A DNA stretch of 64,000 nucleotides from Psammoneis japonica (lineage: Eukaryota): positions 900,404 to 964,403 of the forward strand of contig QPGO01000001.1 in the NCBI GenBank assembly GCA_008632985.1, in the 5' to 3' direction. Shown here one piece after another: positions 1-64,000 of the stretch. The position numbers were made by a program, and so were the translations under genes. Under the pieces are notes generated by a model. It saw only the letters and a list, made by a program, of their open reading frames with translations. It was not told the DNA's origin and did not search any database. Positions within the stretch are counted from its first letter, which is position 1, and the number at the start of each line of letters is the position of its first letter.

Positions 1-1696
1 TCCTTGTACGGAGAAACGCCGAATCGCAGCTTTATTGTAATATATATGTTGCCTATATGTTGGATCTTGGGATATGTCTGTCTCGGCGTCACGACAAATC
101 GTTTTATTGCTCATTTTTTGGTCGCTGCCGTGTGTTGTGTTTACTAGAGCTCATTGTTGTTGCTTCAAAGAGGATCCGCTCCGGGCTATCCAAGGCACGG
201 AAAGTCTCTTTATTGTGTTTAAAAGAGATTCGTTGCTTTGAATTTTTCAAAACGGGGATCTCTGCGTCGTGAAATCATCGCAAATCTAACGGCATGTTTA
301 CCTTTTTCTCGTTCCTTGAAGTGTAGGCTTTGTCGGGTGTTGATTATGGTCATAACCTTTCTTCCTATCTCATGGTAACAGCAGCTGAGTTGTTTGCTTC
401 GGGGGAGGGTAACAATTTTGGAGAGGCACAAAGATGGGACATGATACATGGGGTTTGGGTTGCTCCCGGAGTTCGGCATTACACGCACAACAAGAAGCAG
501 GCCGAATGCACCTAGACGGCATGGTGGTGTAGCACACGACGACAAGAAATTGCCGAAGGAGTATGTTGAGACTGTATTGGAAAAAGTTGGGGACAATGTA
601 TGGCAGTATGCACAGAAGGATGGTGGGAAAATTCGTCTTCTCAAATCTGTTTGGGAAGAAGTTGATCAGATGTTTGGCCGGAGGATCAAGCATTGGTAGA
701 AGAGCTGAAGACTCTTACGATTGCGGAGTTGTTTCGTGCGGCGCCAAAAGATGAGAACAACAAACCAAAAGAACCCGTCCTTCTACACTTGGCTGCCAAA
801 GATGTAGACACACCGTCCGATCAATCCGTGCTACAGCAGATTTTGCGTAGGTGGGGTGGGGGAGGTATTTCATACTTAGTCATGATTGCACGATCTATAG
901 ATTAATGGCATGACTACACACTCTAGACAGATTTCAAATAGCTTTTTATTCTAGCCAATATATGAAGTTAGCCAGGGTAGGGTTAGTTGATCGCGAATGT
1001 TGCCATTGTTGTCACACCATAGACAGCATAATGCAGTGTTACCGGCATGCCAGTAATGTCAAATAGCGCACGGCGTTACCAACTATAGCAGCCACACCTT
1101 GTCCACACAATCTACTACTAGATAGATAAGCAGCATGACTGCGCATTCTACATAGATTACAACTACAGTTTTATTATTCTAGTAAATTGCTGCTCGAGCG
1201 TTCGTGTTAATGCTCCAGCACAGCTGAGCATCCCCCGTCTTTTTCTTCTTATCATCACACCCAGGCACCCCGCACTTGCGACTATAGTTCCTTGCTTTTT
1301 GTGGCGTCATCTCTTCCAATGCCAGCTCGTGTGCCAACAACCAATTCATCCCTTCTTCATAAGAAAACCGCTTCAAGCCAGACTTGTGAACAAAGAAGTA
1401 GTACTCAATTGGATTTAAATCAGGGCTCAGCTACTGTCACCATGTTTTGAAAAATTCAAAGCAACGAATCTCTTTTAAACACAATAAAGAGACTTTCCGT
1501 GCCTTGGATAGCCCGGAGCGGATCCTCTTTGAAGCAACAACAATGAGCTCTAGTAAACACAACACACGGCAGCGACCAAAAAATGAGCAATAAAACGATT
1601 TGTCGTGACGCCGAGACAGACATATCCCAAGATCCAACATATAGGCAACATATATATTACAATAAAGCTGCGATTCGGCGTTTCTCCGTACAAGGA
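1..1696. mobile_element. Long inverted-repeat element (non-autonomous DNA transposon / foldback-like); left arm cut by the window edge
   Basis: 1-253 is the reverse complement of 1444-1696 (tccttgtacggagaaacg... / ...tttctccgtacaagga); no mismatch seen. The 1.2-kb interior holds only short ORF fragments and no transposase. Confidence 0.65.
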
Positions 1697-1980
1697 TAAC
1701 GCTAAATCGAAAAAGTAATCGCGTTCTCGGGAACACCCAACGCGAAATTGCACGCAAAACGACTACGAGATTCACTTTTCTCGACGAATTCAGTACGGAT
1801 TTTCACAAACAAAGCAATGCACATGTTCTTACAATGATTGCGGTTCTACCGATGCCTTGTTCGCCGCCGTTTGAGGCCAAAAGCGTCGTCAATTGCAAAA
1901 CTCGGGATGTGCGGCTGCGGAAGGAGAGAAAAAAAGTTGTGGTTTTCGGTAAAGATTTTAAAATAGAAGATTAAGGAAGC

Positions 1981-3810
1981 CTATGTAGAGCGGAAGGTAA
2001 CAGCAGAGGGAGGCACGGAGGTAGCTGTAGAGACGGTAGAGTAAAAGGGTCGATGGACGCAAGACGAAGGGCGTTTTGTGGAAGGTATGGGTGAGGAGGG
2101 GGCAGGGAGAGAGGAGGTGAATCGGAGGATGTGCGTAGAAAGGTGAAGAACAACGTTGTAGCCAAGAGTTTGGGTGGCCCACTGGGATGGGGTGGCTGTA
2201 CGGTAGGTGTTTCCAAAGCGATCGGCGGACAGGCGACGCCATGCGGAGTCAGCAGAGGGAAGGATTGCAGACGGAGACGATAAAGCGTAGAGGAAGGCGG
2301 AGTAGGAGACATCGGAGTGACGGAGGTCAGAGGAAGAGGACCAGGGTGGCTTGGGCTGAGAGCAGACGGGGGGGGATGTAGAACCAAAGAGCAAGCGGTG
2401 GGCAAAGTAGCCGAGACCACCAAGGTGATCGACAGTGAAGGGGAGCAGGAAGATGCCATTGTTGTCAAGCGAAGAAACAACAAGGGATCCATCGGCAGAG
2501 GAAGCAGAGGGGCCAAGAAACTTCAATCTCGCGCTCGAGTGGTGTGCCTCAGTTAAGATAGGAGAAGAGGGGGCAGGCAGACCTGGAGGAGGGCGAGAGG
2601 AAGCTTGAGGGACGGTGACGTCCACTGCAATGTAGTGATGGCGGGAGGGAGCGGAAAGGGAGGCGGGAGGGGGGATAGAAATGCCGACATCGGCGGGACG
2701 GAGAAGCGGGCGGGTGGGGAGCAGGTTGGTGGGCTCAAGATGGACGTCATTGGGGGATCGACAGAACTCTGCAAGGGGACCCAAAGTTTGGGCTAGGATG
2801 AAAACAGTGTCACGGAGACCATTGGAAAGCTTGGACTTGTGAGCACGGCGGCAAGAAAAGGCATGATCACCATAGGCGTCCAGAATGGCATGGCCACAGG
2901 GACAGGGAGTGTTGACAAGGGACGGAGGAAGGATGGGGAGACGAAGCTTACGAAGGGCGGCGACAGCGCAGGCGTCCGAAGAAAGGCGGGAGCTTGGAAA
3001 GCGACGAGAGAAGGAATGAAGAGGAAGACTTGTAAGTGGAGACAGCAATGAAGGGAGTGAAGATTGCACGTCGTAAGATGAGTTAGCAAGGATGGAGGTC
3101 ACTGCTTGTTGCTGATGTTCGTGGTAGAGACGACGGGCCAGGCCGGGGAGAGTGGCCGATTTAACCAGGGTAGCCAAGGAAGAAGAGGAAAGGGCAGAGG
3201 CGGAAGCCAGAACGGGAGCACAACGGCGGAAGAGCGTATAGAGTCGTAGGGAAGAGTGAGGGTTGGACCAGGAAGACAGGGAGAGCCGAAAGCAGCGCGG
3301 AAGGGAAACAGAAGCGCCAGATGGTAGGCTGACACCGTGCGAAGCAAAGCGGAACGAGCGGAGAAGCGACACCAAGAAGGAAGGAATGGCGGCAGCTGTT
3401 GGGTCCCGGAGACCAAACCCGCCTAAGGAGGCAGGAAGGAAGGCGATGGCAATAGAGTGGTCGGGAAAAGGAGCGGCGTAGGAAGTGACGTAGTGTAAAA
3501 AGCGGTGAGTAACGGTGAGGAGGAAATCTTGAAACGGAGAGGTCCAGAGAAAGGGGTCGGAAGGATTGTCGGGGTCGAAGTTGTGGTAGAAGTCAGCTCC
3601 AAGGAGGTGAGCAGAGGATGGAACAAAACAGTGCTTGAAGAGTTGAGCCTGGGTTTGTTTATCATGGAGACGGGTGAGAAGCATGTCAACTTTGTCGGAG
3701 AGAGTAGAGGAGGTGTCGGGAAAGGAAGGAGGTGGCGAAGTCGTGGGAGCCGAGGGGCTGTCCAAGGAAGCGAACACCAGAGGTGAGTTCGGGGTTGTAA
3801 GAGGGGTCAT
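1981..3810 (-). pseudogene. C-terminal part of the non-LTR polyprotein: RT thumb, CCHC-like knuckle, RLE endonuclease
   Basis: LPASLGGFGLRD; CPCGHAILDAYGDHAFSC; LRPADVGI...IAVDVTV (PD-D/ExK-type RLE). Joined to the RT frame by a frameshift near 3720. Confidence 0.85.
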
Positions 3811-5209
3811 TGGCAGGGTTTAAGAAGGAGAGTGCAGCACGAAGAGAATCGGCACGGGAAGGGGGAAGAGCAGGGATGGGGCTAACACCGGTAATGGAGG
3901 TGAGAATCTTGGTTTTACGGAGGTTGAGGGAGATTCCGCAGGGGGCACCGAGGGCGGAGAAGCGTTCAAGGAACCATGGGAGTACAGAATGGGGAAGGAA
4001 AGCGTGAGCATCGTCAATGTGGGAGCCAACTGAGACAGAGGAACGGCCAGGGATACGTTCTTGAAGTTCTTGGTCAATCGGACGAAGAACCAGAGAGAGG
4101 ACTGGGCTGGCAAAGACAGGGCCGAGAGGGCATCCTTGGGCAAATCCCTCTTCTTGAAGAAAGGAGCCCCAGGTAGAATCGGGTCGGCGATGCCAACATG
4201 TGTTGGAACTTTGACGTGGAAGGTCAAAAAAAGGAAGCAGAGGATGAAAGGCAGGGGTGGAAGTGAGAACGTGTCGACAGGCATCTCGAGATGCTTCGTT
4301 GAACATGTTGACGAGGTCAAGAAGAAGAAGAGCCTTGGTAGAGTCGGCGGAAGAAAGATGTCGTTCAATGTTGGCAAGAGCAGAGTGCATGAGATAATCG
4401 AGGCCACCTTTGACACCAATGCCAAATTGGCCATCTGGGAGGAGGCATTCGGTAAATGCAGAACCAAAGAGAGTCATGACGACGGAGCCGGCGATGCGAC
4501 GAAGAGCAGCACCGACGCCAATGGGGCGAAGCTTGTTGAGGTCGCTGGCATCTTTGTGCAAAGCGACAAAGCAGTTCAAAGCAAATAAGGAATGGACGGA
4601 GGAAGGAATGGAGCCATGGAGCAGAAGAAGGACAAGCTCACGAAAGGATGACAAGTGGGGGCGTTGAGCAACACCTGTTGGGGTTTTGGCAGAATGGAGG
4701 GCGTGGGACTTGAAAAGGTCGGTAGAATCAGCAAAAACACCAGCAGCAGTCCCAGGCTTGCATTTGGAGAGAGCGGAAAGAAGAGCATCGGAGGAGAGCT
4801 CAACAGGCTCATTATGAAGGGAGGAGGCCGAGCGAGTTGAAGGAGGATTGGGCAGGTTGGAGGGGTGGAGGCGAGGAGGGTAGAGCTTGAGGATGGCAGG
4901 AAGGCGCTCGGGAGCAACGGCAGCAACAGGAAGTGCAGAGGTGAGCTTGGAGCAGGCCGAGTGAAAGTTGTCTTCGTCGGCGCAAACTTGAGCTGGAGTG
5001 GCAACAGGTGGAAGCAGAAAAGTCAGGGGAAGATGAGGAGAGGCGTGGCGCATGGGAGTGGGCTTCGTGGTAGAGTTGGTGAATGCAGCCACGGCGGAAG
5101 AGGGACAAGCGGGAGGCAATGGCAGGGCCAAACTTGGAGCGTGGCGGGACAGGAGCAAGAATGAGAGCTTCAAAGAGTAAGAGCAGCTTCCAGAAGGGAG
5201 CAGAGTCAC
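3686..5209 (-). pseudogene. Reverse transcriptase domain of the non-LTR element
   Basis: LRPIGVGAALRRI, QFGIG, LLLDLVNMFN, GFAQGCPLGP, SHIDD (YxDD with Y->H), GISLNLRKT, FLGQPLG. Confidence 0.9.
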
Positions 5210-5714
5210 GTTGCCACGTAGGAATGAGGTGGGAGGGGTCAGAGAGAGGCTGGGAGGCGGCTGGTGCCCAGCTTGTCACATGATGAAGAGCAGAGTAGAG
5301 TTCCTTACGGGCAGAGGACGAGAGCTTGCGGCGGCAAGAAGCTCGGAAAGGCGGAGGCTCGAGTGCAAGAGCATGGAGCCATTGCAGCGAGGGGCCCCAG
5401 TCACCTAGATCATGGAAGGACGAGAGAACAATGTCAGTGTCAAGGGAAGAGCGAGGAGCGAAGTGCTTGTTCTGCAAGTGATTGCGAAGGTGGGTGGTAG
5501 ACAGGCAGGTGCATTGGCTGTGATTGCAATGCCTGCAGACATGCAAACCAGCGGCATCGAAGAAGGACGTAGGTGCATGAGAAAGCGAGAGGCGGGGATG
5601 CTCCTGGTGAAGATGGCTGCGCACAGAAGTGGGAAGGGATGATGCATCAATGGAAGGAGGGGACCAGGAGCAGAAGGGGCAAGTTGGCGGGGCACGGGCT
5701 TCGGTGGGTTCCAC
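4812..5714 (-). pseudogene. N-terminal zinc-finger segment of the non-LTR polyprotein
   Basis: CPFC...HLHQEH and CRHC...HLRNHLQNKH; frameshifted relative to neighbouring segments. Confidence 0.7.
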
Positions 5715-8234
5715 GAGGCGATGAGATCGCGGAGGGAGTCGACATCAGGGGCTGCAGCCCGGATGGCTTCTTCGTAGAAAGGTTGCCAGGTGGAAAGGCG
5801 GGCCGGGCAGTGAGCACCTACGAAGGCATCAAGGACATCCAAGAGTTCCATCTTGCGCTGGGACTGCTGGGGAGAAACCGAGTCATCAGATTCGGTCTGC
5901 ACAATTGCATCGGGAGCGGTGGGGGGCGGAGAGGTCTGCAAAACTACGGCAGGAACAGCGGGGGGCGGAGAGAAAGCATCGGGAGAAGAGTGGGGACGTT
6001 TGGAGGGAGGAGGCTCGGTGGTGAGGGAGTGGGCTTGGGGAGGATGGGAGGAAGGAGATGCAGCAGCAGGGAGCGGATCTTGGGGCTTGGGGAGCTGCCA
6101 GTCTTGAGCAAGCAGCTCAAGGGCACGACACGAGAAAGAATCTCGAGAGGGAGCGGGCGGCTGAAGAGCAGCAGAGGCGCAGGATGGGGAAGTCACACTG
6201 TCGTCATGGGTGGATTCCGCCACAGAGGTAAGGAGATCCAAGGGAAAGCCGGGACAGTCATGTGGGTTGGCATCCACAAGAGCAATTGTGCACGGAGACG
6301 GGAAAAAGAGCAGCTTGTACTTGATTGGGAGGGAGTCATGAGCAGAGAAGATGGGGGTGAGGGAGTGAAGATTGGTTGTGGCAAGGAGACGACTGATGCC
6401 AGGTTGGGTGAGAGGAAGAAGAAGATGGTCAGAGATGACCACTTTCATGTTGCTCTGACGTGAAATGAGCTCGGAGAGGGCATTGCAGGTGGAAGCAAAG
6501 TTGGCCGGGGCTGGGAAGGGAATGATGGCAGTGGAGGTCCCCAGGATGGAGAAGGAGGCAGGTGGCGCATTGGATGGATTAGTGACATGAAGCAGGGTGT
6601 TCCAGACGGCATCGGAGGCAGCAGAAATGTAAAAAACCGGAAGAGAGCGGTGTCGCGCCTGGGCCGAGTTAGCGGGGCATTGCGAAGGACGAATTCCAAC
6701 GAGATTGAGAAAGGCAGGATGGTCTCGGAAGGATTGAAGGATGGGATTGGTCGTAGTGCTGGAGATCTTGCCAACAAGGAAGGAATAAAGGAGGGATAGA
6801 AGAAACTCAGAAGTGCATCGAGAAGAACCGTAGAGGGCTGGAGAGGGGCCAGCAAGGATGCCATGAGCCTTTTCTTCGAAAGAGTTGCAAGCCGGGATCA
6901 TAAAGGTGCAGTGCCGAGCCCAAGGATTGTCCACAGCCGAAACCAGAGAGAAGTCAGGGTGGAGAAAATGGGAAGGGGAGCCAGCGGAGCGGAAGGGGGT
7001 GAAGTGCGACGTGGGGTGTAGATGCCACTTCTGAAGGAGAAAAGAGAGCGCTTGGCTGCGGAAGGATTCGAAGGAAAAGGTGGTGCCGTCGGGGGTCACC
7101 GGGTGAAGAGTAACGTGAAAGTAGGACGCCCACTGATTCTGGTGAGGATAGGAGCGCTTCTTGGTTTCGGCAAGCGTCACAGAGCCAAGAGTGAGGAGGA
7201 GCGGGGAGACGCGCCGGCCATGATGCTCCAGCGTCTTAAGAATGATGTCACGAATGACATCAGACGTGAGAGCAATGGCAGGCACGTCAGGCAGGTCAGT
7301 AGGATGAAGGACCTGAGCTAAAAGCTTAACATCAGCAGGAGGAGCGGAGGCGAGAGTAGACATGATCAAGTGGGAAGAGAAAGTTGCAGAGAGTCGTTGT
7401 TGTGTGCGGATCGCCAAAAACAGCGACAAGGTCACAGAACGTGTAGAAAGATAGGAGGAGGGAAGGTGAGGGCATGACGTGGGCAATCGTACACGAATGA
7501 TCGTAGAGGATGCATAGAAACATAGGGAGGAAGGCACAAGCAGAAGCGCGAAGGGAGTCATGGAAGAGAAAGGGGCAGTAGAGAGGGCCGAAGGGTAGGG
7601 GAAGCTGTAGAGGAGTACGGAAGCAATCGTGTTCGAAGGGGCGTAGAAAGGCATGTGGAACGATAGGAGAGGAGTCATAACTAAAGGCGCGAAGGGAGTC
7701 ATGGGAGGAAGGGGGGCAATTGAAGGGATTGCTGGAGGAGGAAATGGGGAAGAGGTCAGGGAGCAGAGAGGGGCCATAGGGAAAAGAAACGAACAAGGCA
7801 GAGAGGGAGAGAGGGCATAAGGAAGAGCAGAAAGGGAAATGGCAGGGGGCAGTTGTTGGGATGAAGAAAGGGAGTGAGGAAAAGTGAAAGGGCAATGGAA
7901 TGAGCAGTTGGAAGGGCGATTGGCAATCGTGGAAACTGAGGGCCGGTAGAAGGGGCGTAGAAATGTACAGGCGAAAGGAGCGAAGGGAGTGGCCGAAAGG
8001 GAATGAAGAAAGGAGACGATGGCAAAGGCAAGAACGGTAGGGAAAAGGATCCGCAAAAAGAAGAGTGGCCATGGCGGAGGGTCGGGAGGCCACTTCGGGA
8101 GGTGTAGCAAAGAGCTACTGCATCCATCATGGGACGCCATCGTCATACGAATTACCATTGATTTTTTCATCCACTTTTGGGTGGCATGCTCGTGGCTGGT
8201 TAACGACAAGCCCATAACCCAATCTCATTGTCTG

Positions 8235-8366
8235 ACTTCGAGCCAAAGTAAGCTAAATGGTTAGTGTAAATCGTTAAGTGTCATTTCCACTTCGACACAA
8301 AGAAAGCTAAATGGTTAGTGTAAATCGTTAAGTGTCTTTTACACTTCGACACAAAGAAAGCTAAAT
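8235..8366. repeat. 54-bp tandem repeat, about 2.4 copies, at the 5' end of the non-LTR element
   Basis: agctaaat starts at 8251, 8305 and 8359 (period 54); unit core agctaaatggttagtgtaaatcgttaagtgtc. Confidence 0.9.
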
Positions 8367-8689
8367 ACTTGACGGTGGTGTCAGATTTCAAATTCTGAGC
8401 AATACAGAAATGTCAATGATGAATAAGGATTTTTGATCGCTTCTGCCGTAAATGTCATTACGCCAATGCCACTCTAGTGAATACAAATGAATTTGTATTC
8501 CATCCTTTTCCTGAACTTTGATCTATCGCCATTTTCGATACGAGTATACGCGATGACAACAATAAGGCATGCTTGTATGTGTCATGGCCATAAGCTGTGA
8601 GGCGTACCGTCACATTTGGATTGAACTCGGGGATCTTGATGTCGAAAGTAGCCATTTGTTTGACATTCGTGATTTTTCATCGCCCACAA

Positions 8690-10750
8690 ACTGGGATTTC
8701 AACTGAGTCGAGTTGATGTTGGACGTGTTTCAAAGCACTGCGTTTGATGAAACAATTGAGGGCTCTGGAATTATGGCATTTTATGCCATGGAGACTTAAA
8801 ACAGTAAATGGGTTGACAGTCAAGCAGTGATCGGGTTTGCCAACATTTCCAAAAATGTGACAAGCAACAAAAATTGCATCACTCAACAACCAACAACATC
8901 TCAAGAGACAGAAACAAGAAAAGTGACTCCTCTTTGCACTTGAATTAAAAGAGACAACAATGCACAACAAACATTTGAGAAGGACAAGAACAAGCTCTTG
9001 AATGCATGAAACAAGAAGAGAGTCAATGAAGCAACCACTCTTGCTTCGAACCTCTTGACCTGTTCTGTCCATGATGGTGGTTGGTTGAGAAAGGTTGGTG
9101 GTGGTTTTTTGTGTGACTTGCAGCTTGAGGCATGTTGATGCATGAACACATTGGTGTCACCTTTGAAATGTGCCACTTGTGGAGCTTGAGTGGACAGCTC
9201 TCTGTGCTCAAGCTTTGTCCACCAAATGCTCCGTCAAAGTCCAGATGCTGCCCGCCCCCCATCCCACCCGACCATTGACACAAAACAGTTCTTGCAAAAT
9301 GTTGTTGCCTGTTTCCCTCTTCCTCTGCAGAGCAGCTCTCTTGGTGACAGTGCTGCCCACATCCCAGAATGTGCTCAAGAATGCTTTCTAACTTGCCAGC
9401 CAAGACACCCAACTCGGGGCTGTGTGGGCTCAAATCTCTCTCAAGACAAGCTGACATTTGTGCCTGGCACTGGTGGCAATGCTGAGCCCTCCTTCCCATT
9501 TGACTTCCCAGGAGTGTGCCCAGACCTCCTGCATGCCAGGTGGCTCAACCACAAGAGTCGCCATCTTTGCCAGCTTTGTCAGCAGGATGTGCCAAGGCTG
9601 CTCTGGCCATGTGTGCACCTGGCTGGCACCACAGTGCAAGGACAGCTGCGACAGCACTTTCTGCTGTCAGCAAAGAGTGTGAGCTGGCTGGACTGCCCAA
9701 CCCCACACTTCGCAGCTCCTTGGCAGTCACTCTAAATCACGTGCCAACTTGGGGTCAACCACACCTGGCTGGCTGCAATGCAAAGACAGCTGTGGCAGCA
9801 CTTTGTGGCAGAGTGTGAGAGCTCCTGGCTGGGCTCCCAACCCCACACTTCACAGCCCCTCAGCAATGGCTCCCAACCAAATGACAACTTGGGGCCAATG
9901 GCTGTGAAGTGCCATTGTTTCAAATTCCTGTGCCTGGCCCCTCACACAGCTTTGCACAGGGTCAACATGTGTGTGTGTGGCCTCTTTGCAAGATGGGCCC
10001 CTGGCTGGCTGCTGACTCAGCCACGGCTTGCAACAAGAAGCCACCACAACACAGAGCATTGTGGGGTGAGTGCAGCACAGCTTGAACAAGCAAACCATGC
10101 TGAGATCACCCAGAGTCGGCTGCTGTCCTGGGGCTCCATTCAAAGCTGAGCTGGGCTGCTTGGCTCCTTGGTGTGCAGCACATGCTTGGCATCACATTCT
10201 TGTCGCCAAGCAGCCACATGGCATGTGCCCACCATTTGTGTCTGCAACAGCGACCCCAGTCACAAAGAAAAAGTTGAACCTGCTTTTGTGGTTGAAGAGT
10301 GAAGAAACTGTGAGTGAAGTTGGGCTCAAGATTTGTTGGCAATGCCAAGTGGGCAGCCAAAGAGAGGCACCAAAAATGGCTGTTCTTGCTCATTTCTCAA
10401 GAGGAGCTTGCACTCATGATGCAGGGTCTGAAGCAAGCACCAGTCAAGATGACAGTTTTTTCTCTCTGCCCCACTTGAAACACAGCCTTTGAGTCAATGT
10501 GGTGCTCCTTCAACAATTCGCACACACTGGGATGAGCAGAGCTGGAGCCAGGGCAGCTGGCCTGGCAGGGCTTGGCTGACACCCAAGCTGGGCTGCTCAG
10601 CTTGGTGGCACACACTCAGTGTCACATCTCTTTGCACCTGCAGCAACCACCCTGGACCAAAAGAAGCCAGTGCAACTCTGGCCCTGGTTGCATGGTCAAT
10701 TGTGTGTGTGTTCAATGGTCGAATCCCCTCTTTTTTTCTCTTTTCCTTTT
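8690..10750. other. Degenerate TpA- and CpG-depleted block (unidentified repeat/TE relic)
   Basis: About 7 TA in 2 kb by eye, all in TAA/TTA context; Cys/His-rich, Tyr-free spurious ORFs in all frames. Confidence 0.75.
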
Positions 10751-11140
10751 AACCGGCCACGAACATGAAAAAATTGCCTGGTTTTCGCCAACGCGCAATT
10801 CTGACGTTTTGCGCATTCTACAGTACACGATTAAATAAGGCCGTCACGTGGAAGTACACAGTGACCAACACTGGCAACTTTGAACTTTCCAACGTTACTG
10901 TAGAAGAAGGGGTGAGATCACCAACCGAGTTTCGGGAGATTTAGACAATGATGGAAAGCTTGATGTGTTTGAAACGTGGATCTTCCTATGGAATCGCACA
11001 AGTCGGTGTCTACAACAACACCGGATCGACCGAGGCTACAGCGAACGGAAAGAAGGTTGACGACCACCTCGTATGTCGGTTTACAGACGTCGGTGTCACC
11101 TTCTGATGCTCCAACGAACGCGCCAACAGACACACCGAGT

Positions 11141-11282
11141 TCTTGTCCTTCATTCGCACCAACAAAGTATCCGACGGGCATTCCTAGTGAGGATCCTTCA
11201 GCTGCACCATCTTGTCCTTCATTCGCACCAACAAAGTATCCGACGGGCATTCCTAGTGAGGATCCTTCAGCTGCACCATCTT
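11141..11282 (+). repeat. Perfect 69-bp tandem duplication
   Basis: tcttgtccttcattcgcacc... at 11141 and 11210; encodes SCPSFAPTKYPTGIPSEDPSAAP twice. Confidence 0.95.
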
Positions 11283-12126
11283 CCGAGCGAATCTCCTAGT
11301 AGGATGCCTGTCGCTGCCCCATCCCGAGCACCATCGGCAGAACCGACTCTGCTCCCATCCTCAGACTCTAGCGACAAACCGACTTTAATGCCGACGCTGT
11401 CTCCTACTGCTCGTCCGAGCAAGAGCCCATCAGACCCCCTTTCTCAAGCACCAACGACAGTGGCTATTAAGATAGACACGCGGACCAACGATGACGATGG
11501 TATCGACATTATTGTTGATGAGCCTGTTACATGGACTTACACCGTCACTAACGAGGGTACGGCGCCCCTCGTCAACGTGTTAGTCATTGATGACATGATC
11601 GGTCAAGTTACGAATCTTGTGGATGGTGATATTGACGGCGACAACGAGCTTGATGTCGATGAGACTTGGGTATATGAAGCCGTTGATACTTCCAGGGCCG
11701 GGAACTACAGCAACACAGGAAGAGTTTCCGCTACGTCCGGCGAGGAAGAAGTTGAAGACGAAGATTCCTCATCCTACTTTGGCGCGAATGTATCTGTCAT
11801 GATTGAAACGCTGACCAACGGTGAAGAAGCGGGAGTTGAAATTGAAGCGGGAAGTCTCGTTACCTGGACATACATTGTTACCAATGACGGTAACGTCCCC
11901 TTGAGTAACATTCGTATCGACGATGATGAACCCGGTGTTGTACCGGTATTGATCTCGGGAGACTTGAATGGCGATGACATTCTCGATGTCGGGGAGACAT
12001 GGATTTACGCTGCCAATGGTACTGCCAGGACTGGAGACTACTTTAACTCTGGCACAGTAGAAGGTTCCTTTGGTGACGAAGACGCCGTTGACAATGACCC
12101 AAGCTCCTACTTCGGGTACAATGTCT

Positions 12127-12450
12127 CAGTAAAGATTGAAACTTTGACCAATGGCGACGATGGAATAACCCTGGATGTCGGCGATGGTGTCATCTGGACG
12201 TACGCCGTTACCAATGAGGGGAATGTGCCTTTGAAGAACGTTCTTGTCACTGGTGACCAAATTGGAGTGATTGAAAACCTCGTCTCTCCCAGTAAAGATT
12301 GAAACTTTGACCAATGGCGACGATGGAATAACCCTGGATGTCGGCGATGGTGTCATCTGGACGTACGCCGTTACCAATGAGGGGAATGTGCCTTTGAAGA
12401 ACGTTCTTGTCACTGATGACCAAATTGGAGTGATTGAAAACCTCGTCTCT
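12127..12450 (+). repeat. Tandem duplication with 163-bp period that shifts the frame
   Basis: cagtaaagattgaaactttgacc... at 12127 and 12290; one substitution seen (actggtgac vs actgatgac). Confidence 0.95.
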
Positions 12451-15300
12451 GGTGACGAAGACGAGGACGGAAAGTTAGACGTTGACGAGACATGGCTATA
12501 CCAAGCCACCGGCAGCGCAGTGAATGGCACTTACAATAATGTTGGAACTGTTGAGGCAAAATCCAGAGGACAAACGGTGGATGATGATGATTCCAGCTCC
12601 TACACTGCAGTCATTTCCAATCCTATTAGCATTGAAACTGTAACCAACGACGGTGATAATGTGGCAGTGGAAGAAGGTGAAGCTGTAACGTGGACGTTCT
12701 TTGTGTCCAACCTAGGAGACCAACCTCTCTCAGATGTTCAAGTGGTGGACAGCGGAGGCACGATCCCAACGCTCGTTGGTGGAGATGATAACAACAATGG
12801 CATCCTAGAGCCTGGTGAAGTATGGGTCTTCCAATCAGACGGACTAGCAGGTGGAGAACCATATTCCAACATCGGAACGGTCACTGCCATTTCCAACGGC
12901 GAAACGGTCACCGCAGCAGACCCAAGTTCTTATGTTGCGGAGAAACGAATTAAGATTGTTACGCGGACCAACGAAACGGACCACTTTGCCGCTGGTGTTG
13001 GTGAGGTCGTGCAGTGGACGTATATTGTGACGAATGAAGGCGACGTTTCTCTCTCCGACATTGAGGTGACGGATGACAAGGGTGCAACTCCGTCCTACTT
13101 ATCGGGTGACACCAATGGTAACGACGAGCTTGACCGCGGAGAGACATGGTTGTACGTAGCAAATGGTATCGTCGAACAGGAGGGCCCGTACAACAACACG
13201 GGAATTGTCTCAGCCAAATACAACGGAGTTGACGTCATATCTCGAGACCCGACTTCGCATGTCGGGTTTGCTTTTCCTAATATCCGAATCAACACTCGAA
13301 CAGAGGGAGGAGACGGGCGAATGGTCAGCGCCGGTGAGAACGTGGTCTTTACCTACGTTGTGAAAAACGTTGGTGACGTGCCTTTGTCCAACATCACCGT
13401 CACTGACAACAAGGGAGTAGTTCCACTCCTTGAGGAGGGTGACACCAATAACAATGGCATTCTTGACGTTGGCGAGCGATGGGTGTACAGAGCCGTCGGG
13501 ATTGCCGAAGAGGAACCATATGAGAACATAGGGTCAGTCACTGGCATGTTTGGTGACACAATGGTAGAAGACGACGACCCAAGCTCCTACACGGTTGATG
13601 TCCCGGCTGATTGCCAGGTGAGACTCATCGCCAAGACCAACGGAGGGGACGACAGAATTATCCTTCCCGGCGAAGCAATCACTTGGACATACAAGGTCAA
13701 GATCATAGGAAATGCTCCGGTTACCAACATTCAGATTAACGATGGTCAAGGCGTGACCATCAGATACGAGGAAGGCGACGACGATGGCGACGATATTCTT
13801 GACATAGACGAGGCATGGGTCTATGTTGCTACTGGAACAGCCACAACCGGCGAAACAAACACTTTTGCCACAGTCACAGCCACGTGCGACGACCAAGAAA
13901 TCTCTGCATCTGATGAAACGGATTACTTTATACCAGACATTGACATCGAGACGGAGGTGAATGGCCTAAATAGCGACACCGTGGAAGCTGGCGACGAAGC
14001 CATTATCACATACATAGTGACCAATCGTGGTAACGTACCCCTACGAAACATCATCTTCTCCGAAATCGATCAACGCATCTTTCCGGTTCTGCGGGAAGGT
14101 GGAGAAAACGGAGTGCTTCAGCCCAGCAACGTGGGTTTGGGAAGCGCGACAAACCGCAGGGTCGCCGGGCTTGACACAGCTTCGGGGTATGGTCAGCGGG
14201 CGCTATATTGTCGACGAATTGGGGATTGACATAGAAGTGAATGCGAACGACGAGAGTTCGTACTTTACCCCGGGCGATCAGGGATGCATGCCAAGTTTCT
14301 GGAGAGAAAACGATGCTGCTTGGGTAACCTACACACCAAACGAGAGGTTTGATATCGTGTTCGAGGTCAACGCAGAGGGCAACCGAGATCTCTTGGACGT
14401 CGTGTCGGAGACTGGCCAACCTAACGCCTTTGCCAGACACGCCGTGGCGGCCCTGCTCAACAGTGCTAATCCAAACATTGAGTATGGATTGTCACCAAAT
14501 CAAGTCATTGACCTCTTCCAGGACGGATGGTTCAACAATGACTTTGAGACAGAGCTAGAGATCTTTCAGAGTATGAACGGAGCGTCTTGTCCCTTCATTG
14601 GAGAAGATCCAGAAGGACCAAGAGATTGAAAAAACAAGACATGTGAGCATCATTGACATTATAAAAGAGAAGGGTCCATCTTAATTCATGAATGAACTTA
14701 CCTTCAAAGCGCTCTTCCGCTCCATCCGTCCCGCAAAATGATGTGTTCTTGAGCCTTGAGCATCGCGCCCATGTTCCGGCACCGGAGAAAGCACCTAGAG
14801 GACAAGACACTGAAGTGCCAAGGCAGTGAGGGTCGTTTGCATGTGTTTAAAAGAGAATACCACCCCCCATCAGGATTTAACTTTCCTCTAATGCGTCCCA
14901 CCTCCGCTGATATTGAAGCACTCCACAACAAGCGAAAAGCGAAATGTGTTGTGATCAGGTTTTCTGAAAAGCAAAAATCGCACTCGTTTGCACAGAATTC
15001 CAAAGAGAAAGCCCAATCCAATATCAACACTATATGACAAGACTCGAAAATGGGGATACAATTATTGTATCCACAGTCCAGGTGCTGTCGTATTCGTTGC
15101 CGTTCGTCATGGTGACAAGCCGAATGGTGTATCATACTGTTGTTGCGTCTTCGCCCAGAATTCCAAAATTCTGTTGGGTAATGACGCATGTGTACCGGTA
15201 GTAGATAAATATCTACGTCAATTTTCTGGTATATCGAGTTTTGTACCAGAGCTACGGAGGACGCCACGAGCCACGCGACGAAACAGATGATGCGGCTGCA

Positions 15301-15771
15301 TGCCGCCGCTTTTCTCGTTCGTCCTTCGGTCGACCCGGATTGGGAGGCTAGGCAGCAAGTGGGACAGGTGGTTAGGAGTGGAGAGTGCTTTACTAGAGTG
15401 CACATGACGCCTCTCCAAATCCCAAGCTGGATGGCAGGGCCAGAGGGCGGGAGAGGTGGGAGCGATTAAAACTGTCTGGTTGTTGCTTTGCTCTTCGGAA
15501 GAATGAGAGGTGCAACAGGGAAACAAATCGTCCCGAGGTCAGAGAGTCATTTTCAACGGTTTTTCTGTGGGGTGCCGATGACCAACGGTCATGGGCCCCT
15601 CTCGTCCATTGGACTTTTCAAGGACAGCGGCTGCCACTGCTTTTCTCGTTCGTCCTTCGGTCGACCCAGATTGGGAGGCTGGGCAGTGAGTGGGACAGGT
15701 GGTCAGGAGTGGAGAGTGCTTTGCCAGTGCACATGATGCCTCTCCAAATCCCAAGCTGGATGACAGGGCCA
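15301..15771. repeat. Pair of ~140-bp direct repeats (15301-15442 and 15632-15771)
   Basis: Shared ttttctcgttcgtccttcggtcgaccc...ctctccaaatcccaagctggatg; offset 331 bp. Confidence 0.95.
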
Positions 15772-15858
15772 CCAGCGCCTCCCATTGGCGACATGGAGTC
15801 GGAACGGGCCACGAGTCTTGGGTGGGTGGGTGAGCCCGGCTAGCGGGCTGGTGGTGAA

Positions 15859-16800
15859 TCACGGAGGTTCCGGATGAACGGGAACCTCCGCGCTTGGGTG
15901 GAGGACGAAGTCTCCACCCTCCAACATGCGTCTGGCGAAGTTGCGCATGATGGGTTCTGCCTGGAGATGAAGGCAACGAAGCATCTCGTCCAATCGCCAC
16001 TGGCTCAAGAGCCAGATGATGTCGGTGTCAACACGGGCGCAAAGCAATGCCATGGCGCCGGCAGCTCGGAGACAACGGGCCGAAACATCAGCGGGGTTGA
16101 AACCCAGGTTGGCGGGGCCAATGGCAACGACAGCGGTGCACAGCACGGAGGAGATGTCTGCCAGTGAAACACGATGCCATTGATGATTGGCAAAAGAAAC
16201 TCCCAGCGGGGTGTCTGGGAGCGCTCCATGAGCGCGAAGGTGCTTGACGCGCTCAATGAGAGCGAGGACAGGGCAAAGTTGGGGATGGCCAGAGCGGCCT
16301 AAACCAAGAACTTTGCCACGGATGCCATTCTTTTGATTGGTGAACGCAAGTGTCACAAAGGTGGCAGCATCAAGTTGGGCATCAGTGGCTGTCCAAATGT
16401 CAAGGCAAACACCGCCCGAGGAGAGCCGTGCGTCAGCGAGGCGGAAGGGGGTGGTGTCGGATGGGGTGGCGGTGCATTCGCCAGGCCGAAGGAGAAAAAA
16501 GCAAGCCAGTGCAATCATGCTGGCAATGGCTTTTGCTCTCATGTGGGGTGTGATTGCGACGGTGTGGAGTGTCCAAAAAAGGACTGCAATGGGGACCGGT
16601 TTGACCCGGTTGGGTGGAGGATCCTCTTTCTTGTGATGGCAGATTTGTCGGCCAAGGCGGAAGTCCAATTGGCCTTGGGATGTGAGTCGGGGGTCTTGGG
16701 TCCCCACTGCCACGAACATTTGCCCAACCTGATGCACGGCATCTTCAGCAGTGCGTGCGCGGATGGGATTTCCACGGGGGCAATGGCGCCAGTCCGGCAC
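15859..16800 (-). pseudogene. Tyrosine recombinase, catalytic Tyr replaced by Cys
   Basis: FFLLRPGEC, FTNQKNG, LCPVLAL, SARCLRAAGAMALL, QWRLDEMLRCLH (expected GRWxSDxxxRYL). Confidence 0.9.
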
Positions 16801-16968
16801 CGATGTGGGAAGACTTGAAGGTAGACGACGGGGTCGGAAACGTCTTCGAGGAGTGGGTCGAGGGCCAGTTGGGTGCAGAAATTGGACCAGAGACTCCAGT
16901 GGGTGTCAGCGGCGGAGGATCTTGAAGCAGTGACACCGTGGGCAACGGCATGCTGCACAGCGCTGACA

Positions 16969-18454
16969 TCACGAATGAACGCAGCGCGGGTGGTGGGGCC
17001 CACATTCGCCAGGAGGAGATCTGTGGACAAGCAGAGTCAAAATGGTGCAAGAAATCAGAGTTGGAGAGGCGTTGCATGCAAGAAGCGTCATCTGCTGCGC
17101 CGCTGAGGCAGCCGGGGAGATGGTCGTGGAGGCCAATGTGACGGTGATGGCGCTGGTGGTGGGCTTGGCCCAGGAGGAGATGGGAGGCTGGTTCAATGGT
17201 CGTGCTGGCTCCTTTGCGTTGCTGAAACATGGTGTCGAGGTCATGGTGCAGGAAAGGAAAGTTCGTTCCCTGATGTCGCAGCAACCCGCAATGGCACAGG
17301 ACTGAATGAAGCTGCCTGCGAGCTCAAGGTCGGTGTTGGTGATGGGACCTTTGGGATTCTCGCAGGTGGCAAGGCTGGCGGTTGCGTCCTTGGGAAAGGG
17401 CATGCGCCACACAATGGGGCCCAGGCGTGTGTGAGGGCGGACACGTCCGGTGCCAGTGCGGAGTTGAGTGGCCCGTGGTGCAGCTGTGGGAGTCGGCAGC
17501 AGGACGCCACCGGCACCATGGCCGGCTGCGTCGTGACAACCACCAACAGCAGGTTCCAACGGGACCAGCTCTTGAATGCGGGTGGGACGTGCATCCAGCA
17601 TTGTGCAGAGGTCTCGAAAATCATCGAGAATGGTGTGCATGTTCTCCGCAAGCCGGAGGCGTGCGTCAGGTGCAGCATGGCAGAGATTCGCCTGCAGAAC
17701 GGAGAAAAGTCTTCGGGCTCTGGGCAAGGCAACAGCGAGTGAACACAATTCGCCCAAGAGCTTCTGGCAATCAAGGACAGTGGTGTGGCGGCGGCTCCGG
17801 GGAAAGTCTTGGTGCAGTGTTTGGCGAAGGCGCTCTCGGCAGCGTGGTGTTAGCCGCAAGGTCATCGACTGAGTGTCGATCAACCAGCCGAGGACCTCCT
17901 TCTGTGTGGACCACGTTGCATCGCCCTTGCGGAGATTTTTGACGGATGTGGGCTCCTTGCGAGTGGGCAAGTCAAGGGAATCGGCAGGGCGAAAGATGTC
18001 GTCGATGGCATGCATGACAACTTGGTGTGCATTGCGGCGGGCAGTCTCATCGCCCTGTGCTGCACCGATGAAGTCGTCAACACAAACGTCGATGTATGTC
18101 GTGCATGTCTTCCTGCAAAAAATCGATGTGCTCGCAAGCGGACTTGTGTGGCCCCCTGGTGACACTTGCTTCTAGCTCTTCGGCTGTCCACAGTGAATCG
18201 GCAACTGTGATGGGCGCTCCCCGTGTTCGGCAGTGGCGCAAGAGCCTGTGGGCTGGATGCCCTGCGGCCTTGTGGAGCTGACCCCAGTCTCCTCTCTTCC
18301 TGCGACGGTGAAGGAGGTAACTGAGACCTTTTTGACGAAGCACAAAAGCATCCTTGAGAATTTGCTCACCCAATTTATCCAGCTCAGAGTTGGCAATGGT
18401 CTGCCCATGAAGAGTGGGACGACCATGGCTCTGCTGAGCATGCAGATTCTCCAC
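16969..18454 (-). pseudogene. RT/RNase H of the YR retrotransposon, internally deleted and frameshifted
   Basis: RGPHKSA..H..FL; YIDVCVDDFIG; KEVLGWLIDT; RNase H CHDAAGHGAGGV and ITNTDLELAG. Confidence 0.85.
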
Positions 18455-18544
18455 CTGCGGGGGTGGCGGGTCTGGAGCCGTCGCCAGTTCCAGATGAAAA
18501 GGCTCTCGGCAGTCGGTCCCCGAACCGATGCCGCTGCCGAATTC

Positions 18545-20340
18545 TCATTCGGTCCTCCAATGCTCCATGGCCCACTCCAGGAGCGCAGCCTGCTCTGCAT
18601 TGGTGTGGCATCCGTGATGGTCATTGTGGGAACCACAGCTGGTGTTGCATTGGTGCTTGATGTGGCAGGGGAGGCAACGGGCAGCGCCATTTGAGTCAAT
18701 GGGCAAGGCAATGTTGTTGCGAGTGCAGCGCTGCTTGACATCACGTCATTGCATGTTTGGGCAGTCACGAATGGCAGAAAAACGGTCATCACAGTTCTCG
18801 TTGCAGACAATGGAATTGTCGCCCGGAGTCTGAGCTTGCCCAGCAGGTGCGGGTGCAGGTGCTTGGGCCGATCCCGGATGCTGAAGCGGTCCCGTCGGGC
18901 CGCATGTTGGTGGGGCTTGGGGTCAGACGGCGATCGGCAGTGGACGCTGCCAATTCATGGTGCCCTTGGCCGCCTCGCAGACAATGTTCTTGGGCGTGAA
19001 TGGAGTGGGATTGTGCATGGATTCTTGATCCTCAAACCAATGATGGATTTCGATCTGGACATGGCGCTGGAAATCTGCAGGCAGCGCAGGGCAGTGCGTC
19101 ATCTGCAGTGCAAGATCATTGGCGCAAACGTCCACAGAGCGGCGAAGGTCCATGAGGCAATGGACGACCAGGTGGGCAGCGCCTGAGGCCGCAGACAGGA
19201 CCACCTGGAGTCCATCAAGTGGGTGTTGGACCGCCTGCATGGTGGTGGCAACCTTCGCATCGTCCGGTGCTTCAAGGACCATGGTGTTGGATGGGGAGGG
19301 CGTGCCCATTCCACCATGAATTTGGCGGCACATGGCCACACGGTGCGCAATCTGTTCCGCCTGTTGAGGAGTGGCAAGTCCAAAAATGAAAGGATTGACA
19401 CCTTGGGTGAGATCATCTTCATTGTGTCCGGCCAATGAGAGTTGAACAAGTTTGGTGACCATGCTGACTGAGATTGGGACCTCAAAGCACACGTTTTGTG
19501 CCTGGCGTTGCTCGTCCACAGCATTCTGCACTGCAGTGATCGGCCCAGTCTTGGGTGCAGCGGCCAAACGTTGCCACAAGGGCGGAAGCTGATTCTCTTG
19601 ATGCACCTGGCACAATCTCATGAGTTTTGTGACACCGTGTTCTCCGCAGAACTGCACCGGCGTCTTTCCGCAATTGGCAGCCTGTTGGTGGGCTTGGGCA
19701 TCCAAACGCTGTTGCCGCTGTTCCGTGGTGAGGTCGTTGACAGTGCGAATGATCAGCTGGAACTGCGGTCCCGGCACAGCCGGTGCCTTGAGTCCAGGAA
19801 GGTTGTGCTGCACGCGTTGGTCAAAGAAACGAATCAGATGCTCGTCAGGCAGTTGAGGGACAGTGGGCCACTCTGTGCAAACCGCCGACTCCTCGCCATT
19901 GGCTTGCGTCGCGACACATGCGATGCGCAAAAAATCCAGAAGTGCCCAGCAATCGGCCACTTTGTTGGCTGCGTCAAGCGCTCCACACATGCGAGTGCAT
20001 GCCTCCTCAGGGGTCAACGGCTCTGGCAGGAGCAGCTTGACCAAATCGAATGGTGCGAACATGGTTCCTCTCGTCCGACGTCCGAACCTCCTCTGAGTCC
20101 GCATTGTTTGCTGCTGCAGCCGGGTGCAACCCATTGGGCGTGGCGATGATGTGGGTTGCCAGAGCCACATCAGTGGGAACCCAAGTCCCTTGTGCGGCCA
20201 ACGCAAAATGCGCATCCGGGGGTGTCGCAACGGTGTGCTGTCCTTGGCGCAGGTTGCCGACGATCGTGAACTTCTGACCATCCCATGGCTGGGGTGGCCC
20301 TGCGACCGTGGTTGGATGCAGAGCAATGCGATGGCAGACA
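18545..20340 (-). pseudogene. Gag-like ORF1 of the YR retrotransposon
   Basis: Long ORF 18923-20473 (LMRLCQV...LPPLWQRLA). A downstream frame gives a C-terminal Cys/His motif CLPCHIKHQCNTSCGSHNDH ending at about 18545. Confidence 0.7.
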
Positions 20341-22686
20341 TGAGTTTGTCATCAATCATTCTCAAAGCACTCCTGCGACACACGGTTGTCTCTTCACTCT
20401 TGGATTGCCTTGACACCCACACAGCAAAGACATGGATTTGACAGAAGTGAGTGAGCAAAACATTTCCTCCCATGCTTCAATGGCTGATGTCACACGCTGT
20501 CCAAGCTGCAGCAATGGTGACTCTGACAACAGTGTGAATGAGCACCCAGCACTTGAAAAGAAGCAACCTGCCATGGTGGCAACCCCGCTGCCAAGCGCCA
20601 TGAAATCAACATGCTTCAGAGCATCTTCATTGCACAGTGCTGTCCAACAACTGTTGTTGAGGATGTTGTTGGGCAATTGGCCACAATCATTGATGGGAGC
20701 ATGCACTGATTGTCAATCACATGAGTGCCACCAGCTGCATGGCACTCTCCCCCCAGTCTTGCAGACTGGGGCCTGTTCAGCCTGTGGCAGTGCAGCATCA
20801 CAAGTCACAAGCACCTGACACTGTGGGTTGTGGTTGTCATCTCAGAGAAAGCAGAGACTGCTGTTGTCAGCAGCTCATTTGTCCTGTCATGATGTTTGGT
20901 GAAGAAGTTGAAAATCGTTCCAGGAATCTTGCAAAAGTTGGAAAATTGAAGAGGAGGACTGAAGGATGAGGAATGAAGAGGAGGTGAGTTGCTCGTTCAA
21001 CATGTTTGATCCTGTCAGTGACTTCACTTAAAGCCAATTGCAGGAATCAATCCAATTCAGCCAAAGATTCTCAGCAGAAGGAGCTGCAAAGAAGAAAAAA
21101 TGAAGAGAATGAGAAAGGACCCAGCTTTGCACCACCTTTGTGTTGAGCATTTGCAGCTTGCTGAAAAGTCATGTGCTCATGAGCAAGAATCAGAGAAGAT
21201 GGGTGACACTGCTGGCAGGAAGCAAAAAAGAATGAATGACGATGCAACTGGAAGGAAGCAGAGAAGAGCAGATGATGACGACCTTGCCAATGTGGGAAAG
21301 AAAGATTTGGCACATGAAGAACATCTGGGATCAAGCAAGAAAAGCAAGGCCCCAGAAAGTGAAGCACAGATCAATCAAAAGAGGCAAGCAGTTGCAATTG
21401 ATGCTGCTGCCCAACCAATCAAATTTGCACCAAACCCCATCGCCCAACCCACCAAAAGGCACCCCAATTTGCCAGCAATGGAAAAAGACCATCAGAACAA
21501 AGCAGGCCTGTTGGTCAGAGAAACTGTGTCAAAGGCCACAGGAGCCACAAACCAAACAACTGACCAGCAAGGGAGTGCAGCAGTCAAGCTGTCAGCAATG
21601 TCCAAGAAAACCAAAATCTTGGCAGCTCAGCCTGTGGATGCCAAGACTCAGAAAGACACAGAGCTGAAACCAAGAAACCTGAAGTCTCAGCATGCACCAG
21701 CAATTGCAAAGAAGCAGAAAAGCTTGGGAAGTGTTGAGGCAGTTCATTTGGGTGCAAGTGCAGAATTGGAAGCCAAGAACAACAGCAATGTGGGTGGTGC
21801 GGTTGCATCTGTCTTTTGCCACAAGTTTGTCCTTCTTGTTTTGGCATTGATGTTTGCCACTTTTTGCTGCTGCAGTTTGGGACCTCCAGTGCTGGGGCAA
21901 CAGGAAGTCAAATTGATTGACATGGTGCAAGAACAAGGGGAATCCATTCAAGACAATTGCAGCAAGATGTGTGACAATGCCAGTGGGAAGCACAAAAAGA
22001 GCAGGTGACAACCTGGCCAATGCGGAGAAGGAAGATTTGACATGTGGAGAACTTGTGGAATCAATGAAGGAAACCAAGGCCACAGAAGGCAAAGCACAGC
22101 TCACCCAAGATGGGCAAGCAGTTGTGACTGATGCCATTGCCCAACTGGAACATCTGCTGATTTGCTGGCACAGTTTAACCAAGAAGCATTTGTGCCAAAG
22201 CCTGTTGCCCAACCCGCCAAAACACATCCTGTGTTATAAAGTCACTTCAGCATCCAAAGTGAGGGTCAATCTTGACTCTGAACCCATCAACAGCATCTCT
22301 GAGTCAGAGTCATTTGCTCAGAAACCACCTGCCAAGGTGGCATCTGTCAACAGTGGCTCTGAATCTGAGTCTTTTTTACCACAAAGCCATCCTCCAAGTC
22401 AACTGCCAGTCTCAAATCTAGCTCTGCATCAGTGACCCATGGAAAAGGCCTTGAGTTGCAGGTCATCAAACCCCACCATCTCATGGCATGCGCACATCTG
22501 CAAACATTGGTTGACCCCCCCTCCAGATTGAAGTCAACATTCACTTGTTGGGAGTGCAACAATTTTGTTTGTTTTCACCATCATGATTGGCACATTTCAC
22601 ACTTGTTGCTCCCAGACACATTTCACTCAATGTGCACTTGTTGACTTGGATGCCAACATGCCAAGTGACATGGCAGCATTGCTCTC

Positions 22687-23050
22687 TCATCTCTGAACAG
22701 CTGCATTTCATTCCAACTGAAACATGTTTGTTTTCACATTGTGCAAGCATTTCTGCCAAAAGCGCTGCATTTCCGTCCATGATGTGGGCCAATCATTTGG
22801 CAAAATTTTCACCTTTTTCTGTTTCCCCCTCAAAACCCAACCTCACTGTCGACTCGCCACAATGTCATCTCTGAATGAATGAGTGCATTTTGTTCCAACT
22901 GAAACATGTTTGTTTTCACATTGGACATGGCATTTCTGCCAAAAGCGCTGCATTTCCATCTTCATGACCAGTGTCAATCATTCAGCAAAATTTTCACTTT
23001 TTCTGTTTCCCCCTAAAAACCCCATCCTCACCACTGACTCCTCACAATGT
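22687..23050. repeat. Diverged tandem repeat of about 180 bp, 2 copies
   Basis: ttccaactgaaacatgtttgttttcacatt...catttctgccaaaagcgctgcatttcc occurs at about 22711 and 22893. Confidence 0.9.
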
Positions 23051-25000
23051 TCCATTTGCAGCATTTGTCTGACTGATCATGTGCAGGGCATTTGTCCCTT
23101 CCACTTGTGATCTGCAGATTCAATTCCCCATGTTTTTTGTGCATCAGCACAGATCCACGAAAGTGGCACGACAAGGAGTCTGTCGGATTCCTGTGCAAGA
23201 CTGCACTGCGTGCATCATCACGAGCTGCCAAACAACTCTGCACCACCATGACAATGAAATGCAATGGCATTGATGCTCAATCCATCTTTTGTGAAGCACA
23301 CACAGTCACCACAACACAGCACCAACAATGAAAAAAAGAACAGGTGTCCTTTGACACAAGCGGCAAGTTTGTGATTTTGATTGTTGAGATGGCTCGTCAA
23401 TGAATTGGCAGCAAAACACGCCTTCAGCATGGGATGCACTGCATCTGATGACACATGTGCATTGTCATGGTCATCTCATGTGACTCATTGGTGATTTGCA
23501 CTCCACGGGACTCGGAAATTGACACCCGAATGTGCCGCATCATGGTCGTCACAGTCGATCGACGACTTGAGAGGTCAATGAAAGCACATTTTCCTGGTGC
23601 ATGAGCCACATGGAAATCACGCAGAAAAATGGTTCTTGTTCATTGGAGCCAACAGAGTGCAACTTTTCTCATGATGACACCCAGTTTTAACCATTTGCAT
23701 GATCAGAAAGCCCTTTTTCTCTGCTTTTCAGCAATGTGATTTTGCAAAAAGTTAAAAAAAATGACAAGAAGGCACTTTTTTCATCCTGCGGTTCACACAA
23801 TGTTCAGACATCAATGAGGCACATGGTTGAATTGGATGGAGAATCTTTTAAATTCAAACAAAGATGTGCAGCCAAACAAAAAAACACAGGGAAAGCACCC
23901 TTTTCAAGCAAGGAACAAACACAAAGAGGGGAAAAGAACAACCGTCGCATGCACATCATCTGCAAGACTCAGCCACATCCATCACCTCACTTCAGTGCAC
24001 CGCACTTCAGCACACACTGGAAAAATCACTTCAGCAGCAGCAGAGGATGATGGTCATTGTAGAGCAGCAGACAACAAGCTCCACCAAATGGATGGCGCAG
24101 CGACACATTCGACGACAAGGAAATGGATGGAGCAGGCATGCTCTGCAGAGATTGCTTGTGTTGACATCCAAAACAATGTGGGTGCATCCAGCAAGAAGAG
24201 AAAGGTTGTCAGGACACTCAAGCATTTCATGGCAGCAAAGCCAAAAAACATTGATGGAAACGTGGGACTGCAGAAGTGCAAGACACCAAGGAAAAGCAAA
24301 GGGTGGTCACCAAAGGCCAACAAGTTTTTTGTTGACATGGTCACAAAGATCAAGCAAGATGTTGCAAGCGAACACCTCGGCCAGTGGGAAGAGCTCTGCA
24401 GAGCCATCACAACTGAGCAAGATCAATGGGCAGCACAAGGAGCACAGGATGGCTTGGATGATGAAGGCAACCACCAGGTCAACTGTGCCAAAATCTACAA
24501 ACTGGAGTTGGCGGCAATTTGGTCGAGACCAACTTGGCAGCAATGACTTGCATTCACACTCATCGACAATCGCTTGCAGCAGAGACATGCAACAAATGGA
24601 TGGGACAATAGAGAACATTGTTTGAACATGCCAGTCAACTGATTGACTTCAACAGCAAAGATTGAAAATGAACCCAAACACTGCATTCAGTTGTCACCCA
24701 GTCGGCGATGACAAGCCAAGTGAAATCCCGTAAAGCAACTCATTTGGAGTTGCAAACTGATTGGGTTGCACCTCACTCATTGTGATCCACAACTGTTTGT
24801 TGATGTCCCCAGACATTCCTTGGTTTGCATGGACATTTTTCTTCATTTTCAATCACACCCATTTGTGGCAAAGGTGTGATTCATGTCAAATGGCAATGAT
24901 TTGTCATAAACAAATTTGTGTGCCAACACTCACAAATGCCATCTGCAACATTGTCCATTGGTTTGACCACAAGACAATTCATGGAAATGGGCCTCTGATG

Positions 25001-25084
25001 CAAACCACCTGCCAAGGTGGCATCCGCCATCAAACCTGGCTCCAAACCACCTGCCAAGGCAGCATCTGCCATCAAATCCAGCTG
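25001..25084. repeat. 42-bp tandem repeat, 2 copies; related sequence at 22322
   Basis: caaaccacctgccaagg at 25001 and 25043. Confidence 0.9.
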
Positions 25085-27475
25085 CTGTGAAGGAAAAAAA
25101 TAGCCATTGAAATTCAAAAGGTTGTTGGCATCATCATGGAGAAGGAAATGAAGCTTTTCATTGAAAAAAAAAAGATTGTTCACAAGGGGTTAAAACTGAG
25201 AAATTTTGCAACAACGGAGGGTGAGTGATGTTTGTCAAAGAAATTGTCAGAACGGGTGATGTGGTCAGCATCTTTGTTGCAGTTTAAGATGATTTAGAGC
25301 ATGAGCACCTCAGAACTTTTGAAACTCATGCAGCTGCTTGCCACACTTGGTTGGTCAAAGGATTCTGCTGTCAACTCCCGCTCACTCAGCCACAGCTGGA
25401 TGATTCCCCACACTCATCCACAAGCATTCCAGCCACACATTGATGTCACATCAGTGCAACCAATCATTGCAACATGCCAAGATGGAAGATGAACAGCATT
25501 GCTGACATTGCTGGTCCAAACACAAGGCTCAGTGAAGCAACAAACAAAGCAAAAACAAGATTTTCAAAGAACACATGGCAGAAATTGCAAGAAAGGACAG
25601 CAGAAACAAGCACAAGAAATCAAGAGGCCATCATTTTGGTTTTGAGCAAAAGTGGGGTGTAAAGAAGTTCAAGCTCAGAATGGCAGATGGGGAATGTTGC
25701 TGCCGTTGTCCATTTGAAGGATGCGGCCATTTGTTTCCATCAAAAGACATTGCTTCTGAAGAAATGAAGGCCAACGGAAATCCAAAAATTGGCTGTCATC
25801 ACAACAGAAATGGAGTGGCAATTTTTGCTAAGTGTGGTCAACCAGTGCCTTGCTGCAACAGCTGTTGGTGCACTCATGTGCCTTCCAAAACTCTGTCTTT
25901 GCACATTGGCAATGTGCTCATTCACAATGCTGCTAAAATGTTTTCAAGAATGAAGTTGAAGTGAGGTTGGGTTGTTGTGAAAGTGTTGCACAAATGGGCA
26001 GATTCTCTCCAGTGGACTCTGCCAATGATGTCCCTTGTCAATTAAAATGCCAGCCCAAGGGTGCTTCTAAAGAGAAGCAGCAGAAGAAGAGGGTCACAAA
26101 TCTGCAGCAGAGAAAGACTTTCATGTGCAGGGTTTCTGCTCAAGTTGGTTTGTGGCACTCAAGAAGCCAAGGATGACATGTGTCAACACAACATTTCTGC
26201 TTGAGTTGAGATGTTTTTGGAGTCCATCATTGCAAAAACCATCATTGGATTTGCAACCACACCCCCAAATCTGAGCTGACCACACAGCAAACAGCTTTTG
26301 AAGCTGTGACTGTGGAGCTTCCTTTGCTGGCCTTGCCTTCCCTCTTTCTTTTGCAGATGCCAGCAGCTGCATCTTGAACCTTCTGCATCACTCTCAAGTG
26401 CAGGGGTGCACCGGAAGCTCTTTCAGCAATGAACCAACTTCTTTTTTTTGTGAATTTCCACCACAACAATCAAGGGCACCTCCTTGATGCCATGCTTCAT
26501 CTCATGCAAGAAAAAGCTGCTTGAAGGGGCTGCCCTTTCTCTGACAGCAACTGAAGCTCATGCTGCCCCTGTGTTGGAGAGGGAGCAGCATGGTGTGTCT
26601 TGTGGTGCAACATTGTGTGGCAGCCCACCTTGTCAAACAACGTTGCACGGCAGAACATTGTGCCGCCTTGCATGGGACAATGCTCATAAAATGGCTGCAG
26701 CATCATCTTGGGCAATCAAACACAATGGTGGTGGCTGTTTCTCTTTGTGCACACAGAGGGCTGGCAGCATGCATCTGCCAAAGCTGCAGCTGCATCATGC
26801 TCTCCAAGCTGGCCATGCTGAAATGCTGAGCCAAAGCCCACAACCACAACCCACAAATGCAGTTCACACTCAAAATGGCAACAACATTTTGTTCCAGGGT
26901 TTACATGCTCTGGACACATGGCCAATGTCCAAGCCACAAAGCCAGCACATGATGAGACATTGGGCAAGACCAGGGCCACCACACCATGTCAGACAGATGG
27001 TTTGTCATGATGCCTCTGGAATTCCCTCATGAATCCACATGTGCAAAAAACTTTTCTGCAGAGAATTCCATGCAAAACATGCCATGAGACACCATGCTAA
27101 CAAATTGTCTGCATGCAACCCTTGCACATTGTCCATTGTCCATCTTGCTGCTTCCATGAGAGTCTGTGAGGGCAACCTTGGGTGTGCACAGCACACACGA
27201 CAACGGTCAATGCATGGACTCACTGTGGAGAGTGGCTGCCAGCTGTGCTGTGGTGGGAGTTGGAAGCTCAGCCTTGTGTGTGTTGCAACCACACATCAAG
27301 TCTTACGAGTCATGCTGATGACACTTTTTTTGTCATGGAGGTTGGCAACTGCCATGGTCCAATTGGGCAAAGAGGTTGACTTTTCTAAAAAGACACTGTG
27401 TCGCCTGCCTTGGTGCACATGATTTCTGCGGTGTGCACACAAGGTGCTGATCTGATGTTTGATGGACATCATCTT

Positions 27476-27500
27476 GAGAGAGAGAGAGAGAGAGAGAGAG
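27476..27500. repeat. (GA)n microsatellite
   Basis: About 12 GA units. Confidence 0.95.
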
Positions 27501-30500
27501 CCACAGGATGTCATGAGCTTTCAAGTTCAGTTCAAAATCAGTGCCAGGTTTTGCAAGCTTTTTGGTCCATTGCTTTGTCGACCTTGGTGCTGCCAGGTTT
27601 GTTGTGGATTTTGGATGACCACTGTGGCTTTCATTTGGACATTGTTTGTTCTGCATTTCCCTCGTGGACCACACCATGTGCTCATCAAACTCCCACAGAA
27701 GATTGACAGCCGTGCATTTTAAAACAAGCATTGTGTTTGTTGCATTGGAGACTGTTGCTTGAGTCAAAATGTCAAAGTCATTTGTCAACATCATTTGCAA
27801 CATGTTCCATTCATTGTTTGCATTGTCAAGATTTAAAACACATCTCATCTCATTGTCAGTTGAACTTTTCCATGGAAAACATCAACAACAACTTGTGCTG
27901 TTGTGCTGCAACCTTGAGCTGTTGCTCTTGACAACACAAGCTGTTTTGTTGCATCTTGACTGGTTGCATCTCTCAACATTGTTGCACAGTGTTCATGTGT
28001 TCACTCTTCTGTCAACTGGGTCATCAAAGCTTCCACCCACTGCCAGTGTGTCAATTTGTTTGTTTCATCAAAATGGCTGCATTGTCTCCTGCTCTGCACA
28101 ACACCTCCAGTTGATGTGTGTGACAGTGCTGCACCCACACTGGCTGCCACACTTTGTTCACAAGCCAGCACAAGTTTGTGCACCAAGAAGTCAACCTGTG
28201 ATCTCTGGTTTGCTCTGATTTGAAATGCCCATGTCAGAGTGTTTCAAAGCAAAACTGGGTTGAACTCCTTTGTCTCTCCAAGTCTCCTGTTCATCAAGAA
28301 CTGTCTCTCAAGTGACATGGTTGCTCTCAATTGTGCCATTGAACTGTGTTCATTTGAAATGGATCCACAAGTTGTTGTCTCAAGAACATCTCTGCTGATC
28401 CATTGTTGAGCTTGCTGTGTGCATTTGGCACTGCCTGCAGCCACATCAAGTCATCCTCTCAACTCTTTGCCATGACTGACCACAGCCCTCCTCTGCCTGT
28501 GGCTCTGCAGGCAAGTCAAAAACTGCCTCTGCCTCTTTCTTTAGCTCAACAGAATCTGGCATCAGCAACCAAAGTTCCACAACCTTGGCCACAGCTGGCT
28601 GATGGTGGAATTCATCCTGAGTGTGATTGCCACATGGGTGGGTCCCCACTGGATGACAACTGCAAGCCACAGCTCAAGCAAACCTTGGATGCTCTCACAA
28701 TGACACCAATGTCATCAAGCTTGGCAGAAACTTGGAACTTCCCAGAGGCAAGGCAGACAAGGAGCATTTTGTTCAGGCAATCAAGGTGGCAGTTCATGAA
28801 CACAGCATGGAAAGCTTTTGTCATGAAGCTTGACAAAGGTCATGAATCTGCACAGCTTGTTGATCATTTAGAAAGTCATTGCTGAGTGCAAGCATCAGTC
28901 TTGCATCAATGCAAATGATGTGGTGCATCAGCCATGATGAACACAAGCATGACAACATCAATTTCACATGCCTTGTCATTAAGTCTTGCATCTCCCAACA
29001 ACTCAACAAGAAAATTGAAGCACAGCTTGGCCACCAGGACCTGTTGGAGCACTTTCCTGGCTAAATCATTTTCATGATGGTGCTCAAGACTTGCAGCACA
29101 TCTGCAGCTCATGATGTTGCTCCAGCTTCCAAAGATTTTGAAGCTTTGGTGCTTGATTCCCACCTGGATGAAATGCAACCAAATTTTCTGCCAAAGTGCA
29201 GCTGCATTTCAGCAAGATTCTCCAGACCAGGTGTGCTCTTCTGGCCCAGCTTGGCTCTGCTCTCCTTGGCAGAAGTGAGGCTGGCCACACATGTAAAAAG
29301 GTGCCTTGGTGTGCTCTTGCACTCCCAAAACTTTTGTTGAGAAAAGGTGTGCAGAATGCAATTGTGTTACAAATGCTTTTTGTCATGTGCGCAAACACAT
29401 TTTATGACAAATTGTTGTGACCATTGAGATTTTCTACTGGCCTCCATTCATTGTGAAAAAGGAATTGACAAACAACACATGCATGGCTGAGAAGCACATG
29501 ACAAGATCTTTCCATCAATGTCCACACCTCAGAATCAACCATTCAAGCTGGCAGCACCTTTTCTCATGTGGCCAGTCTCAAGTGTTCCAGGTCTTCTGGT
29601 GAAATTTTTGATCAAGCAATTTTCACAAAGTGAGATCCAGCACAGGACAAGGGTTGCGTCACCCCCAGTCCAACCACACATGCCATGTTTCCTCCCAATG
29701 AAGCATTTCAACCCATGACAATCCACCACATTCAAGGAACAGCTGTGGAGGCTTTGAGCAATGCATTGATCCCTTCTTGAGAGTTGAGGGCAAGAGCCAT
29801 GCAAGAAATGCTGCAGTTGACTGCAGTGAAATGGATGCCACTGTCAGCACAACAAAAAAGTGTTCTCAAAGCATTCAGCTCCCCAGCTCAAGCTGTGGCT
29901 CTTGTTTGCAGTTCTTTTTGGCACTCACCACCTGCACACAAGTCATCTTTGTCATTCAAAACTGTTCCCTTGAACATGAGCTTGATGTGTTGATGTGTCA
30001 AACCATTGCTGTTGATGGACACAATGCAAGGCACTCTTTCACTGCTGTGGATGTCACCCCTGCAGCCAGTGGCTTCTCAACAACAATGCACAAAAGGCGA
30101 TGGTGCTGCAGCAGGCAGAGCTTCTTGCTTCATTGTTGGTGCCATGGCCTGGCCTCTCACAGCATTGCAATCAAAAAGAGGGACATGGAGAAAAATTGTG
30201 CCATGGCCATGCACCTTGTTTTGGAAGAATTTCTTTGTAGAAATGTTGCTGTGGCTGCATGGCATTTGTCCATCACTGTGCCAGGAGAGCCATCATCTGT
30301 CTGCCTTTCTGCCCACTCAGAAGTGCTGATGCAGTGCCAGAAACCAAGCACCTCTCCAAAAGTTTTAGTTTCTTGCCCATGTTCAATCAAAATGCAGACT
30401 GTGCTGCTTGCAAGTGCCCTTGCCATGCTGTGTCTAAACGAGAGCTCATTTGTTCCTGGTCATTCAAACCAGAGCTGCTTGTCACACTTGAGAAACATCA

Positions 30501-32726
30501 AAGATTTTGGGGGTCCAACTTTCAACTAACTTGCATCAAAGCTTGGTCTCAATCAAGTTCATTGCTTGCATGGAGCACAACAACAGAAGCCCATCAAAGC
30601 CATTTCCTTGGCACTGTCTGCAGGCAACTTCCCCACACTTCCTTGTGTCATCAAGAATCAGCAAGAAATCAGTGTCATCAAGTTGCATCTGACCAAGCAT
30701 CTCTTCCAAATGATGTCCAGCAGAAATCTCATGATTCAATGCAAAATCACAACAACAGTCAGCCCTTGCAAGGTGGTCCTCCTTCCAAACCAAACAACCA
30801 GAGGAGTCAATGGAAAGTGGCAAAATGGACCACAGCTCAATCTCCAAGCCACAACATTTCCTTGCTTTCTCTCTCGATGCAGCTCATGGTTGCAGAGGCC
30901 ACAAAGTAAACTGCTTTCAACCATGACCAAGTTCTGATGCATGACTGATGACACAAAATAAAATGGTGTGCACTGCACAAAGAAATTTTGTTGCATTGAC
31001 AAATCATGACAAAAGGAAGGCTGGGCTTTCATGCATTTTGTTTGTTCAATTTGTCTGTGTCTCTCCTCTGGCCTGCCCCCCATGCAACCAACCAGAGACA
31101 GATGGTGAAGATGAAGTCAAGGTGCGGGTTTGGGGCTGGTCACTTTCAAAATGACTAAATTTGCAAGTGGTCTTTTTGTGCATGAAATTGCACTCAATGA
31201 TTTTCAAAGGCTTTGGGGTTGTCATCCAACTTGCTTCATTGACACAAAAGACATCAAATTTTTAGAGTTGCCTCAAGTCAATTTTTTGGTTGAAAAATGA
31301 TTGCCTCCTGGTCAACCAATCTCATTTTTTTTACTTCTTGGTCATTGTTCACAAACAATTGAGTGCCAGCCTCTTTTTGTCTTGTGGTGGTTTGAGTGCC
31401 AGTGTCTCTTTTTGTCTTGTGTGGTGGTTCACCCTCATTGGCGGACATGCAAGACTTGTTGACACCAGTGTGCATGCCACCATCAAAAAATTATGGTCAC
31501 AGATCAAAGTCAAGACAGATCAAGCAACACTGCTCAACCCTTGTTTTGATGCCTGCTCTGACACCTGCAAACCACAACCCCAGATTTCCACTCTTTCATG
31601 TTGTTGAAACAAGTGTTGTGCACAGCGTTGTCACCAATTGTGCTGTCTCACACAGTCGTTTGCAGCATTGTGCACCTGAAATGACTGAGAAACATGTTCA
31701 GTGAAGCCTCTTTCTTGTTGTGTCTCTGGACAGAGCCACATGAACCCAGTTGTCTCTGCAGTCCAAGTTGTTGACAACCAGGCTTTCAACTGGTGTCTCC
31801 TCCCCCTCTTGGGAGCTTGTGGACAGTTGTGCAGCATTGTTGCACAAAACTGGGAGCTGGGTCATTTGCATCCTCTGGCAGATTTTTGGAGTTCTCTTGG
31901 CAATAAAATCCATTGCAAGGAAAGGAAAATTGACAATGCATGCCTCTCTCTCCTTGGATCCGCACAAAACAGATCTCCCTGCCCTGCCTTCTTCTGCTCA
32001 TGCCTCAAGACAACAGAGTCAACTTGTGAAACACAGGCTGACCTCACCCAGCAACCATCAACCCTTGTCAAATCTAAATCTTCCAAGGAAACACCTTCAT
32101 TTGGCTCAACTCCTTCAAAAAAGCCAAAACAACTGGCCTGCCAGGACTTGTCTGACGACCACAATGAATGGACACAAAGCACCACCAAATCATGTCTTTG
32201 ACTTCATCAGTTTGTCAAAAACATTGGATGACAAAGAACAAAGATGACAAGTGCAAGACAGAACATGCTGCTGCTGCTGATGAGTTGTGCAACATTGTGT
32301 GTTCTTTGCACATGCCATCGTTTGTGGGCTGCAAGCAAAGGCAGCAGCCACCTCTTGTGGGCCAGTGCAAGCACCATCATCAATCAAGAGTTGATTGGAG
32401 AGGCACACAATGAAGATGACACTGATGTGAGATGTTTGACAATGCTTGTGGATGTCACCAAGTCCTGGTTTGCCAGTGACGAACATCCACACGAAACCCA
32501 AGAACATTGTGGGGAGATCACTCTCCTCCTCAAAAAGAACGACACAACCACACAATGATGCTCATGCTTGAAAATTCAAATTTTCACATCGTGGCTCTGT
32601 GTTTGTGCAGACAATGAGACACAGCCATCCAGTGAAGCGTTCAATTTTCTTAGTCACAGTGCATTTGTGGGACTTCTCATACGGTAGACTACGGCCCCAT
32701 CCCCCCCCAAGACTTGTTGGGGCGTG

Positions 32727-32738
32727 TTTCGCGCGAAA
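32727..32738. promoter_or_regulatory. Palindromic E2F-like site TTTCGCGCGAAA
   Basis: Matches the TTTSSCGC consensus on both strands, about 170 bp upstream of ATG 32905. Function is inferred only. Confidence 0.35.
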
Positions 32739-32904
32739 ATCATTTCGCCGCGCGAATGTTGGCCCAATTGGGCAAAGAAGACCACACAGCACACATGCCT
32801 GCACACGCAAAACGCAGCGCGACCGAGGCGCGACAGACAGACAGAACAATGACACAAAAAACAACACACCAACACACACACGCAACACAAGACACACATC
32901 GACC

Positions 32905-34059
32905 ATGGGCAAGAAAAGTAGACGCCACAGGGCCAGAAGCAAGGTGAAATGTACTCGCAAAAGCGTTTCACTCGAAGAAGTCGATGATGAGACTTTGAGG
33001 CGCATGACGGAGCTCCTTGTCGTCCTGGTATCAACGACCGAGATAAAGAAAGCGCTGGCAGCTGTGAAAGGCATTTATTCTGCCACTCATGTTGGCAACG
33101 AAGGCACTCCCACCTCAGAGATCTGCGCGGGTGATACTGAAGGCGATCGCGCATCACGGGCTCTTGTCAAGGTCGGCGGTGTTGAGGCGATTATCTCCTT
33201 CATGCGTGAAAATCAACGCACCGTATTGGTAGCCTTGTTTGGTTCGTGTTGCGCCATCCTCACCCGTGTTTCTGTTTCGGCTCGTGAGGAGTGCAGCCGA
33301 GCCATTGTCCAATGCGGCGGGATTCCGATTGTGCTCGGCGCTTTTCGCATCTTTATTGAGAAGTTCAGGTGGGAGGAAGGGGGCGTGTATACTTGTAAAT
33401 CGGCAATCTCAACAAATCACGCGCTCGACATTTTGAAGAGAGTGGCTGATCAGCACGTGACTGAAATCCTGCAGGCCGGTGGGATCAAAGCTGTTCTTTC
33501 GGTTCTCAAGAACATGTGGCCCGTAGAAAACGCTGCAATAGTATGGAGACAAGCGATGAGCGTGTTACATCACATTGTATTGCCGAGTTACACAAGTGGA
33601 AATGCTCAGCTCCTTTCCATAGTGTCGCAAATTGTGGCCTTTGGCGGCATCCCCACCATTGTGGCACGCATGAAGGCCTTCTCCGATTCTAGAGCATTGC
33701 TTGGTAGTGGATGCTTCTTCGTTCAATTGCTATGTGATGCTACAGTAGGTGGGGACCCGTCCGCAGTTCTTGCTGCCGGTGGGGATGAGGTCATTCGTAT
33801 GGCCCTCGAGTACAACGAACGAGCGGCGGCCCCAGATCCTTCTCTCCGGCAATGCCTTCTAACTGCCAATGGGCTCATGAACAATGTTGTTCCTCAGTGT
33901 CGCAACTGCGGTAGGCAATCTGAAGACATGATGGTGTGTAACCGTTGTGATACTGCTTGGTACTGCAGCAACGAATGCCTTGCGGGGGATTGGCAGAATC
34001 ACAACGCTGCGTGTAACACGGCGAGGTGGAAGCCCCTCAACAATGTCCAGCAGGAATAG
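32905..34059 (+). CDS. ARM-repeat-like protein with C-terminal MYND zinc finger
   Basis: CRNC...CNRCDTAWYCSNECLAGDWQNHNAAC; helical GG(I/V)xxI repeats; normal TA content. Confidence 0.9.
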   Translation: MGKKSRRHRARSKVKCTRKSVSLEEVDDETLRRMTELLVVLVSTTEIKKALAAVKGIYSATHVGNEGTPTSEICAGDTEGDRASRALVKVGGVEAIISFMRENQRTVLVALFGSCCAILTRVSVSAREECSRAIVQCGGIPIVLGAFRIFIEKFRWEEGGVYTCKSAISTNHALDILKRVADQHVTEILQAGGIKAVLSVLKNMWPVENAAIVWRQAMSVLHHIVLPSYTSGNAQLLSIVSQIVAFGGIPTIVARMKAFSDSRALLGSGCFFVQLLCDATVGGDPSAVLAAGGDEVIRMALEYNERAAAPDPSLRQCLLTANGLMNNVVPQCRNCGRQSEDMMVCNRCDTAWYCSNECLAGDWQNHNAACNTARWKPLNNVQQE

Positions 34060-34599
34060 TTTTTGCCATCATATGTCTGAGAAAATGTTGTGTCTGTGAA
34101 GATTTGTCTTCCCATGTGGAATGGCGCGGTGGTGAAGGAAGAATCGATGTGTTGAGACGTCCAGTCACGAATTGTAGAATCGTTTCACTTGCTTGGAGCT
34201 CGTGACTCGTCAGAATAGCCGAGGCGATGTCAATGAGAGAATGTACTTGGCTTTATTTCTATCGGTGAGCTCGGTGTCATGTCGATTTCATGCTTCGAGC
34301 TACGGTAGCGTAGGTGTCGTAGGTATCTAGAAAGAAACGCACCATAGCTATGTTCTTTTCTTTTGTCATACAAGCCAGACTCGATTCTTTAATTGCACTT
34401 AGTTTTTTGGAAATACTCTGTATACGAGCACACTGCATAATGCAATGACAACGCAAGCGTTCCCGAAGAGGTCATGCGATACAATCCTACTTAAAGAAAA
34501 CTAGAATACTAAGAGCCACACCATCCTACCTCTCCAAAGAACAACAAAATACCATTAGTCATTTTTTAATGGATTGTTCATCTATTCATCATCAACGGA

Positions 34600-35820
34600 C
34601 AACGCTGAAAATGCCGTGATGAGTCGAAAGTCGAAAATCACAAACAATGGGTCTCTCACCTTTCTGGGTCTGACAGCAGCCCAGGAAACCAAACCAATGC
34701 ATCACGGCAAGCAGGTGCTGAGCTTCATTTTTGCATTTTTGAGCACAAAACAGCGTGGCTGGGAAGAGCTGCTCTCTTTGTGACACTTGCAGTGACTGTG
34801 GTCCCACAGTCATCAAAATTGCTGTGGCACCACAGTCAACAAAATGGCTGAGTGGCTGTTTTGTTGTTGACAACTCTGTGTTCTCCTCTGCTCCCTGACT
34901 GCACCAAGCAATGTCTGCACTGCTTGGAACTCTGGATCTAAAGACAGAGAAGCCCCCACTGTGAGGTTTGCCAAAATGACAACAGCAAGCAAAAATTCCA
35001 TCCATGGCTCCAGATGGAGCTTCAGCAGGCTGCAGCTTGGTGCCATGGATGGAGGAGAGGCGTGCCGCAGACCTGCGCTCCTGTTCCATCATCTTTGGTG
35101 TGTGCATATTTTGGATCACACAGCACAGCACAGGTTCCAGGTTCTTCTGTGCATCATCCAGGCAATTGGTGAAATCTCTTGCACAGCTGAAATCCTTGCC
35201 CAACTCTGGTGCAATGATCTTCCCAAAAGATGGCGTGGCCGCCACTGGAGAGAGCCATTGTTCACAAAGTGTCAGAAAATCCGTGCAAAACACAGCTGAA
35301 AAAGTTCAGGTTCTTGCTGTGCAGAGGAAACATGGCAAACAAGCTCAGATTTATTGGGAAAGCTTGCATCCAGAAACTCCTCAAACATGGTGCAGTTGCC
35401 ACTGTTGCCACCGGGAGCAGTGCCAGGGATCTCAGTTTGATGCGCACAAACATGTCTTCGCAAATGGCGGTGCAACTCACCACATCATTGCATTCTTGAC
35501 CATGAAAGAAAATGCCATTCAGCACAAAATGAAAGCTGCTGCATTCTGGCTCATGCTGATCAAACTGCACAACTGCTTCTGGATCAGCGGGGCTTCTTCA
35601 ACCAAAGAACATGTCCCCGCCGGCTGGGCAGCTCAATTTAAATCCCATGTGGCAATGTTTTCAAGGTTTTTTGCATCAAACTTGGCCACCCAACCTTTGG
35701 CAAAGGATGCCAACAACAGCTTTGTCATGATCGAAAGAAGTTGCAACAAACGAGCTCAACACAAGAAATGCCTTTCCCGCTGTCAGGGCACATTGTGTCC
35801 TTCCAAAGATCTTCTGTTGG
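34600..35820. other. Isolated TpA-depleted island between two intact genes (relic insertion or dead gene)
   Basis: About 4 TA in 1.2 kb by eye, 3 of them in TAAA/TTTA; TA-rich sequence on both sides. Confidence 0.7.
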
Positions 35821-36177
35821 TCTGTTGGCAGTTAGCAGGCTGTGATTGGCAGGCAGCGGCTGCCATGCGGGTTCGTTGGTTTGGAGCTAGGGCCCTCCAC
35901 TGGTGGCTAGAGAGTTGCCGCCACCCGGAGGAGTTGCGGCAGGTGGGGACAAACAAGCAAAAAAGAGTTGGTTATTTCGAAAATTTGAGGGGCTGTAGAC
36001 AGATTATTCGAGTTTGTCTTGGCATTGGGTCATCAAGAGCAACACGTAAGAGAGAACAGGCCCGAGGCGCGAAACCCAACAACAGAGCGAGGCTAACGGA
36101 GAGCCAACAAAGGCATACTGTTACCCTGTTACTTGTGTTTGGACGCCGAGCTGTTCTTTGTGTTATTGAGAAGAAGC

Positions 36178-38076
36178 ATGAGATTGTCTAAATGTGCTGT
36201 AGCGTTGGTATTCCTGTCTGTTGTTGGGACATATGCCCAAGATCCGACCTGTACGTCGAGAAAGGATCAGGCAATTGATGCACCCTTTGTTTCGGCAAAG
36301 ACACTGCGCAATGGCATTGTGAATGAAGTGGACGACAACGGCTCGAATGCTCTGGACGTGACTGGATGTTGCAGTGGAAGCGTTGTTAGTGACTGCTCGG
36401 ACCAAGAATTATTGAAACGACAAGTGATTGGCAGCATGCCCCAATTCTCAGAAAGCGAGTCTCTGGAAACGTTGACATTGGCAAAGGAAGCTTGGAACGG
36501 TGGAATGGGAGCTTGGCCACAAATGTCGCTCAAGGCACGCATCGAGGCAATCGAACGTTTCATTCAAGAGCTTGCCAAGGTTCGAACCGAGATTGTCAAT
36601 GTTCTCATGTGGGAAATTGGAAAGAACCAAAAGGATGCCGAATCCGAATTTGATCGCACCGTGCAATTTGTAGAGCAAGTAATTGCCACCCTGCGAGAGG
36701 ATGGAGAGTTCAATTCACCGTGGCAAACAATTGGACAGACTAGAGCCTTTATTCGCAGAGCTGCAGTAGGAATCATCATGTGCTTGGGACCCTTCAACTA
36801 CCCATTGAATGAGACGTATGCAACGTTGATCCCGGCTCTGCTGATGGGTAACGTTGTTATTATGAAGATACCAACAGTTGGAGGCCTGGCTCACTTGTTG
36901 ACAAGTAAGTAACCACGATGACTCTTTCTCCCGATAGTGTACCTGTTGCGTCAAATAATTCGTATGACTTACAATCTTGTTTCTGTTCCAAGTGCAAGCC
37001 TTTGCAAAATCGCTACCGGCGAATACGATTCAGTTCATTTCAGGTTCAGGCCGCGCCACCATGCCACCCCTCATGTCTACCGGCGATATCGATGGCTTGG
37101 CCTTTATTGGTGGATCGAATGCTGCGGATGCCTTGATTAAGCAGCATCCAAACCCTCACCGCCTCAAGCTGTTCTTGCAGTTGGAGGCGAAAAACATGGG
37201 TGTACGTAGGGAATCTGTGTTGTATTGTCGTCATTCCACCAGCAAAGAAGTGTTCTCACGCTTTTTTCTTTCACTTTTAATGCGCAGATTTTCTTACCGG
37301 ATCTGTTTGAACCTGATAATGCCTCCATGTTGGAGACTGCCATCAGTGAAGCCATTACTGGATCTTTGAGCTACAATGGACAACGCTGTACAGCACTGAA
37401 AATGCTCTTTGTTCCGGCTCGCCGTGCGCATGTATTTGTTCGTGACTATGTCAAGCGTGTCGAGGAGCTTACGGTTGGACTTCCGTGGGAAACATTTGAA
37501 AAGAATGGTGGATACTCTCAAATCACACCTCTGCCAAATCAGAAACGTATCGACTACATGCAACAACTCATCCAGGATGCCATCTCCAAGGGTGCCAAGA
37601 TTATCAACAAGAATGGTGGTTCTATAGTCGGTGGATCGGAATCAACTCTAATGATTCCTGCTGTTCTATATCCTGTTACACCCGACATGGATGTCTATCA
37701 CGAGGAGCAGTTTGGTCCAGTCGTTCCCATAGTCGCGTACACAGACATTGACTCCGTCTTGGAGTATGGACGAGTGGGACAGTATGGACAGCAGTGCTCC
37801 ATCTTTACAGCCCTTGGCGAAGGTGAAACCGCATCCAAGATTCTAGACAGCTTTTCGTCGGTTTTTGGAAAGATCAATATTAATTCTCAATGCGGGAGAT
37901 CTCCAGATACTTTGCCCTTCTCCGGACGACGGTCATCAGCCATGGGTACAATGTCGGTCAAGGACGCACTACGCGAGTTTTCGATACCAACTGTAGTTTC
38001 CTACAAGGACAAGGGCATCAATTCAAATGTTATGGAAGAGATTCAAAAGAAATCTAATTTCATGGCGAGCTTGTAG
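36178..38076 (+). CDS. Aldehyde dehydrogenase, non-phosphorylating GAPDH (GapN/ALDH11)-like; 3 exons (36178-36904, 36993-37201, 37288-38076)
   Basis: PFNYPLNE, FIGGS, LEAKN, SYNGQRCTA (catalytic Cys), EEQFGP, PFSGRRSS. GT-AG introns restore the frame. N-terminal hydrophobic signal-like peptide. Confidence 0.92.
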
Positions 38077-38929
38077 TGTTACGACAGAGCGATTTCGAGC
38101 GTTGAATCCCTGAGGATTTGAATTTTGTTTGATTAATTTTTCAAGAGTAGAGAGGAGTTTTTTCCCAGTGAGTAGGACTAGAGAAGCAATGTCATTTTCA
38201 GGTAAAGGCCTCAAACAATGTAGAATTACTCTTCACCGTCATTCACAATCATCGCTTCCAACTCGTTCACAAGGCACAACACACTCTCTTTTGATTGTAC
38301 ATTATGAGTCCAAAGCCCGCAGATTCGATTTAATTTCTTCCATGGATTTAGCGCGTAGGGATCGGTTTTTCGAAAAGAGAGATTGTTGTCGTCCCGACCA
38401 AATCTCTAAATCTCCCTTGTCTGGGGTGTGTGCGGTCACAATCACTCGAATAGGATATTTGTCTATCCGATTCTCACGAATGATCGATTTTGGGTAAACG
38501 TCACGAACGCAGGATGCCGCTGTCCTGTATTCTTGGCCCCCTCCGTCTCAGTTGCGGCTCTGAAAAAAGAAAAAGGCAAAATTTCAAATATTAGAATACC
38601 ATGGTAGATTGGTTCGTGCGTGGCCGCAGTGAGACACAAACTATTGCTCGAGCATGCTTTCCAGAAACAGAAATTCCGGCAGCAGTAAGTGTGCAGTCGC
38701 CCTGCAAGTGCTTCTACAGTACTTACATAGGTGATGGTGAAAGTAGTGTCTGTCGATGACATGGTTTTGTGCTGTTGGTTCTTCTGTTCGTTATCAGAAG
38801 TTGTTGTCGCCAATCGTGTTTGTTGGGAGCCCATCGAAAGAAAGAAAAGCGACGAGAGAATGACCAAAGTTAAAAGTGCCGATCGCTCAAAAAAAGTGGC
38901 GGGAAAACGAGCGAAACGTGGCGCGGCGG

Positions 38930-39025
38930 TGACGTCAACTAATCATACTATTTATTAAGTTTAAGGCGCTTGAACTTCAGAATCCTTGAACGGACGCATG
39001 ACGGGCGGGCAATAAAATGACGTCA
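38930..39025. promoter_or_regulatory. Two TGACGTCA (CRE/bZIP-type) palindromes upstream of the HPP gene
   Basis: TGACGTCA at 38930 and 39018, plus TGACG half-sites near 38999, 39031 and 39080. Confidence 0.4.
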
Positions 39026-39191
39026 TCGGCTGACGCCCGAAATTTCAAAAACTTGAAATTGCGCATGACACCATTTTTTTGACGCCTTCAACCACGTTCT
39101 TTGACAATGATGGCAAGAAATAAGAAGCGTGGACACAAGTGACAAACGACAGAGAAGCGTTTGAGAGTGGATTGAGGGAAAATATTGCAGA

Positions 39192-40896
39192 ATGAGTGGT
39201 GCAATTATTGTGACAGAAGAAACGGATGAACACGCGAATGATTTGGTGCTGGACGCTTCGTCCTCCAGCATGTATTTGCCGACACAAACAAGACGCGTTG
39301 TTATTCCAGATGTAATGATGTCGTCCGAACAAAATGATCAATTTCTGGACAATGTGCTGTCTCAAACCGGAGAGAATTCCTTCGGTGTAGCGGCCATTGA
39401 AGTTTATACCTTTGAAGATTCTACTAGCAGCAGAGGACGATTAATTCAGATTGGTAGCTGGCGACACGAACAGGGTGTTATTAGTGATGCTACCGACAAG
39501 ACGAAGAAAAGTGTCTCCCCCGGTGTGTGTCTAGTTGGAACGCTATGGGCCGAAGCAGGCGGACGAGATAACGCTGGTGGGCTACGGCGAAACAATTCTT
39601 CGATTGGATCATTCTTGATGCGAAAGGGTAGTTCTCTCTCCTTGGGCGATAGCAACAACTCGGGTCGTCCATCTGCCGCGGGTATCAACAATATTGTCTC
39701 GAAACGTAAAAGGAGTAGATTGGTGTGGCGGGATCTTAAGACCATAATGAACGATCCGGATGCCGTGATTCAGGATGGTGACAAACTGACAGAGCTATGC
39801 GAGTCGGGAGTGGCAAAAGCCGCTGGTGTTTGCTTTGAATACAACAACGGCAACAAAGGCATGGTGGTATACTACACCCAAGATGGAGTCGATAATGAGC
39901 CATTGCAGGGCTCAGAAAATGAAACGTATTTGCAAAGGACTGCCGCATTGATTGGATCAATTTTGGACGTGGCCGAATCGAGAAGAGCTTGCGTGGCGTT
40001 TCGGAGGCGGCATTGTAACATTGATGGTGAAGACCAGAAGGACGTTGAAGAAAGTGTAAACGAAGAAAAAGTCTGTGTCGAGGGAGCCAGAGCGGTTGAG
40101 GATTCATCCTCATCAGTCACTCAACAGGATTCGTCGTCCGGTCGATGGTCTTGGATATCACTACGCGCCAGCATCAAGTGTTGGCTCCACAAGTTCCGCG
40201 GTGGCGGAGCTCAGATTCCTCCGAGTAGGTCTTGGGATGAAAGTGCCTGGACTCTGGTGGGCGCTTTCACAGGGCTGCTAGTCCTCTCGTCTCTGAATGA
40301 GCTATTTCATTTCGTTTCCGATTCGGAATACTTCTTGCTGATGGGACCGTTTGGTGCGCTCATGACTTTGCAATATGGTCTGACGGGTGCTCCGGCGAGC
40401 CAACCACGAAACGCAGTCCTTGGTCAAATTGTAGCGGGTGCAGTTGCATTGTCTTTTACATACATTCCAGACTCGATCATGCCAGTATGGATCCGACAAG
40501 CCGTGGCTCCTGCATTCTCCATTGCCGCCATGGTCAAGTTGGGAATACCGCATCCTCCGGTGAGTAGTATTTGAAACAAATAGTCTGTCTATACATTCAC
40601 CGTCAGTTCTGGTCTTTCTCATATAATATATCTTTTGATGCATTCAGGCCGGAGCGCATTCTGTAATATATGCGGAAGGAAAGTTCAACTGGGGCTTTTA
40701 CGGTCTTGTAGTCCTTTGTAGTGCAGTTTCCATTGCTCCGGCTACGATTGTGAACAACATGAGCCAAAAGCGGCAATATCCCATCTACTGGGGATACATC
40801 TCCGACGCGGTGGCAAAGCAATGGAAGAAGGACAAAAAAGCTAAGAACGATGCGACAACTGAAACGGAACGCAGCTCGTTGCATTCAGTACCATAG
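39192..40896 (+). CDS. HPP-family membrane protein with long soluble N-terminal domain; 2 exons (39192-40559, 40648-40896)
   Basis: GPFGALMTLQYG, APASQPRNAVLGQ; splicing gives HPP|AGA; C-terminal RQYPIYW. Confidence 0.9.
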
Positions 40897-41404
40897 TCGG
40901 GAACAAACCATGGAAAGCATGGATAGTCATGGAATTGCTAAATTATTTTGCTCCCGCGAGAATGAAACATGTGATGTGTCCCCTCTAGACTCTACTAACA
41001 TAGTAACCTTCTGCCTTGTCCGTTCGGTGCATTTTACCAATAGAGAGAGGCGTTTGGACGCCCTAGCAATTTCGACAAGCGCAACCTTACCAACTTTGAC
41101 GGGTGTTCTTAATGATCCCTCAAGGCTTTGCGCTAGAACGTTAGTAGAATGGGGAAGGTAGCGCTTTGCTAGTCTATACGGTGCGAAGCTGAAGTTTCTA
41201 CTAACACACCACAAGTGACAATGGACACACAATATTGGTTTAGGTTAGCTCTACATGTGGAACAACTGATATAAGCACTGTCAAACGAAGTTACAGATGC
41301 CGACACTCGTATCCACCAGCACCACTTGTGACGTGCTGAGACTCCAAGGCTCTACAACACCAACAAATACATTCTCAGAGATGATTCTCAAGAATAAAGA
41401 CGCT

Positions 41405-42286
41405 TCAACAAACTAGGGCCCTACGCGCCATTGAATGGACACAATCATTTTTCCCTTCGTATTTACGCTCGGCTGCGGCTGCTGCGACACTTCCACCCTT
41501 TTTCGTGATTTCTGCCTTGGCTTGTTCATTGCTCGAGGACAAGTGACGCAGGAAATAAAGTGCCTCTTCCTGGACATCTTCATCTTCAATGTTGTTGTCC
41601 ATGGCCGTAATCACAGGATCCACAGCGACCAACAGCTCAGCGGAAGAGGTTGGGAGGATGAAGTCAAGACACTCGATGGCGTTCTCAAGCAAGCGAGGTG
41701 CAGCTCCATGATTTTTAATTGCAGCCACAACGACGCCAATGCATCCGGCTCCAACAGCTTTCTTTACATCTTCGCACAAAAGATAAGTAAGAGCATGACA
41801 ACCACGTTGCTGCAACTTTCCTTTCTTGGGAAACTGCTTCATGGCGTGCACAATGGCATCAGGAGCATCAGCCGCATTGAATTTCTTTTCGAAAATATCA
41901 TCATCGTGAGCCGTATCGGCAAAGACACCAATAAGTTCGCATGCTTTTGATTTGATGTTATACGACTTTGCCGTGTTCAAAGCGTGCACAAGATTTTTGC
42001 AAATGTCAGTGCCTTTGAACTCTCCAAGGATGTCGTCACGGATCTCTTCTTCGTCTTGATTGAGAAGGTCCAGAATGTAGTCAATCGTTTTTTCCGCACT
42101 GCTATGATTGAGTAGCTTTTCCACCATGGCAACATTCGTTTTTGGTGGAAGTGCATCCATCACTTCAAAAACAGAATCATCATCATCATCCTCGCTTTCC
42201 CCAACAACGCGACGACGTGCGTTTGGCGGTGGTGCCTCCTCCTCATCTCCGGCATCCACAGCGGCTCTCTTCTTCAAAGTTGACAT
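41405..42286 (-). CDS. Armadillo-repeat-like protein
   Basis: IVHAMKQFP...LQQRGCHAL, GCIGVVVAAIKNH, VITAMDNN...VQEEALYFL. Confidence 0.85.
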   Translation of the reverse strand: MSTLKKRAAVDAGDEEEAPPPNARRRVVGESEDDDDDSVFEVMDALPPKTNVAMVEKLLNHSSAEKTIDYILDLLNQDEEEIRDDILGEFKGTDICKNLVHALNTAKSYNIKSKACELIGVFADTAHDDDIFEKKFNAADAPDAIVHAMKQFPKKGKLQQRGCHALTYLLCEDVKKAVGAGCIGVVVAAIKNHGAAPRLLENAIECLDFILPTSSAELLVAVDPVITAMDNNIEDEDVQEEALYFLRHLSSSNEQAKAEITKKGGSVAAAAAERKYEGKNDCVHSMARRALVC

Positions 42287-42624
42287 GATACTACCACGTT
42301 TCTCTCTATAAGAGTAGTTTGATTGTATGATACAATTGAACCAGTCGAGCGACGTCAATAACAATGACAGCAGCTTTTTCAAGATCCGCGGCGGCGGGAA
42401 TCGGCGACTGTGATTCACGTGGTTTGATTTATCCGACTCAATCGACGATTCATTTTAGCGCGCGGAAAGACGCAACATCATGGAAACTCCATAAAAACAA
42501 CAAAACGCACAAAGGGAAGCGATAGACAGGTGAGAGAGATTGCGAAGAACGCGACGAAACCGAATTATAGTTGAATGCGATGAAACAGAAGTGTTGCTCC
42601 ATGTTGTTTGAGCTTCTGTCGCAA

Positions 42625-44184
42625 ATGGTAGTTTTGGTTTTACGCTATTTCTTTTTGATCTATGCATTATCTATTCGACTGGTTAGCTGCGATGATTCGT
42701 GCATGAATGCCATGCGCAGTACCCGTCGGAACGATGATTCGGTTTCAATCGTACAGAACAACCAGCGGTATGAAACCGAAGTAAAAGCTCTAGCGCCAAT
42801 CCCTTGGAACTGCGAGCAGTCGTCAAGTCAATATTCTCTCACTATTCCCCATAGCAGAATCTACAAAAGAGGCGATGCATTTTGTCTTCAAGATGACAGA
42901 CGTTTCGGCCTAGACAACAATGGATACTTGACGTATTACGTGGGATCGACTCTAGTGTGGTCGCCTATCAATAGCACCGGTGAGGGAAGTTGGTGGATCT
43001 TTCAGGCCAACGGAAATCTTGTAGTATATAATGCCTCTCGAGCAGTGTGGTCCTCTCACTGGGATGGTTCTTACAGAAAGACGTCGTCCTCACAACTCAT
43101 CATGTCAACAGCAGGCCTAGCGATTCAAAAGAATGGCGACGCTCTATGGGGTGTACTACTTGGCAGCGAGTTTCTAGCTTCTGGTAATCTCTTTTACCTC
43201 GCCTACTACTATTCTTGGTATTTGGAAGGTGATTGGTCTCGGCACGAAGTTCAAGATGTTCCGCTCTTGGGGTACTACGGGACAGATTCTCCGACAATTG
43301 CTGAGCAACACATCGAGTGGGCGCTTCGGGCGCGTGTCTCTTCGTGGGTAGTATCGTGGTGGGGGAATGATAGATTGTCCAAACGCCATTTTGATCAAGG
43401 TATGCTTCGAGCAAGAAACATTGGTCAGATCAAATTTTGTATACTTTACGAGTCGATGATTCTAAAGGATTATAGCTTCTTGGACGGATCAGCGCAGAAC
43501 AAGCTTCGCAACGATTTACTTGCCATCCAAAGTGACTATTTCAGTCATCCATCGTATCTTCGATTGAATGGGAGACCGGTCGTTATCCTTTATATTACAC
43601 GGTCCGTCTTTGGGGAAGGCTTTGACCGTGGTGTATTGGAAATGCTCCGCAATGCTCTGAATGACGACATCTATTTCATTGCAGACGAGCCTTTCTTTGG
43701 AAACGGCAATGATTATCCTGCAACATCGGCTAATGGGTTACACCCTCTCGACGGAACTCCGATATTTGAAGCATACACAACCTACAATATGTTTCAGAAT
43801 GTGCGAGTAAGGCCGGGCGAGACAGCGTCCGATTACATGCTCCGAGAAGCCATGCCCATTTTCCACAGGTGGGCGAACGAAACGCTCTTTTTTCCAAACG
43901 TCCTGCCCATGTACCACGACTTTCGTGGTAAGGAGCCCTTGGTGGGCAATCCCGAGGACTTTTTGCGGCAACTTCAGGCTGTATCGTGTTTGCCCAAACC
44001 TACAAATAATAGTATTCCAAACCTGGTCTTTGTGACATCATTCAACGAGTGGTGGGAGGGCAGTCAGATCGAGCCCGACAGCCAAAATCGCTACGCCTTT
44101 AACTTTATCGATGCCTTGGCTCGATTCAAGGATACAGTGGACTTGAATGGCTACTTCTGGTGTCAAGACAGCGCACCTCCGTGA
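42625..44184 (+). CDS. Secreted bulb-type-lectin plus GH99-like glycoside hydrolase
   Basis: Signal-like N-terminus; FQANGNLVVYN...VWSS (B-lectin QxDxNxVxY-like); AYYYSWY, VSWW, YFSHPSYLRLNGRP, TSFNEWWEGSQIEP. Start codon uncertain. Confidence 0.85.
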   Translation: MVVLVLRYFFLIYALSIRLVSCDDSCMNAMRSTRRNDDSVSIVQNNQRYETEVKALAPIPWNCEQSSSQYSLTIPHSRIYKRGDAFCLQDDRRFGLDNNGYLTYYVGSTLVWSPINSTGEGSWWIFQANGNLVVYNASRAVWSSHWDGSYRKTSSSQLIMSTAGLAIQKNGDALWGVLLGSEFLASGNLFYLAYYYSWYLEGDWSRHEVQDVPLLGYYGTDSPTIAEQHIEWALRARVSSWVVSWWGNDRLSKRHFDQGMLRARNIGQIKFCILYESMILKDYSFLDGSAQNKLRNDLLAIQSDYFSHPSYLRLNGRPVVILYITRSVFGEGFDRGVLEMLRNALNDDIYFIADEPFFGNGNDYPATSANGLHPLDGTPIFEAYTTYNMFQNVRVRPGETASDYMLREAMPIFHRWANETLFFPNVLPMYHDFRGKEPLVGNPEDFLRQLQAVSCLPKPTNNSIPNLVFVTSFNEWWEGSQIEPDSQNRYAFNFIDALARFKDTVDLNGYFWCQDSAPP

Positions 44185-44495
44185 AATACTGATCCATAGA
44201 TCTCAAACAGCAGTGTTATCCGTGATTGGGTTAGTTTTGGCACTTTATGAACGATTTGGTCCTGCGGAGTGAATGCGCGAATCTGTAGGCCGAGAAACAA
44301 CAGCTACGGAGCGCTATGCAGCAAGTTGATGGTGATAGGCGGGCAGCAGTGCATAGGAGCATAAGGAGTGCAGCCTAGAGTTCCGTGTTTGTTGCGGAAA
44401 AAAGCAAATGCATAAACGCATCAGTTGTTTCTACTGTAAAATATAAGATCAACTACGCCAAGTCAAAACCCGCGCCCAACTCCCAGCTACGAAGC

Positions 44496-47400
44496 TCACT
44501 TTGCATTCTTCCGTTGATTCTTCTTCCCCTTCCTTTGCCGTGCTTCGCTTCCCTTGCGCCCACCCTTACATTTCTTCTCTCCTTTCCTTTTATGAATCGG
44601 ACCAAACAGAGCCGTCAGTGGATTTCCTTTCCGGTTCCCGCCTTTCAAGCCTTTTACCGACGACCCATTATTCTGGCCTTTCCCGGCCGCCACTGCGCGC
44701 TTCTTCCGGCTAACGCCATATCCAGCCATGATACGTCCAGCTTCGTCGTCGTCATCCAGACTATCCTCATTGTAGTTTCGTTTCCTCTTTTTGTTGGCCT
44801 TGTCTTTCTTGGCAAACACATGGCCTTGTTTTATGGAATGAACTGGATTCGCTGGCTTTGTCTTTTGCCAATCGGTAGCTTTTCGAGTGCACAACTGCCG
44901 GTCACGTCGCAGGAGAGACGCATGAATAATGCTACCGAGCAAGGATTCGTCGCGACTATTGTCGCACCCGGACATGAGTCGTTCCCAGCAAATGCTGAAT
45001 AGACGAATACAATGATCTAGATTGAAGACGGGTTTGAAATCTGCGAATCCGCCGCTTCTGCAGCACAGAGTAACATTGTTGGAGAGGCGAGTAGCGGCAC
45101 CGCTGTCTGCATTGGAAATACCACGGCTGCCCTTGTATCGAAAGAAAAAGGTCAAGAGGACTTCAGACGGCCGGTCGGATCCACCGAGAGCCAGGTGTTG
45201 CTCGAGCTTTTTTTCGTTTGAATCGAAATGAATCAGTCGTTGTTAGGATCATCCAATCAAGGCGAAATTGATGCATTGATTGAGTCATCGTTCAGGGAAC
45301 TTACGTGATGAGCGACAAGTACATAGAGTTTGTAGCTACCCAGCCCACCAGAGAATGGCTTGTCGAGATTCTGCTGGATTAGCAGTATCTTTAGAAGTAG
45401 AACTACAGCGGAAAAGCTGTCGTAATGCGCAAAACAATACGATCCGAAACAAACCGGTTGGTACAAAGATTAACAAAGTTCATCCACGACATCAATGAAT
45501 CGTCATTCGCTACACTCTACCTTTTGTACTTTTCAGCCTGCGTGGAAGCGTACTGGCTTGTATCTGTGCCATTGTGTCCTCCAATGGCAACATCGGCCTC
45601 AAACCCAAGATGTGTTGTCATGGCAATGATGGGAACACGAGCAAACTTGCGCACCTCGACTTGTTGTGTCAAGCTACTTTTTTGCATCTTGCGTCCGAGC
45701 GACTTGAGAGCACTAACCACAAGTTTTCGTGCTTCACCCGTGGGTCCAATGACCGGTTGTTGTTGCTGGGGTGGTGGTGCGCCATGCGATACAAACGACA
45801 CGGTCATGTCGGAAGTATCACCTAAACCGTCGGTTTCTTCGTTGTCACTATTGGCACAAGATGAGGCTACATCACTCATGGCACCTTGCTCTTGCATTTG
45901 TTGCAGGACGAGCGCTTTCCAACGCGCGCCGTCTTCCTCATCATGCTCGGAATGCAAATCTGACAAGGTTCGTTTGCGTGACCGACGAGAGAAGGCCTGC
46001 ATCTTGTCGGCACTATCTGCATCACTGCTCCCACTGCCATTATTGTCTTCGTTATCGGAATTGTCACTGTCAGAACATAGATCCAAAGCAGTTTGAGACG
46101 ACGAACCGGGCTCACCAGTTGGTGGCGCTGTAGTGATTATATCTGACTTTGACGCTGGCTTTGTCGAATCGTCTAGTTCTGCAGTCGCACGCAGGCTCTC
46201 ATCCGTTTCTGCGGTAGCGAGTGAGGCGTCAAGACTGGGTACTTTGACGGTCTGATCGAGCAGATTATGCTCTACAATGTCAGTCTCGCCTTGTAAATTA
46301 TCCTTTTCTCCATTCAAAGTATTACTGTTGGGAAGAGTCCCGCCTGCTTCAATCGTAAAGGGTGGTTCATCTCCGCCTGACTTGTTTGGATTACCATGGT
46401 CGGTAACGGTACTTGTTCCAGCCTCTTGCTCCACGGACGTATCTATAACATCAACCTTACCAGGGACAATCCCCGATTCTCCAATCAAAGTACTACGACT
46501 GCTGGGCAGAGCCACGCTTGCTTTAGGAGGCGAGGCATCTTGATTCGACTTGTCTTGATTCCCATTCTTCTCCAAACCCGATTCATTCTTTGGCTCTCCA
46601 GCATTTGCCGACTCAACGGGACGTTTCATCCATTCTTCAGCCAAGTCACTGATACCGGGCGAATTTCCACATGACTCCTTAGCAGGAGGCAAAGACTCGG
46701 AATCTAATTTTCCAGCCATGCTCTCCTTACTGGATTCAGCGTCCAGTTGGTGGTGCACCGAGGTGAGTCCAGTACTATTCGCCGACCCAACGGTAGCTTG
46801 CATATTATTTTCTCCATTGATACTTGGAAGAGTATGCTGCTCATTTGCTTGGACGACGTGTGCATCAGGAGTTTCATCACGAGTCGTCAATGATGCTTCT
46901 TCATCGTCAACCGGATCGTCAATCACAATGGCCGTTTCTTCCGACACACCCATTACGGAAATGAGTTGAAAACCAGCCGTGGTTGTTGTACTGTCCTTGT
47001 TGTTGTCCGTATCGTTGTCAGCATTTTTCGCAGTGGCGTCCAAGTCTGCTTCATCCATACTGTTGTTGGTAGTACTATTGCTCTCGACGACACCATCCGT
47101 AGTGGCAGCAGCAGCAGCAGCATCCGACGTTGATGACTCGGACGTGCTTTCTTCTGTAACAATGGCAGCATCGTGTTCTGCCAAGGCACTTCTCCACTGT
47201 TGAATTCGTGCTTCTCGCTTGTGAGCTGCAGCAATGGCTGTTGGTACGACAGCTTCCATGACGGCGTGTGGATCATCATCACCGCTTTCACTCTTACGCA
47301 TGCGTTTTTTTGGACAAGACTCATTGTTGTTGTTTTGTTCCTCATTCTGAATAATAGACTCTTGCTCGTCTACGGGCACAACACCCCACAAGGCTAAATC

Positions 47401-47997
47401 AACATCACTGGCAAAACAACAGACAGGTGGTGTTGCGTGTGATCCAAAGGCTTCTACACGAATCTGTTGTTGCTGGCTGTTGTTGTTTTTCTTGTGAAAC
47501 AAGCTCACGGCCGTATCGGTCACGTGTTGAATGAGATACGCCCGAGCTTGATCTTCTTGTGGTGTCAGTCGAACATAGGAAGCAAACGACAAGAGCTCTT
47601 GATCTAATTTTGCAAGAGCATCTTCGGATATGTGACTTGTTGGGAGTTTAGATTTCGTTTCATCCAGAGATTGAGAGACAGCAAGAGTAGTACTTTCTGT
47701 ACTCCTCAAGTTCTTGCTGTACCACGGCATGTCTCTCCAAGACGCATTCTTGTTTATACGTGGAGGCAGTTGTAACTGAAAGACTGGTTTCTTCTTTTCC
47801 TGCGTCTTTTTCTTTTGCTGCGCGTTTTTCTTGTCTTGCTTCTTTTTCTTATTCTTTTTCAACTGTTTCTTTGCCGCCTTTGCTTCGGCTTTTTTCTTTT
47901 TCAAAAGTGCAGCAGCGCTTTTCTTCTTGGGGGCAGCCTTATTGCGTTCGGCGCTGTCGGTTTCCTTTTGCTTTTTTGAAGTCTTTTTTTGAGCCAT
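44496..47997 (-). CDS. Non-canonical poly(A) polymerase / terminal nucleotidyltransferase (Trf4/PAPD5-like); 3 exons (47997-45521, 45416-45305, 45206-44496)
   Basis: FGSHAT...SDVDL, ARVPII...EADVAI, LLKILLIQQNLDKPFSGGLGSYKL; GT-AG introns keep the frame. Confidence 0.88.
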
Positions 47998-48768
47998 GAT
48001 AGAGTAGTAGCTGTTGTATGGATGGGTGGCGTTGTTGTTTTGTACTGGTATGGGTAGTAATAACAGCAAGAAGAAGAAGAACAACAACAATAACTTGTTG
48101 TGATCGTCGTTTCCGTTATTTTCGTCGTGTTCAAAATAATAATGACGCGAGCAATGGTTGGGAGCATTCTGCGTACTGGTTGGTACAAAAGCTACGTACG
48201 TATTTGCTACGAGAAAATCTTACATGCGTACAATCCTACTGTACCGATACCACAGCGACCTCGCACCTCGCGCGCACTCGCACCTCGCACAATCAATCAA
48301 CACATCATACCGGTACGTACAGCACAATCAACACAGCGCTGCCGCAATTCGTTGTCACAGTGACAAAGACACCATGTCGTTACTGTCGATAGCAGTCACC
48401 ATCTATTGTTTGCATTCATTGTCTGGACTCGTGAGATCTTTTCTTGCTGAATTCGTGGAGACAAGAGTGTCGTGCATCCAGAATGGAGGACGACGCATCT
48501 GCCAGAATCGAGAGTGCAATGGCAGACGTGTTCCAGCTCTAGGTGGGACCTCGCACTGCTGAACTGTGACACAATTATTTTTTATCATCCGTCGTATGTT
48601 TCGCACGTACATTTCTACGTGTTCTATTATAAAAAATTGTTCCACACTGCCTGTTTTGTGAAGCCAAAGGCTTTCTGTTGTCTGCACTTGTGTCAACAAA
48701 AATGCGCTGGGCACATTCTTTGATGTCTAAAGAACACACCCGGGCATGCTGCAAAGAATGTACTTCAA

Positions 48769-50838
48769 GTGTGGAGGAGGAGACACGTTCGCAAAATTGC
48801 CTCTTTTTCTGTTGGCGATCATTCATGTGTCCATTGCTTGACAATTTTGCTGCGGAGCTCGCACGTAGAATTCTGCAGGCCCAATGTCACAAAAAGTCCC
48901 ACCCAGGACTGGAGCCCGTCGGCACGAGCTGCGGGACTTTCAGAGGAGGTGTTGTCATCAAGCGAACATCTCCAAATTGAACCAGGATGTGAAGGATGTG
49001 TCAATGCCAGAGAAATTGACCTTTGCTGCAACATTGCATTGGCTGAATTGCCGCCCGAGATCGGCATGTTGCACCGACTGGTGAAGTTGGACTTGAGTTG
49101 TTGCGTGAGTCTCCAGCAACTGCCTTCAGAGATTGGGCGATTGACGAACCTCGAAGTGTTGTGCACTGGATTTTGCAGCACACTGACTGAGTTGCCTGAT
49201 GAGATCGGCATGTTGCGCCGACTGGTGAAGTCAGACTTGAGTGGTTGCGCGAGTCTCCAGCAACTGCCTTCAGAGATTGGGCGATTGATGAACCTCGAAG
49301 TGTTGCACTTGATGCGTTGCTCGAGTCTCCAGCGACTGCCTTCAGAGATTGGGCGATTGACGAACCTCGAAGTGTTGGACTTGATTTGTTGCTCGAGTCT
49401 CCAGCGACTGCCTGCAGAGATTGGGCAAATGACGAACCTCGAAGTGTTGCACTTGATGTGTTGCTCGAGTCTCCAGTGACTGCCTGCAGAGATTGGGCGA
49501 TTGACGAACCTCAAAGTGTTGGACTTGGGCAGTTGCTCGAGTCTCCAGCGACTGCCTGCAGAGATTGTGCGATTGACGAACCTTAAAGTGTCAGACTTGG
49601 GCAGTTGCTCGAGTCTCCAGCGACTGCCTGCAGAGATTGGGCAAATGACGAACCTCGAAGTGTTGCACTTGACATGTTGCTCGAGTCTCCAGCAACTGCC
49701 TGCAGAGATTGGGCGATTGACGAACCTCAAAGTGTTGGACTTGGACAGTTGCTCGAGTCTCCAGCGACTGCCTGCAGAGATTGTGCGATTGACGAACCTC
49801 AAAGTGTTGGACTTGGGCAGTTGCTCGAGTCTCCAGCGACTGCCTGCAGAGGTTGGGCGATTGACAAGCTTGAGGGAGTTGCGATTGAGGCACAGTGAGT
49901 TCCAACGACTGCCTGCAGAGTTTGGGCCATTGACGAATCTCGAAGTGTTGGGCCTTGTGGGCAGCAATGAGCTGGCCGAGTTGCCTGATGAGATTGAACG
50001 CCTGACAAACTTGAAGGAATTCCGAGCAACTGCTCTTGAGCTCCAACGACTGCCTCGTAGTTTGCTCCAGCTCTCGCGTCTTGAAGAGCCATGTCTGTCA
50101 CATTGTGAAAGTCTGGAGGGGCTGCCAAATGACATTTTCCGTTTAAGAAGTTTGAAACGCATGGTGTTGTGCAATTGCAGCTCTCTCACTCGGCTGCCTC
50201 CGGGAATTGGACAGTTGCATCAATTGGAAGACCTCCGGATTTCCGATTGCCACAGTCTCGCTGAAATTCCTGTCGAGATTCTACGTCAGCTGTGTAAGCT
50301 GGAAACTCTCCACTTGCGTGGCTTGTCACATTGCGCACGAGATTTCTTGCAAAACATTGGCACAAACAGTCTGTTGAATCTGAAACGCTTGGCTTTGAGT
50401 TATCTTGATCTTGAAGAGCTGCCTCCCGCATTGGGATCGCTTTGGAACCTAAAAAAGCTGAGAGTGCAGAACTGTAAGAATTTGACTCGCATTAGCAAAG
50501 AGGTTCTATCGCTGCCGAGCCTCAAAAGTCTCGATTTGCGTGGCTGTTCTGCGCTCACTATTTCGCCCGAGGAAATCGGCGAGGCTTCGTATTCGATTGA
50601 AAGGGTGATCATGCCCACCGATGAGTCTCAAGATGAAATGGACTGCTACTGCAGAATGAACCGTGCCGGACGACACCTACTGCGTCGAGAAAATGGAGTT
50701 CCTGATGCTCTCTGGCCGCACGTGTTGACTGGTCGTCAAAGTGACGATAACTTTGTGTTTTGGTTCTTAAAGCACAACCCGAACTTTGTCAAGAATCGAG
50801 TTGACAAAAGAGGAGTCAAGAGAGCTCGCGAAGAATAG
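48769..50838 (+). pseudogene. Leucine-rich-repeat protein with 72-bp tandem units; premature stop; hypermutated
   Basis: Repeated LPAEIGRLTNLxVLxLxxCSSLQR. TGA at 49477-49479 where sister units have CGA. C-terminal RMNRAGRHLL...W..VL...FWFLKHNP. Start uncertain. Confidence 0.88.
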
Positions 50839-51559
50839 CAAGCTTTTGTAAACGTGCATGTCGGTCTCAGTTCGATGACGGTACCGGTAGATGTTGTGTA
50901 GACTAGCGCGATGTAGAAGTAGCTTTCTATGAAGGCGCTAGCTAGACCGAATGGCTATCCCGTTGATGCCATTAAGATTGTAGCTATGCCCTTTCTACTT
51001 CTATTCAATCAACATCTTAAAATCAACGCAACCAGCTTTCCACGAGAAGTTGACGTATGATATTGCCATCAAACAGAAGCAGTAGAACACACAGTAGTAC
51101 TTGAAACGCTTGTTACTGGTCTATCGCACGGACCTCTCATTGTGTATCGTCGCCGGACCGTAACCCACGTTGCCTTTCCCGACGAGCATATATCGCCGCA
51201 CGGACTTTGTGTCACGGTACGAATGGCACGAAAATAATGATAAACGCTACTACTGCATAAGCAACACACGAAAAGAGAAGGACGTTTGGTGTCATATCAT
51301 ATCGTTTCTATTAACTCTGCAAGATGGGAAGAAAGAAGGGTACGTCTTGTGTGTCGTCACGTATTGTTACAGAGTTGCGATGGTATGTATGTAAACTACC
51401 GGAAGGTATCTACTCTATAGATCTATGATTCTCAAGTCTGAATTAACACAAGCCCTTGGATACCATACAATGAGCTTTTTTAACAATTATAGGAAGACAA
51501 GCCAGTACAAGCTGACATTCTTCACGTCGGGATGCCGAATCTGTCATGGATTCAATCTT

Positions 51560-52500
51560 CTCCCAGTAGCTGCGAATATTTTGCTGCACACTCTCGCGTG
51601 ATTGCTTTGTGGACGCTTGTTGACGTCCTAAGGACTATCCTGATTTCCATCCTAGCTTCTGAAGCAGTTGATTCCCAATATTTGTTTCGCCAAGATTCTC
51701 TTCGGGGTGGACGACTTGAGTCGGTCGAACGTTTTGTTCTTCTGCAATCACGGGGGGCTTGCGTCACTGTCTCTGGACCATACCGGTACATAAAGCGACG
51801 CTCATTGGCACGATCTCGGTAGGCAGCACCAGCCTTGTCTGCAGCAGCGTCGGTAGCCATTTTCTTTTCTAGATTTTCCTTGTGTAGCGCAGACTTTTCT
51901 TCGTACTGTCGGAGCTTGCCGATGCTGGCGAACTTCCTCTTGCACAGCACGCAAATAGGTTGGCCCTTAGCCGTCTTGGGTACTACCACGTCAGCGGCAG
52001 TAGGCTGCTCGTTACCACGCATTTCTTTTCCTCGTTCCGACCACATGTCCATGTGAGCAGCATGTTTCTTTGAACCCATGTCTCGGTCGGCTCTTTGGGA
52101 ACTTTGGCAGTCGTCACCTTTGTAGCATCCTTGGAGGCTGTGGATTTCGGAAGCTTCTTCGTCCTGAGCGAGATGGCAATCATTTTCGTTTCGCTCGGCT
52201 TGGCCTCTGATTTCGGCACTGCTGCTTCAGCTGTCTGCTGGTTTGCAACCTCTTGAAAAGGTGGGTCCTGTCCCGGGCAATGGGAAAAGCACTGCTGCTT
52301 CTTGTTTCCACAGCAAAGTTTCATTTTGGGGTCACAGAAAAAGCCACTGGCTGATCCGTAAAAGCATCCTGACCGAGCGTCAAAGACGCAGGCTCCATGC
52401 TCTTGAAAGATGGAAGGCCATTCCAAACTGTGACTCGGAGGCGGTGGTGGAGACGACCTTTTCTTTTGGAAACGACGACGTCTAAACTCATCGGCATCCT
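51560..52500 (-). pseudogene. RBM5/RBM10-like fragment: OCRE, C2H2 finger, G-patch; disrupted
   Basis: OCRE-like xVFDARSGxFYGSASGFFxDPK; ICVLCKRKF...SALHKENL; YRDRANERR; NIGNQLLQKLGWKSG*SLGR with an in-frame stop; frameshift near 52080. Confidence 0.8.
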
Positions 52501-53172
52501 CACCCAGCTGCTCTAGAGCCTTGCCAAAGTCACTTGTTTTTTGCCGACAATCATCGGTTCCCTCTCTGCGGGGCGGCGGCTCATTGCACCAAGCGCCGCA
52601 CCTTGATCAGCGTTCCTCTTGTACATGATCACGAGTTTGACACTGTCAACAAGCATCCAAATGAAGCGATGGTGCAAGAGACAATGCAAGAACGCTTCCG
52701 ACCAAACTTGTCAACCGCACCTCCAAGAAAACAGGGTTTGGGCCGATTTCTGGCACAAAACTCACGCAGAAAATTCGCGTAGAACATCTTGTTCGTCGTG
52801 CTTTTCCCATGCTTTGCGAAAAACAGGCCACGACCTCAAGGAATCGATTTCAGTCATAACGGTTGACACTTTGCATGCTTGCTTTTTGATGACAAACACG
52901 ACAATGTCCACCGTTCGGCAAAATTCCATCATTGGAAAATGTTTGCCGTGGTGGTGCCGTGGTGAAGTGTTGATCGAATTTCTGAAAATGGAATTTTGAA
53001 GTGTTCACGCACAGAATCGTGTTGCTTGTGCAACAGTCATCATGTAAAGTGTCAATGGTTTCAGGGGAAAACGATTCCTTGAGGCGTCGGTGGAGCAGAG
53101 AAGCACGGTAGAAGCACGAGAAAAAAATCGGCCCAAACCCTAATTTTTATAATTTTTTCTACGTAAAATTTC

Positions 53173-54940
53173 TACGTGATTTTTGTACCAGTGCACATGG
53201 CTTATAGGCGCAAACAGGGCTCCACTTAGAAATCCCGCAAAAGAAAGAGTCCTCATGTACGCAAGTACGATGCAGTTTGGACACGACTCCCTTTTTATGG
53301 CTCGTGACGTCATAAAGCAGGCCATACTCAAGTACGATAGTATGAGGCTACGACTAGCATAAACGTACCTGTTATGCCGGTCAGACATTTTGTATTGGAT
53401 TTTATGTATGCCTTTATTTAATGATAACGGTTCTTGCCAAAACAAATAGCAGGTTTTACATGTGTTAGATATACAAATGTCTCACAAAAGTCCATACTTT
53501 TCAACTATATTTAGATGTTTTTGTAGATGTTACACATTCAACCGTCGATACTCCGTTTGTCAACTCCGTCTTTGAATAATACTTCATATATGCTCGTATG
53601 TTTGATTAAATGGCGTGGCGGGCGTGGGCATGACCTTCATTTGAATTCGTACTTAAAAAGAGTCATTCTATGTATTGCCTCAGCATTTTGTTCGTTAAGT
53701 GCGTAGAACAGTACAAATCTTACACAAAAAGTCATATGCAGTCATTCAACATTCTTGTATATACGTCATTAATAAATCATATCAATGTTTTTTATCTCGC
53801 GCACGTGTGCGCGGTTATTAGACTGTGTAGGTGTGTGTACGTGTGTGAGGTGTAAGTAGGATATACGTAGAATTACTACTGAGTGATTGACATGCCGTGG
53901 ATTTTCCGCCGGTACACAATCTACGTGGTCTACATGTAACATAAATTTATGTTGGTCTCTGAGGCTATTACATATCATTGATTTTGCTAAGGCCTCTAAT
54001 ATATGTATATACCAATTCAAAAGTCTGACAGAACACCCCGAAAGAACTCTGGAATCTGGATAAAAAAAATTTCTATTTAACGGTGCGAACAGGGTCGCCC
54101 CGAAGCGCTTCTCAAAATATTTTCAGATTGAATACAGTAAAACATCTACTATTACCAAAACAGAGTTATTATCGGATAAATAGATCCCGTGGTCTTCGCG
54201 CGCAAACAACACGATAACGCACAACAACACCATGGCGAGAAACGCGAACGCCGTCCCCTCATCTACAAGCTGGGAATGCGAGATACTATTGAAGTGGTTG
54301 GACAATATGTATGCGCTGTATTCATGGGTCAAGTTGGGTTTCTTCTCGCTGCTTGTTGTTGCGTCATTTTACAACGTTTTGACCCACGCCGTGTTCTTTG
54401 CTTTGTTGCTTCTGCTCGCGCGCCACCAACAGCTCTTCCTGCAGGGTATGGCTAGTTGCACGGCTGCATCGAACCCAAACGTGCGCGACCAACTAGCCCT
54501 ACCCCGGCTAACTCATATGTCAATGATTATATCATATTGCATTTTATGCTAGTCGTAGCCCCATACGCAAGTACGATCCAGTTTGGACGGGGTCTTAATC
54601 AGTTCCCCACGTGTTCTGTGGTACAAATGTACATGCGCAATTCTGGTATAAAAAACATCGTAGACTGGGTTCGAGCTCCACAATCGATCTAAAATCATTT
54701 AAAATGATCGCGAGCTCCGCAGCGCTGAAAGGGTCTAAAATGGAGGTGTTGAAAATGGAACGCTTGTGTCCACAAAACGCAGCGTTTTTGAACGCTTTTA
54801 TTGTAATGGGAAACAACAGAGTCTCTTTTCTCTTTTTTTCTCTTTTCTTTTCTCTTCTTTCTTTTTCTTTCCTTTTTCTCCTCTCTCTCTTCCCTCTTGG
54901 TCTAAAATGCGCTCCAGTAACATGGTATACAAACCACGTA
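53173..54940. mobile_element. Possible non-autonomous DNA transposon (AT-rich, short imperfect terminal inverted repeats)
   Basis: tacgtgatttttgtacca (53173-53190) vs reverse complement of 54923-54940 tacgtggtttgtatacca (15/18); both ends are TA; abrupt change to AT/TA-rich sequence. Confidence 0.35.
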
Positions 54941-55619
54941 CATCCATGGTCAATGGCGTCTACCGTCTACCCTCCACCCACCGTCTATTATGTTTTCACC
55001 ACAAGTTGGGGCTGCATATTGTATCAGGGGGGTAATTGACCGCATTGCACAGATGCTCAAAACTCAAGACAAACGGCATTTGCAAACTCCAGCGGTACCA
55101 AGCAACCAGTCTTCTCGTTTTCGATTGTAACACGGCAGCAGAGCGCATCTCTTGGTGCCGTTTCGGAGTTGAGTAGGGCGTCGCCGTTCAGCGTGGGTGG
55201 CTTTTGCGTGACGCCAATCAATGTTGACTCCTATTTTATAAACGTCGTTGCGGATCCATGGGTCCCCAGGGAGACGGAAAAGTGCGTTATGCTGTGGTGT
55301 ATTGTGATTGAGGTAATTTCAATGGCGAATCGAATGTACAGTATGCATCCTGTTGGTGCGCAACTACAGAAGGCGCTCGTGTACGAATAACATACACTCA
55401 CTAAACATTTTTTCTACTCTTCAATCATTCACACAGCTTGCCGACTACATCAACCATCAACCAATCATATCTAAAAGCATTCACACAGTGTGCCGCCAAC
55501 CACCAACTATGACTCACACATCACACGCAATACAAACGCATCTCTATCGACCATCATCCACCAACCATGACTCACACATCACACGGAAAAATACCCCATC
55601 GACCAGCATCCTTACATAT

Positions 55620-57587
55620 CTAACACTGTAAGCTGGGGTCAACGCCAAGAGGAGAGCCCACTGGATACAAGAGCGGATGCCAGCAACCGACGTATGCAAG
55701 ATTCTTACTGCCATCTGCCTGCAACACAACGCCGGCTTTGTATCCTCTCGCGGAACACCAGTTGGCGGCCGCCGCATGGCAATAGATTGACGCCGTGTGG
55801 TAGATAGAGTTACAATGGCTGTGCATAGCCATCATGGTGGTCATTGGTACGGGCTCCCAGACAGCCAACGGAAAGCACACAATCATTAGGTCATTATCCT
55901 GTGGGTTCTTGCTTGCGGACCTCTCCTCCACAATAAGGCCAGCTGTCGTTGGATCCTGCGTAGTTGGATTGTGATGGTTCATGCAGTATTGGTGTGCCTT
56001 GGAGGTACAGTATTCACCAGTAGCTCCGCCGCAGTCCGTATGGGGCGCCTGGAACATTGCGTTCAGATCCTTTCGCTTCACAAGATGTGTTGAGATTGCG
56101 GCTACGGTAAATGAAACAAAAAGGTGAATGATAGGGACGTTAGTATGGCAGTTTCACGATGATCACGCAGAGAAACTGAAGTTCAAAATTTCAATGTCAT
56201 GCAACGTACCCGTGCACGAGTGGATGATGGTGTCGGATGCTAACTGATGGGGGACGCCGAAAGCGGATTCCCTCTGTCCACTTGGTAAAATATGTGAGCA
56301 TTCCCGGTGTAACGCGTGGGCGCAGGCCTCGCTTGTTGATGCTTCGAGAGAACTGCATCCGTTGTCATGACGCCACAAGCCATTATTAGATACAAGCTGG
56401 GTCATCACGCGGCTGGTGGAACGGATCTCGTCAACCACTTTGGTGCCAATCATGCACCTGGCACACACTCTGTTTTTCTTTCTGTCAAGATATTTACTGA
56501 GGCACACGACTTCTTTCAACCAAGTGCTGTTGTTATTCGCTCTTGCCGCAGCTTCAACCCTTTTGGCTTTTTTCTTGATGTTACGCTGACGGCTCGAGCT
56601 GTACTTGCACGTATACTTGCACTTGAGGTATTTGAACGCATCCTCAAGGATGCCTCCGGCTTCCTTCCAGGCCTTCACGATCGCACCAGCGACACCCTTG
56701 GTGATCAAGTCTATCACTAATGTCGTAGCGACTCCCACGTTCGGCAGTCCCAAGCACTCGCCGCCGAATCCAGGCAGCCAGAGCGGTTCTCGGCAGTAGC
56801 AAAATGTCATTGAATAATAAGCCTGTAGAGCAGTCCCGGCAACTTCTGCCAAGCTACCCCCTGTCGCGGCAATGGCCGCGGGCATATCGTCTTTCAGTTG
56901 TTGGTCGCACCTACATGAGAACCAGTAATTCGAATCGTAGCACAAGTCGTGGAGCATGCAGACCTTGTCGACTGCATCTTTGGGCGGTGGATCGTTGAGC
57001 TTTTTGCCACCATTTCCTGGTCCGCACCACCTACCGTACTGTATGAGTTCCACCACTTCTCCCAGAGAACCCTCGGCTCCGTCAGTTCCGTCAACGGGGC
57101 ACACATCTTTGTCCGGGCCAGCGATTCCGAGTAGTTGCGATGCTTGACGCTTGGCTGCACACTGCTCTTTTGAGAGGATATCCTCCGCAGCCCAGGCTTC
57201 AGCTTTGCGCCTCAGATGCTGCGCATGGACTTTGCGCTCATTTAGGTCTTCGCTAGCATTCTGTATTCAGATAACCGAGTTGGTATCGCGTGTTTAATGA
57301 TGTGTGATCGATGCCACGGGGAAGCAATTCAGATAGAAACAAGCAAGAAGGAATGTGAGTGTTGTTGCTACGTAGATGGGTATGAAGAATGAAAACGAAT
57401 TTTCAGGCACTCTCGAGGACTGAACAGCAATGCAGGTTGCGTACTCACTCCCGTTTGACTAGTGCAATTGGCATATATGATCATGACAACGAGCAACACT
57501 TACCAGCTTACCGTCCCAATCGCCCTGGTCGATGCTTCGGACGGGCACTAGGGTGTTGAGGAGTGCAATGGTGATGAAAAGATTCAT
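55620..57587 (-). CDS. Secreted phospholipase A2-like protein with C-terminal Cys-rich repeats; multi-exon (57587-57512, uncertain micro-exon(s), 57260-56210, 56101-55620)
   Basis: Signal-like MNLFITIALLNTLVPVRS; Ca-loop YGRWCGPG; catalytic DKVCMLHDLCYD; CDQQL; intron 56209-56102 joins the frames. Confidence 0.82.
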
Positions 57588-58199
57588 TGTTCAGCAATCG
57601 ATTTGCTCATCAATATTGTTGGGAAACTTTGTTCTTCGTAACTTTTTCATTTTTATGTGCTCCTTCTGGCAATTTGCCGTAGTGTCCCGTTCAAATAACC
57701 ACGCATTCGTTACACACTCGTGACTGACGTCGCGCCTAGAGAACATTCTTCGGTTCGACTCTCTACTACTGAGGACCCTACAGTATTCGCGGCAGGACTC
57801 ATTTCGCGTTCGACCCACGTGGCCTACAGTGTGCAGGGATAGCATACAAGTAGCTTATATCTAAAAGGTAGAGATTTGCTGTTTTGTGTAAAATTATGAG
57901 ACTAGTTGCACGTACTGTGTAAGCATGGGTACGCGCGCGATAGTAAGACATACGGAGCTGCAGTCCTCGCGCGAAAAAACCAGTCACACTCGGCCAATCT
58001 TGCGCGATGGCCAGCAGTCGCGCCGTGACGACACGACCGCACGCAGCCCCTGTGCATGGAACTCCAGCAGCAGTCTGCCGACAGTCCAGGGCTTCTAGCC
58101 CTAGACTCCAAGCCAAGCAATGAGAGGATGCGATTGGCTGGCAGAGTCGCGGGGGTCATCACGGGAAGCAGAGGACGAGCGTGGGACAGACTGGAGACC

Positions 58200-59180
58200 G
58201 AGGATGGAAGGACGACAGATGCCACGAGATCCCAGACATGACCAATCCACGCATTGTTCCCTTGGCAGTCAGCATCTCAGGGGTTGCAACCATGGTCCAC
58301 TGCAGTGTCCATGCGTCATTGCAAAATTGTCACCCTGGTGGCTGTTGTGGGGTGCGGGTGCGGGACATGCGTCCCCTGAGAGTTCTTTCTGCTTTTTCGA
58401 TTCTGTGCTCTGCGGAGCAATCGGACAGTGATGCAACAGTGCGACATTGCATCGTTGTTTGTCGGGCCCCTGATGGGCATGTTTGTGCTGTTGCAGCTTT
58501 GTGCCACATTTTGAGGGTGGTCTCCTCATTGTCAATGAAGCCGTTTTGTGGAGTTTTGCTGCTCCCTTGGGTTGTGCCCTCGTCTGAAGGAGTTCAGCCA
58601 CATGCTGCCGGCCATGGTCAACTCCTCCCCCCAGCTGATTGGTGGGCAAGGCAGTTGTCATTCATGCACACCTTTGTAAATGTTGGACAATTGCGTTGAC
58701 CTGTTCTCATTGTGCACATTCTTCCTGGTCTTGCGCACTTTGCGCAGTGACCAAGTGTGTGTTTGTCCACGCCGGAATGCAGTGTGTGGGCACGGAGCAT
58801 GTCAAGCATCTCAGCATGTGCCATTGTGCATGCATGCCTGTGCATGGAGATTGTTTGCTGGTCACACAGTTCATGGCCGTTGACAGATTTTGACATCAAA
58901 CACGATGATCATGTTGTGTTGTCTCCATTTTTGACACGATTTTTGACAGTTGTGGACAGGCTGCTCCACGTGCAGCATTTTTGCCAGTGGATTGTTGAGA
59001 GCACCTGCTCATAATTTCAGCTTTCAATTGTTTGACAATGGGTCATGAAGCTGTCAACTGATGATGTTTTCACCCTCAGCCGCTGCCATTCAACATGGTC
59101 ACAGTGCTGACATCCAGCGCCACACGTCGGCATTCCCATTCTTGGTTGAGAACAAAGCCTTGTTGGTTCAACGTTGCGTC
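58200..59180. other. TpA-depleted unidentified relic
   Basis: About 2 TA in 1 kb by eye; no confident motif. Confidence 0.55.
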
Positions 59181-59199
59181 CCAGAACAAATCATGATGT

Positions 59200-62100
59200 G
59201 CATCCCGCTGTCATGTCCAATCCAATGAAGATGACACAGTTTGCATTTGTGTGTTCCAAGTGCATCATGATTCTCACCCGTCCGCAGGCATTTGCATTGG
59301 CAGCAGACGACATGTCTGTCGCCGGGAGTCCATCAGATGAGATTGGGAGTCACACTCTGGTCTCTGTTGCCCTTCCCAAGTTTTGTGCATCAGCAACTGC
59401 TCTGTTGGCATTGTGATCAGCTGCAGTGCATCATCTTCCAAGGTTGACTCAGGCACCGGACACTGGCACTGTTGACGGTCCAGCAAGCATGTCGGAGGAG
59501 GACCGAGTCATGACTGTGGAACAACTGCATTTCCCTCCACCCGCAACTGCAGAGGACCACCCACAGATTGTGGTGCTGCTGCTTTTTCTGCCACTGCCAC
59601 TGGGTGAGGCCTTCTCCAGCGGCACTTGGTTGGATGAACCTGCCCCAGATCTGGATGTGGACTTCCCCTTGGGTGGTGTGGAAGCAGGGCATGCAGCATC
59701 TTGTGGCTGACAATGACGAGCAATTGGTGACAAAGCAGGGTGGCCCTCTTTTCAATGTTGCCAGTTTGGAGGAGGTTCCAGGTTTTTATGGACTCAATGT
59801 TGTGGAGCCATTGCTGCAGGTCAATGATGTTGCAATCCTGGCTCCCATTGCAGATTCACATGGGTCAGCGAAGCAGTTCGTGAAAGCAGCATTCGACACT
59901 TCACCATGGGGCTTGCTTGGAGCAGATCCAACTGCTGATGACAATGCGGTGGCACAACCTGTGGGAGGAGATGCTGGCATGGGTGGCAGAATGTCAAATC
60001 ACCAGATTGTGGCACTGTGTCAAGGAATTGCAGCACCCCACCCCCACCCCCCAAGTTGCAAGGAGGAAGAGCATCTTGAGGTTACTGTGGACTGTGGAGT
60101 GCACTTGGCATTGGGAGCTGGCAACTGGGTGCACCCCCCCTCCCCCCCACCACCACCACATTTGCACTTGGGGAACTTTGTCCCAAGTTTGTCATGGTGC
60201 TCAAGATGACCGACAAATTTGTCGTCACCCACAAGTTTTTGGACATGGTGGCTCACATCCTTGCAGGATTTTGTCAGAGCAACTCATTTTTGGACCAATC
60301 AGCGAAATTCACACACAAAGTTGTGAATGAGGCATTTGAGACTTTGATCCATTTGTTTCATGTCCACACCTGTGCAAGCTTTGTTGTCAAAGTTTTTGAT
60401 TGTCCTCTTGTTGGAGCCAAGTGTGGCGGCGGCAACCTGGGAGACAGTTGTGGATGAGCTCTTGAATCTCCCCCTTCAGGAGCAGCAAAGCCAGTCCAAG
60501 TCAGAGGTGGCAGTGTCGACTCTGAAGTTGTCTGTCCTCCATGCCCAGGGAAGGATTGCAACTCCACAAGATGCATTGACTGCCATTTGCAACCTTTGAG
60601 CGTTTGGCCTCTGTGTGACACCTGACTTCAACCAATCTGCCCTGTGGTGGTTGGTTGGGATGTGTTGCAACGTGCTTGATTTGGAGTGCAGCAATGCATG
60701 GTTGGGTGAATGTGTTGCTGGATGTCCAGAACATCCTGGTGGATCACCTGATTGTTGGGAACCAGCCCATGTGTTGCAAGGCAATTGTGTTGGGTGGTGC
60801 TGTTGATGGGTGCATTTATGACCAGGCAAACGCAATTGCCAAGCAGCTGATTTCGGAGTTGCAGATGGCAATTTTGTCAGGTTATCCTGGGTGTTACAAT
60901 GCAATCACAGATGTTGCTGCAAAGCTCATTCCTGACCTGAACAAGTCAGGGAATGCAGCAAAAGAGCCTGCGCCAACTGGTGCTGGCATGGCAGAGGAGC
61001 TGGCCAAGAAAGAGCAGAAGATGATGTCGTCCAAGGAGGACAGGGCAGGAGAAGCACAAGAAGCTTGGCATTCTGGCACACAGCGGGGCTGGCAGGCCTC
61101 CAAGGATGTGCCCAGTCCATGCTAAAAAATTGTGCAACTCTGCGGTTGAGGAGTGCTGCTGTGCCAATTTTGTGCTGATTGGTTGTTTTTGCATGAATGC
61201 AAACTGCCCGGCCCTGAGCCGCACATCACAAATGCCAAAGTGCTCAGCAATGAGAAGGAGCAGCAACTGTGCAGATGGGTCAAAGACACTGAGGGGCTTG
61301 GTTTTGCCCTGGGTGAAGGCCCAACTGGTGAGGTCACTGCTGCAGCATGAGTTGCACTCTGTTGCACACCCTTGTTTTGGAGATGAATGTTTGTTTCTGT
61401 GTTGATCCCCATGCTGTGCAGCATCCAACATGAACTGACGTGGTGCACTTTGTCATCCTCATGTTCCAGCATTGCACAATGCAAGCCCAACAGTCCCCAT
61501 GCTTGCTGATCCATCAAGTTGCAGTCCAGGGTTTAATCCTCCTGTGTTGTTGTCCAGTCTGGCCATGGAACCATCAGAGGCGGACACAAACAGGGCAATT
61601 GGCAGCAAGGTGGGCCCTCTTCCTGAACCACTCAGAAGGTTTCTATCCCATTCTGTTGCAAGTCACAAAGGACACTTGCGGGTCACCACAAGATGTTCTC
61701 CCCACCATCAACAATTCATTTTGCAAAACGGAGTGGGAGGTGTCAAAGTGCAAGCATCTTCTGTCATTGGTCCAGGCCATGCCAGACCAACCATTTGGCA
61801 AGGAATCTATTTTGCAATGTTTTCTTGCAGAGGCGTGCTTGCATCATGTCTTGATGCCATTGCAAAAGTCTGGATTTTTGACAATGTTGGAATGGCTGTG
61901 TTTTGCGACATCAATCCCCGAGGCACAAGAGTTCACAAAGCTGGTCAAAGAACATGGCAATGCCAACTTTGGAGGAATCCAAGGACATGCCAAAGACTGG
62001 CAGAATGTCACAAGTGTTGACAAAGAGTGCACAGATGTGGCATCTGTGGCCTCACTTCATTTCAATGGAGATGTTGCTGCAACAGTTTGATGAACGGGAG

Positions 62101-64000
62101 GTCCTCATGTTGGGCAGCATTGCCACATGGACGCAATTGAGCATTTCTTAAGTTGTGCAATTGATGACAAGGATGTGAAGCTGCTGATCACTGCCAAAAC
62201 GGTTTGCCATCACACTGCAATGCAACATCAATGGAAGCAAACTTCCAAGCACACCTTCAGCACAGTGATCATTTGAGTGTTGACTCCAATCCCAAAAAGA
62301 CTCTCAAAACTGTTGTGAAGGATGTGAAGCGGGGAGGTGCTGTCCGTTTGACAAGAGCTTTTGACTCCATTTCTGCTCAACTGCCATGTGACACCTCACA
62401 GGATCATTGACTTTGACCAACCCCACAAGATGCCAAGACCAATTTTTGACAGCTTGTTTTGACCGGAGAAGTGGAGCATGACTGTCAAAGACTGAATGTC
62501 CAAGGACACAGAGCCACCCCTGTTGGACGAGAGCACAGAGATGGATCTCATGAAATGGATCTGCAATTTGCACATGTCCTGCAGTGAGGAGGAAATTGTG
62601 ATTGGTGACATCAATGTCAGGGGAGCTTCTTGCAATGACAAATGCCCATCCAACTGGTTGCCATGCACACAAGTGTGCAGGCCAGTTTTGGCATTTGCAA
62701 ACTGGGAACAACTTTGGGGACAATGCAAACCCCTTGAACTGGCAAGTTGTCACAATGGCTCATCAGCAGTTGTTGCAGACATTGTGGCATTCAGAGGGAG
62801 TCATTGGCATGACTGCCTCATTTGTGCCACAAATTTGGTTCTGCCCGGAACCTGGTGATGAGGACATTGCATCTTTTGCACCGGCAATGGCAGACTCCAT
62901 CAACAAGGGAGTGTGTGATGAGCACAGCCTCTGAACAGTGCCTCCATGCACACACCATGTTGATGACAATGTGTGTGTGCAGATGTTTGAGTGCACCTCC
63001 CATGAATGCCAACGGCAAGCGCACTGTCACCATTCTGTGCACTCTGTTTGGGCATGCCCTTCACATGGTGGGAAGGGCCTTCGACTCTCGTGCACTAGCT
63101 GTTGGAATGCTTGAAAGCAAAAAGGACCAACTTTTCAAGGCATTGACCACATGGATTGAACATGTGACCGCCTGTGACTTTTGGATGCTGCGGGCCTTAA
63201 CAGGCTGCTCAAGAATCACACAAGATGTGTGCAATGGGTGCACCCACTCTTTTTCACAATGCAGAATGACACACAGGCGGCTTTCAAGCAACACCATCAC
63301 ATCATTCATGATTGGTGGAATGAGGATGTCAAGGCAAAAAGCAAACTCTACACCAATTGCCCAATTCCCAGTGCAAGCAAGTTGATCAAATTGTTGCCAA
63401 GGAGATGGCAGCCCCACTCTGGCACACGCGAGCCAAAATCCACTGTTAGATGAACTTTGGCATTCACTGCACTTGATTCAGAATTGCCTGCAGACTCGTC
63501 CCAAGTCATTCTTGGAATGCATTGGGTTTGTCATCCCAAGAGACCCAGATGTCCGGAGCTGCAGAGATGCAAACATGGATCATGGGGGGGTGGCTTTTGC
63601 CCAACACTCCATTTCTGGTTTGACATGGGATGGAGCCCCACATTTTGCATGGTGTCAGGAATGCTGGGCCATCCACAAAAAAGGGCATCTCCATGTCAAC
63701 CAACAACCAACTGGGGTTCCTCATTGTCACTCTCCAGTTTGCAGGTGCAATGACACGCATTCGAACTGTGACATGGGAGCAAGCAGAAAGCTGTTTTCTG
63801 GATGGGGTCTCCCCCTTGGCCTGTGATGCTCTCCAAATGCAACAACACTGGTTCAGTGAAGTGGAGTGACAAGACCTTCACTGCATTGCTCTTGGCACAG
63901 GCCCTCACTGCCCATTTTTGTGAACTCTTGAAAACTTTGAAGATTGGACAAGATGCTTGGCACCTTGAGGGGATGCTGAACAAATTGGTGGATGCCATCT
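59200..64000 (+). mobile_element. Second, highly degenerate DIRS/Ngaro-like retrotransposon (ORF1, RT, RNase H); runs off the window
   Basis: Relic motifs LHFNGDVAA...GGPHVG, PRPIFDS, WICNLHMSCSEEEIVIGD, PPCTHHVDDN (62941-62970), RAFDSRALAVGM, and RNase H-like FWFDMGWSP / HVNQ..QLGFLIVTLQ. Many stops and frameshifts; no recombinase inside the window. Confidence 0.65.

Follow-up and report, generated by a model that had tools for sequence, protein, structure and literature searches.

TA-depleted blocks in the diatom Psammoneis japonica and their probable origin by localized hypermutation

In the 64,000 nucleotides of Psammoneis japonica DNA analysed here (the window), the dinucleotide TA has been lost from six sharply bounded blocks by transitions to TG and CA, about equally on both strands, and conserved tyrosines of a transposon enzyme have been lost with it. 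The blocks are best explained, with a probability of about 0.6, as diatom genomic DNA after localized TA to TG/CA hypermutation as in Bigelowiella natans (Mettrop et al., bioRxiv 10.64898/2026.01.13.699255), together with a slower decay of CpG. The depletion had been noticed in a sequence-only reading of the same DNA and is confirmed.

Extent and specificity of the TA depletion

Block limits were set from the spacing between consecutive TA and are close to those given in the sequence-only reading (o/e, observed/expected ratio):

8947..10750, no strand: TA-depleted block 1; 2 TA; CpG o/e 0.12; no Pfam or PHROGs match
15468-32650: block 2, whole extent from TA gaps, consisting of a retroelement part and a remainder
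20501..32650, no strand: remainder of block 2; TA- and CpG-depleted (CpG o/e 0.00-0.55); no Pfam or PHROGs match
34584..35833, no strand: TA-depleted block 3; 4 TA; a MYND/ARM gene on one side and an aldehyde dehydrogenase gene on the other
48867..50058, plus strand: TA-free block 4; 1 TA (TTAA context); coincides with an LRR tandem array
52124..53045, no strand: TA-depleted block 5; CpG normal (o/e 0.89); overlaps OCRE-like/C2H2 ORFs
58103..64000, no strand: TA-depleted block 6; 16 TA; CpG o/e 0.27; continues past the end of the window

Together, the blocks cover 28,249 bp and contain 88 TA (o/e 0.05), compared to 1,386 TA in the 35,751 bp outside (o/e 0.59); with the outside rate, they would contain 1,095. 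TA o/e is at or below 0.16 in 24 of 64 1-kb segments (read from the per-kb table). Counts made by eye (about 8, 50 and 16 TA) agree with scripted ones for the retroelement (8 in 15600-20300), for 20301-32600 (51) and for block 6 (16). The block edges are sharp, e.g., TA occurs each 10-30 bp as far as 34583 and then not until 34939. TA-free gaps reach 2,653 bp in the window but no more than 437 bp in the 80 related retroelement loci (328,529 bp in total), placing the depletion beyond chance.

Other A/T dinucleotides are spared, with an o/e of 1.21 within blocks versus 1.14 outside for AA/TT and of 0.90 versus 0.94 for AT, while CA/TG is raised (1.75 versus 1.17). Sparing of AA and AT indicates a loss specific to TA among the A-containing dinucleotides, as the sequence-only reading had supposed. 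That reading had also named error-prone repair synthesis in heterochromatin by a Pol eta-type polymerase as a possible source of the A:T to G:C changes. Pol eta gives A to G changes at WA motifs, to which TA belongs; however, AA as the other WA motif is spared not only in the o/e values but also in comparison to the related loci, where the window keeps 23.5 % of AA, inside the range of other dinucleotides. This source is therefore highly improbable.

CpG is likewise depleted, with an o/e of 0.36 within blocks versus 0.93 outside, and its depletion is confined to the TA-depleted blocks. CpG is largely preserved in three TA-free parts (16-20 kb, o/e 0.72-0.79; 48.9-50.1 kb, 0.72; 52.1-53.0 kb, 0.89). 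The two processes are thus separable, TA loss being ahead of, and independent of, CpG decay. Block counts minus expectation amount to -961 for TA, -1010 for CG, +1107 for TG and +907 for CA. Accordingly, the earlier derivation of the TG/CA gain from TA holds in part, since CpG decay, which it had overlooked, supplies about half of the excess.

The DIRS-like retroelement and the direction of change

The first part of block 2 is a retroelement identified through homology searches:

15468..20500, minus strand: TA-depleted DIRS-like tyrosine-recombinase retroelement (by homology); CpG o/e 0.72-0.79
15862..16905, minus strand: tyrosine recombinase ORF; 0 Tyr in 348 aa
16972..18171, minus strand: reverse transcriptase ORF; Y/F-VDD motif now CVDD
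18926..20476, minus strand: upstream ORF, gag-like by position only; 0 Tyr in 517 aa
15301..15442, plus strand: repeat copy outside the block; TA kept
15632..15771, plus strand: repeat copy within the block; TA sites now TG or CA

As in the DIRS order, the ORFs for reverse transcriptase and tyrosine recombinase are adjacent and on the same (minus) strand. For the recombinase ORF, which contains the consensus blocks LLRPGE and GRWxSDxMLRYL, 2,791 homologues were found at E<=0.001; the reverse transcriptase ORF has 93 (best E 3e-110), some with Pfam RVT_1, and the upstream ORF has 9 tblastn matches in related loci. A blastx search of the whole window against the fetched proteins matched only the retroelement and an HPP gene, and the ESM Atlas provided no usable match for the ORFs at 18926-20476 and 59514-60206. 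Terminal repeats are represented by one 142-bp direct pair on the 3' side (15301-15442 and 15632-15771), for which no matching 5' repeat was found. Many diverged copies of the element are contained in run X1.

The ORFs of the element encode 1 Tyr in 1,265 residues, whereas Tyr makes up a median 2.3 % of the recombinase homologues, with just 2 Tyr-free ones among 147. Three recombinase columns with conserved Tyr (311, 144 and 91; Tyr in 108/116, 111/144 and 67/118 homologues) are now Cys, Cys and His, respectively, and the motif column of the reverse transcriptase (76 homologues, of which 41 have Y and 34 have F) is C. These replacements give the direction of change as TA to TG/CA, opposite to that of fungal RIP, as had been proposed. 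The TA loss destroyed a Tyr-dependent transposon enzyme, the best-conserved recombinase Tyr (108/116) having become Cys, in line with the expectation of the sequence-only reading. Four mostly-Arg columns of the reverse transcriptase (49, 111, 129 and 143) now show Cys or His, the outcome of CpG decay, and two recombinase columns (58 and 256) also changed from Arg to Cys/His.

Among the 80 related loci, TA o/e has a median of 0.61 (range 0.38-0.87). The relatives are thus not TA-poor. In the recombinase gene, TA is kept at 0.5 % of 2,178 pairwise positions with TA in the 80 loci (positions that are non-independent, each window site being counted against many loci), 21.5 % being CA and 18.8 % TG; the corresponding retention of TA is 18.7-26.0 % when five intact loci serve as queries. 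For the coding strand of the element, sites that are TA in relatives are CA in 19.6 % and TG in 17.5 %, demonstrating that both strands are affected about equally, as claimed before. A strand-run test on the TG/CA labels, diluted by pre-existing TG/CA, revealed no clustering (z -1.8 to +3.0). If the blocks were TA-poor through ancestry or selection against TA, neither the Cys at the best-conserved recombinase Tyr and at the Tyr of the reverse transcriptase motif nor the normal TA content of the 80 relatives would be explained.

Within the window, the repeat pair at the end of the element contrasts CTAG, TTAG and TTAC outside the block with CTGG, TCAG and TTGC inside. The final ~165 bp of the element (15303-15467) have normal TA density, and simple targeting of the whole element does therefore not account for the pattern. 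Between the window and other copies at >=80 %, opposite changes are about equally frequent (A>G 367, G>A 366, C>T 348, T>C 289), so that much of the TA loss may predate amplification of the retroelement family. Among 40 of the 1,842 differing places, 23 are located in or beside blocks, most with TG/CA in the window versus CG elsewhere, and TA is touched by four of these 23, a small sample for a spectrum.

Editing of the retroelement as RNA or cDNA during retrotransposition (ADAR/APOBEC-like), followed by its integration in TA-free form, is a rather unlikely alternative, according to which the other blocks would be older insertions of this kind. The block edges are sharp like insertion boundaries, the sole identified block is a retroelement, and other copies show no excess of retained TA (among the 40/1,842 places). 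However, editing of single-stranded RNA or cDNA would give one type of product only, while TG and CA occur here at similar frequencies and are interspersed without strand runs. Furthermore, TA is kept in the terminal ~165 bp but missing from the repeat located 190 bp deeper in the element, the ORFs overlapped by blocks 4 and 5 are LRR and OCRE-like rather than those of a retroelement, and the mutations in B. natans arise in place in single-copy DNA (bioRxiv 10.64898/2026.01.13.699255).

Copy number, reads and content of the other blocks

De Bruijn contigs from run X1, which is possibly the source run of the assembly and thus independent of the assembler while stemming from the same sample, reproduce the TA-free stretches 20310-22488, 24974-27466 and 27510-31863 with 1-2 differing letters. 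Their depth is 64-69, that of a piece of single-copy gene (32021-33021) 67.7. Single-copy depth is found at 20.3-22.5 and 25.0-31.9 kb; multi-copy parts are 15-20.3, 22.3-25.0 and 31.0-32.3 kb, with at most 29 contigs at one place. In run X2 (same sample), there is coverage of the genes near 15.0-15.5 and 32.9-34.3 kb and almost none in the blocks. From run X3, no contig was placed on the window, and no run is on record as RNA; nothing is concluded from either run.

An artefact by which modified TpA bases in heterochromatin are read as G or C is, jointly with the ancestry or selection considered above, assigned only a very small probability. All data stem from one sample, including X1 as the possible source of the assembly, and the ORFs of the element are long, as misread intact DNA would yield. 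Long ORFs are, however, expected regardless, as TAA and TAG need TA, and reading TG on one strand and CA on the other would break k-mer contigs, yet contigs of 2-4 kb with 1-2 differences were obtained.

Given the apparent single-copy depth of parts of block 2, repeats, which the sequence-only reading had assumed as the target, are no more than a possible one. The following array adds little weight to them:

49037-50064, plus strand: 72-bp LRR tandem array, lying inside the LRR ORF

Its unit consensus contains no TA, and an ancestral TA is suggested by one clear column (TG in nine and CA in two units). The array was considered as proof of repeat targeting and rejected as weak, the unit consensus already being TA-free. 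Short recent repeats retain TA (253 bp at 100 %; 163 bp, twice, at 99 %).

The assignment of the blocks to transposons, tandem-repeat genes and pseudogenes holds for the retroelement and for the overlap with the LRR array, whereas the other blocks yielded no Pfam (E<=0.01) or PHROGs match. Of 79 ORFs of >=120 aa in the blocks, 70 were searched against Pfam (E<=1) without any match at E<=0.01, the three element ORFs included, which were recognised through homology searches instead; the nine omitted ORFs overlap gene ORFs or the LRR array, and the genes were scanned separately. PHROGs returned 0 matches for 52 ORFs from the non-retroelement blocks. Thus, one block alone is identified as a transposon, while host-type ORFs are overlapped by block 4 (LRR) and block 5 (OCRE-like). 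Block 5 covers the 5' half of the OCRE-like/C2H2 ORF pair (minus strand). The OCRE-like ORF (51986-52606) has no homologue among longer proteins, leaving a weak Pfam match as the basis for the idea of a partly hypermutated host gene. The remaining neighbouring block DNA is probably foreign or silenced. As stated in the sequence-only reading, the 64-kb window contains no effector gene.

Proposed process and comparison with known systems

Relative to the outside, the density of surviving TA is 0.19 for TAA, 0.09 for TAG, 0.036 for TAC and 0.039 for TAT (chi-square ~87 with either baseline). The 88 surviving sites thereby suggest the removal order TAY > TAG > TAA with respect to the 3' neighbour.

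The proposed process would consist of A:T to G:C transitions at 5'-TA-3' on either strand, near completion on the DIRS-like retroelement and adjoining DNA, with a slower decay of CpG to TpG/CpA superimposed, as expected if these regions carry 5mC. The agent presumably acts in place on chromosomal DNA and not on retroelement RNA or cDNA. It would most likely be a DNA adenine deaminase with the specificity known of TadA/ADAT2-like enzymes, because TA survival is lowest with a pyrimidine following. The affected regions may owe their selection to homology or to a chromatin or silencing mark, and not to their sequence.

An unlikely alternative agent is a TET/JBP-type enzyme that, in silenced DNA, oxidises the T of TpA to 5-hydroxymethyl- or 5-formyluracil, the mispairing of which with G would lead to T to C changes. 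In dinoflagellates, TpA and TpC are the preferred sites of 5-hydroxymethyluracil, and 5-formyluracil is prone to mispairing with G; moreover, the palindromic TpA and the equal yields of TG and CA are as compatible with an altered T as with an altered A. However, the neighbour effect lies 3' of A (TAY being most removed), fitting a reader of the A strand, and excision of oxidised thymine should add transversions, whereas 230 of 231 mutations in B. natans are transitions (bioRxiv 10.64898/2026.01.13.699255).

A more far-reaching, tentative view of the hypermutation is that diatoms possess a dedicated genome-defence mutator, a 5'-T-A-pyrimidine DNA adenine deaminase that possibly erases TpA in place from transposons and silenced DNA. 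This system would then be shared with Bigelowiella, and be either ancient in SAR or spread among marine algae. If true, two distant hosts would allow a search for the effector by contrasting footprint-positive with footprint-negative genomes, and the mutator could be tested in a diatom amenable to genetics. As major primary producers for which many genomes and, in some species, genetic tools exist, diatoms bring effector and targeting signal within reach of knock-outs and genome comparison. Developers of base editors would likewise be interested in a natural enzyme that deaminates adenine in double-stranded chromosomal DNA. The TAY > TAG > TAA order and the precedence of TA loss over CpG decay provide two handles on the mechanism.

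Fungal RIP resembles the present case in its local dense transitions, inactivation of transposons, dinucleotide-skewed blocks and fairly sharp edges. Its direction is opposite, since C:G to T:A changes mostly at CpA create TpA and lower G+C, whereas in the diatom TpA is converted to CpA/TpG and is not created from them. Furthermore, RIP depends on sequence duplication and on passage through a sexual cycle, while some diatom blocks are at single-copy depth. Diatom transposons are reported to be CpG-methylated (PMC9998398), and 5mC deamination accounts for the CpG loss of the blocks (o/e 0.36) and the Arg to Cys/His columns; it cannot remove TpA. ADAR and ADAT/TAD share the A to G change and a preference for 5' U/T (Discussion of bioRxiv 10.64898/2026.01.13.699255). 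They act, however, on RNA, in contrast to the changes in chromosomal DNA described here, which affect both strands and include DNA not known to be reverse-transcribed.

The pathway is not undescribed, as had been supposed, because mutation-accumulation lines of B. natans show the same TpA to TpG/CpA spectrum (Mettrop et al., bioRxiv 10.64898/2026.01.13.699255). According to the main text of this preprint, two viral inserts acquired 231 mutations, of which 230 were A to G or T to C, every such GC-biased mutation was at TpA, and mutation occurred in place during vegetative growth at ~1000 times the background rate. Reverse transcriptase and DDE transposase domains were overrepresented among TpA-depleted coding sequences, and an ADAT2 homologue was proposed as effector. 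In the literature searched, TpA hypermutation was found only in this preprint and not for diatoms. Common to both organisms are TpA as target, TpG and CpA as outcomes with other A/T dinucleotides spared in the window, confinement to discrete regions (foreign DNA in B. natans, with the DIRS-like block as the one identified case here), and clusters depleted in TpA and enriched in CpA+TpG as genomic footprint.

The two cases differ in that mutation was measured in real time in B. natans, while the diatom case is known from sequence alone. The hosts are a chlorarachniophyte (Rhizaria) and a diatom (Stramenopiles), and the identified targets are viral inserts in the former and a tyrosine-recombinase retroelement in the latter. 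In B. natans, the giant-virus insert has a rho of 0.45 and the virophage insert is undepleted, compared to an o/e of 0.05 here. CpG decay accompanies TA loss in most diatom blocks, whereas the word 'CpG' is absent from the main text of the preprint, as are 'trinucleotide', 'context', 'flanking' and 'diatom'. A second and far more complete case, in a diatom, implies that the process is not peculiar to one species or to viral inserts, and that it can erase the catalytic tyrosines of transposons together with two of the three stop codons. In view of the B. natans precedent, the phenomenon is not categorically new; novel are the transposon targets, the near-total erasure of TA and the TAY > TAG > TAA order suggested by the surviving sites.

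Extent and content of the TA-depleted blocks

The window contains 1,484 TA dinucleotides (observed/expected ratio, o/e, 0.36), which are very unevenly distributed. Based on the gaps between consecutive TA, six depleted blocks were delimited, each border being abrupt on a scale of tens of bases:

TA-depleted blocks, mapped from gaps between consecutive TA (window positions)
8947-10750: block 1
15468-32650: block 2
34584-35833: block 3
48867-50058: block 4
52124-53045: block 5
58103-64000: block 6

Together, the blocks (28,249 bp) harbour 88 TA (o/e 0.05) versus 1,095 expected at the outside rate, whereas 1,386 TA (o/e 0.59) are present in the other 35,751 bp. This confirms the depletion proposed in the sequence-only reading, the by-eye TA counts of which (about 8, 50 and 16) agree with scripted ones (8, 51 and 16). 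CA/TG is elevated inside the blocks (o/e 1.75 vs. 1.17 outside), while AA/TT (1.21 vs. 1.14) and AT (0.90 vs. 0.94) are unchanged. The longest TA-free gap measures 2,653 bp, as compared to 437 bp in 328,529 bp from 80 related retroelement loci, which served as chance null for gap length.

None of the 70 scanned block ORFs of at least 120 aa (79 listed) matched Pfam at E<=0.01, and a PHROGs search with 52 block ORFs lying outside the retroelement gave no hit. Homology searches identify a DIRS-like tyrosine-recombinase retroelement on the minus strand at 15.5-20.5 kb, with three ORFs:

Predicted ORFs of the DIRS-like element
18926-20476, minus strand: third, upstream ORF
16972-18171, minus strand: reverse transcriptase (RT) ORF (93 homologues, best E 3e-110)
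15862-16905, minus strand: recombinase ORF (2,791 homologues at E<=0.001)

The recombinase ORF contains the family blocks LLRPGE and GRWxSDxMLRYL, and proteins of the diatom Chaetoceros neogracilis belong to the 90%-identity cluster of its best match. In case of the HPP-domain ORF at 39192-40574, all named homologues are from diatoms (Amphora, Seminavis, Thalassiosira, Cylindrotheca, Nitzschia, Attheya; best identity 55%), which places the host among the diatoms and sets it apart from Bigelowiella.

An ORF pair on the minus strand (51555-52606) combines a C2H2 finger (weak Pfam hits) with an OCRE-like stretch (Pfam E 0.023) that falls within block 5. OCRE repeats presumably carry Tyr at positions reading Cys in this stretch; a homologue search for the OCRE-like ORF yielded no match. 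The pair could represent a partly hypermutated host gene or pseudogene.

Direction of change from TA to TG and CA

The three ORFs of the element encode a single Tyr in 1,265 residues. The Tyr content of 147 recombinase homologues has a median of 2.3%, with two of them devoid of Tyr. At three columns occupied by Tyr in 108 of 116, 111 of 144 and 67 of 118 homologues, the window recombinase has Cys, Cys and His, respectively; the first of these, located within the GRWxSDxMLRYL block, we take to be the catalytic Tyr. Likewise, the Y/F-VDD column of the RT reads Cys (Y in 41, F in 34 of 76 homologues). Cys or His is also found at mostly-Arg columns (RT 49, 111, 129 and 143; recombinase 58 and 256), changes such as CpG decay would give.

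In a codon-level alignment with the 80 related loci, the window recombinase gene retains TA at 0.5% of their 2,178 TA positions (pairwise counts in which the same window sites recur), with CA found instead at 21.5% and TG at 18.8%. The same procedure applied to five intact loci gives a TA retention of 18.7-26.0%. The TA o/e of the 80 loci has a median of 0.61 (0.38-0.87) and is below 0.2 in none; thus, intact relatives are not equally TA-poor. Within the window, a 142-bp repeat displays CTAG, TTAG and TTAC in the copy just outside block 2 (15301-15442), versus CTGG, TCAG and TTGC at the same sites in the copy inside (15632-15771). Tyr columns, related loci and this repeat pair jointly support the mutational origin of TA depletion put forward earlier.

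The terminal ~165 bp of the element (15303-15467) contain 5 TA, i.e., normal density, the remainder being TA-free. The contig of another copy, diverging before 15303, marks the repeat boundary. With the element boundary near 15303 and TA kept to 15467, the mutated tract ends within the element.

CpG decay and clues to the mechanism

Not noticed in the sequence-only reading, CpG is also reduced, and low values are confined to the blocks (o/e 0.36 vs. 0.93 outside). Measured against the o/e values outside, the blocks deviate by -961 TA, -1010 CG, +1107 TG and +907 CA. Lost TA and CG together therefore explain the gain in TG and CA, and CpG decay accounts for about half of this excess. Stretches that are TA-free yet keep most CpG occur at 16-20 kb (CpG o/e 0.72-0.79), 48.9-50.1 kb (0.72) and 52.1-53.0 kb (0.89). 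The two processes are separable, and TA loss, being complete where most CpG remains, is the faster one. CpG decay alongside TA loss fits the CpG methylation of diatom transposons described in PMC9998398, which also places diatom DNMT4 as a relative of the fungal RIP enzyme RID.

Editing of single-stranded RNA or cDNA as source of TA loss is argued against by the approximately equal TG and CA outcomes on the coding strand of the element, which do not cluster in strand runs. The sparing of AA speaks against a Pol eta-type WA signature. TA survival is non-random with respect to the 3' neighbour: densities relative to outside are 0.19 (TAA), 0.09 (TAG), 0.036 (TAC) and 0.039 (TAT), with a chi-square of ~87 for either baseline (remaining window, 80 related loci), and TTAA and CTAA/TTAG are ~4-fold over-represented among surviving TA. 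This preference for T-A-pyrimidine resembles what we take to be the U-A-C anticodon-loop substrate of TadA/ADAT2. No deaminase domain was found among the scanned window ORFs. An 857-aa ORF (45517-48090, minus strand) has an MTPAP-like nucleotidyltransferase palm domain of the poly(A)/terminal uridylyl transferase type.

A modified base at palindromic TpA could also be misread during sequencing, yielding TG from one strand and CA from the other, in which case k-mer contigs should break at every site. However, de Bruijn contigs from sequencing run X1 (a single platform, and possibly the run behind the assembly) extend over 2-4 kb at full single-copy depth and differ from the window by 1-2 letters, arguing against an artefact.

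Copy number and repeats

With X1 contigs placed at >=80% likeness, many diverged copies cover 15-20.3, 22.3-25.0 and 31.0-32.3 kb (as many as 29 contigs at a single position), and a single contig (depth 64-69) covers each of 20310-22488, 24974-27466 and 27510-31863. Since the latter depth equals that of a gene piece (67.7; 32021-33021), some of the TA-free stretches exist as one copy at this likeness. At 1,842 places differing between window and other copies, differences are about equal both ways (A>G 367, G>A 366, C>T 348, T>C 289), so much of the TA loss may predate amplification of the family instead of having arisen in place. Weak evidence comes from the LRR array block, as TA is already missing from the consensus of its 72-bp unit.

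No TA loss is seen in short recent repeats (253 bp at 100% identity, 163 bp x2 at 99%, 54 bp x2.4). The first is a perfect inverted repeat (1-253 and 1444-1696) in surroundings of normal TA content (o/e 0.70-0.75); a repeat of that size and age is thus not affected by the TA-erasing process. TA is still present in the recent tandem duplications (69 bp x2.1 at 100%, 163 bp x2 at 99%) of two neighbouring ORFs with DUF7507/DUF11 repeat domains (11073-14229).

A retroelement-like 6-kb region (1981-8215; Pfam RVT_1, E 9e-07) is not hypermutated in the manner of the blocks. It is partially TA-depleted at 4-7 kb (o/e 0.19-0.28) and has an extreme purine/pyrimidine strand asymmetry (plus strand: GC skew +0.36 to +0.46, AT skew +0.29 to +0.36). 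Its very long ORFs encode abundant Ser, Pro and Leu (Tyr 1.0-2.3%):

Minus-strand ORFs of the retroelement-like region
5405-8215, minus strand: ORF
3686-5209, minus strand: ORF
1981-3810, minus strand: ORF

Comparison with Bigelowiella natans

Five of the 147 recombinase homologues, all on metagenome contigs (P0243, P0268, P0193, P0322, P0280; 38-47% identical to that of the window), have <=0.9% Tyr and Cys or His at conserved Tyr columns. Judged from their protein sequences, these may represent hypermutated copies residing in other genomes, which hints at a TpA-erasing process elsewhere.

The literature search, including full text, retrieved one matching report, a preprint on B. natans, and none for diatoms; the pathway, earlier supposed to be undescribed, has thus been preceded by this 2026 preprint. 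According to the preprint, 231 of 302 nuclear point mutations in mutation-accumulation lines fall into two integrated viral regions, 230 of these 231 are A->G or T->C, and the GC-biased ones are all on TpA; furthermore, reverse transcriptase and DDE transposase domains are over-represented among coding sequences depleted in TpA, and an ADAT2 homologue is the proposed effector (Mettrop et al., bioRxiv 10.64898/2026.01.13.699255). The terms 'CpG', 'tandem', 'trinucleotide', 'context', 'flanking' and 'diatom' do not occur in its main text. The window represents a second instance of TpA hypermutation, differing from that of B. natans in being phylogenetically distant, far more complete and on a transposon, and it adds to what is known about sequence context and about how TA loss relates to CpG decay.

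Follow-up and report, generated by a model that had tools for sequence, protein, structure and literature searches.

Probable regional TpA hypermutation of a tyrosine-recombinase retrotransposon and its flanking DNA

In the literature searched, TpA-specific A:T>G:C hypermutation of foreign DNA is the subject of one report, a 2026 preprint on two viral inserts. In the mutation-accumulation lines of Bigelowiella natans followed there (Mettrop et al., bioRxiv 10.64898/2026.01.13.699255), 231 mutations are reported for two regions of integrated viral DNA, and 230 of them were A>G or T>C changes, every one at a TpA step. That system and the locus described here, which lies in a window of 64 kb (the whole stretch of DNA that was analysed), share the change of TpA to TpG or CpA on both strands, a sharply local occurrence, and a poverty in TA with an excess of CA and TG. 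The mean TpA frequency of the low-TpA coding set of B. natans is given as 0.0018, compared with 0.0016 in the element described here, and its TA-poor genes include an excess of reverse transcriptase (RT) and DDE families. When the cut-offs of the preprint are applied (rho TA ≤0.43, rho CA+TG ≥1.52, runs of at least 3 kb), 24 of the 64 1-kb intervals of the window lie within them, among them 15 at 18-32 kb and 6 at 58-63 kb that form runs. Confinement of A>G and T>C to TpA is also found: all four TA sites of one terminal repeat copy are TG or CA in the other, Tyr has become Cys or His, and TA rho has fallen to 0.04.

There are also differences. In B. natans the rate was measured, and the giant-virus and virophage inserts are still rich in TA (3.3% and 9.2% of dinucleotides, respectively), whereas the present case is a tyrosine-recombinase retrotransposon within a 17.5-kb domain, with near-saturation, a coupled loss of CpG, a built-in ancestral reference and a biased sequence context at the sites that survive. 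That is to say, the two cases match by mutation signature alone, and transitions at CpG occur here in addition. The accessible main text of the preprint makes no mention of CpG, retrotransposon, tyrosine, DIRS, context, trinucleotide or flanking.

Fungal RIP resembles the present case in its saturating, dinucleotide-specific transitions on both strands, in the disabling of mobile DNA in place and in its fairly sharp borders. The direction is the opposite, since RIP converts CpA/TpG to TpA and raises AT and stop codons, whereas here TpA is converted to TpG/CpA, GC goes up, and TAA and TAG disappear. Neither C>T at CpA nor an excess of TpA was found; TA is depleted at least 15-fold, and CA and TG are enriched. 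APOBEC, which edits cDNA (C>U), and ADAR, which edits RNA (A>I), are similar in that they inactivate retroelements through transitions of the deaminase type at sites with a set neighbouring base, but they act before integration and on one strand, while the change here affects both strands, came after integration and reaches the flanks too. One-strand changes of whole copies, as expected of such editing before integration, are absent here.

As for the element itself, a tyrosine-recombinase retrotransposon of the DIRS order, Ngaro/PAT-like and dead in this copy, occupies the minus strand from 15301 to about 20500; in it, gag, pol, recombinase and a B1-A2-B2 split direct repeat follow one another. 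It shares with described Ngaro/PAT-like elements the gag-pol-recombinase order, a Cre-like fold and the 3′ B1-A2-B2 split direct repeat, but its family is very divergent, with no Pfam family at cut-off even in intact relatives.

Anatomy of the element

The C-terminal 313 residues of the tyrosine recombinase are encoded at 15859..16800 on the minus strand, the strand of all frames described below, in a frame without Tyr that has Cys at the nucleophile and at the RPGE-x position. The N-terminal part lies in another frame (16539..17030), the frameshift being near 16790; the HRYRTG of relatives is HR-C-RTG in this part (TGC, highest coordinate 16799), which holds a single surviving Tyr, with TA at 16822. 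From RT motif C onward, pol occupies 16969..18165, where the box reads C-VDD and a frameshift relative to the relatives lies near 17242. The N-terminal part of pol, with the GPHKSA region (18077..18454), adjoins motif C directly at about 18095. At this point an internal deletion has removed about 200-280 residues, RT motifs A and B included: residues of the relatives up to about 141-188 align to 18086-18098, and from about 345-460 the alignment resumes at 18093-18099. The gag-like ORF1 (18548..20473) has in-frame TGA stops at 18923-18925, which ends the 516-aa frame, and near 18740.

The alignment-based AlphaFold2 model of the recombinase had a mean pLDDT of 70.6. Its top Foldseek ranks, at a probability of 0.98-1.00, were Cre, XerD, XerH, the Tn1549 and lambda integrases and type IB topoisomerases, with a TM of about 0.5 against Cre, and the predicted fold is that of a tyrosine recombinase; the catalytic Tyr nucleophile, which the family has, has been lost from the window copy. 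For pol, 11 of the 22 frames of at least 805 aa in relatives matched RVT_1 (E 1.7e-6 to 5e-3), all of them under the 29.6-bit cut-off, and so did a 519-aa frame of locus L025 (E 3.8e-5), also under it. The pol profile of the relatives matched HIV-1 RT residues 111-164 (E 0.008), and the relatives carry a proline-rich insert between RT motifs B and C. Both the RVT_1 and the HIV-1 RT matches map to the part that is deleted in the window copy. Pfam returned 0 families on the four frames of the element, a silence not due to the mutations alone, since intact relatives reach only sub-threshold RVT_1. A sequence search of the PDB with the recombinase profile and with one pol frame gave no match. No further copy of the element was found within the 64-kb window, and no A1 repeat at its 5′ end by blastn or by purine/pyrimidine-recoded self-comparison; the latter, which uses an alphabet of two letters and so gives unreliable E-values, found no hidden families between TA-free blocks.

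Loss of tyrosine and of TA

The nucleophile codon of the recombinase (15973-15975) is TGC in the context DEMLR-C-LHLQA, the RPGE-x codon (16474-16476) is TGC in LRPGE-C-TATPS, and the RT box codon (18082-18084) is TGT in TYIDV-C-VDDFI, while the gag knuckle CLPCHIK spans 18676-18656 with its second Cys codon at 18667-18665. All four Cys codons are thus where the original prediction had placed them. Its statement that Tyr is absent from the recombinase frame of 313 aa and from the ORF1 frame of 516 aa also agrees with the counts, which are 0/313 and 0/516 (18923-20473 for the latter), together with 1/398 in 16969-18165 and 0/212 in 18172-18810. In the frames of relatives Tyr makes up 2.1% (2336 of 110502 residues), so about 30 would be expected over the 1439 residues of the element. 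At the DNA level, 15468-20500 contains 8 TA in 5033 bases (TA rho 0.03-0.04), with TG rho at 1.50 and CA rho at 1.59, while the host-like parts of the window have TA rho 0.57-0.68. The depletion is no family trait, since TA rho lies between 0.30 and 1.04 in all 80 related metagenome loci. Depletion of both TA and Tyr is far beyond chance.

Comparison with homologues supported the claim that TAY is the ancestral codon. Of 120 homologues, 118 have Tyr at the nucleophile and 117 have it at RPGE-x, and the gag knuckle is aromatic (Y 9, F 3 and W 2 among the 14 alignments listed, two of them from two copies at one locus). Among 20 relatives the RT box has F in 12 and Y in 8, and its ancestral state in the window copy, judged from these, was likely but not certainly Tyr. 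Active homologues that naturally carry Cys would speak against this polarity, and the search for them brought up P0002 alone, a metagenome sequence that is the sole homologue with a Cys nucleophile. It further reads RPGE-H-T, HR-H-RTG and CC in place of YY, and its Tyr count of 2 is the lowest of the 120 (median 7); by its sequence, P0002 is evidently another mutated copy and no active Cys variant.

The counting of Y→C/H changes that had been proposed was carried out on the columns with Tyr in at least 60% of relatives. In the window copy Tyr is kept in 1 of 11 and is Cys or His in 6 of 11 (Cys 3, His 3), whereas in 14 intact relatives scored alike Tyr is retained at 148 of 195 such positions and replaced by Cys or His at 9 of 195 (Fisher p about 1e-5 for each comparison). 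The prediction that catalytic Tyr had turned into Cys was too narrow, because the His outcome (CAY) is about equally frequent; Tyr has become His as often as Cys, so both strands were hit. In conserved columns as a whole, TA>TG/CA accounts for 16 of 174 deviations, CpG transitions for 31 and transversions or multi-step changes for 96. That is to say, the divergence from distant relatives is mostly ordinary, and at the protein level the Tyr columns alone are diagnostic. Amino-acid changes occur at CpG codons too, where R has become C, Q, W or stop.

It had further been claimed that the process inactivates the element while leaving long frames. Frames have indeed been opened: over both strands the element holds 11 TAA and TAG against 171 TGA, compared with 432 against 473 in host-like DNA. 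However, the deletion, the frameshifts and the TGA stops also disable the copy, and point mutations cannot be called the first cause of its death.

Direction, timing and regional extent of the change

The duplicated 3′ end of the element serves as an internal control, all three parts lying on the minus strand. B2, the outer copy of the split direct repeat (15301..15442), lies outside the TA-free zone and has TA at 15349, 15373, 15391 and 15394; the spacer A2 (15443..15631) contains the edge of the zone, with the last TA at 15467 and the next at 15841; and B1, the inner copy (15632..15771), lies inside the zone. The four TA sites of B2 read TG, CA, TG and CA in B1, and at four sites with CG in B2 there is TG or CA in B1. 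Altogether, B1 and B2 differ by 11 transitions, 0 transversions and one 2-nt gap. In the relative L019, which has an equal repeat-spacer-repeat layout, the 114-nt copies, 357 nt apart, are 100% identical. The direction TA→TG/CA is therefore proved twice, by the conserved Tyr and by the element's own duplicated end. Moreover, since B1 and B2 of one element differ, the change is dated after integration and was independent in each copy. Contigs of sequencing run X1 likewise show CA<->TG at 15722/3, 19534/5 and 24408/9. Of the 23 adjacent double transitions among four internal duplicates, 15 exchange CA and TG; single transitions fall on pyrimidine-purine steps in 45 of 97, against a background of 0.46, and are not enriched overall.

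The TA-free domain extends over 17.5 kb (15468..32919, no strand assigned) and is made up of the element and 12.4 kb of non-simple DNA without Pfam match; the block at 20.5-33 kb does not consist of simple repeats. One edge lies about 170 bp inside the 3′ end of the element, and the other 12.4 kb past its 5′ end, nearly at the next Pfam-bearing frame. The unit of action was a domain, and the element was hit as part of it. The outermost 170 bp or so of the 3′ end escaped TA loss, an escape for which no model accounts.

In the same domain CpG has also been lost: CG rho is 0.74 in the element and 0.16 in the 12.4-kb neighbour, where TA rho is 0.06. In the element TA is down by about 95% and CpG by about a quarter, while the older neighbouring DNA has lost both. 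Over the 64 1-kb intervals, TA rho and CG rho are correlated (Spearman 0.81), and CG rho below 0.5 is found in 20 of 29 TA-poor intervals against 0 of 33 TA-normal ones. TA sites that survive are mainly YTAR, and RTAY sites vanish. As to which neighbour decides, the purine two bases before A or the pyrimidine after it, the Tyr codons for which both outcome and neighbours were read number 7, too few for a choice.

Mechanism and competing readings

We consider it highly probable that the locus records a regional TpA>TpG/CpA hypermutation, after integration, of a tyrosine-recombinase retrotransposon and its flank. The sequence itself shows the signature, the direction of the change, its presence on both strands, its date after integration and its regional reach; the chemistry is inferred. 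The element integrated first, and a regional process at the DNA level then acted on the domain, converting TpA to TpG (A>G) or CpA (A>G on the opposite strand) until TA was nearly gone. As a direct result, TAY codons become Cys (TGY) or His (CAY), the recombinase nucleophile included, TAA and TAG stops vanish, long frames open on both strands, and profile searches fail. CpG in the same domains has turned into TpG/CpA more slowly, most simply by ordinary deamination of 5-methylcytosine in silenced chromatin; the process would then be directed by chromatin state or small RNA and not by the sequence of the element. For the chemistry, the likeliest route, with a little under an even chance of being correct, is an enzyme that deaminates adenine standing in a T-A context, the resulting hypoxanthine being copied as G in the following round of replication.

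The same regional process may also have worked by another chemistry, which we hold possible but rather unlikely: thymine modified at TpA (5-hydroxymethyluracil or a J-like base) would mispair with G, or adenine would be methylated at TpA and then deaminated, in parallel to 5-methylcytosine at CpG. The signature is symmetric, so that T>C and A>G are indistinguishable, and TA and CG, both self-complementary steps, are lost in the same domains, as a symmetric mark predicts; 5-hydroxymethyluracil favours TpA in dinoflagellates. Against it, the sole candidate named in the preprint is an ADAT2-like adenine deaminase (bioRxiv 10.64898/2026.01.13.699255).

It is very improbable that ADAR-like A-to-I editing of retrotransposon RNA before reverse transcription produced copies that integrated already mutated. 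The target is a retrotransposon, but T>C on the sense strand (Tyr to His) equals A>G in frequency, in contradiction to editing of one strand, the terminal repeat copies of one element differ, and the zone starts inside the element and extends 12.4 kb past it. ADARs are not known outside animals. In favour of RNA editing, ADARs are described in the preprint as preferring a 5′ U and hyper-editing repeat RNA (bioRxiv 10.64898/2026.01.13.699255).

An artefact, that is, modified bases that were misread or an error of assembly or polishing giving apparent TG/CA, is equally hard to credit. Contigs X1 (records 4, 6, 7 and 8), assembled from reads with a different pipeline, differ from the window at 4 places over about 10 kb of the zone and are likewise free of TA and CG there; they come from the same sample as the assembly's likely source, so they are not independent of the organism. 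All 4 differences fall on pyrimidine-purine steps where the window has TG/CA and the contig has CG (three) or TA (one), and these could be residual consensus error at modified sites. Further against an artefact stand the same Tyr losses in the metagenome homologue P0002 and the matching amino-acid changes at CpG codons in the frames. A contig of the X2 set matches the window from 15303 onward and is unlike it before 15303; between 16002 and 32676 the X2 contigs give only traces of cover and were not used as evidence.

A natural TA-avoiding active lineage with a Cys nucleophile, or selection against TA, can practically be dismissed, for nothing but the long open frames speaks for it, while the relatives have normal TA (80/80) and a Tyr nucleophile (118/120), the copy has its RT core deleted along with frameshifts and in-frame stops, and the non-coding neighbours are equally TA-free.

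Returning to regional hypermutation after integration, the locus may be seen as the end state of such a process on a retrotransposon. It offers several handles on the mechanism, namely action on DNA that is already integrated and on both strands, a border that takes no account of where the element ends and a possible extended target motif, and the coupling to CpG loss hints at methylated, silenced chromatin. Possibly new are the retrotransposon as target, the near-saturation, the link with CpG loss, the edge inside the element and the survival of TA mainly as YTAR. A more speculative extension, which we put forward with some doubt, is a genome defence acting over whole chromatin domains and mirroring fungal RIP, in a eukaryote that may be other than B. 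natans. Symmetric marks would be set on TpA and CpG in silenced domains, TpA would be driven about 9 times faster per site than CpG, and the enzyme would read beyond the dinucleotide, because RTAY sites are lost and YTAR sites kept. Since TA-free DNA has TGA stops only, long spurious frames arise on both strands and escape Pfam; if the genome-defence reading were true, junk DNA would become long frames, and this may explain many unannotated "genes" there.

Other TA-poor DNA in the window

No tRNA or Rfam family was found in the 64-kb window, and the interval 13-22 kb is overlapped by 43 ORFs of 80 aa or more, with no Pfam match. On 51 frames of the other TA-poor blocks, Pfam returned RVT_1 alone, at 3689-5275. 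There is also a partly depleted retroelement (1984-8224), in which the context bias of surviving TA is not clearly seen once its skewed composition is allowed for. A tandem LRR array (48867-50058) has no clear TG/CA split that would prove ancestral TA, and an amplified TA-free unit and a hypermutated repeat are indistinguishable there. The array is TA-free, and its 72-nt units vary only by CpG<->TpG/CpA.

Cysteine and histidine in place of tyrosine in the retrotransposon

The TA-depleted copy of a tyrosine-recombinase (DIRS-order) retrotransposon lies on the minus strand from 15301 to about 20500, and all four Cys codons named in the original prediction are present on that strand. The recombinase is translated as DEMLR-C-LHLQA at the nucleophile (TGC, 15973-15975) and as LRPGE-C-TATPS at a second motif (TGC, 16474-16476), the reverse transcriptase (RT) box reads TYIDV-C-VDDFI (TGT, 18082-18084), and the gag knuckle CLPCHIK is coded by 18676-18656. 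The recombinase frame and ORF1, described there as free of Tyr, hold none on recount (0/313 and 0/516 residues), and the other two frames hold 1/398 and 0/212, against 2.1% Tyr in the frames of related elements. This scarcity arises because TA is nearly absent from the DNA: 15468-20500 contains 8 TA per 5033 bases, an observed/expected ratio (rho) of 0.04, with TG and CA at 1.50 and 1.59 and CG mildly low at 0.74. The observation as a whole is therefore confirmed by the codons, the Tyr counts and the TA ratio.

A search with the recombinase frame yielded 1223 homologues at E ≤ 0.001. When the 120 best were aligned, Tyr stood at the nucleophile column in 118, the exceptions being Cys (P0002) and Ser (P0051), and at the RPGE-x column in 117, which agrees with the proposal that TAY is ancestral at both sites. 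P0002, the lone Cys homologue, has 2 Tyr, the lowest of the 120 (median 7), and reads RPGE-H-T, HR-H-RTG, and CC in place of YY. The fewest Tyr, together with His or Cys at other Tyr sites, rule it out as an active Cys-nucleophile variant; it is another mutated copy, found in an environmental sample. For the RT box the claim of an ancestral Tyr stands less firmly, as 12 of 20 relatives carry F there and 8 carry Y; it is plausible but unproven, since TAT>TGT is a single TA>TG step whereas TTT>TGT needs a transversion. The knuckle of the relatives follows the pattern C-x-[ST]-[Y/F/W]-H, with Y in 9, F in 3 and W in 2 of the 14 alignments shown, two of which are copies from one locus.

The frames of the relatives were also placed on the element by tblastn, and columns with at least 60% agreement among at least 5 relatives were scored. 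At 11 Tyr-consensus columns the window copy has Tyr 1, His 3, Cys 3 and other residues 4, so that Cys or His stands at 6/11, whereas 14 long relatives scored alike retain Tyr at 148/195 and show Cys or His at 9/195 (Fisher p ~1e-5 per comparison). The predicted conversion to Cys is thus upheld, but His is equally frequent and both strands were changed. Among metagenome contigs, one scan confirmed 374 relatives; the best 80 loci were retained, and TA rho is 0.30-1.04 in every one. By these comparisons, TA depletion is neither a family trait nor due to chance.

The relatives form units of ~5.2-6.1 kb with three frames: gag-like (~700-830 aa), pol (~800-980 aa) and recombinase (~380 aa). Compared with the PDB by Foldseek, the structure model of the element's recombinase (mean pLDDT 70.6) has Cre, XerD, XerH, Tn1549 and lambda integrases as its top matches. 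The element's pol appears to be a very divergent RT: 11/22 of the relatives' pol frames of at least 805 aa match RVT_1, at scores below its cut-off, a 519-aa frame of the related locus L025 also matches RVT_1, and HIV-1 RT is matched at residues 111-164 (E 0.008) by a profile built from 20 pol frames, the pol consensus of the relatives being LPMGW..SPP.F and Y.D.[FY]VDD. At the 3′ end of the element a 142-nt direct repeat occurs twice on the minus strand, the copies 331 nt apart: the inner B1 (15632-15771) and the outer B2 (15301-15442). The related locus L019 has a matching layout, its two copies being identical (100%), 114 nt long and 357 nt apart. With the spacer A2, we take this to be the B1-A2-B2 half of a split direct repeat, as in Ngaro and PAT-like elements; self-comparison in the window found no A1 repeat at the 5′ end. 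In the metagenome relatives L019, L027 and L067, the contigs are circularly permuted or tandem, with recombinase then gag, and carry identical 114-300-nt repeats ~5.8-6.1 kb apart.

The view that the process inactivates the element is supported, but the copy also bears further lesions and is dead several times over. In pol, the relatives' residues from ~142-189 to ~344-459, including their RVT_1-matching stretch, have no counterpart and the flanks abut at ~18095; frameshifts lie near 17242 and near 16790, and the gag frame contains in-frame TGA stops.

Direction, strands and timing of the changes

B2, just outside the TA-free zone, retains 4 TA, whereas B1, within it, reads TG, CA, TG and CA at these sites and has lost 4 CpG present in B2; the 11 substitutions between them are all transitions. 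Because such copies begin identical, as in L019, the comparison gives the ancestral state inside one element, and the difference means that the mutations postdate the making of the copy. Both strands were mutated, as follows from the equal frequency of Cys and His, the similar levels of TG and CA, and the two of each outcome in B1. Across four internal duplicates (B1/B2 and three short ones in TA/CG-free DNA) there are 23 adjacent double transitions, and 15 are CA<->TG, as expected if a single ancestral TA or CG was resolved independently in each copy.

Contigs of the sequencing run X1 were placed on 14001-34000, and 338/733 have 90-95% likeness, so that related copies exist elsewhere in X1's sample. 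Their differences from the window comprise 224 transitions and 50 transversions, and CA<->TG doublets make up 3 of the 23 zone differences put in context. The long X1 contigs (records 4, 6, 7 and 8; ~10 kb), which come from the same sample as the window's probable source and hence are not independent, differ from the zone at only four sites: 22354 (TG in the window, CG in the contig), 25478 (CA, TA), 27555 (CA, CG) and 28808 (TG, CG). These could be polymorphism from a still-running process or residual consensus error at modified bases.

Extent of TA depletion, CpG loss and sequence context

Delimited by gaps between successive TA, the TA-free blocks are 8947-10750, the main zone 15468-32919, 34583-35833, 48867-50058 and 58102-64000, so that TA-free DNA extends beyond the element. 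The main zone begins within the element, ~170 bp from its 3′ end. Past the element's 5′ end it continues for 12.4 kb through DNA that is neither repetitive nor recognisable, and it ends ~350 bp into an open frame with a MYND finger. Normal ratios (TA rho 0.57-0.68, CG ~1.0) are seen in host-like genes, among them a DUF7507/DUF11 repeat gene and genes for an aldehyde dehydrogenase, an HPP protein, a GH99-like protein and a poly(A)-polymerase-like protein. The DUF7507/DUF11 gene (11001-14630) is bacterial-looking with internal repeats ~80% alike, yet has TA rho 0.60 and CG 1.05; repetitiveness or a foreign look alone is thus insufficient for depletion.

Over 64 windows of 1 kb, TA rho and CG rho are correlated (Spearman 0.81), and CG rho is below 0.5 in 20/29 TA-poor but 0/33 TA-normal windows. 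A gradient runs from a retroelement at 1984-8224 (TA 0.42, CG 0.78) through the tyrosine-recombinase element (0.04, 0.74) to the neighbouring blocks (0.02-0.06, 0.12-0.31). Since survival in the element is roughly ~0.065 for TA (0.04 against ~0.6) and ~0.74 for CpG, per-site loss of TA would be about 9 times faster, a rough estimate from this element alone. In 20501-32919, 58102-64000, 8947-10750 and 34583-35833, TA and CG are almost absent and TG/CA are ~2x expectation; the sequence is complex, no Pfam match was found in these four blocks, and, with TGA the sole remaining stop, both strands carry long open frames.

The retroelement at 1984-8224 (minus strand; RVT_1 at E 1e-6 in 3689-5275), with its TA minimum at 4-7 kb, may represent an intermediate stage of the same process. 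Its RT box has H at the position usually held by Y (H-IDD), and pyrimidines are in extreme excess on its coding strand (plus-strand GC skew ~+0.45, AT skew ~+0.36). The block 48867-50058 is a 72-nt tandem array coding leucine-rich repeats, with 1 TA and TG 145 against CA 74; one unit has TGA in frame (49477-49479) where other units have CGA, and the same open frame outside the array (50059-50838) has normal TA. A perfect 253-nt inverted repeat (100% identity) joins 1-253 and 1444-1696.

The 85 TA remaining in depleted blocks are YTAR 43, RTAY 3 and mixed 39, whereas among 1057 TA in host-like DNA YTAR is 156 and RTAY 331 (Fisher p 8e-17). Unbiased back-mutation fails to explain this bias, as the neighbours of TG/CA within the zones are unremarkable. 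Most simply, the target would extend beyond TpA and include a purine two positions upstream of the edited A or, equivalently, a pyrimidine following it; the first sites to be lost would then be those susceptible on both strands. The element at 1984-8224, itself half depleted, gives no clear confirmation of the bias, and 7 Tyr codons are not enough to decide between the two forms.

Relation to known hypermutation systems

A literature search for matching TpA hypermutation gave one report (Mettrop et al., bioRxiv 10.64898/2026.01.13.699255). According to its main text, 231/302 nuclear mutations in B. natans mutation-accumulation lines fell in integrated giant-virus and virophage regions, and of these 230/231, all on TpA, were A>G or T>C, with a rate of ~6e-7 per site per generation; a mean TpA frequency of 0.0018 was found for 324 predicted coding sequences, which were enriched for RT and DDE domains, and an ADAT2-like deaminase was proposed as the enzyme. 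As described there, the signature equals that of the window, and 24/64 of the 1-kb windows pass the preprint's cut-offs (rho TA ≤ 0.43, rho CA+TG ≥ 1.52). By comparison, fungal RIP runs in the opposite direction, and APOBEC and ADAR editing of retroelements marks one strand before integration.

The locus is therefore a new instance of a very recently described process, not a new kind, and the most complete instance known to us. It adds a retrotransposon as target, direction proved internally, depletion that spans a whole domain and has one edge within the element, a coupling with CpG loss and a possible extended motif. The words CpG, retrotransposon, tyrosine, DIRS, context, trinucleotide and flanking are absent from the preprint's main text, though its supplements may cover some. 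Should the host be B. natans, the locus is less novel; should it be another organism, the process is more widespread than reported.

Follow-up and report, generated by a model that had tools for sequence, protein, structure and literature searches.

Loss of TpA in blocks of diatom nuclear DNA by mutation to TG and CA, with context-dependent survivors, probably through a repeat-directed A:T-to-G:C mutator

What removes the dinucleotide TA from long, sharply bounded blocks of diatom DNA, and why do the few TA that survive lie mostly next to A? The window examined here, a whole stretch of 64,000 nucleotides, is diatom nuclear DNA, and depleted blocks were delimited in it by a two-state HMM on TA density. 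About half of the window consists of such blocks, with TA observed-to-expected (obs/exp) ratios of 0.03 to 0.12, versus 0.56 to 0.80 in the rest. Depleted DNA holds 104 TA in 29,581 bases and normal DNA holds 1,343 in 31,756 bases, giving pooled ratios of 0.06 and 0.63. The pooled CA/TG ratio is 1.73 in depleted versus 1.16 in normal DNA, and that of CG, which the first-pass annotation overlooked, is 0.39 versus 0.97. CG is low in most depleted blocks (0.12 to 0.89), and TA lies within its narrow range regardless of the CG value. General GC-biased conversion or AT-to-GC drift was ruled out because AA/TT and AT are undepleted and block GC (0.45 to 0.58) brackets that of normal DNA. The earlier statements that AA runs are still abundant and that TA was removed by a mutational process rather than by general drift are thus borne out: AA/TT obs/exp is 1.22 in depleted versus 1.12 in normal DNA, base composition is flat (0.25 each), and paralogs differ by TA versus TG/CA.

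The largest block (positions 15395 to 32918, 17.5 kb) has 64 TA in 17,524 bases (obs/exp, 0.058); TA is dense through 15394, the next being only those at 15467 and 15841, and the right edge falls at 32918/32919. Its older part, 20340 to 32600, where the first-pass annotation described the bias among surviving TA, has obs/exp ratios of 0.04 to 0.07 for TA, 0.12 to 0.20 for CG, and 1.76 to 1.92 for CA/TG, and its ORFs of at least 90 amino acids gave no credible Pfam match and no recognizable coding domain. Further blocks lie at 8806 to 10818 (4 TA; TA 0.034, CG 0.17; no matches in a Pfam search), at 34584 to 35832 between MYND/ARM and aldehyde dehydrogenase genes (4 TA; TA 0.049, CG 0.31), at 52014 to 53108 (8 TA; TA 0.12, CG 0.89), and from 57952 to 64000, continuing past the end of the window (18 TA; TA 0.049, CG 0.19 to 0.39). 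A TA-poor part of a host LRR gene lies at 48631 to 50281 on the plus strand (6 TA; TA 0.06, CG 0.72). The minus-strand segment at 3917 to 6579, the central part of a second retroelement with purine skew, is weakly TA-poor (TA 0.20, CG 0.68; RVT_1 at an E value of 9e-7 in 3686 to 5209, minus strand); it possibly belongs to the same phenomenon and was omitted from all pooled counts.

The change is restricted to these blocks, and their edges are abrupt, sharp to approximately 10 to 20 bases. At 34584, TA occurs every 5 to 30 bases through 34583 and next at 34939; at 57952, it is dense through 57951 and next found at 58096. Two edges, the left edge at 15395 and the right edge at 53108, sit within repeated segments, the latter within an arm of an inverted repeat. 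No convincing terminal repeats or target-site duplications were found at three block edges. Pfam was run on 108 of the 156 ORFs of at least 90 amino acids in the blocks, the other 48 being frames that overlap the two retroelements and the LRR array; the sole hit (Joubert; E, 0.005) was below threshold and chance-like.

Next, the direction of change was examined. A 142-bp direct repeat straddles the left edge of the largest block, with a TA-bearing copy at 15301 to 15442 (plus strand) and a depleted, 91% identical partner at 15632 to 15771. Three TA of the former align to TG, CA, and TG, four differences are of CG versus TG/CA, and one is a TG/CA double difference; the remaining differences over 140 aligned bases are one transition and one transversion. 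In an imperfect inverted repeat (arms at approximately 52700 to 52960 and 52960 to 53200), 35 aligned bases of the outer arm have four TA, three of which correspond to CA, CA, and CG in the other, depleted arm. Comparisons between internal repeats gave 3, 4, and 1 TG/CA double differences. Per 10,000 tetramers, a loss of 722 TA plus CG is balanced by a gain of 740 CA plus TG, an agreement of totals alone, as loss and gain compared flank by flank are uncorrelated (r = −0.12).

The same direction is read from a dead retroelement of the reverse transcriptase family inside the largest block. Its pol frame (15859 to 18810, minus strand; 984 codons, 4 stops) has 1 Tyr, 41 Cys, and 34 His, and an upstream ORF of the same element (18923 to 20473, minus strand; 517 codons), gag-like by position only and matched by no Pfam family, has 0 Tyr, 19 Cys, and 22 His; four host genes have 6 to 30 Tyr. 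The region 16969 to 18165 has 2,077 homologs at E ≤ 0.001, and RVT_1 is weak in the pol relatives P0140 and P0159. None of six conserved-Tyr columns keeps Tyr in pol (C, W, W, C, S, and H instead), and all four Tyr of the relative P0123 align to C, C, H, and H. Over 119 homolog Tyr pair-sites, Cys is the commonest partner (34) and His accounts for 7; the 17 pair-sites that retain Tyr all fall at a single site. One of the Tyr-poor homologs comes from a diatom, which is no evidence of depletion elsewhere. The frame reads C-V-D-D where we presume the Y-x-D-D box of reverse transcriptases to lie. Among the genome contigs and viral contigs searched, no close relative of the depleted pol was confirmed. 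In 79 metagenome loci related to the retroelement (442,042 bases), none had a TA obs/exp below 0.45, and one short low-TA segment was called.

These data bear on the view that the composition is intrinsic or foreign, with elements, viruses, or a donor under selection to avoid TA (as they might be if a nuclease cut at TA or UA) and the sequence never having been TA-normal here. A single uniform TA floor common to all blocks would fit it, as would our failure to find a normal-TA copy of the material at 20 to 33 kb. We nevertheless regard it as very unlikely: none of the 79 relatives is depleted, pol has lost conserved Tyr and the presumed Y-x-D-D reading, the window contains TA-bearing paralogs, and blocks with no mutual BLASTN match at E ≤ 1e-10 have the same signature. 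Because of the Tyr-poor pol, the paralogs, the undepleted relatives, the mass balance, and the contigs of a public DNA run (X1, below), we conclude that TA was lost by mutation to TG and CA.

X1 contigs of 1 to 7 kb match depleted sequence with 0 to 3 other letters and span the edges at 32918, 34584, and 35832. The last two edges are both bridged by one 7,218-nt contig that covers 34133 to 38000 with 3 other letters and 1 gap. X1 word depth over depleted sequence is approximately 60, equal to that of flanking genes. No library type is recorded for X1, which may come from the sample behind the window's assembly and hence does not count as independent support. That uncertainty about X1 leaves some room for an artifact, either the misreading of a base modified at TpA where DNA is silent or letters altered in assembly or polishing. 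Such an artifact is highly improbable given the depth and near-identity of the X1 contigs, and long evolutionary histories within the blocks are evident from their CpG decay, from in-frame stops, and from indels that distinguish internal repeats. From 18 to 38 kb, 842 X1 contigs were found, mostly 85 to 95% alike, and parts of 20340 to 32600 have related copies elsewhere in the genome (many X1 contigs, 85 to 99% alike). Extra contigs at least 85% alike are absent over much of 20.3 to 32.6 kb, in several bins, so that repetition is a less secure trigger there. In a separate run, X2, contig 14 skips 36905 to 36992 and 37202 to 37287 as a spliced transcript would, and nearly all depleted DNA is without cover; no RNA run was listed for 28001 to 38000.

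Both strands were hit, because Tyr codons became both Cys and His and because CA and TG are interleaved without strand runs: a runs test on CA/TG order in all blocks except the LRR array gave z of −1.1 to +1.9. The LRR array gave z of 3.3, because its sequence is periodic. It has a 72-bp period and about ten units, in which one Leu position reads TTG (Leu) eight times and TCA (Ser) twice, as expected from an ancestral TTA. An in-frame TGA occupies 49477 to 49479 where other units have CGA, and Tyr is absent from the 504 TA-poor codons versus 3 in 186 normal codons downstream. The array is a possible nonmobile target of the same process. It could also be TA-free by descent from one TA-free founder unit, which counts against our preferred explanation, as do near-identical repeats in normal DNA that are undepleted (12124 to 12450, 99%; 1 to 253 with 1444 to 1696, 100%).

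One-off editing of an extrachromosomal cDNA or episome before integration, so that the blocks are inserted, already edited DNA, would account for edges this sharp, and at least one block is a retroelement. There is precedent in APOBEC, which edits LTR retrotransposons that later integrate, according to the available text of PMC4866542. This we judge quite unlikely, since both strands were changed, two edges fall within repeated sequence and not at the ends of elements, and the host LRR array has the same marks. In addition, old blocks (CG, 0.12 to 0.20) are as free of TA as young ones (0.73 to 0.89), and a single early event is doubtful because CA/TG transitions would have restored many TA in the old blocks. 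We therefore favor action in place and recurrent, as suggested by the two edges within repeats, by the TTG and TCA codons of the LRR array, and by blocks of differing CpG-decay age that reach the same TA floor.

To return to the survivors, their context is not random. The first-pass annotation had tallied about 50 residual TA in 20340 to 32600, about 45 of them in TAA/TTA and about 37 in TAAA/TTTA, and our recount gave 51, 44, and 36. The bias reported at 8.7 to 10.75 kb (all of about 7) and at 34.6 to 35.8 kb (3 of 4) was recovered exactly (7/7 in 8700 to 10750 and 3/4 in 34600 to 35800), while at 58 to 64 kb the 12 TA in TAA/TTA were found again but out of 18 rather than about 16 (58000 to 64000). 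The wording that survivors lie "almost only" in TAA/TTA suits 20340 to 32600 (86%) and is too strong for the remaining depleted blocks (60%), in which, pooled, the bias is weaker (TAA/TTA, 32/53; TAAA/TTTA, 20/53). In 20340 to 32600 the flanks depart from local expectation under three nulls. The flanks of 2,825 CA/TG in the same block predict 0.50 TAA/TTA and 0.16 TAAA/TTTA, base composition predicts 0.47 and 0.14, and TA in the window's normal regions (n, 1,350) have 0.37 and 0.12; binomial p is ≤6e-8 for TAA/TTA and ≤7e-18 for TAAA/TTTA.

Survival was 0.043 for TA without a flanking A-pair, 0.35 with an A-pair (TAAA/TTTA) on one side, and 0.76 with one on both sides (Fisher odds ratio, 8.5; p, 4.5e-21), from the 98 to 104 residual TA available in all; these and the following survival ratios are approximate because ancestral contexts were approximated by the window's normal DNA, which is mostly genic, and because the flank-by-flank correlation is that given above. 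With growing A-run length after TA, survival was 0.056, 0.10, 0.32, 0.42, and 0.71, and the effect was limited to positions +1 and +2, with +3 marginal. By 3′ base, survival was 0.040 for TAC, 0.037 for TAT, 0.099 for TAG, and 0.188 for TAA, so that sites with a 3′ pyrimidine, overlooked in the first-pass annotation, are the most completely erased. The rule extends beyond A-tracts, with YTAR spared and RTAY erased.

The proposal that a mutator reads flanking bases or DNA shape and avoids A-tracts stands insofar as survivors obey a short-range context rule; the enzymatic reading is less secure, since TA may have been re-created preferentially beside A-runs. If all TA were erased alike and new TA arose preferentially beside A-runs, the bias would be one of gain. 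In keeping with this, the surviving TAAAAA at 23014 aligns to TCAAAA in an internal paralog, a transversion, and position 31156 reads TAAA in the window and CAAA in 25 X1 contigs. A gain bias is still unlikely as the explanation. A-pairs flank 16% of CA/TG, the main transition sources, versus 71% of TA in the same block; new TA arising in other contexts would therefore still need to disappear more quickly, and a difference of that kind already amounts to a context rule. Moreover, survival climbs monotonically with A-run length, and the blocks show no enrichment of A-runs themselves (ratios of 0.74 to 1.36 after GA or AA). The survival of TA is context dependent.

How does this process compare with known systems? 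RIP of ascomycetes consists of repeat-confined C:G-to-T:A transitions, mostly CpA to TpA, and is termed fungus-specific in the available text of PMC2621366 and PMC7882544. As far as those texts go, the likeness lies in near-saturating transitions on both strands of repeat or transposon blocks with a dinucleotide preference, and in elements inactivated beside untouched host genes. In contrast, RIP makes TA and stop codons and destroys CA/TG in fungi, while the blocks of this diatom lose TA, TAA, and TAG, gain CA/TG, and are left with long open frames. RIP requires a RID/DNMT-like protein and takes place before meiosis; it was ruled out here by the low TA, the high CA/TG, and the TA-to-TG/CA changes between paralogs. 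APOBEC editing resembles the present case in that retroelements are killed by enzyme-like hypermutation with context dependence, which is preserved as a fossil in the genome (PMC4866542, available text). The difference is that here A:T pairs are changed, on both strands and also in a nonmobile LRR array. APOBEC deaminates C on one cDNA strand, which yields strand-specific G-to-A changes, and APOBEC-type cDNA editing was ruled out by the A:T-pair changes, the conversion of Tyr to both Cys and His, and the lack of strand tracts.

Compared with the preferences of TadA/ABE, ADAR, and DNA polymerase eta, taken from general background, the context rule has no clean match. TadA/ABE and ADAR share A-to-G changes with it, but TadA and ADAR act on RNA, TadA on DNA only after laboratory evolution. 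The natural TadA site is U-A-C in a tRNA loop (5′-T/Y-A-C-3′ for TadA/ABE on DNA), which resembles TAY, the most erased context; here, erasure depends strictly on a 5′ T and affects TAC and TAT equally, and CA is enriched rather than depleted. ADAR tolerates a 5′ U or A and hence edits AA too, and ADAR-type hyper-editing was ruled out by the undepleted AA/TT. The polymerase eta signature, WA to WG, in which TA and AA both mutate, was ruled out because TA is lost and AA kept. DddA is a bacterial toxin that deaminates cytosine in TC, whereas the present blocks retain their TC (obs/exp, 0.99, versus 1.10 in normal DNA). According to the available text of PMC10442228, a DddA-type duplex-DNA deaminase with a 5′-T rule binds sharply bent DNA through the minor groove; by analogy, A-tracts, being stiff and narrow-grooved, could for this physical reason shield an adjoining TA. 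Finally, in dinoflagellates, the substitution of 5hmU for thymine favors TA and TC, and 5hmU and 5mC occupy overlapping repeat elements (PMC11572971, available text). That is a TA-preferring, TET/JBP-like thymine modification on repeats of another marine alga, but it is an epigenetic mark for which the available text of PMC11572971 mentions no mutational outcome, and TC is untouched here.

Taken together, we consider it probable that repeat- and transposon-derived DNA of this diatom is subject to a TpA-specific A:T-to-G:C mutator that is directed at repeats and acts in place and recurrently. Such a mutator would drive the blocks almost to saturation: each TA would undergo a transition on either strand to TG or CA, or occasionally, with both strands hit, to CG. 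It would act in place on chromosomal DNA, most likely repeatedly, and may be targeted by repetition or heterochromatin. Residual TA would be low-susceptibility sites, at which a following run of at least two A (or a preceding one of T) would cut loss approximately 8-fold per side, while a following pyrimidine would make loss nearly complete. The favored chemistry is deamination of adenine, either in duplex DNA or in DNA that opens transiently, by an enzyme that strictly requires a 5′ T; this deaminase would have to bend the TpA step or open it, and stiff A-tracts may resist such distortion. As a second choice, thymine could be oxidized at TpA and then mispair with G. The more specific proposal, that a genome-defense enzyme of diatoms, or of this lineage if not of all, converts the adenine of 5′-TA-3′ into a guanine-reading base in repeated or silenced chromosomal duplex DNA and is reapplied over generations, is offered tentatively, and we hold it doubtful.

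In the literature searched, where subscription journals and supplements may differ, neither TpA-depleted repeat blocks nor A:T-to-G:C repeat hypermutation was found for diatoms or other eukaryotes, nor was a natural adenine deaminase of genomic DNA. Repeat-directed hypermutation is described as a fungal speciality with cytosine chemistry only (available text of PMC2621366 and PMC7882544). For the annotation of such genomes, the depletion would explain a source of error, false long ORFs in all six frames, because depleted DNA is nearly devoid of TAA and TAG (1.6 and 0.95 per kb, versus 8.7 and 9.6 in normal DNA). The context rule provides an assay readout for candidate enzymes, with RTAY fast, TAAA slow, and TTTAAA nearly immune, and the six bases that it spans (erasure at RTAY, sparing of TTTAAA) would, under the more specific proposal, reveal how TpA is bent or opened. 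If our reading is true, the activity would be a natural A:T-to-G:C DNA editor, the chemical mirror image of fungal RIP, acting on genomic DNA with no natural precedent found and of interest to base editing, and a repeat-hypermutation defense would have arisen independently in a major marine algal group.

TA density is bimodal along the window, and a two-state HMM placed 32,244 of the 64,000 bases in seven low-TA segments. Six of the seven have a TA observed/expected (obs/exp) ratio of 0.03 to 0.12; the segment at 3917 to 6579 is weakly low (0.20) and was omitted from pooled counts. Depleted DNA contains 104 TA in 29,581 bases, compared to 1343 in 31,756 bases of normal DNA (obs/exp, 0.06 versus 0.63). 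CG is reduced (0.39 versus 0.97), CA and TG are increased (1.73 versus 1.16), the AT step is nearly unchanged, and each of the four bases is at 0.25. AA runs stay abundant, as the first-pass annotation had stated (AA/TT obs/exp, 1.22 depleted versus 1.12 normal), and A-runs themselves show no excess in the blocks. With a normal-like starting composition assumed, the TA+CG loss (722 per 10,000 tetramers) equals the CA+TG gain (740); no flank-by-flank correlation of loss with gain was present. At the block edge at 34583, TA occurs every 5 to 30 bases before the edge and next only at 34939, and the edges at 57951 and 53109 are likewise abrupt. CpG decay varies widely among blocks (CG obs/exp, 0.12 to 0.89), and the TA floor is the same throughout. 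The segment at 53109 to 54000, directly right of a depleted block, is richer in TA and in A+T than any other kilobase (GC, 0.39; TA obs/exp, 0.95).

Public sequencing run X1 contains 96% of the words sampled from 28001 to 38000. Its contigs of 1.0 to 7.2 kb carry the depleted sequence with 0 to 3 other letters, at a word depth close to that of flanking genes, and span the edges at 32918, 34584, and 35832. This match excludes an error confined to the window; because X1 may be the source sample, it is not an independent replication. A total of 842 X1 contigs align on 18001 to 38000, and 569 of these are less than 95% alike and therefore represent related copies elsewhere; extra X1 cover is absent from several of the block's bins. 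Transitions make up most of the differences (117 to 136 places per type, versus 9 to 25 per transversion type). At position 25478, the window has CAAG and the sole covering X1 contig has TAAG; this C/T difference, in TAA context, may be allelic.

That TA-normal ancestors lost their TA to TG and CA is shown in four ways. In the minus-strand retroelement at 15.4 to 20.5 kb, whose ORF at 16969 to 18165 has 2077 homologs (some with a weak RVT_1 match), Tyr occupies 1 of 984 codons of the pol frame (15859 to 18810) and 0 of 517 in the upstream ORF, while four host genes have 6 to 30 Tyr. At the six columns where Tyr is conserved, pol never has it. The four Tyr of P0123, a homolog protein (54% identical), all face Cys or His (Cys, Cys, His, His). 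Homolog Tyr pairs most often with window Cys (39 homologs; the pair counts reuse window sites and lack independence); the excess Cys and His otherwise pair mostly with Arg, a mark of CpG decay. In a 142-bp direct repeat, the copy across the block edge keeps TA; opposite its three aligned TA, the depleted partner reads TG, CA, and TG; the other differences are one TG/CA double, four CpG, and just two more changes in 140 bases. In the inverted repeat at the 53108 edge, normal-arm TA lie opposite CA, CA, and CG. Between repeats internal to depleted DNA there are 3, 4, and 1 adjacent TG/CA double differences, the pattern predicted when each copy resolves an ancestral TA or CG on its own. Seventy-nine related metagenome loci (442,042 bases), taken from the best 80 matches by search patterns and a choice that could overlook mutated copies, have TA obs/exp of 0.45 to 0.85, with one 1.4-kb segment as the sole low call. 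Judged by these loci, the family of the element is not TA depleted as such.

The first-pass annotation held that surviving TA sit almost only in TAA/TTA, mostly TAAA/TTTA. This observation is confirmed: its hand tally for 20340 to 32600 was accurate (51 TA on recount, 44 in TAA/TTA and 36 in TAAA/TTTA), and the bias recurs in 8700 to 10750 (TAA/TTA, 7 of 7), 34600 to 35800 (3 of 4), and 58000 to 64000 (12 of 18). Three separate nulls gave expected TAA/TTA and TAAA/TTTA shares for the main block of 0.50 and 0.16 (flanks of 2825 CA/TG in the same block), 0.47 and 0.14 (base composition), and 0.37 and 0.12 (1350 TA of the window's normal DNA), with binomial P values of ≤6e-8 and ≤7e-18, respectively. 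The bias is weaker in the rest of the depleted DNA (32/53 and 20/53). Survival was calculated per base on both strands as depleted-block counts over normal-DNA counts. By 3' base, it is 0.040 for TAC, 0.037 for TAT, 0.099 for TAG, and 0.188 for TAA; with an A-run of 0, 1, 2, 3, or 4 after TA, it is 0.056, 0.10, 0.32, 0.42, or 0.71. With an A-pair on 0, 1, or 2 sides, survival is 0.043, 0.35, or 0.76 (45, 49, and 4 depleted sites versus 1185, 159, and 6 normal sites; Fisher's odds ratio, 8.5; P = 4.5e-21). TTAA, CTAA/TTAG, and CTAG survive best and ATAT, ATAC/GTAT, and GTAC worst; surviving sites differ clearly from normal TA sites at +1 and +2 only, with +3 marginal. The proposal of an enzyme that avoids TA beside A-tracts is partly supported: the A-run rule is genuine, though not complete. 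The footprint spans about six bases, in which A-pairs protect and a 3' pyrimidine sensitizes.

The bias is strongest in the oldest block (86% and 71%) and lower in younger blocks; although numbers are small, this trend agrees with repeated rounds of purging, after which only refractory sites remain. Both strands were changed (Tyr to Cys and Tyr to His), CA and TG interleave with no strand tracts in their order, and two block edges fall within repeated segments. After a single early event, ordinary transitions at the abundant CA/TG should have brought many TA back in old blocks; we therefore infer that chromosomal DNA was acted on repeatedly or continuously, with a single recent sweep as a possible alternative. 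In a host LRR gene, some ten 72-bp units form a TA-poor array, in which one conserved Leu position is TTG in eight units and TCA (Ser) in two, both products of TTA. Descent from a TA-free founder unit might also have made this array TA-poor. An in-frame TGA (49477 to 49479; CGA in sister units) breaks the otherwise continuous frame at 48769 to 50838. The gene is possibly a pseudogene, or else a methylated copy in decay.

For the GH99-like ORF at 42571 to 44184, the best relatives come from diatoms (Attheya, Cylindrotheca, and Bacillariaceae; 44 to 67% identity), and a protein search found none identical to its product. The remaining ORFs include ordinary eukaryotic genes, encoding an aldehyde dehydrogenase (two exon blocks), an HPP membrane protein, MYND/ARM proteins, a poly(A)-polymerase-like protein, and an LRR protein. 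Within the aldehyde dehydrogenase gene, 36905 to 36992 and 37202 to 37287 are missing from a contig of X2, a run labeled "DNA?" yet transcript-like in behavior, as spliced introns would be. Two neighboring ORFs (11073 to 14229) encode DUF7507/DUF11 repeat proteins, domains more frequent in prokaryotes, with tandem duplications of 163 bp (99%; 12127 to 12450) and 69 bp (100%; 11141 to 11282), neither TA depleted. The window starts with a perfect 253-bp inverted repeat (100%; 1 to 253 and 1444 to 1696) in TA-normal DNA. A second, minus-strand retroelement (1981 to 8215; RVT_1 E value of 9e-7 within 3686 to 5209) has extreme plus-strand purine skew (GC skew, +0.34 to +0.49; AT skew, +0.29 to +0.40) and a partly TA-poor middle (obs/exp, 0.20), which might be a mild case of the process seen in the blocks.

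The signature calls for a transition at either member of TpA, affecting duplex DNA or both strands, and for a strict dependence on the partner base. The favored route would be adenine deamination under a 5'-T rule. As precedent for cytosine, PMC10442228 describes a deaminase of duplex DNA that depends on a 5' T and holds sharply bent DNA by its minor groove. Stiff, narrow-groove A-tracts would presumably impede such a deaminase. Alternatively, thymine might be oxidized at TpA and then mispair. According to PMC11572971, 5hmU takes the place of thymine preferentially in TA and TC, and overlapping repeat elements of dinoflagellates carry 5hmU and 5mC. Here, unlike with that modification, TC is untouched. 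ADAR and polymerase eta also alter A after A, a change absent from the window. The TadA site, U-A-C, resembles the TAY sensitivity seen here. None of these comparisons carries a claim of membership. RIP, described in PMC2621366 and PMC7882544 as fungus specific, C:G to T:A, and mainly at CpA, is the mirror image: the process in the window destroys TA and makes CA/TG. Searches of full-text literature, with most subscription journals outside the scope, returned no account of repeat blocks depleted in TpA or of repeat hypermutation from A:T to G:C. The underlying process is a strong candidate for a genome mutator that has yet to be described, RIP-like but chemically different.

Whereas RIP makes stop codons, this process removes them. 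Per kilobase per strand, TAA falls to 1.6 in depleted DNA versus 8.7 in normal DNA and TAG to 0.95 versus 9.6, and TGA stands at 23.7 versus 17.9. At 15395 to 32918 and 57952 to 64000, TAA and TAG are almost absent, and TGA is the only frame stop. Because stop codons are removed, long ORFs fill all six frames of the blocks (156 of at least 90 aa in the segments called low in TA), and genes in depleted DNA would be over-predicted by gene finders.

Follow-up and report, generated by a model that had tools for sequence, protein, structure and literature searches.

TA depletion across the 72-bp tandem array of a host-type LRR gene, probably left by a TA-removing transition process

Background

The one description of hypermutation at TpA known to us is a 2026 preprint on the rhizarian alga Bigelowiella natans, which deals chiefly with integrated viruses (Mettrop et al., bioRxiv 10.64898/2026.01.13.699255). 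In the mutation-accumulation lines reported there, the mutation rate of two integrated viral regions exceeds that of the remaining genome ~1000-fold, all but one of the mutations in the viral regions are TpA->TpG/CpA changes arising de novo, and deamination of adenine in DNA is proposed by the authors. The preprint further gives 124 clusters genome-wide, a Rho of 0.45 for the viral region, and depleted genes that include domains of 'likely host origin' (bioRxiv 10.64898/2026.01.13.699255). Among the literature matches listed, no paper on TA loss in diatoms was found.

Here we describe a patch of TA depletion that covers most of a tandem-repeat LRR gene in a 64-kb stretch of DNA (the whole stretch that was analysed, hereafter the window). 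Measured against the B. natans preprint, the likeness lies in what look like changes confined to TpA->TpG/CpA, in TA loss with gain of CpA and TpG, in tract-wise clusters and in TE-type domains among the depleted sequences. The two cases differ in that B. natans is a chlorarachniophyte with an unsaturated viral region, whereas the present window is diatom-like and ~45% filled with a saturated footprint; that preprint treats chiefly integrated viruses, while the target here is a host-type tandem LRR gene; and the B. natans changes were seen arising in mutation-accumulation lines, whereas the footprint here is known from sequence alone. Unlike in B. natans, many of the depleted blocks have lost CpG as well.

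RIP in fungi is comparable in that dinucleotide-specific transitions saturate a tract, produce stops and missense changes and possibly leak into flanks. It is, however, opposite in direction, as its CpA->TpA changes enrich TA where TA is here depleted, and it is induced by repeats, which is doubtful here, paralogous and high-copy sequence beside the present tract being spared. As to the gene itself, brown algae are reported to possess LRR-ROCO candidate immune receptors with shuffled LRR exons (PMC3341825, PMC11378527). These are likewise fast-evolving modular LRR arrays of a stramenopile, and the best relatives of the gene described here carry Roc/COR; the gene itself differs from the brown-algal receptors, as these sources present them, in having no Roc/COR, in consisting of one intron-less array, and in showing point transitions instead of exon shuffling.

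A TA-poor tract across a host-type LRR gene

The locus is made up of the following parts, several of which overlap.

48482-48936, no strand assigned: dispersed element of very high copy that adjoins the array, summed contig depth 37,000-189,000
48631-50281, no strand assigned: TA-poor tract of 1651 bp with just six TA (48728, 48761, 48866, 49584, 50058 and 50144)
48724-50838, + strand: reading frame of the LRR gene, open except for a single TGA, with Pfam LRR_14
49018-49953, + strand: LRR array of thirteen in-frame 72-bp (24-residue) units, in register
49954-50281, + strand: four diverged LRR units in the TA-poor tract, 2 TA, with DNA similarity to the array ending near 50064
50282-50838, + strand: 3' part of the same frame, with more LRR units followed by a tail of ~90 residues and the stop; it has 14 TA and is covered by several paralogous contigs

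The gene is one member of a multi-copy host-type LRR family with ROCO/plant-like 24-residue units. A Pfam search of 48724-50835 returned LRR_14 at E values of 5.7e-41 and 1.4e-21, and also LRR_4 and LRR_8; the unit pattern, LxxLxLxxCxxLxxLPxxIGxL, is of the 24-residue Cys-containing or ROCO-like type and is recognised by LRR profiles. Roc GTPase and COR domains had no Pfam match in 48724-50835, and are present only in relatives such as P0001. When the LRR part was used in a protein search, 1490 of the 8000 candidates scored matched at E <= 0.001; no same-species paralogue appeared among the 120 matches listed, where identity reached 51% at most and the top-scoring match had 41%. The lone TGA, together with the lack of any in-frame ATG upstream of 49066, makes the gene as it stands a pseudogene or a 5'-truncated copy, and this copy is probably interrupted and dead. 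It is intron-less, and diverged LRR units continue to about 50600. The TA-poor tract falls mostly on this host-type frame, with just its left 290 bp in the high-copy element, and its target does not look foreign in origin.

A dinucleotide count over 48870-50280 (1411 bp) found 3 TA, at 49584, 50058 and 50144, where base composition predicts 79.4 (observed/expected 0.04), with TG at 1.61, CA at 1.21 and CG at 0.73 of expectation. The array has 1 TA in the 895 bp of 49057-49951, and the observed/expected ratio is 0.02 in the bin over it. TA returns from 50282, so that the 3' part (50281-50840, 560 bp) has 14 TA and a ratio of 0.37, close to the 0.36 of the whole window. The sequence-only reading that preceded this analysis had noted about 1.4 kb with only 3 TA and their return after 50280, and these counts bear it out. 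The tract is wider than that reading had it, reaching from 48631 to 50281 and not just over 48870-50280.

Across the full tract GC is ~0.53 and CG is mostly retained (0.73-0.78 of expectation), while the pyrimidine-purine steps are divided into TA 0.02, TG 0.50, CA 0.28 and CG 0.20. Compared with the 3' part of the same gene, the TA share is lower by 0.10 and the CG share by 0.05, and the shares of TG and CA are higher by 0.10 and 0.05, respectively. TA depletion with TG/CA enrichment at an unchanged pyrimidine-purine total is the footprint of the B. natans type, and it is what was found in 48870-50280. The array lies near the middle of the tract, which extends beyond it by 387 bp on the left (from 49018) and by 328 bp on the right (from 49953), and on both flanks TA poverty goes past the limit of DNA-level similarity to the array. 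The neighbouring single-copy genes had been described as untouched; this holds for the upstream gene at 45520-48219 (0.036 TA per bp) but not for 52000-53000, which is itself TA-poor (9 TA per kb).

Because the consensus unit is TA-free and its copies are not independent of one another, near-identical units were collapsed before testing, which left 48870-49017, three unit types and 49882-50280, 763 bp in total. This collapsed interval contains 2 TA against 27.7 expected at the host rate (nine host ORFs of the window, 482 TA in 13,273 steps, 0.0363 per bp; Poisson P 4e-10) and against 19.1 expected at the gene's own 3' rate (P 1e-6), and Fisher's test of the collapsed interval against the 3' part gave P 4e-4. 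Even the non-array flanks taken alone (475 bp, 2 TA) gave P 5e-6 at the host rate and 6e-4 at the 3' rate. We conclude that the TA depletion is beyond chance, also with redundant units collapsed.

Codon use has shifted along with the dinucleotides. Leucine is written as TTA or CTA in 1 of 48 cases in the non-redundant tract, compared with 19% in host genes and 5 of 31 in the gene's 3' part; valine is never GTA (0/11) and mostly GTG (8/11), GTA making up 16% of Val codons in host genes; and tyrosine codons are absent (0/254), while they amount to 2.7% of codons in host genes and to 3 of 185 in the 3' part. In 40 homologues, 170 Tyr align to the TA-poor part, where the residues most often facing them are D (27), R (23), C (22) and H (21). 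The unit position with H, C, D or R is often Tyr in homologues, which fits a TAC ancestor without proving one. Selection against UA in mRNA was considered as a cause and rejected, since the void enters non-coding sequence and halts mid-gene.

Differences among repeat units and among paralogous copies

Four places in the array bear on how its units came to differ.

49231-49233, + strand: TCA (Ser) in place of the conserved Leu codon TTG, the first of two independent cases, unit 49162
49477-49479, + strand: in-frame stop TGA (CAG-TGA), where sister units have CGA (6) or CAA (3)
49582-49587, + strand: CTT-AAA, containing the sole TA of the array, unit 49522
49591-49593, + strand: TCA at the matching unit position, the second case, unit 49522

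According to TRF, the sequence at 49234-49951 repeats every 72 bp (10.0 copies, 86% matches), and there is a super-period of 144 bp. Each of the ten core units is 4-11 nt away from the consensus, with 57 substitutions in total, and CpG transitions account for 15 of the 57 (G>A 11/50, C>T 4/50). The consensus 72-bp unit has zero TA, which makes the ten core units copies of a single TA-free founder, and the array therefore contributes little evidence of its own; the units may already have lacked TA when their last amplification began. An array test for missing TA-creating transitions (1/110 vs 5/190, P 0.42) has no power with 57 substitutions.

The differences among units fall into two kinds. 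One unit site is occupied by TCG (5), TCA (3) and TTA (1), and another by CGA (6), CAA (3) and TGA (1); judged by their letters, both sets are CpG-decay series. The remaining pairs have no CG left: TTG in 10 units and TCA in 2 at the Leu site (column 71, TG:CA 10:2), CAC (3) and TGC (1), and ATG and ACA. On the letters these pairs can be derived from TA or CG alike. Two independent TTG/TCA pairs in close units are hard to obtain via unlinked substitutions, and a TA or a CG intermediate explains both, so that the pairs do not settle which of the two was lost. Decay of methylated C at CpG accounts for the TGA at 49477, for the CGA/CAA/TGA and TCG/TCA series and for the 15 CpG transitions, but it cannot remove TA, which in the tract stands at 0.02-0.04 of expectation against 0.73-0.78 for CG.

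The variants quoted in the sequence-only reading were all recovered when the units were aligned, as it had suggested, although with a TA-free consensus the alignment adds little evidence of TA loss. The CGA->TGA stop at 49477 is present, yet it arose by transition at CpG rather than at TA. Descent of the TTGgac/TCAgac and ttgCAc/ttgTGc differences from TTA and TAC had been proposed, and a CG origin fits them equally well. The contrast of a single ccTTAaa with ccTCAaa also exists, CCTTAAA being found in one unit (49522), CCTCAAA in three and CCTCGAA in the others, but the series TCG/TCA/TTA reads as CpG decay.

Among sequencing runs, one DNA run and no RNA run was found to contain the stretch. 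A comparison with paralogues was made by placing contigs of this DNA run on the locus at a likeness of at least 80% (2756 on 48300-51000). Exact single contigs have a depth of 55-73, and summed depths are 24-645 over the LRR body and 260-996 over the 3' end. The latter sums mean that paralogous contigs cover the region beyond 50281 too, and the 3' end, which had been taken to be unique, is not. An assembly artefact was rejected, since exact contigs bridge 49822-50214 and 50206-50709.

The figures on variant places rest on 40 of 357, 29 inside the tract and 11 beyond 50281, and 15 of the listed variant rows stem from one contig. At 5 of the 29 listed tract places a TA of other contigs stands against TG or CA in the window, and the reverse occurs at none (0/29); this much of the paralogue comparison favours TA loss, while the TA-vs-TG contrasts with paralogous contigs that fall inside the array are unpolarised. 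The five places are 48722 (48 contigs), 48784 (57 contigs), and 48998, 49100 and 49107 (1 to 3 contigs each). At 48722 and 48784 most contigs of the element family have TA, but about 1/4 of the summed depth there carries the window's letter, and these two may be subfamily variants rather than private hits. At the 11 listed places past 50281, TA is found in other contigs at 0 and in the window at 1. CG in other contigs is matched by TG or CA in the window in 7 of the 25 listed rows up to 49166. Two of the eight listed contig pieces end exactly at 50280, and the right edge of the tract may therefore mark a junction of homology or of a cassette instead of the limit of a mutational patch.

The high-copy element on the left is divided by the tract: its 5' part at 48540-48630 keeps 9 TA, whereas the TA-poor tract takes in its 3' part, and many loose contig ends fall at 48571-48920. 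An Rfam search of 48200-49100 yielded one chance-level match (E 0.16), and the same interval contains zero inverted repeats and just two short direct repeats.

A TA-removing process and its alternatives

We think it rather probable that a TA-removing transition process has left its footprint on the LRR gene. The patch at 48631-50281, which spans the 3' part of the high-copy element, the 72-bp array and the four diverged LRR units, would then have undergone context-specific transitions of 5'-TA-3' to TG or CA (A->G on either strand) until it was driven near saturation. Adenine in TpA deaminated at the DNA level and in a patch-wise manner, as proposed for B. natans, would be the likeliest mechanism. 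A second, slower process, CpG transition, probably through deamination of methyl-cytosine, is at work in the same patch and produced the stop codon. The patch is probably a case of the TA-to-TG/CA hypermutation that the preprint describes in the alga Bigelowiella natans, the only organism for which we have found it reported. The sequence itself shows the TA void, the matching gain of TG and CA at a constant pyrimidine-purine total, the loss of Tyr, TTA, CTA and GTA codons and the CpG decay, whereas the enzyme, its action in place on DNA, its timing relative to unit multiplication and what attracts it are inferred.

On the last of these the sequence-only reading made a claim of its own, that repetitiveness attracts the mutator. 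A RIP-like process drawn by repetition, be it the tandem array or paralogy, and spilling a few hundred bases into the flanks would explain why the array sits near the middle of the tract and why flanks beyond DNA-level similarity are TA-poor on both sides, and the two independent TTG/TCA pairs in closely related units suggest hits after duplication. It would have to account, however, for the normal TA content past 50281 in spite of paralogous contigs there (summed depth 260-996 against ~60 for a single one), for the 9 TA kept in 90 bp by the 5' part of the high-copy element, for three other tandem repeats of the window (132-324 bp, 93-100% matches) that keep TA, and for the 5.6-kb and 11.6-kb TA-void blocks, where repeats within the window are just short and weak; the TG:CA ratio of 10:2 at the Leu site speaks against it as well. 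We therefore regard the claim as unproven and a repeat trigger as unlikely. About equally doubtful, in our estimate, is an inherited cassette, in which no mutator acted at this locus and a TA-free segment was copied by gene conversion or recombination from a hypermutated paralogue or mobile copy. Paralogues do exist and have the upstream region in common, and a 1782-bp contig joins 48524 to 49038 and 49096 to 49759; the tract edges lie within homologous sequence, as those of conversion tracts do, and the two contig pieces that stop at 50280 do so where TA returns. On the other hand, the left edge lies inside the high-copy element, seemingly absent there from the paralogous contig, and the listed paralogous contigs have TA at 48998, 49100 and 49107, hence are not TA-free donors.

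The depletion might also have come about with no mutator at all, if a unit that lacked TA by chance underwent amplification, what is left being due to the composition and codon choice of LRR sequence. The consensus is indeed TA-free, a 72-bp unit at the host rate is without TA with a probability of ~0.07, and LRR proteins are Tyr-poor. This explanation is already strained, and very improbable in our view, because the non-array flanks and the diverged units are void too (P 5e-6 to 6e-4), LRR units of the same gene past 50281 have 9 TA in 320 bp, and on the left the void enters sequence that is neither coding nor LRR. Extremely unlikely, finally, is A-to-I hyper-editing of a double-stranded transcript at the RNA level, followed by reverse transcription and re-insertion. 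ADARs are, to our knowledge, known from animals only, and the tract runs from inside a dispersed element to inside an ORF and not between the ends of a transcript or retrocopy, even though the gene is intron-less and a reverse-transcriptase ORF is present in the window. ADAR-type editing likewise favours an A that is preceded by U, but in B. natans the mutations accumulate in place in DNA (bioRxiv 10.64898/2026.01.13.699255).

A footprint of TA-removing transitions, if correctly recognised here, has consequences beyond this locus. The process would be widespread among SAR algae and not limited to foreign DNA; silenced diatom DNA could be dated and mapped from its letters, TA being lost first and CpG later; and the targeting of the mutator would become directly testable. 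A more speculative extension, to which we give little credence, is that diatoms have a patch-wise, TpA-specific DNA adenine-editing activity resembling that of the chlorarachniophyte, drawn to tandem arrays and mobile DNA. It would rewrite LRR genes of the immune type (Leu->Ser, Tyr->His/Cys, Ile->Met/Thr) and would either curb the expansion of repeats in a RIP-like manner or generate diversity among receptors. Taken by itself, the LRR gene yields a modest result, as it is a probably dead family member. The more interesting wider point is that a diatom-like genome contains TA-void DNA at saturation on this scale, extending into a host-type gene family.

The TA-void landscape of the window

TA-void blocks occupy about 29 of the 64 kb, or ~45% of the window, with TA observed/expected at 0.00-0.16 over the main blocks.

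8947-10749: TA-void block, CG also gone
15468-21028: TA-void block, CG kept
21030-32650: TA-void block, CG also gone
34584-35800: TA-void block, CG also gone
48631-50281: the LRR tract, CG kept
52000-53000: TA-void block, CG kept
58103-64000: TA-void block, CG also gone

The share of pyrimidine-purine steps is 0.23-0.25 throughout, whether in host genes, the LRR tract or any of the TA-void blocks, and the split among TA, TG, CA and CG alone varies. A constant pyrimidine-purine total with a shifted split is the residue expected of transitions at TA and CG. At the protein level, an ORF at 18926-20476 (- strand), in the 5.6-kb TA-void block, has 0 Tyr where its sole database homologue (55% identity) has 14; nine of the homologue's Tyr stand opposite other residues in the ORF, namely Cys in 4 cases, His in 2 and others in 3.

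Of 29 ORFs from the TA-void blocks and their vicinity that were searched against Pfam, 26 had no family, 2 matched Aldedh (a host gene), and 1 matched RVT_1 just under the cut-off. An ORF at 16972-18171 (- strand) matches unnamed Atlas clusters and shows reverse transcriptase only at cluster ranks 17 and 23 (19% and 53% of members), a weak lead. When the window was compared with itself by BLAST, 15 pairs of at least 80 bp were found, none of them joining different TA-void blocks. Relatives of the window's other genes indicate that it probably comes from a diatom: the best named ones of a GH99-like gene at 42571-44184 are diatoms (Attheya at 59% identity, Cylindrotheca at 42-53%), and the first Atlas cluster of an HPP gene is Bacillariophyta.

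TA-void blocks and their two classes

Stretches almost devoid of TA dinucleotides, in which TG and CA are raised, together make up ~27 kb of the window:

8947-10749, TA-void block
15468-21028, TA-void block
21030-32650, TA-void block
34584-35800, TA-void block
58103-64000, TA-void block
15859-20476 (-), chain of long ORFs (348, 400, 260 and 517 aa) lying inside the second block

The blocks fall into two classes, one keeping CG and the other having lost CG as well, and the pyrimidine-purine total (the summed share of TA, TG, CA and CG steps) is constant across all of them. The change of class at 21029/21030 is abrupt, which suggests that neighbouring insertions of different age lie side by side there. 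Within the CG-retaining block 15468-21028, the ORF chain is interrupted solely by TGA stops or frame changes. No Pfam family was found for it, its one database homologue (P0241) shows 55% identity, and Atlas gave weak hints of a reverse transcriptase; the chain probably represents a type of mobile element not described before, altered by hypermutation.

Surroundings of the LRR gene

Three features lie in or near the broken LRR gene (48724-50838, +):

48482-48936, very high-copy dispersed element, detected by summed contig depth
48819-50219 (-), antisense open frame of 466 residues spanning the LRR array
52000-53000, further TA-poor stretch (9 TA per kb), CG retained

Summed contig depth (contigs of one DNA run placed at ≥80% likeness) reaches ~189,000 over the dispersed element, against ~60 for a single contig. 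The element gave no above-chance match in Rfam and contains no inverted repeats. In a paralogous contig, 48524 is connected to 49038, so the element may be an insertion carried by the window's copy of the gene. DNA free of TA lacks the stop codons TAA and TAG; the antisense frame is a by-product of this and does not count as evidence of a gene. The sequence-only reading held neighbouring single-copy genes to be untouched; the TA-poor stretch at 52000-53000 shows that this does not apply to every neighbour of the LRR gene. That stretch overlaps minus-strand ORFs (51552-52606) for which no Pfam family was found.

Other features of the window

1-253 and 1444-1696, perfect inverted repeat at the window start (253 bp, 100% identity)
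1981-8224 (-), strongly purine-skewed region with long ORFs
11061-14229, two ORFs with DUF7507 and DUF11 repeats
36097-38076, aldehyde dehydrogenase divided between two ORFs that cover positions 16-168 and 250-456 of the profile

The purine-skewed region (GC skew 0.34-0.49) is partially depleted of TA (observed/expected 0.19-0.63), and a match to reverse transcriptase slightly under the cut-off (RVT_1, E 1e-6) falls among the long ORFs on its minus strand. Division of the aldehyde dehydrogenase is due either to an intron or to a frame break. Tandem duplications of 69 and 163 bp (99-100% identity) in the DUF7507/DUF11 ORFs retain TA. Both domains are typical of prokaryotic surface proteins.
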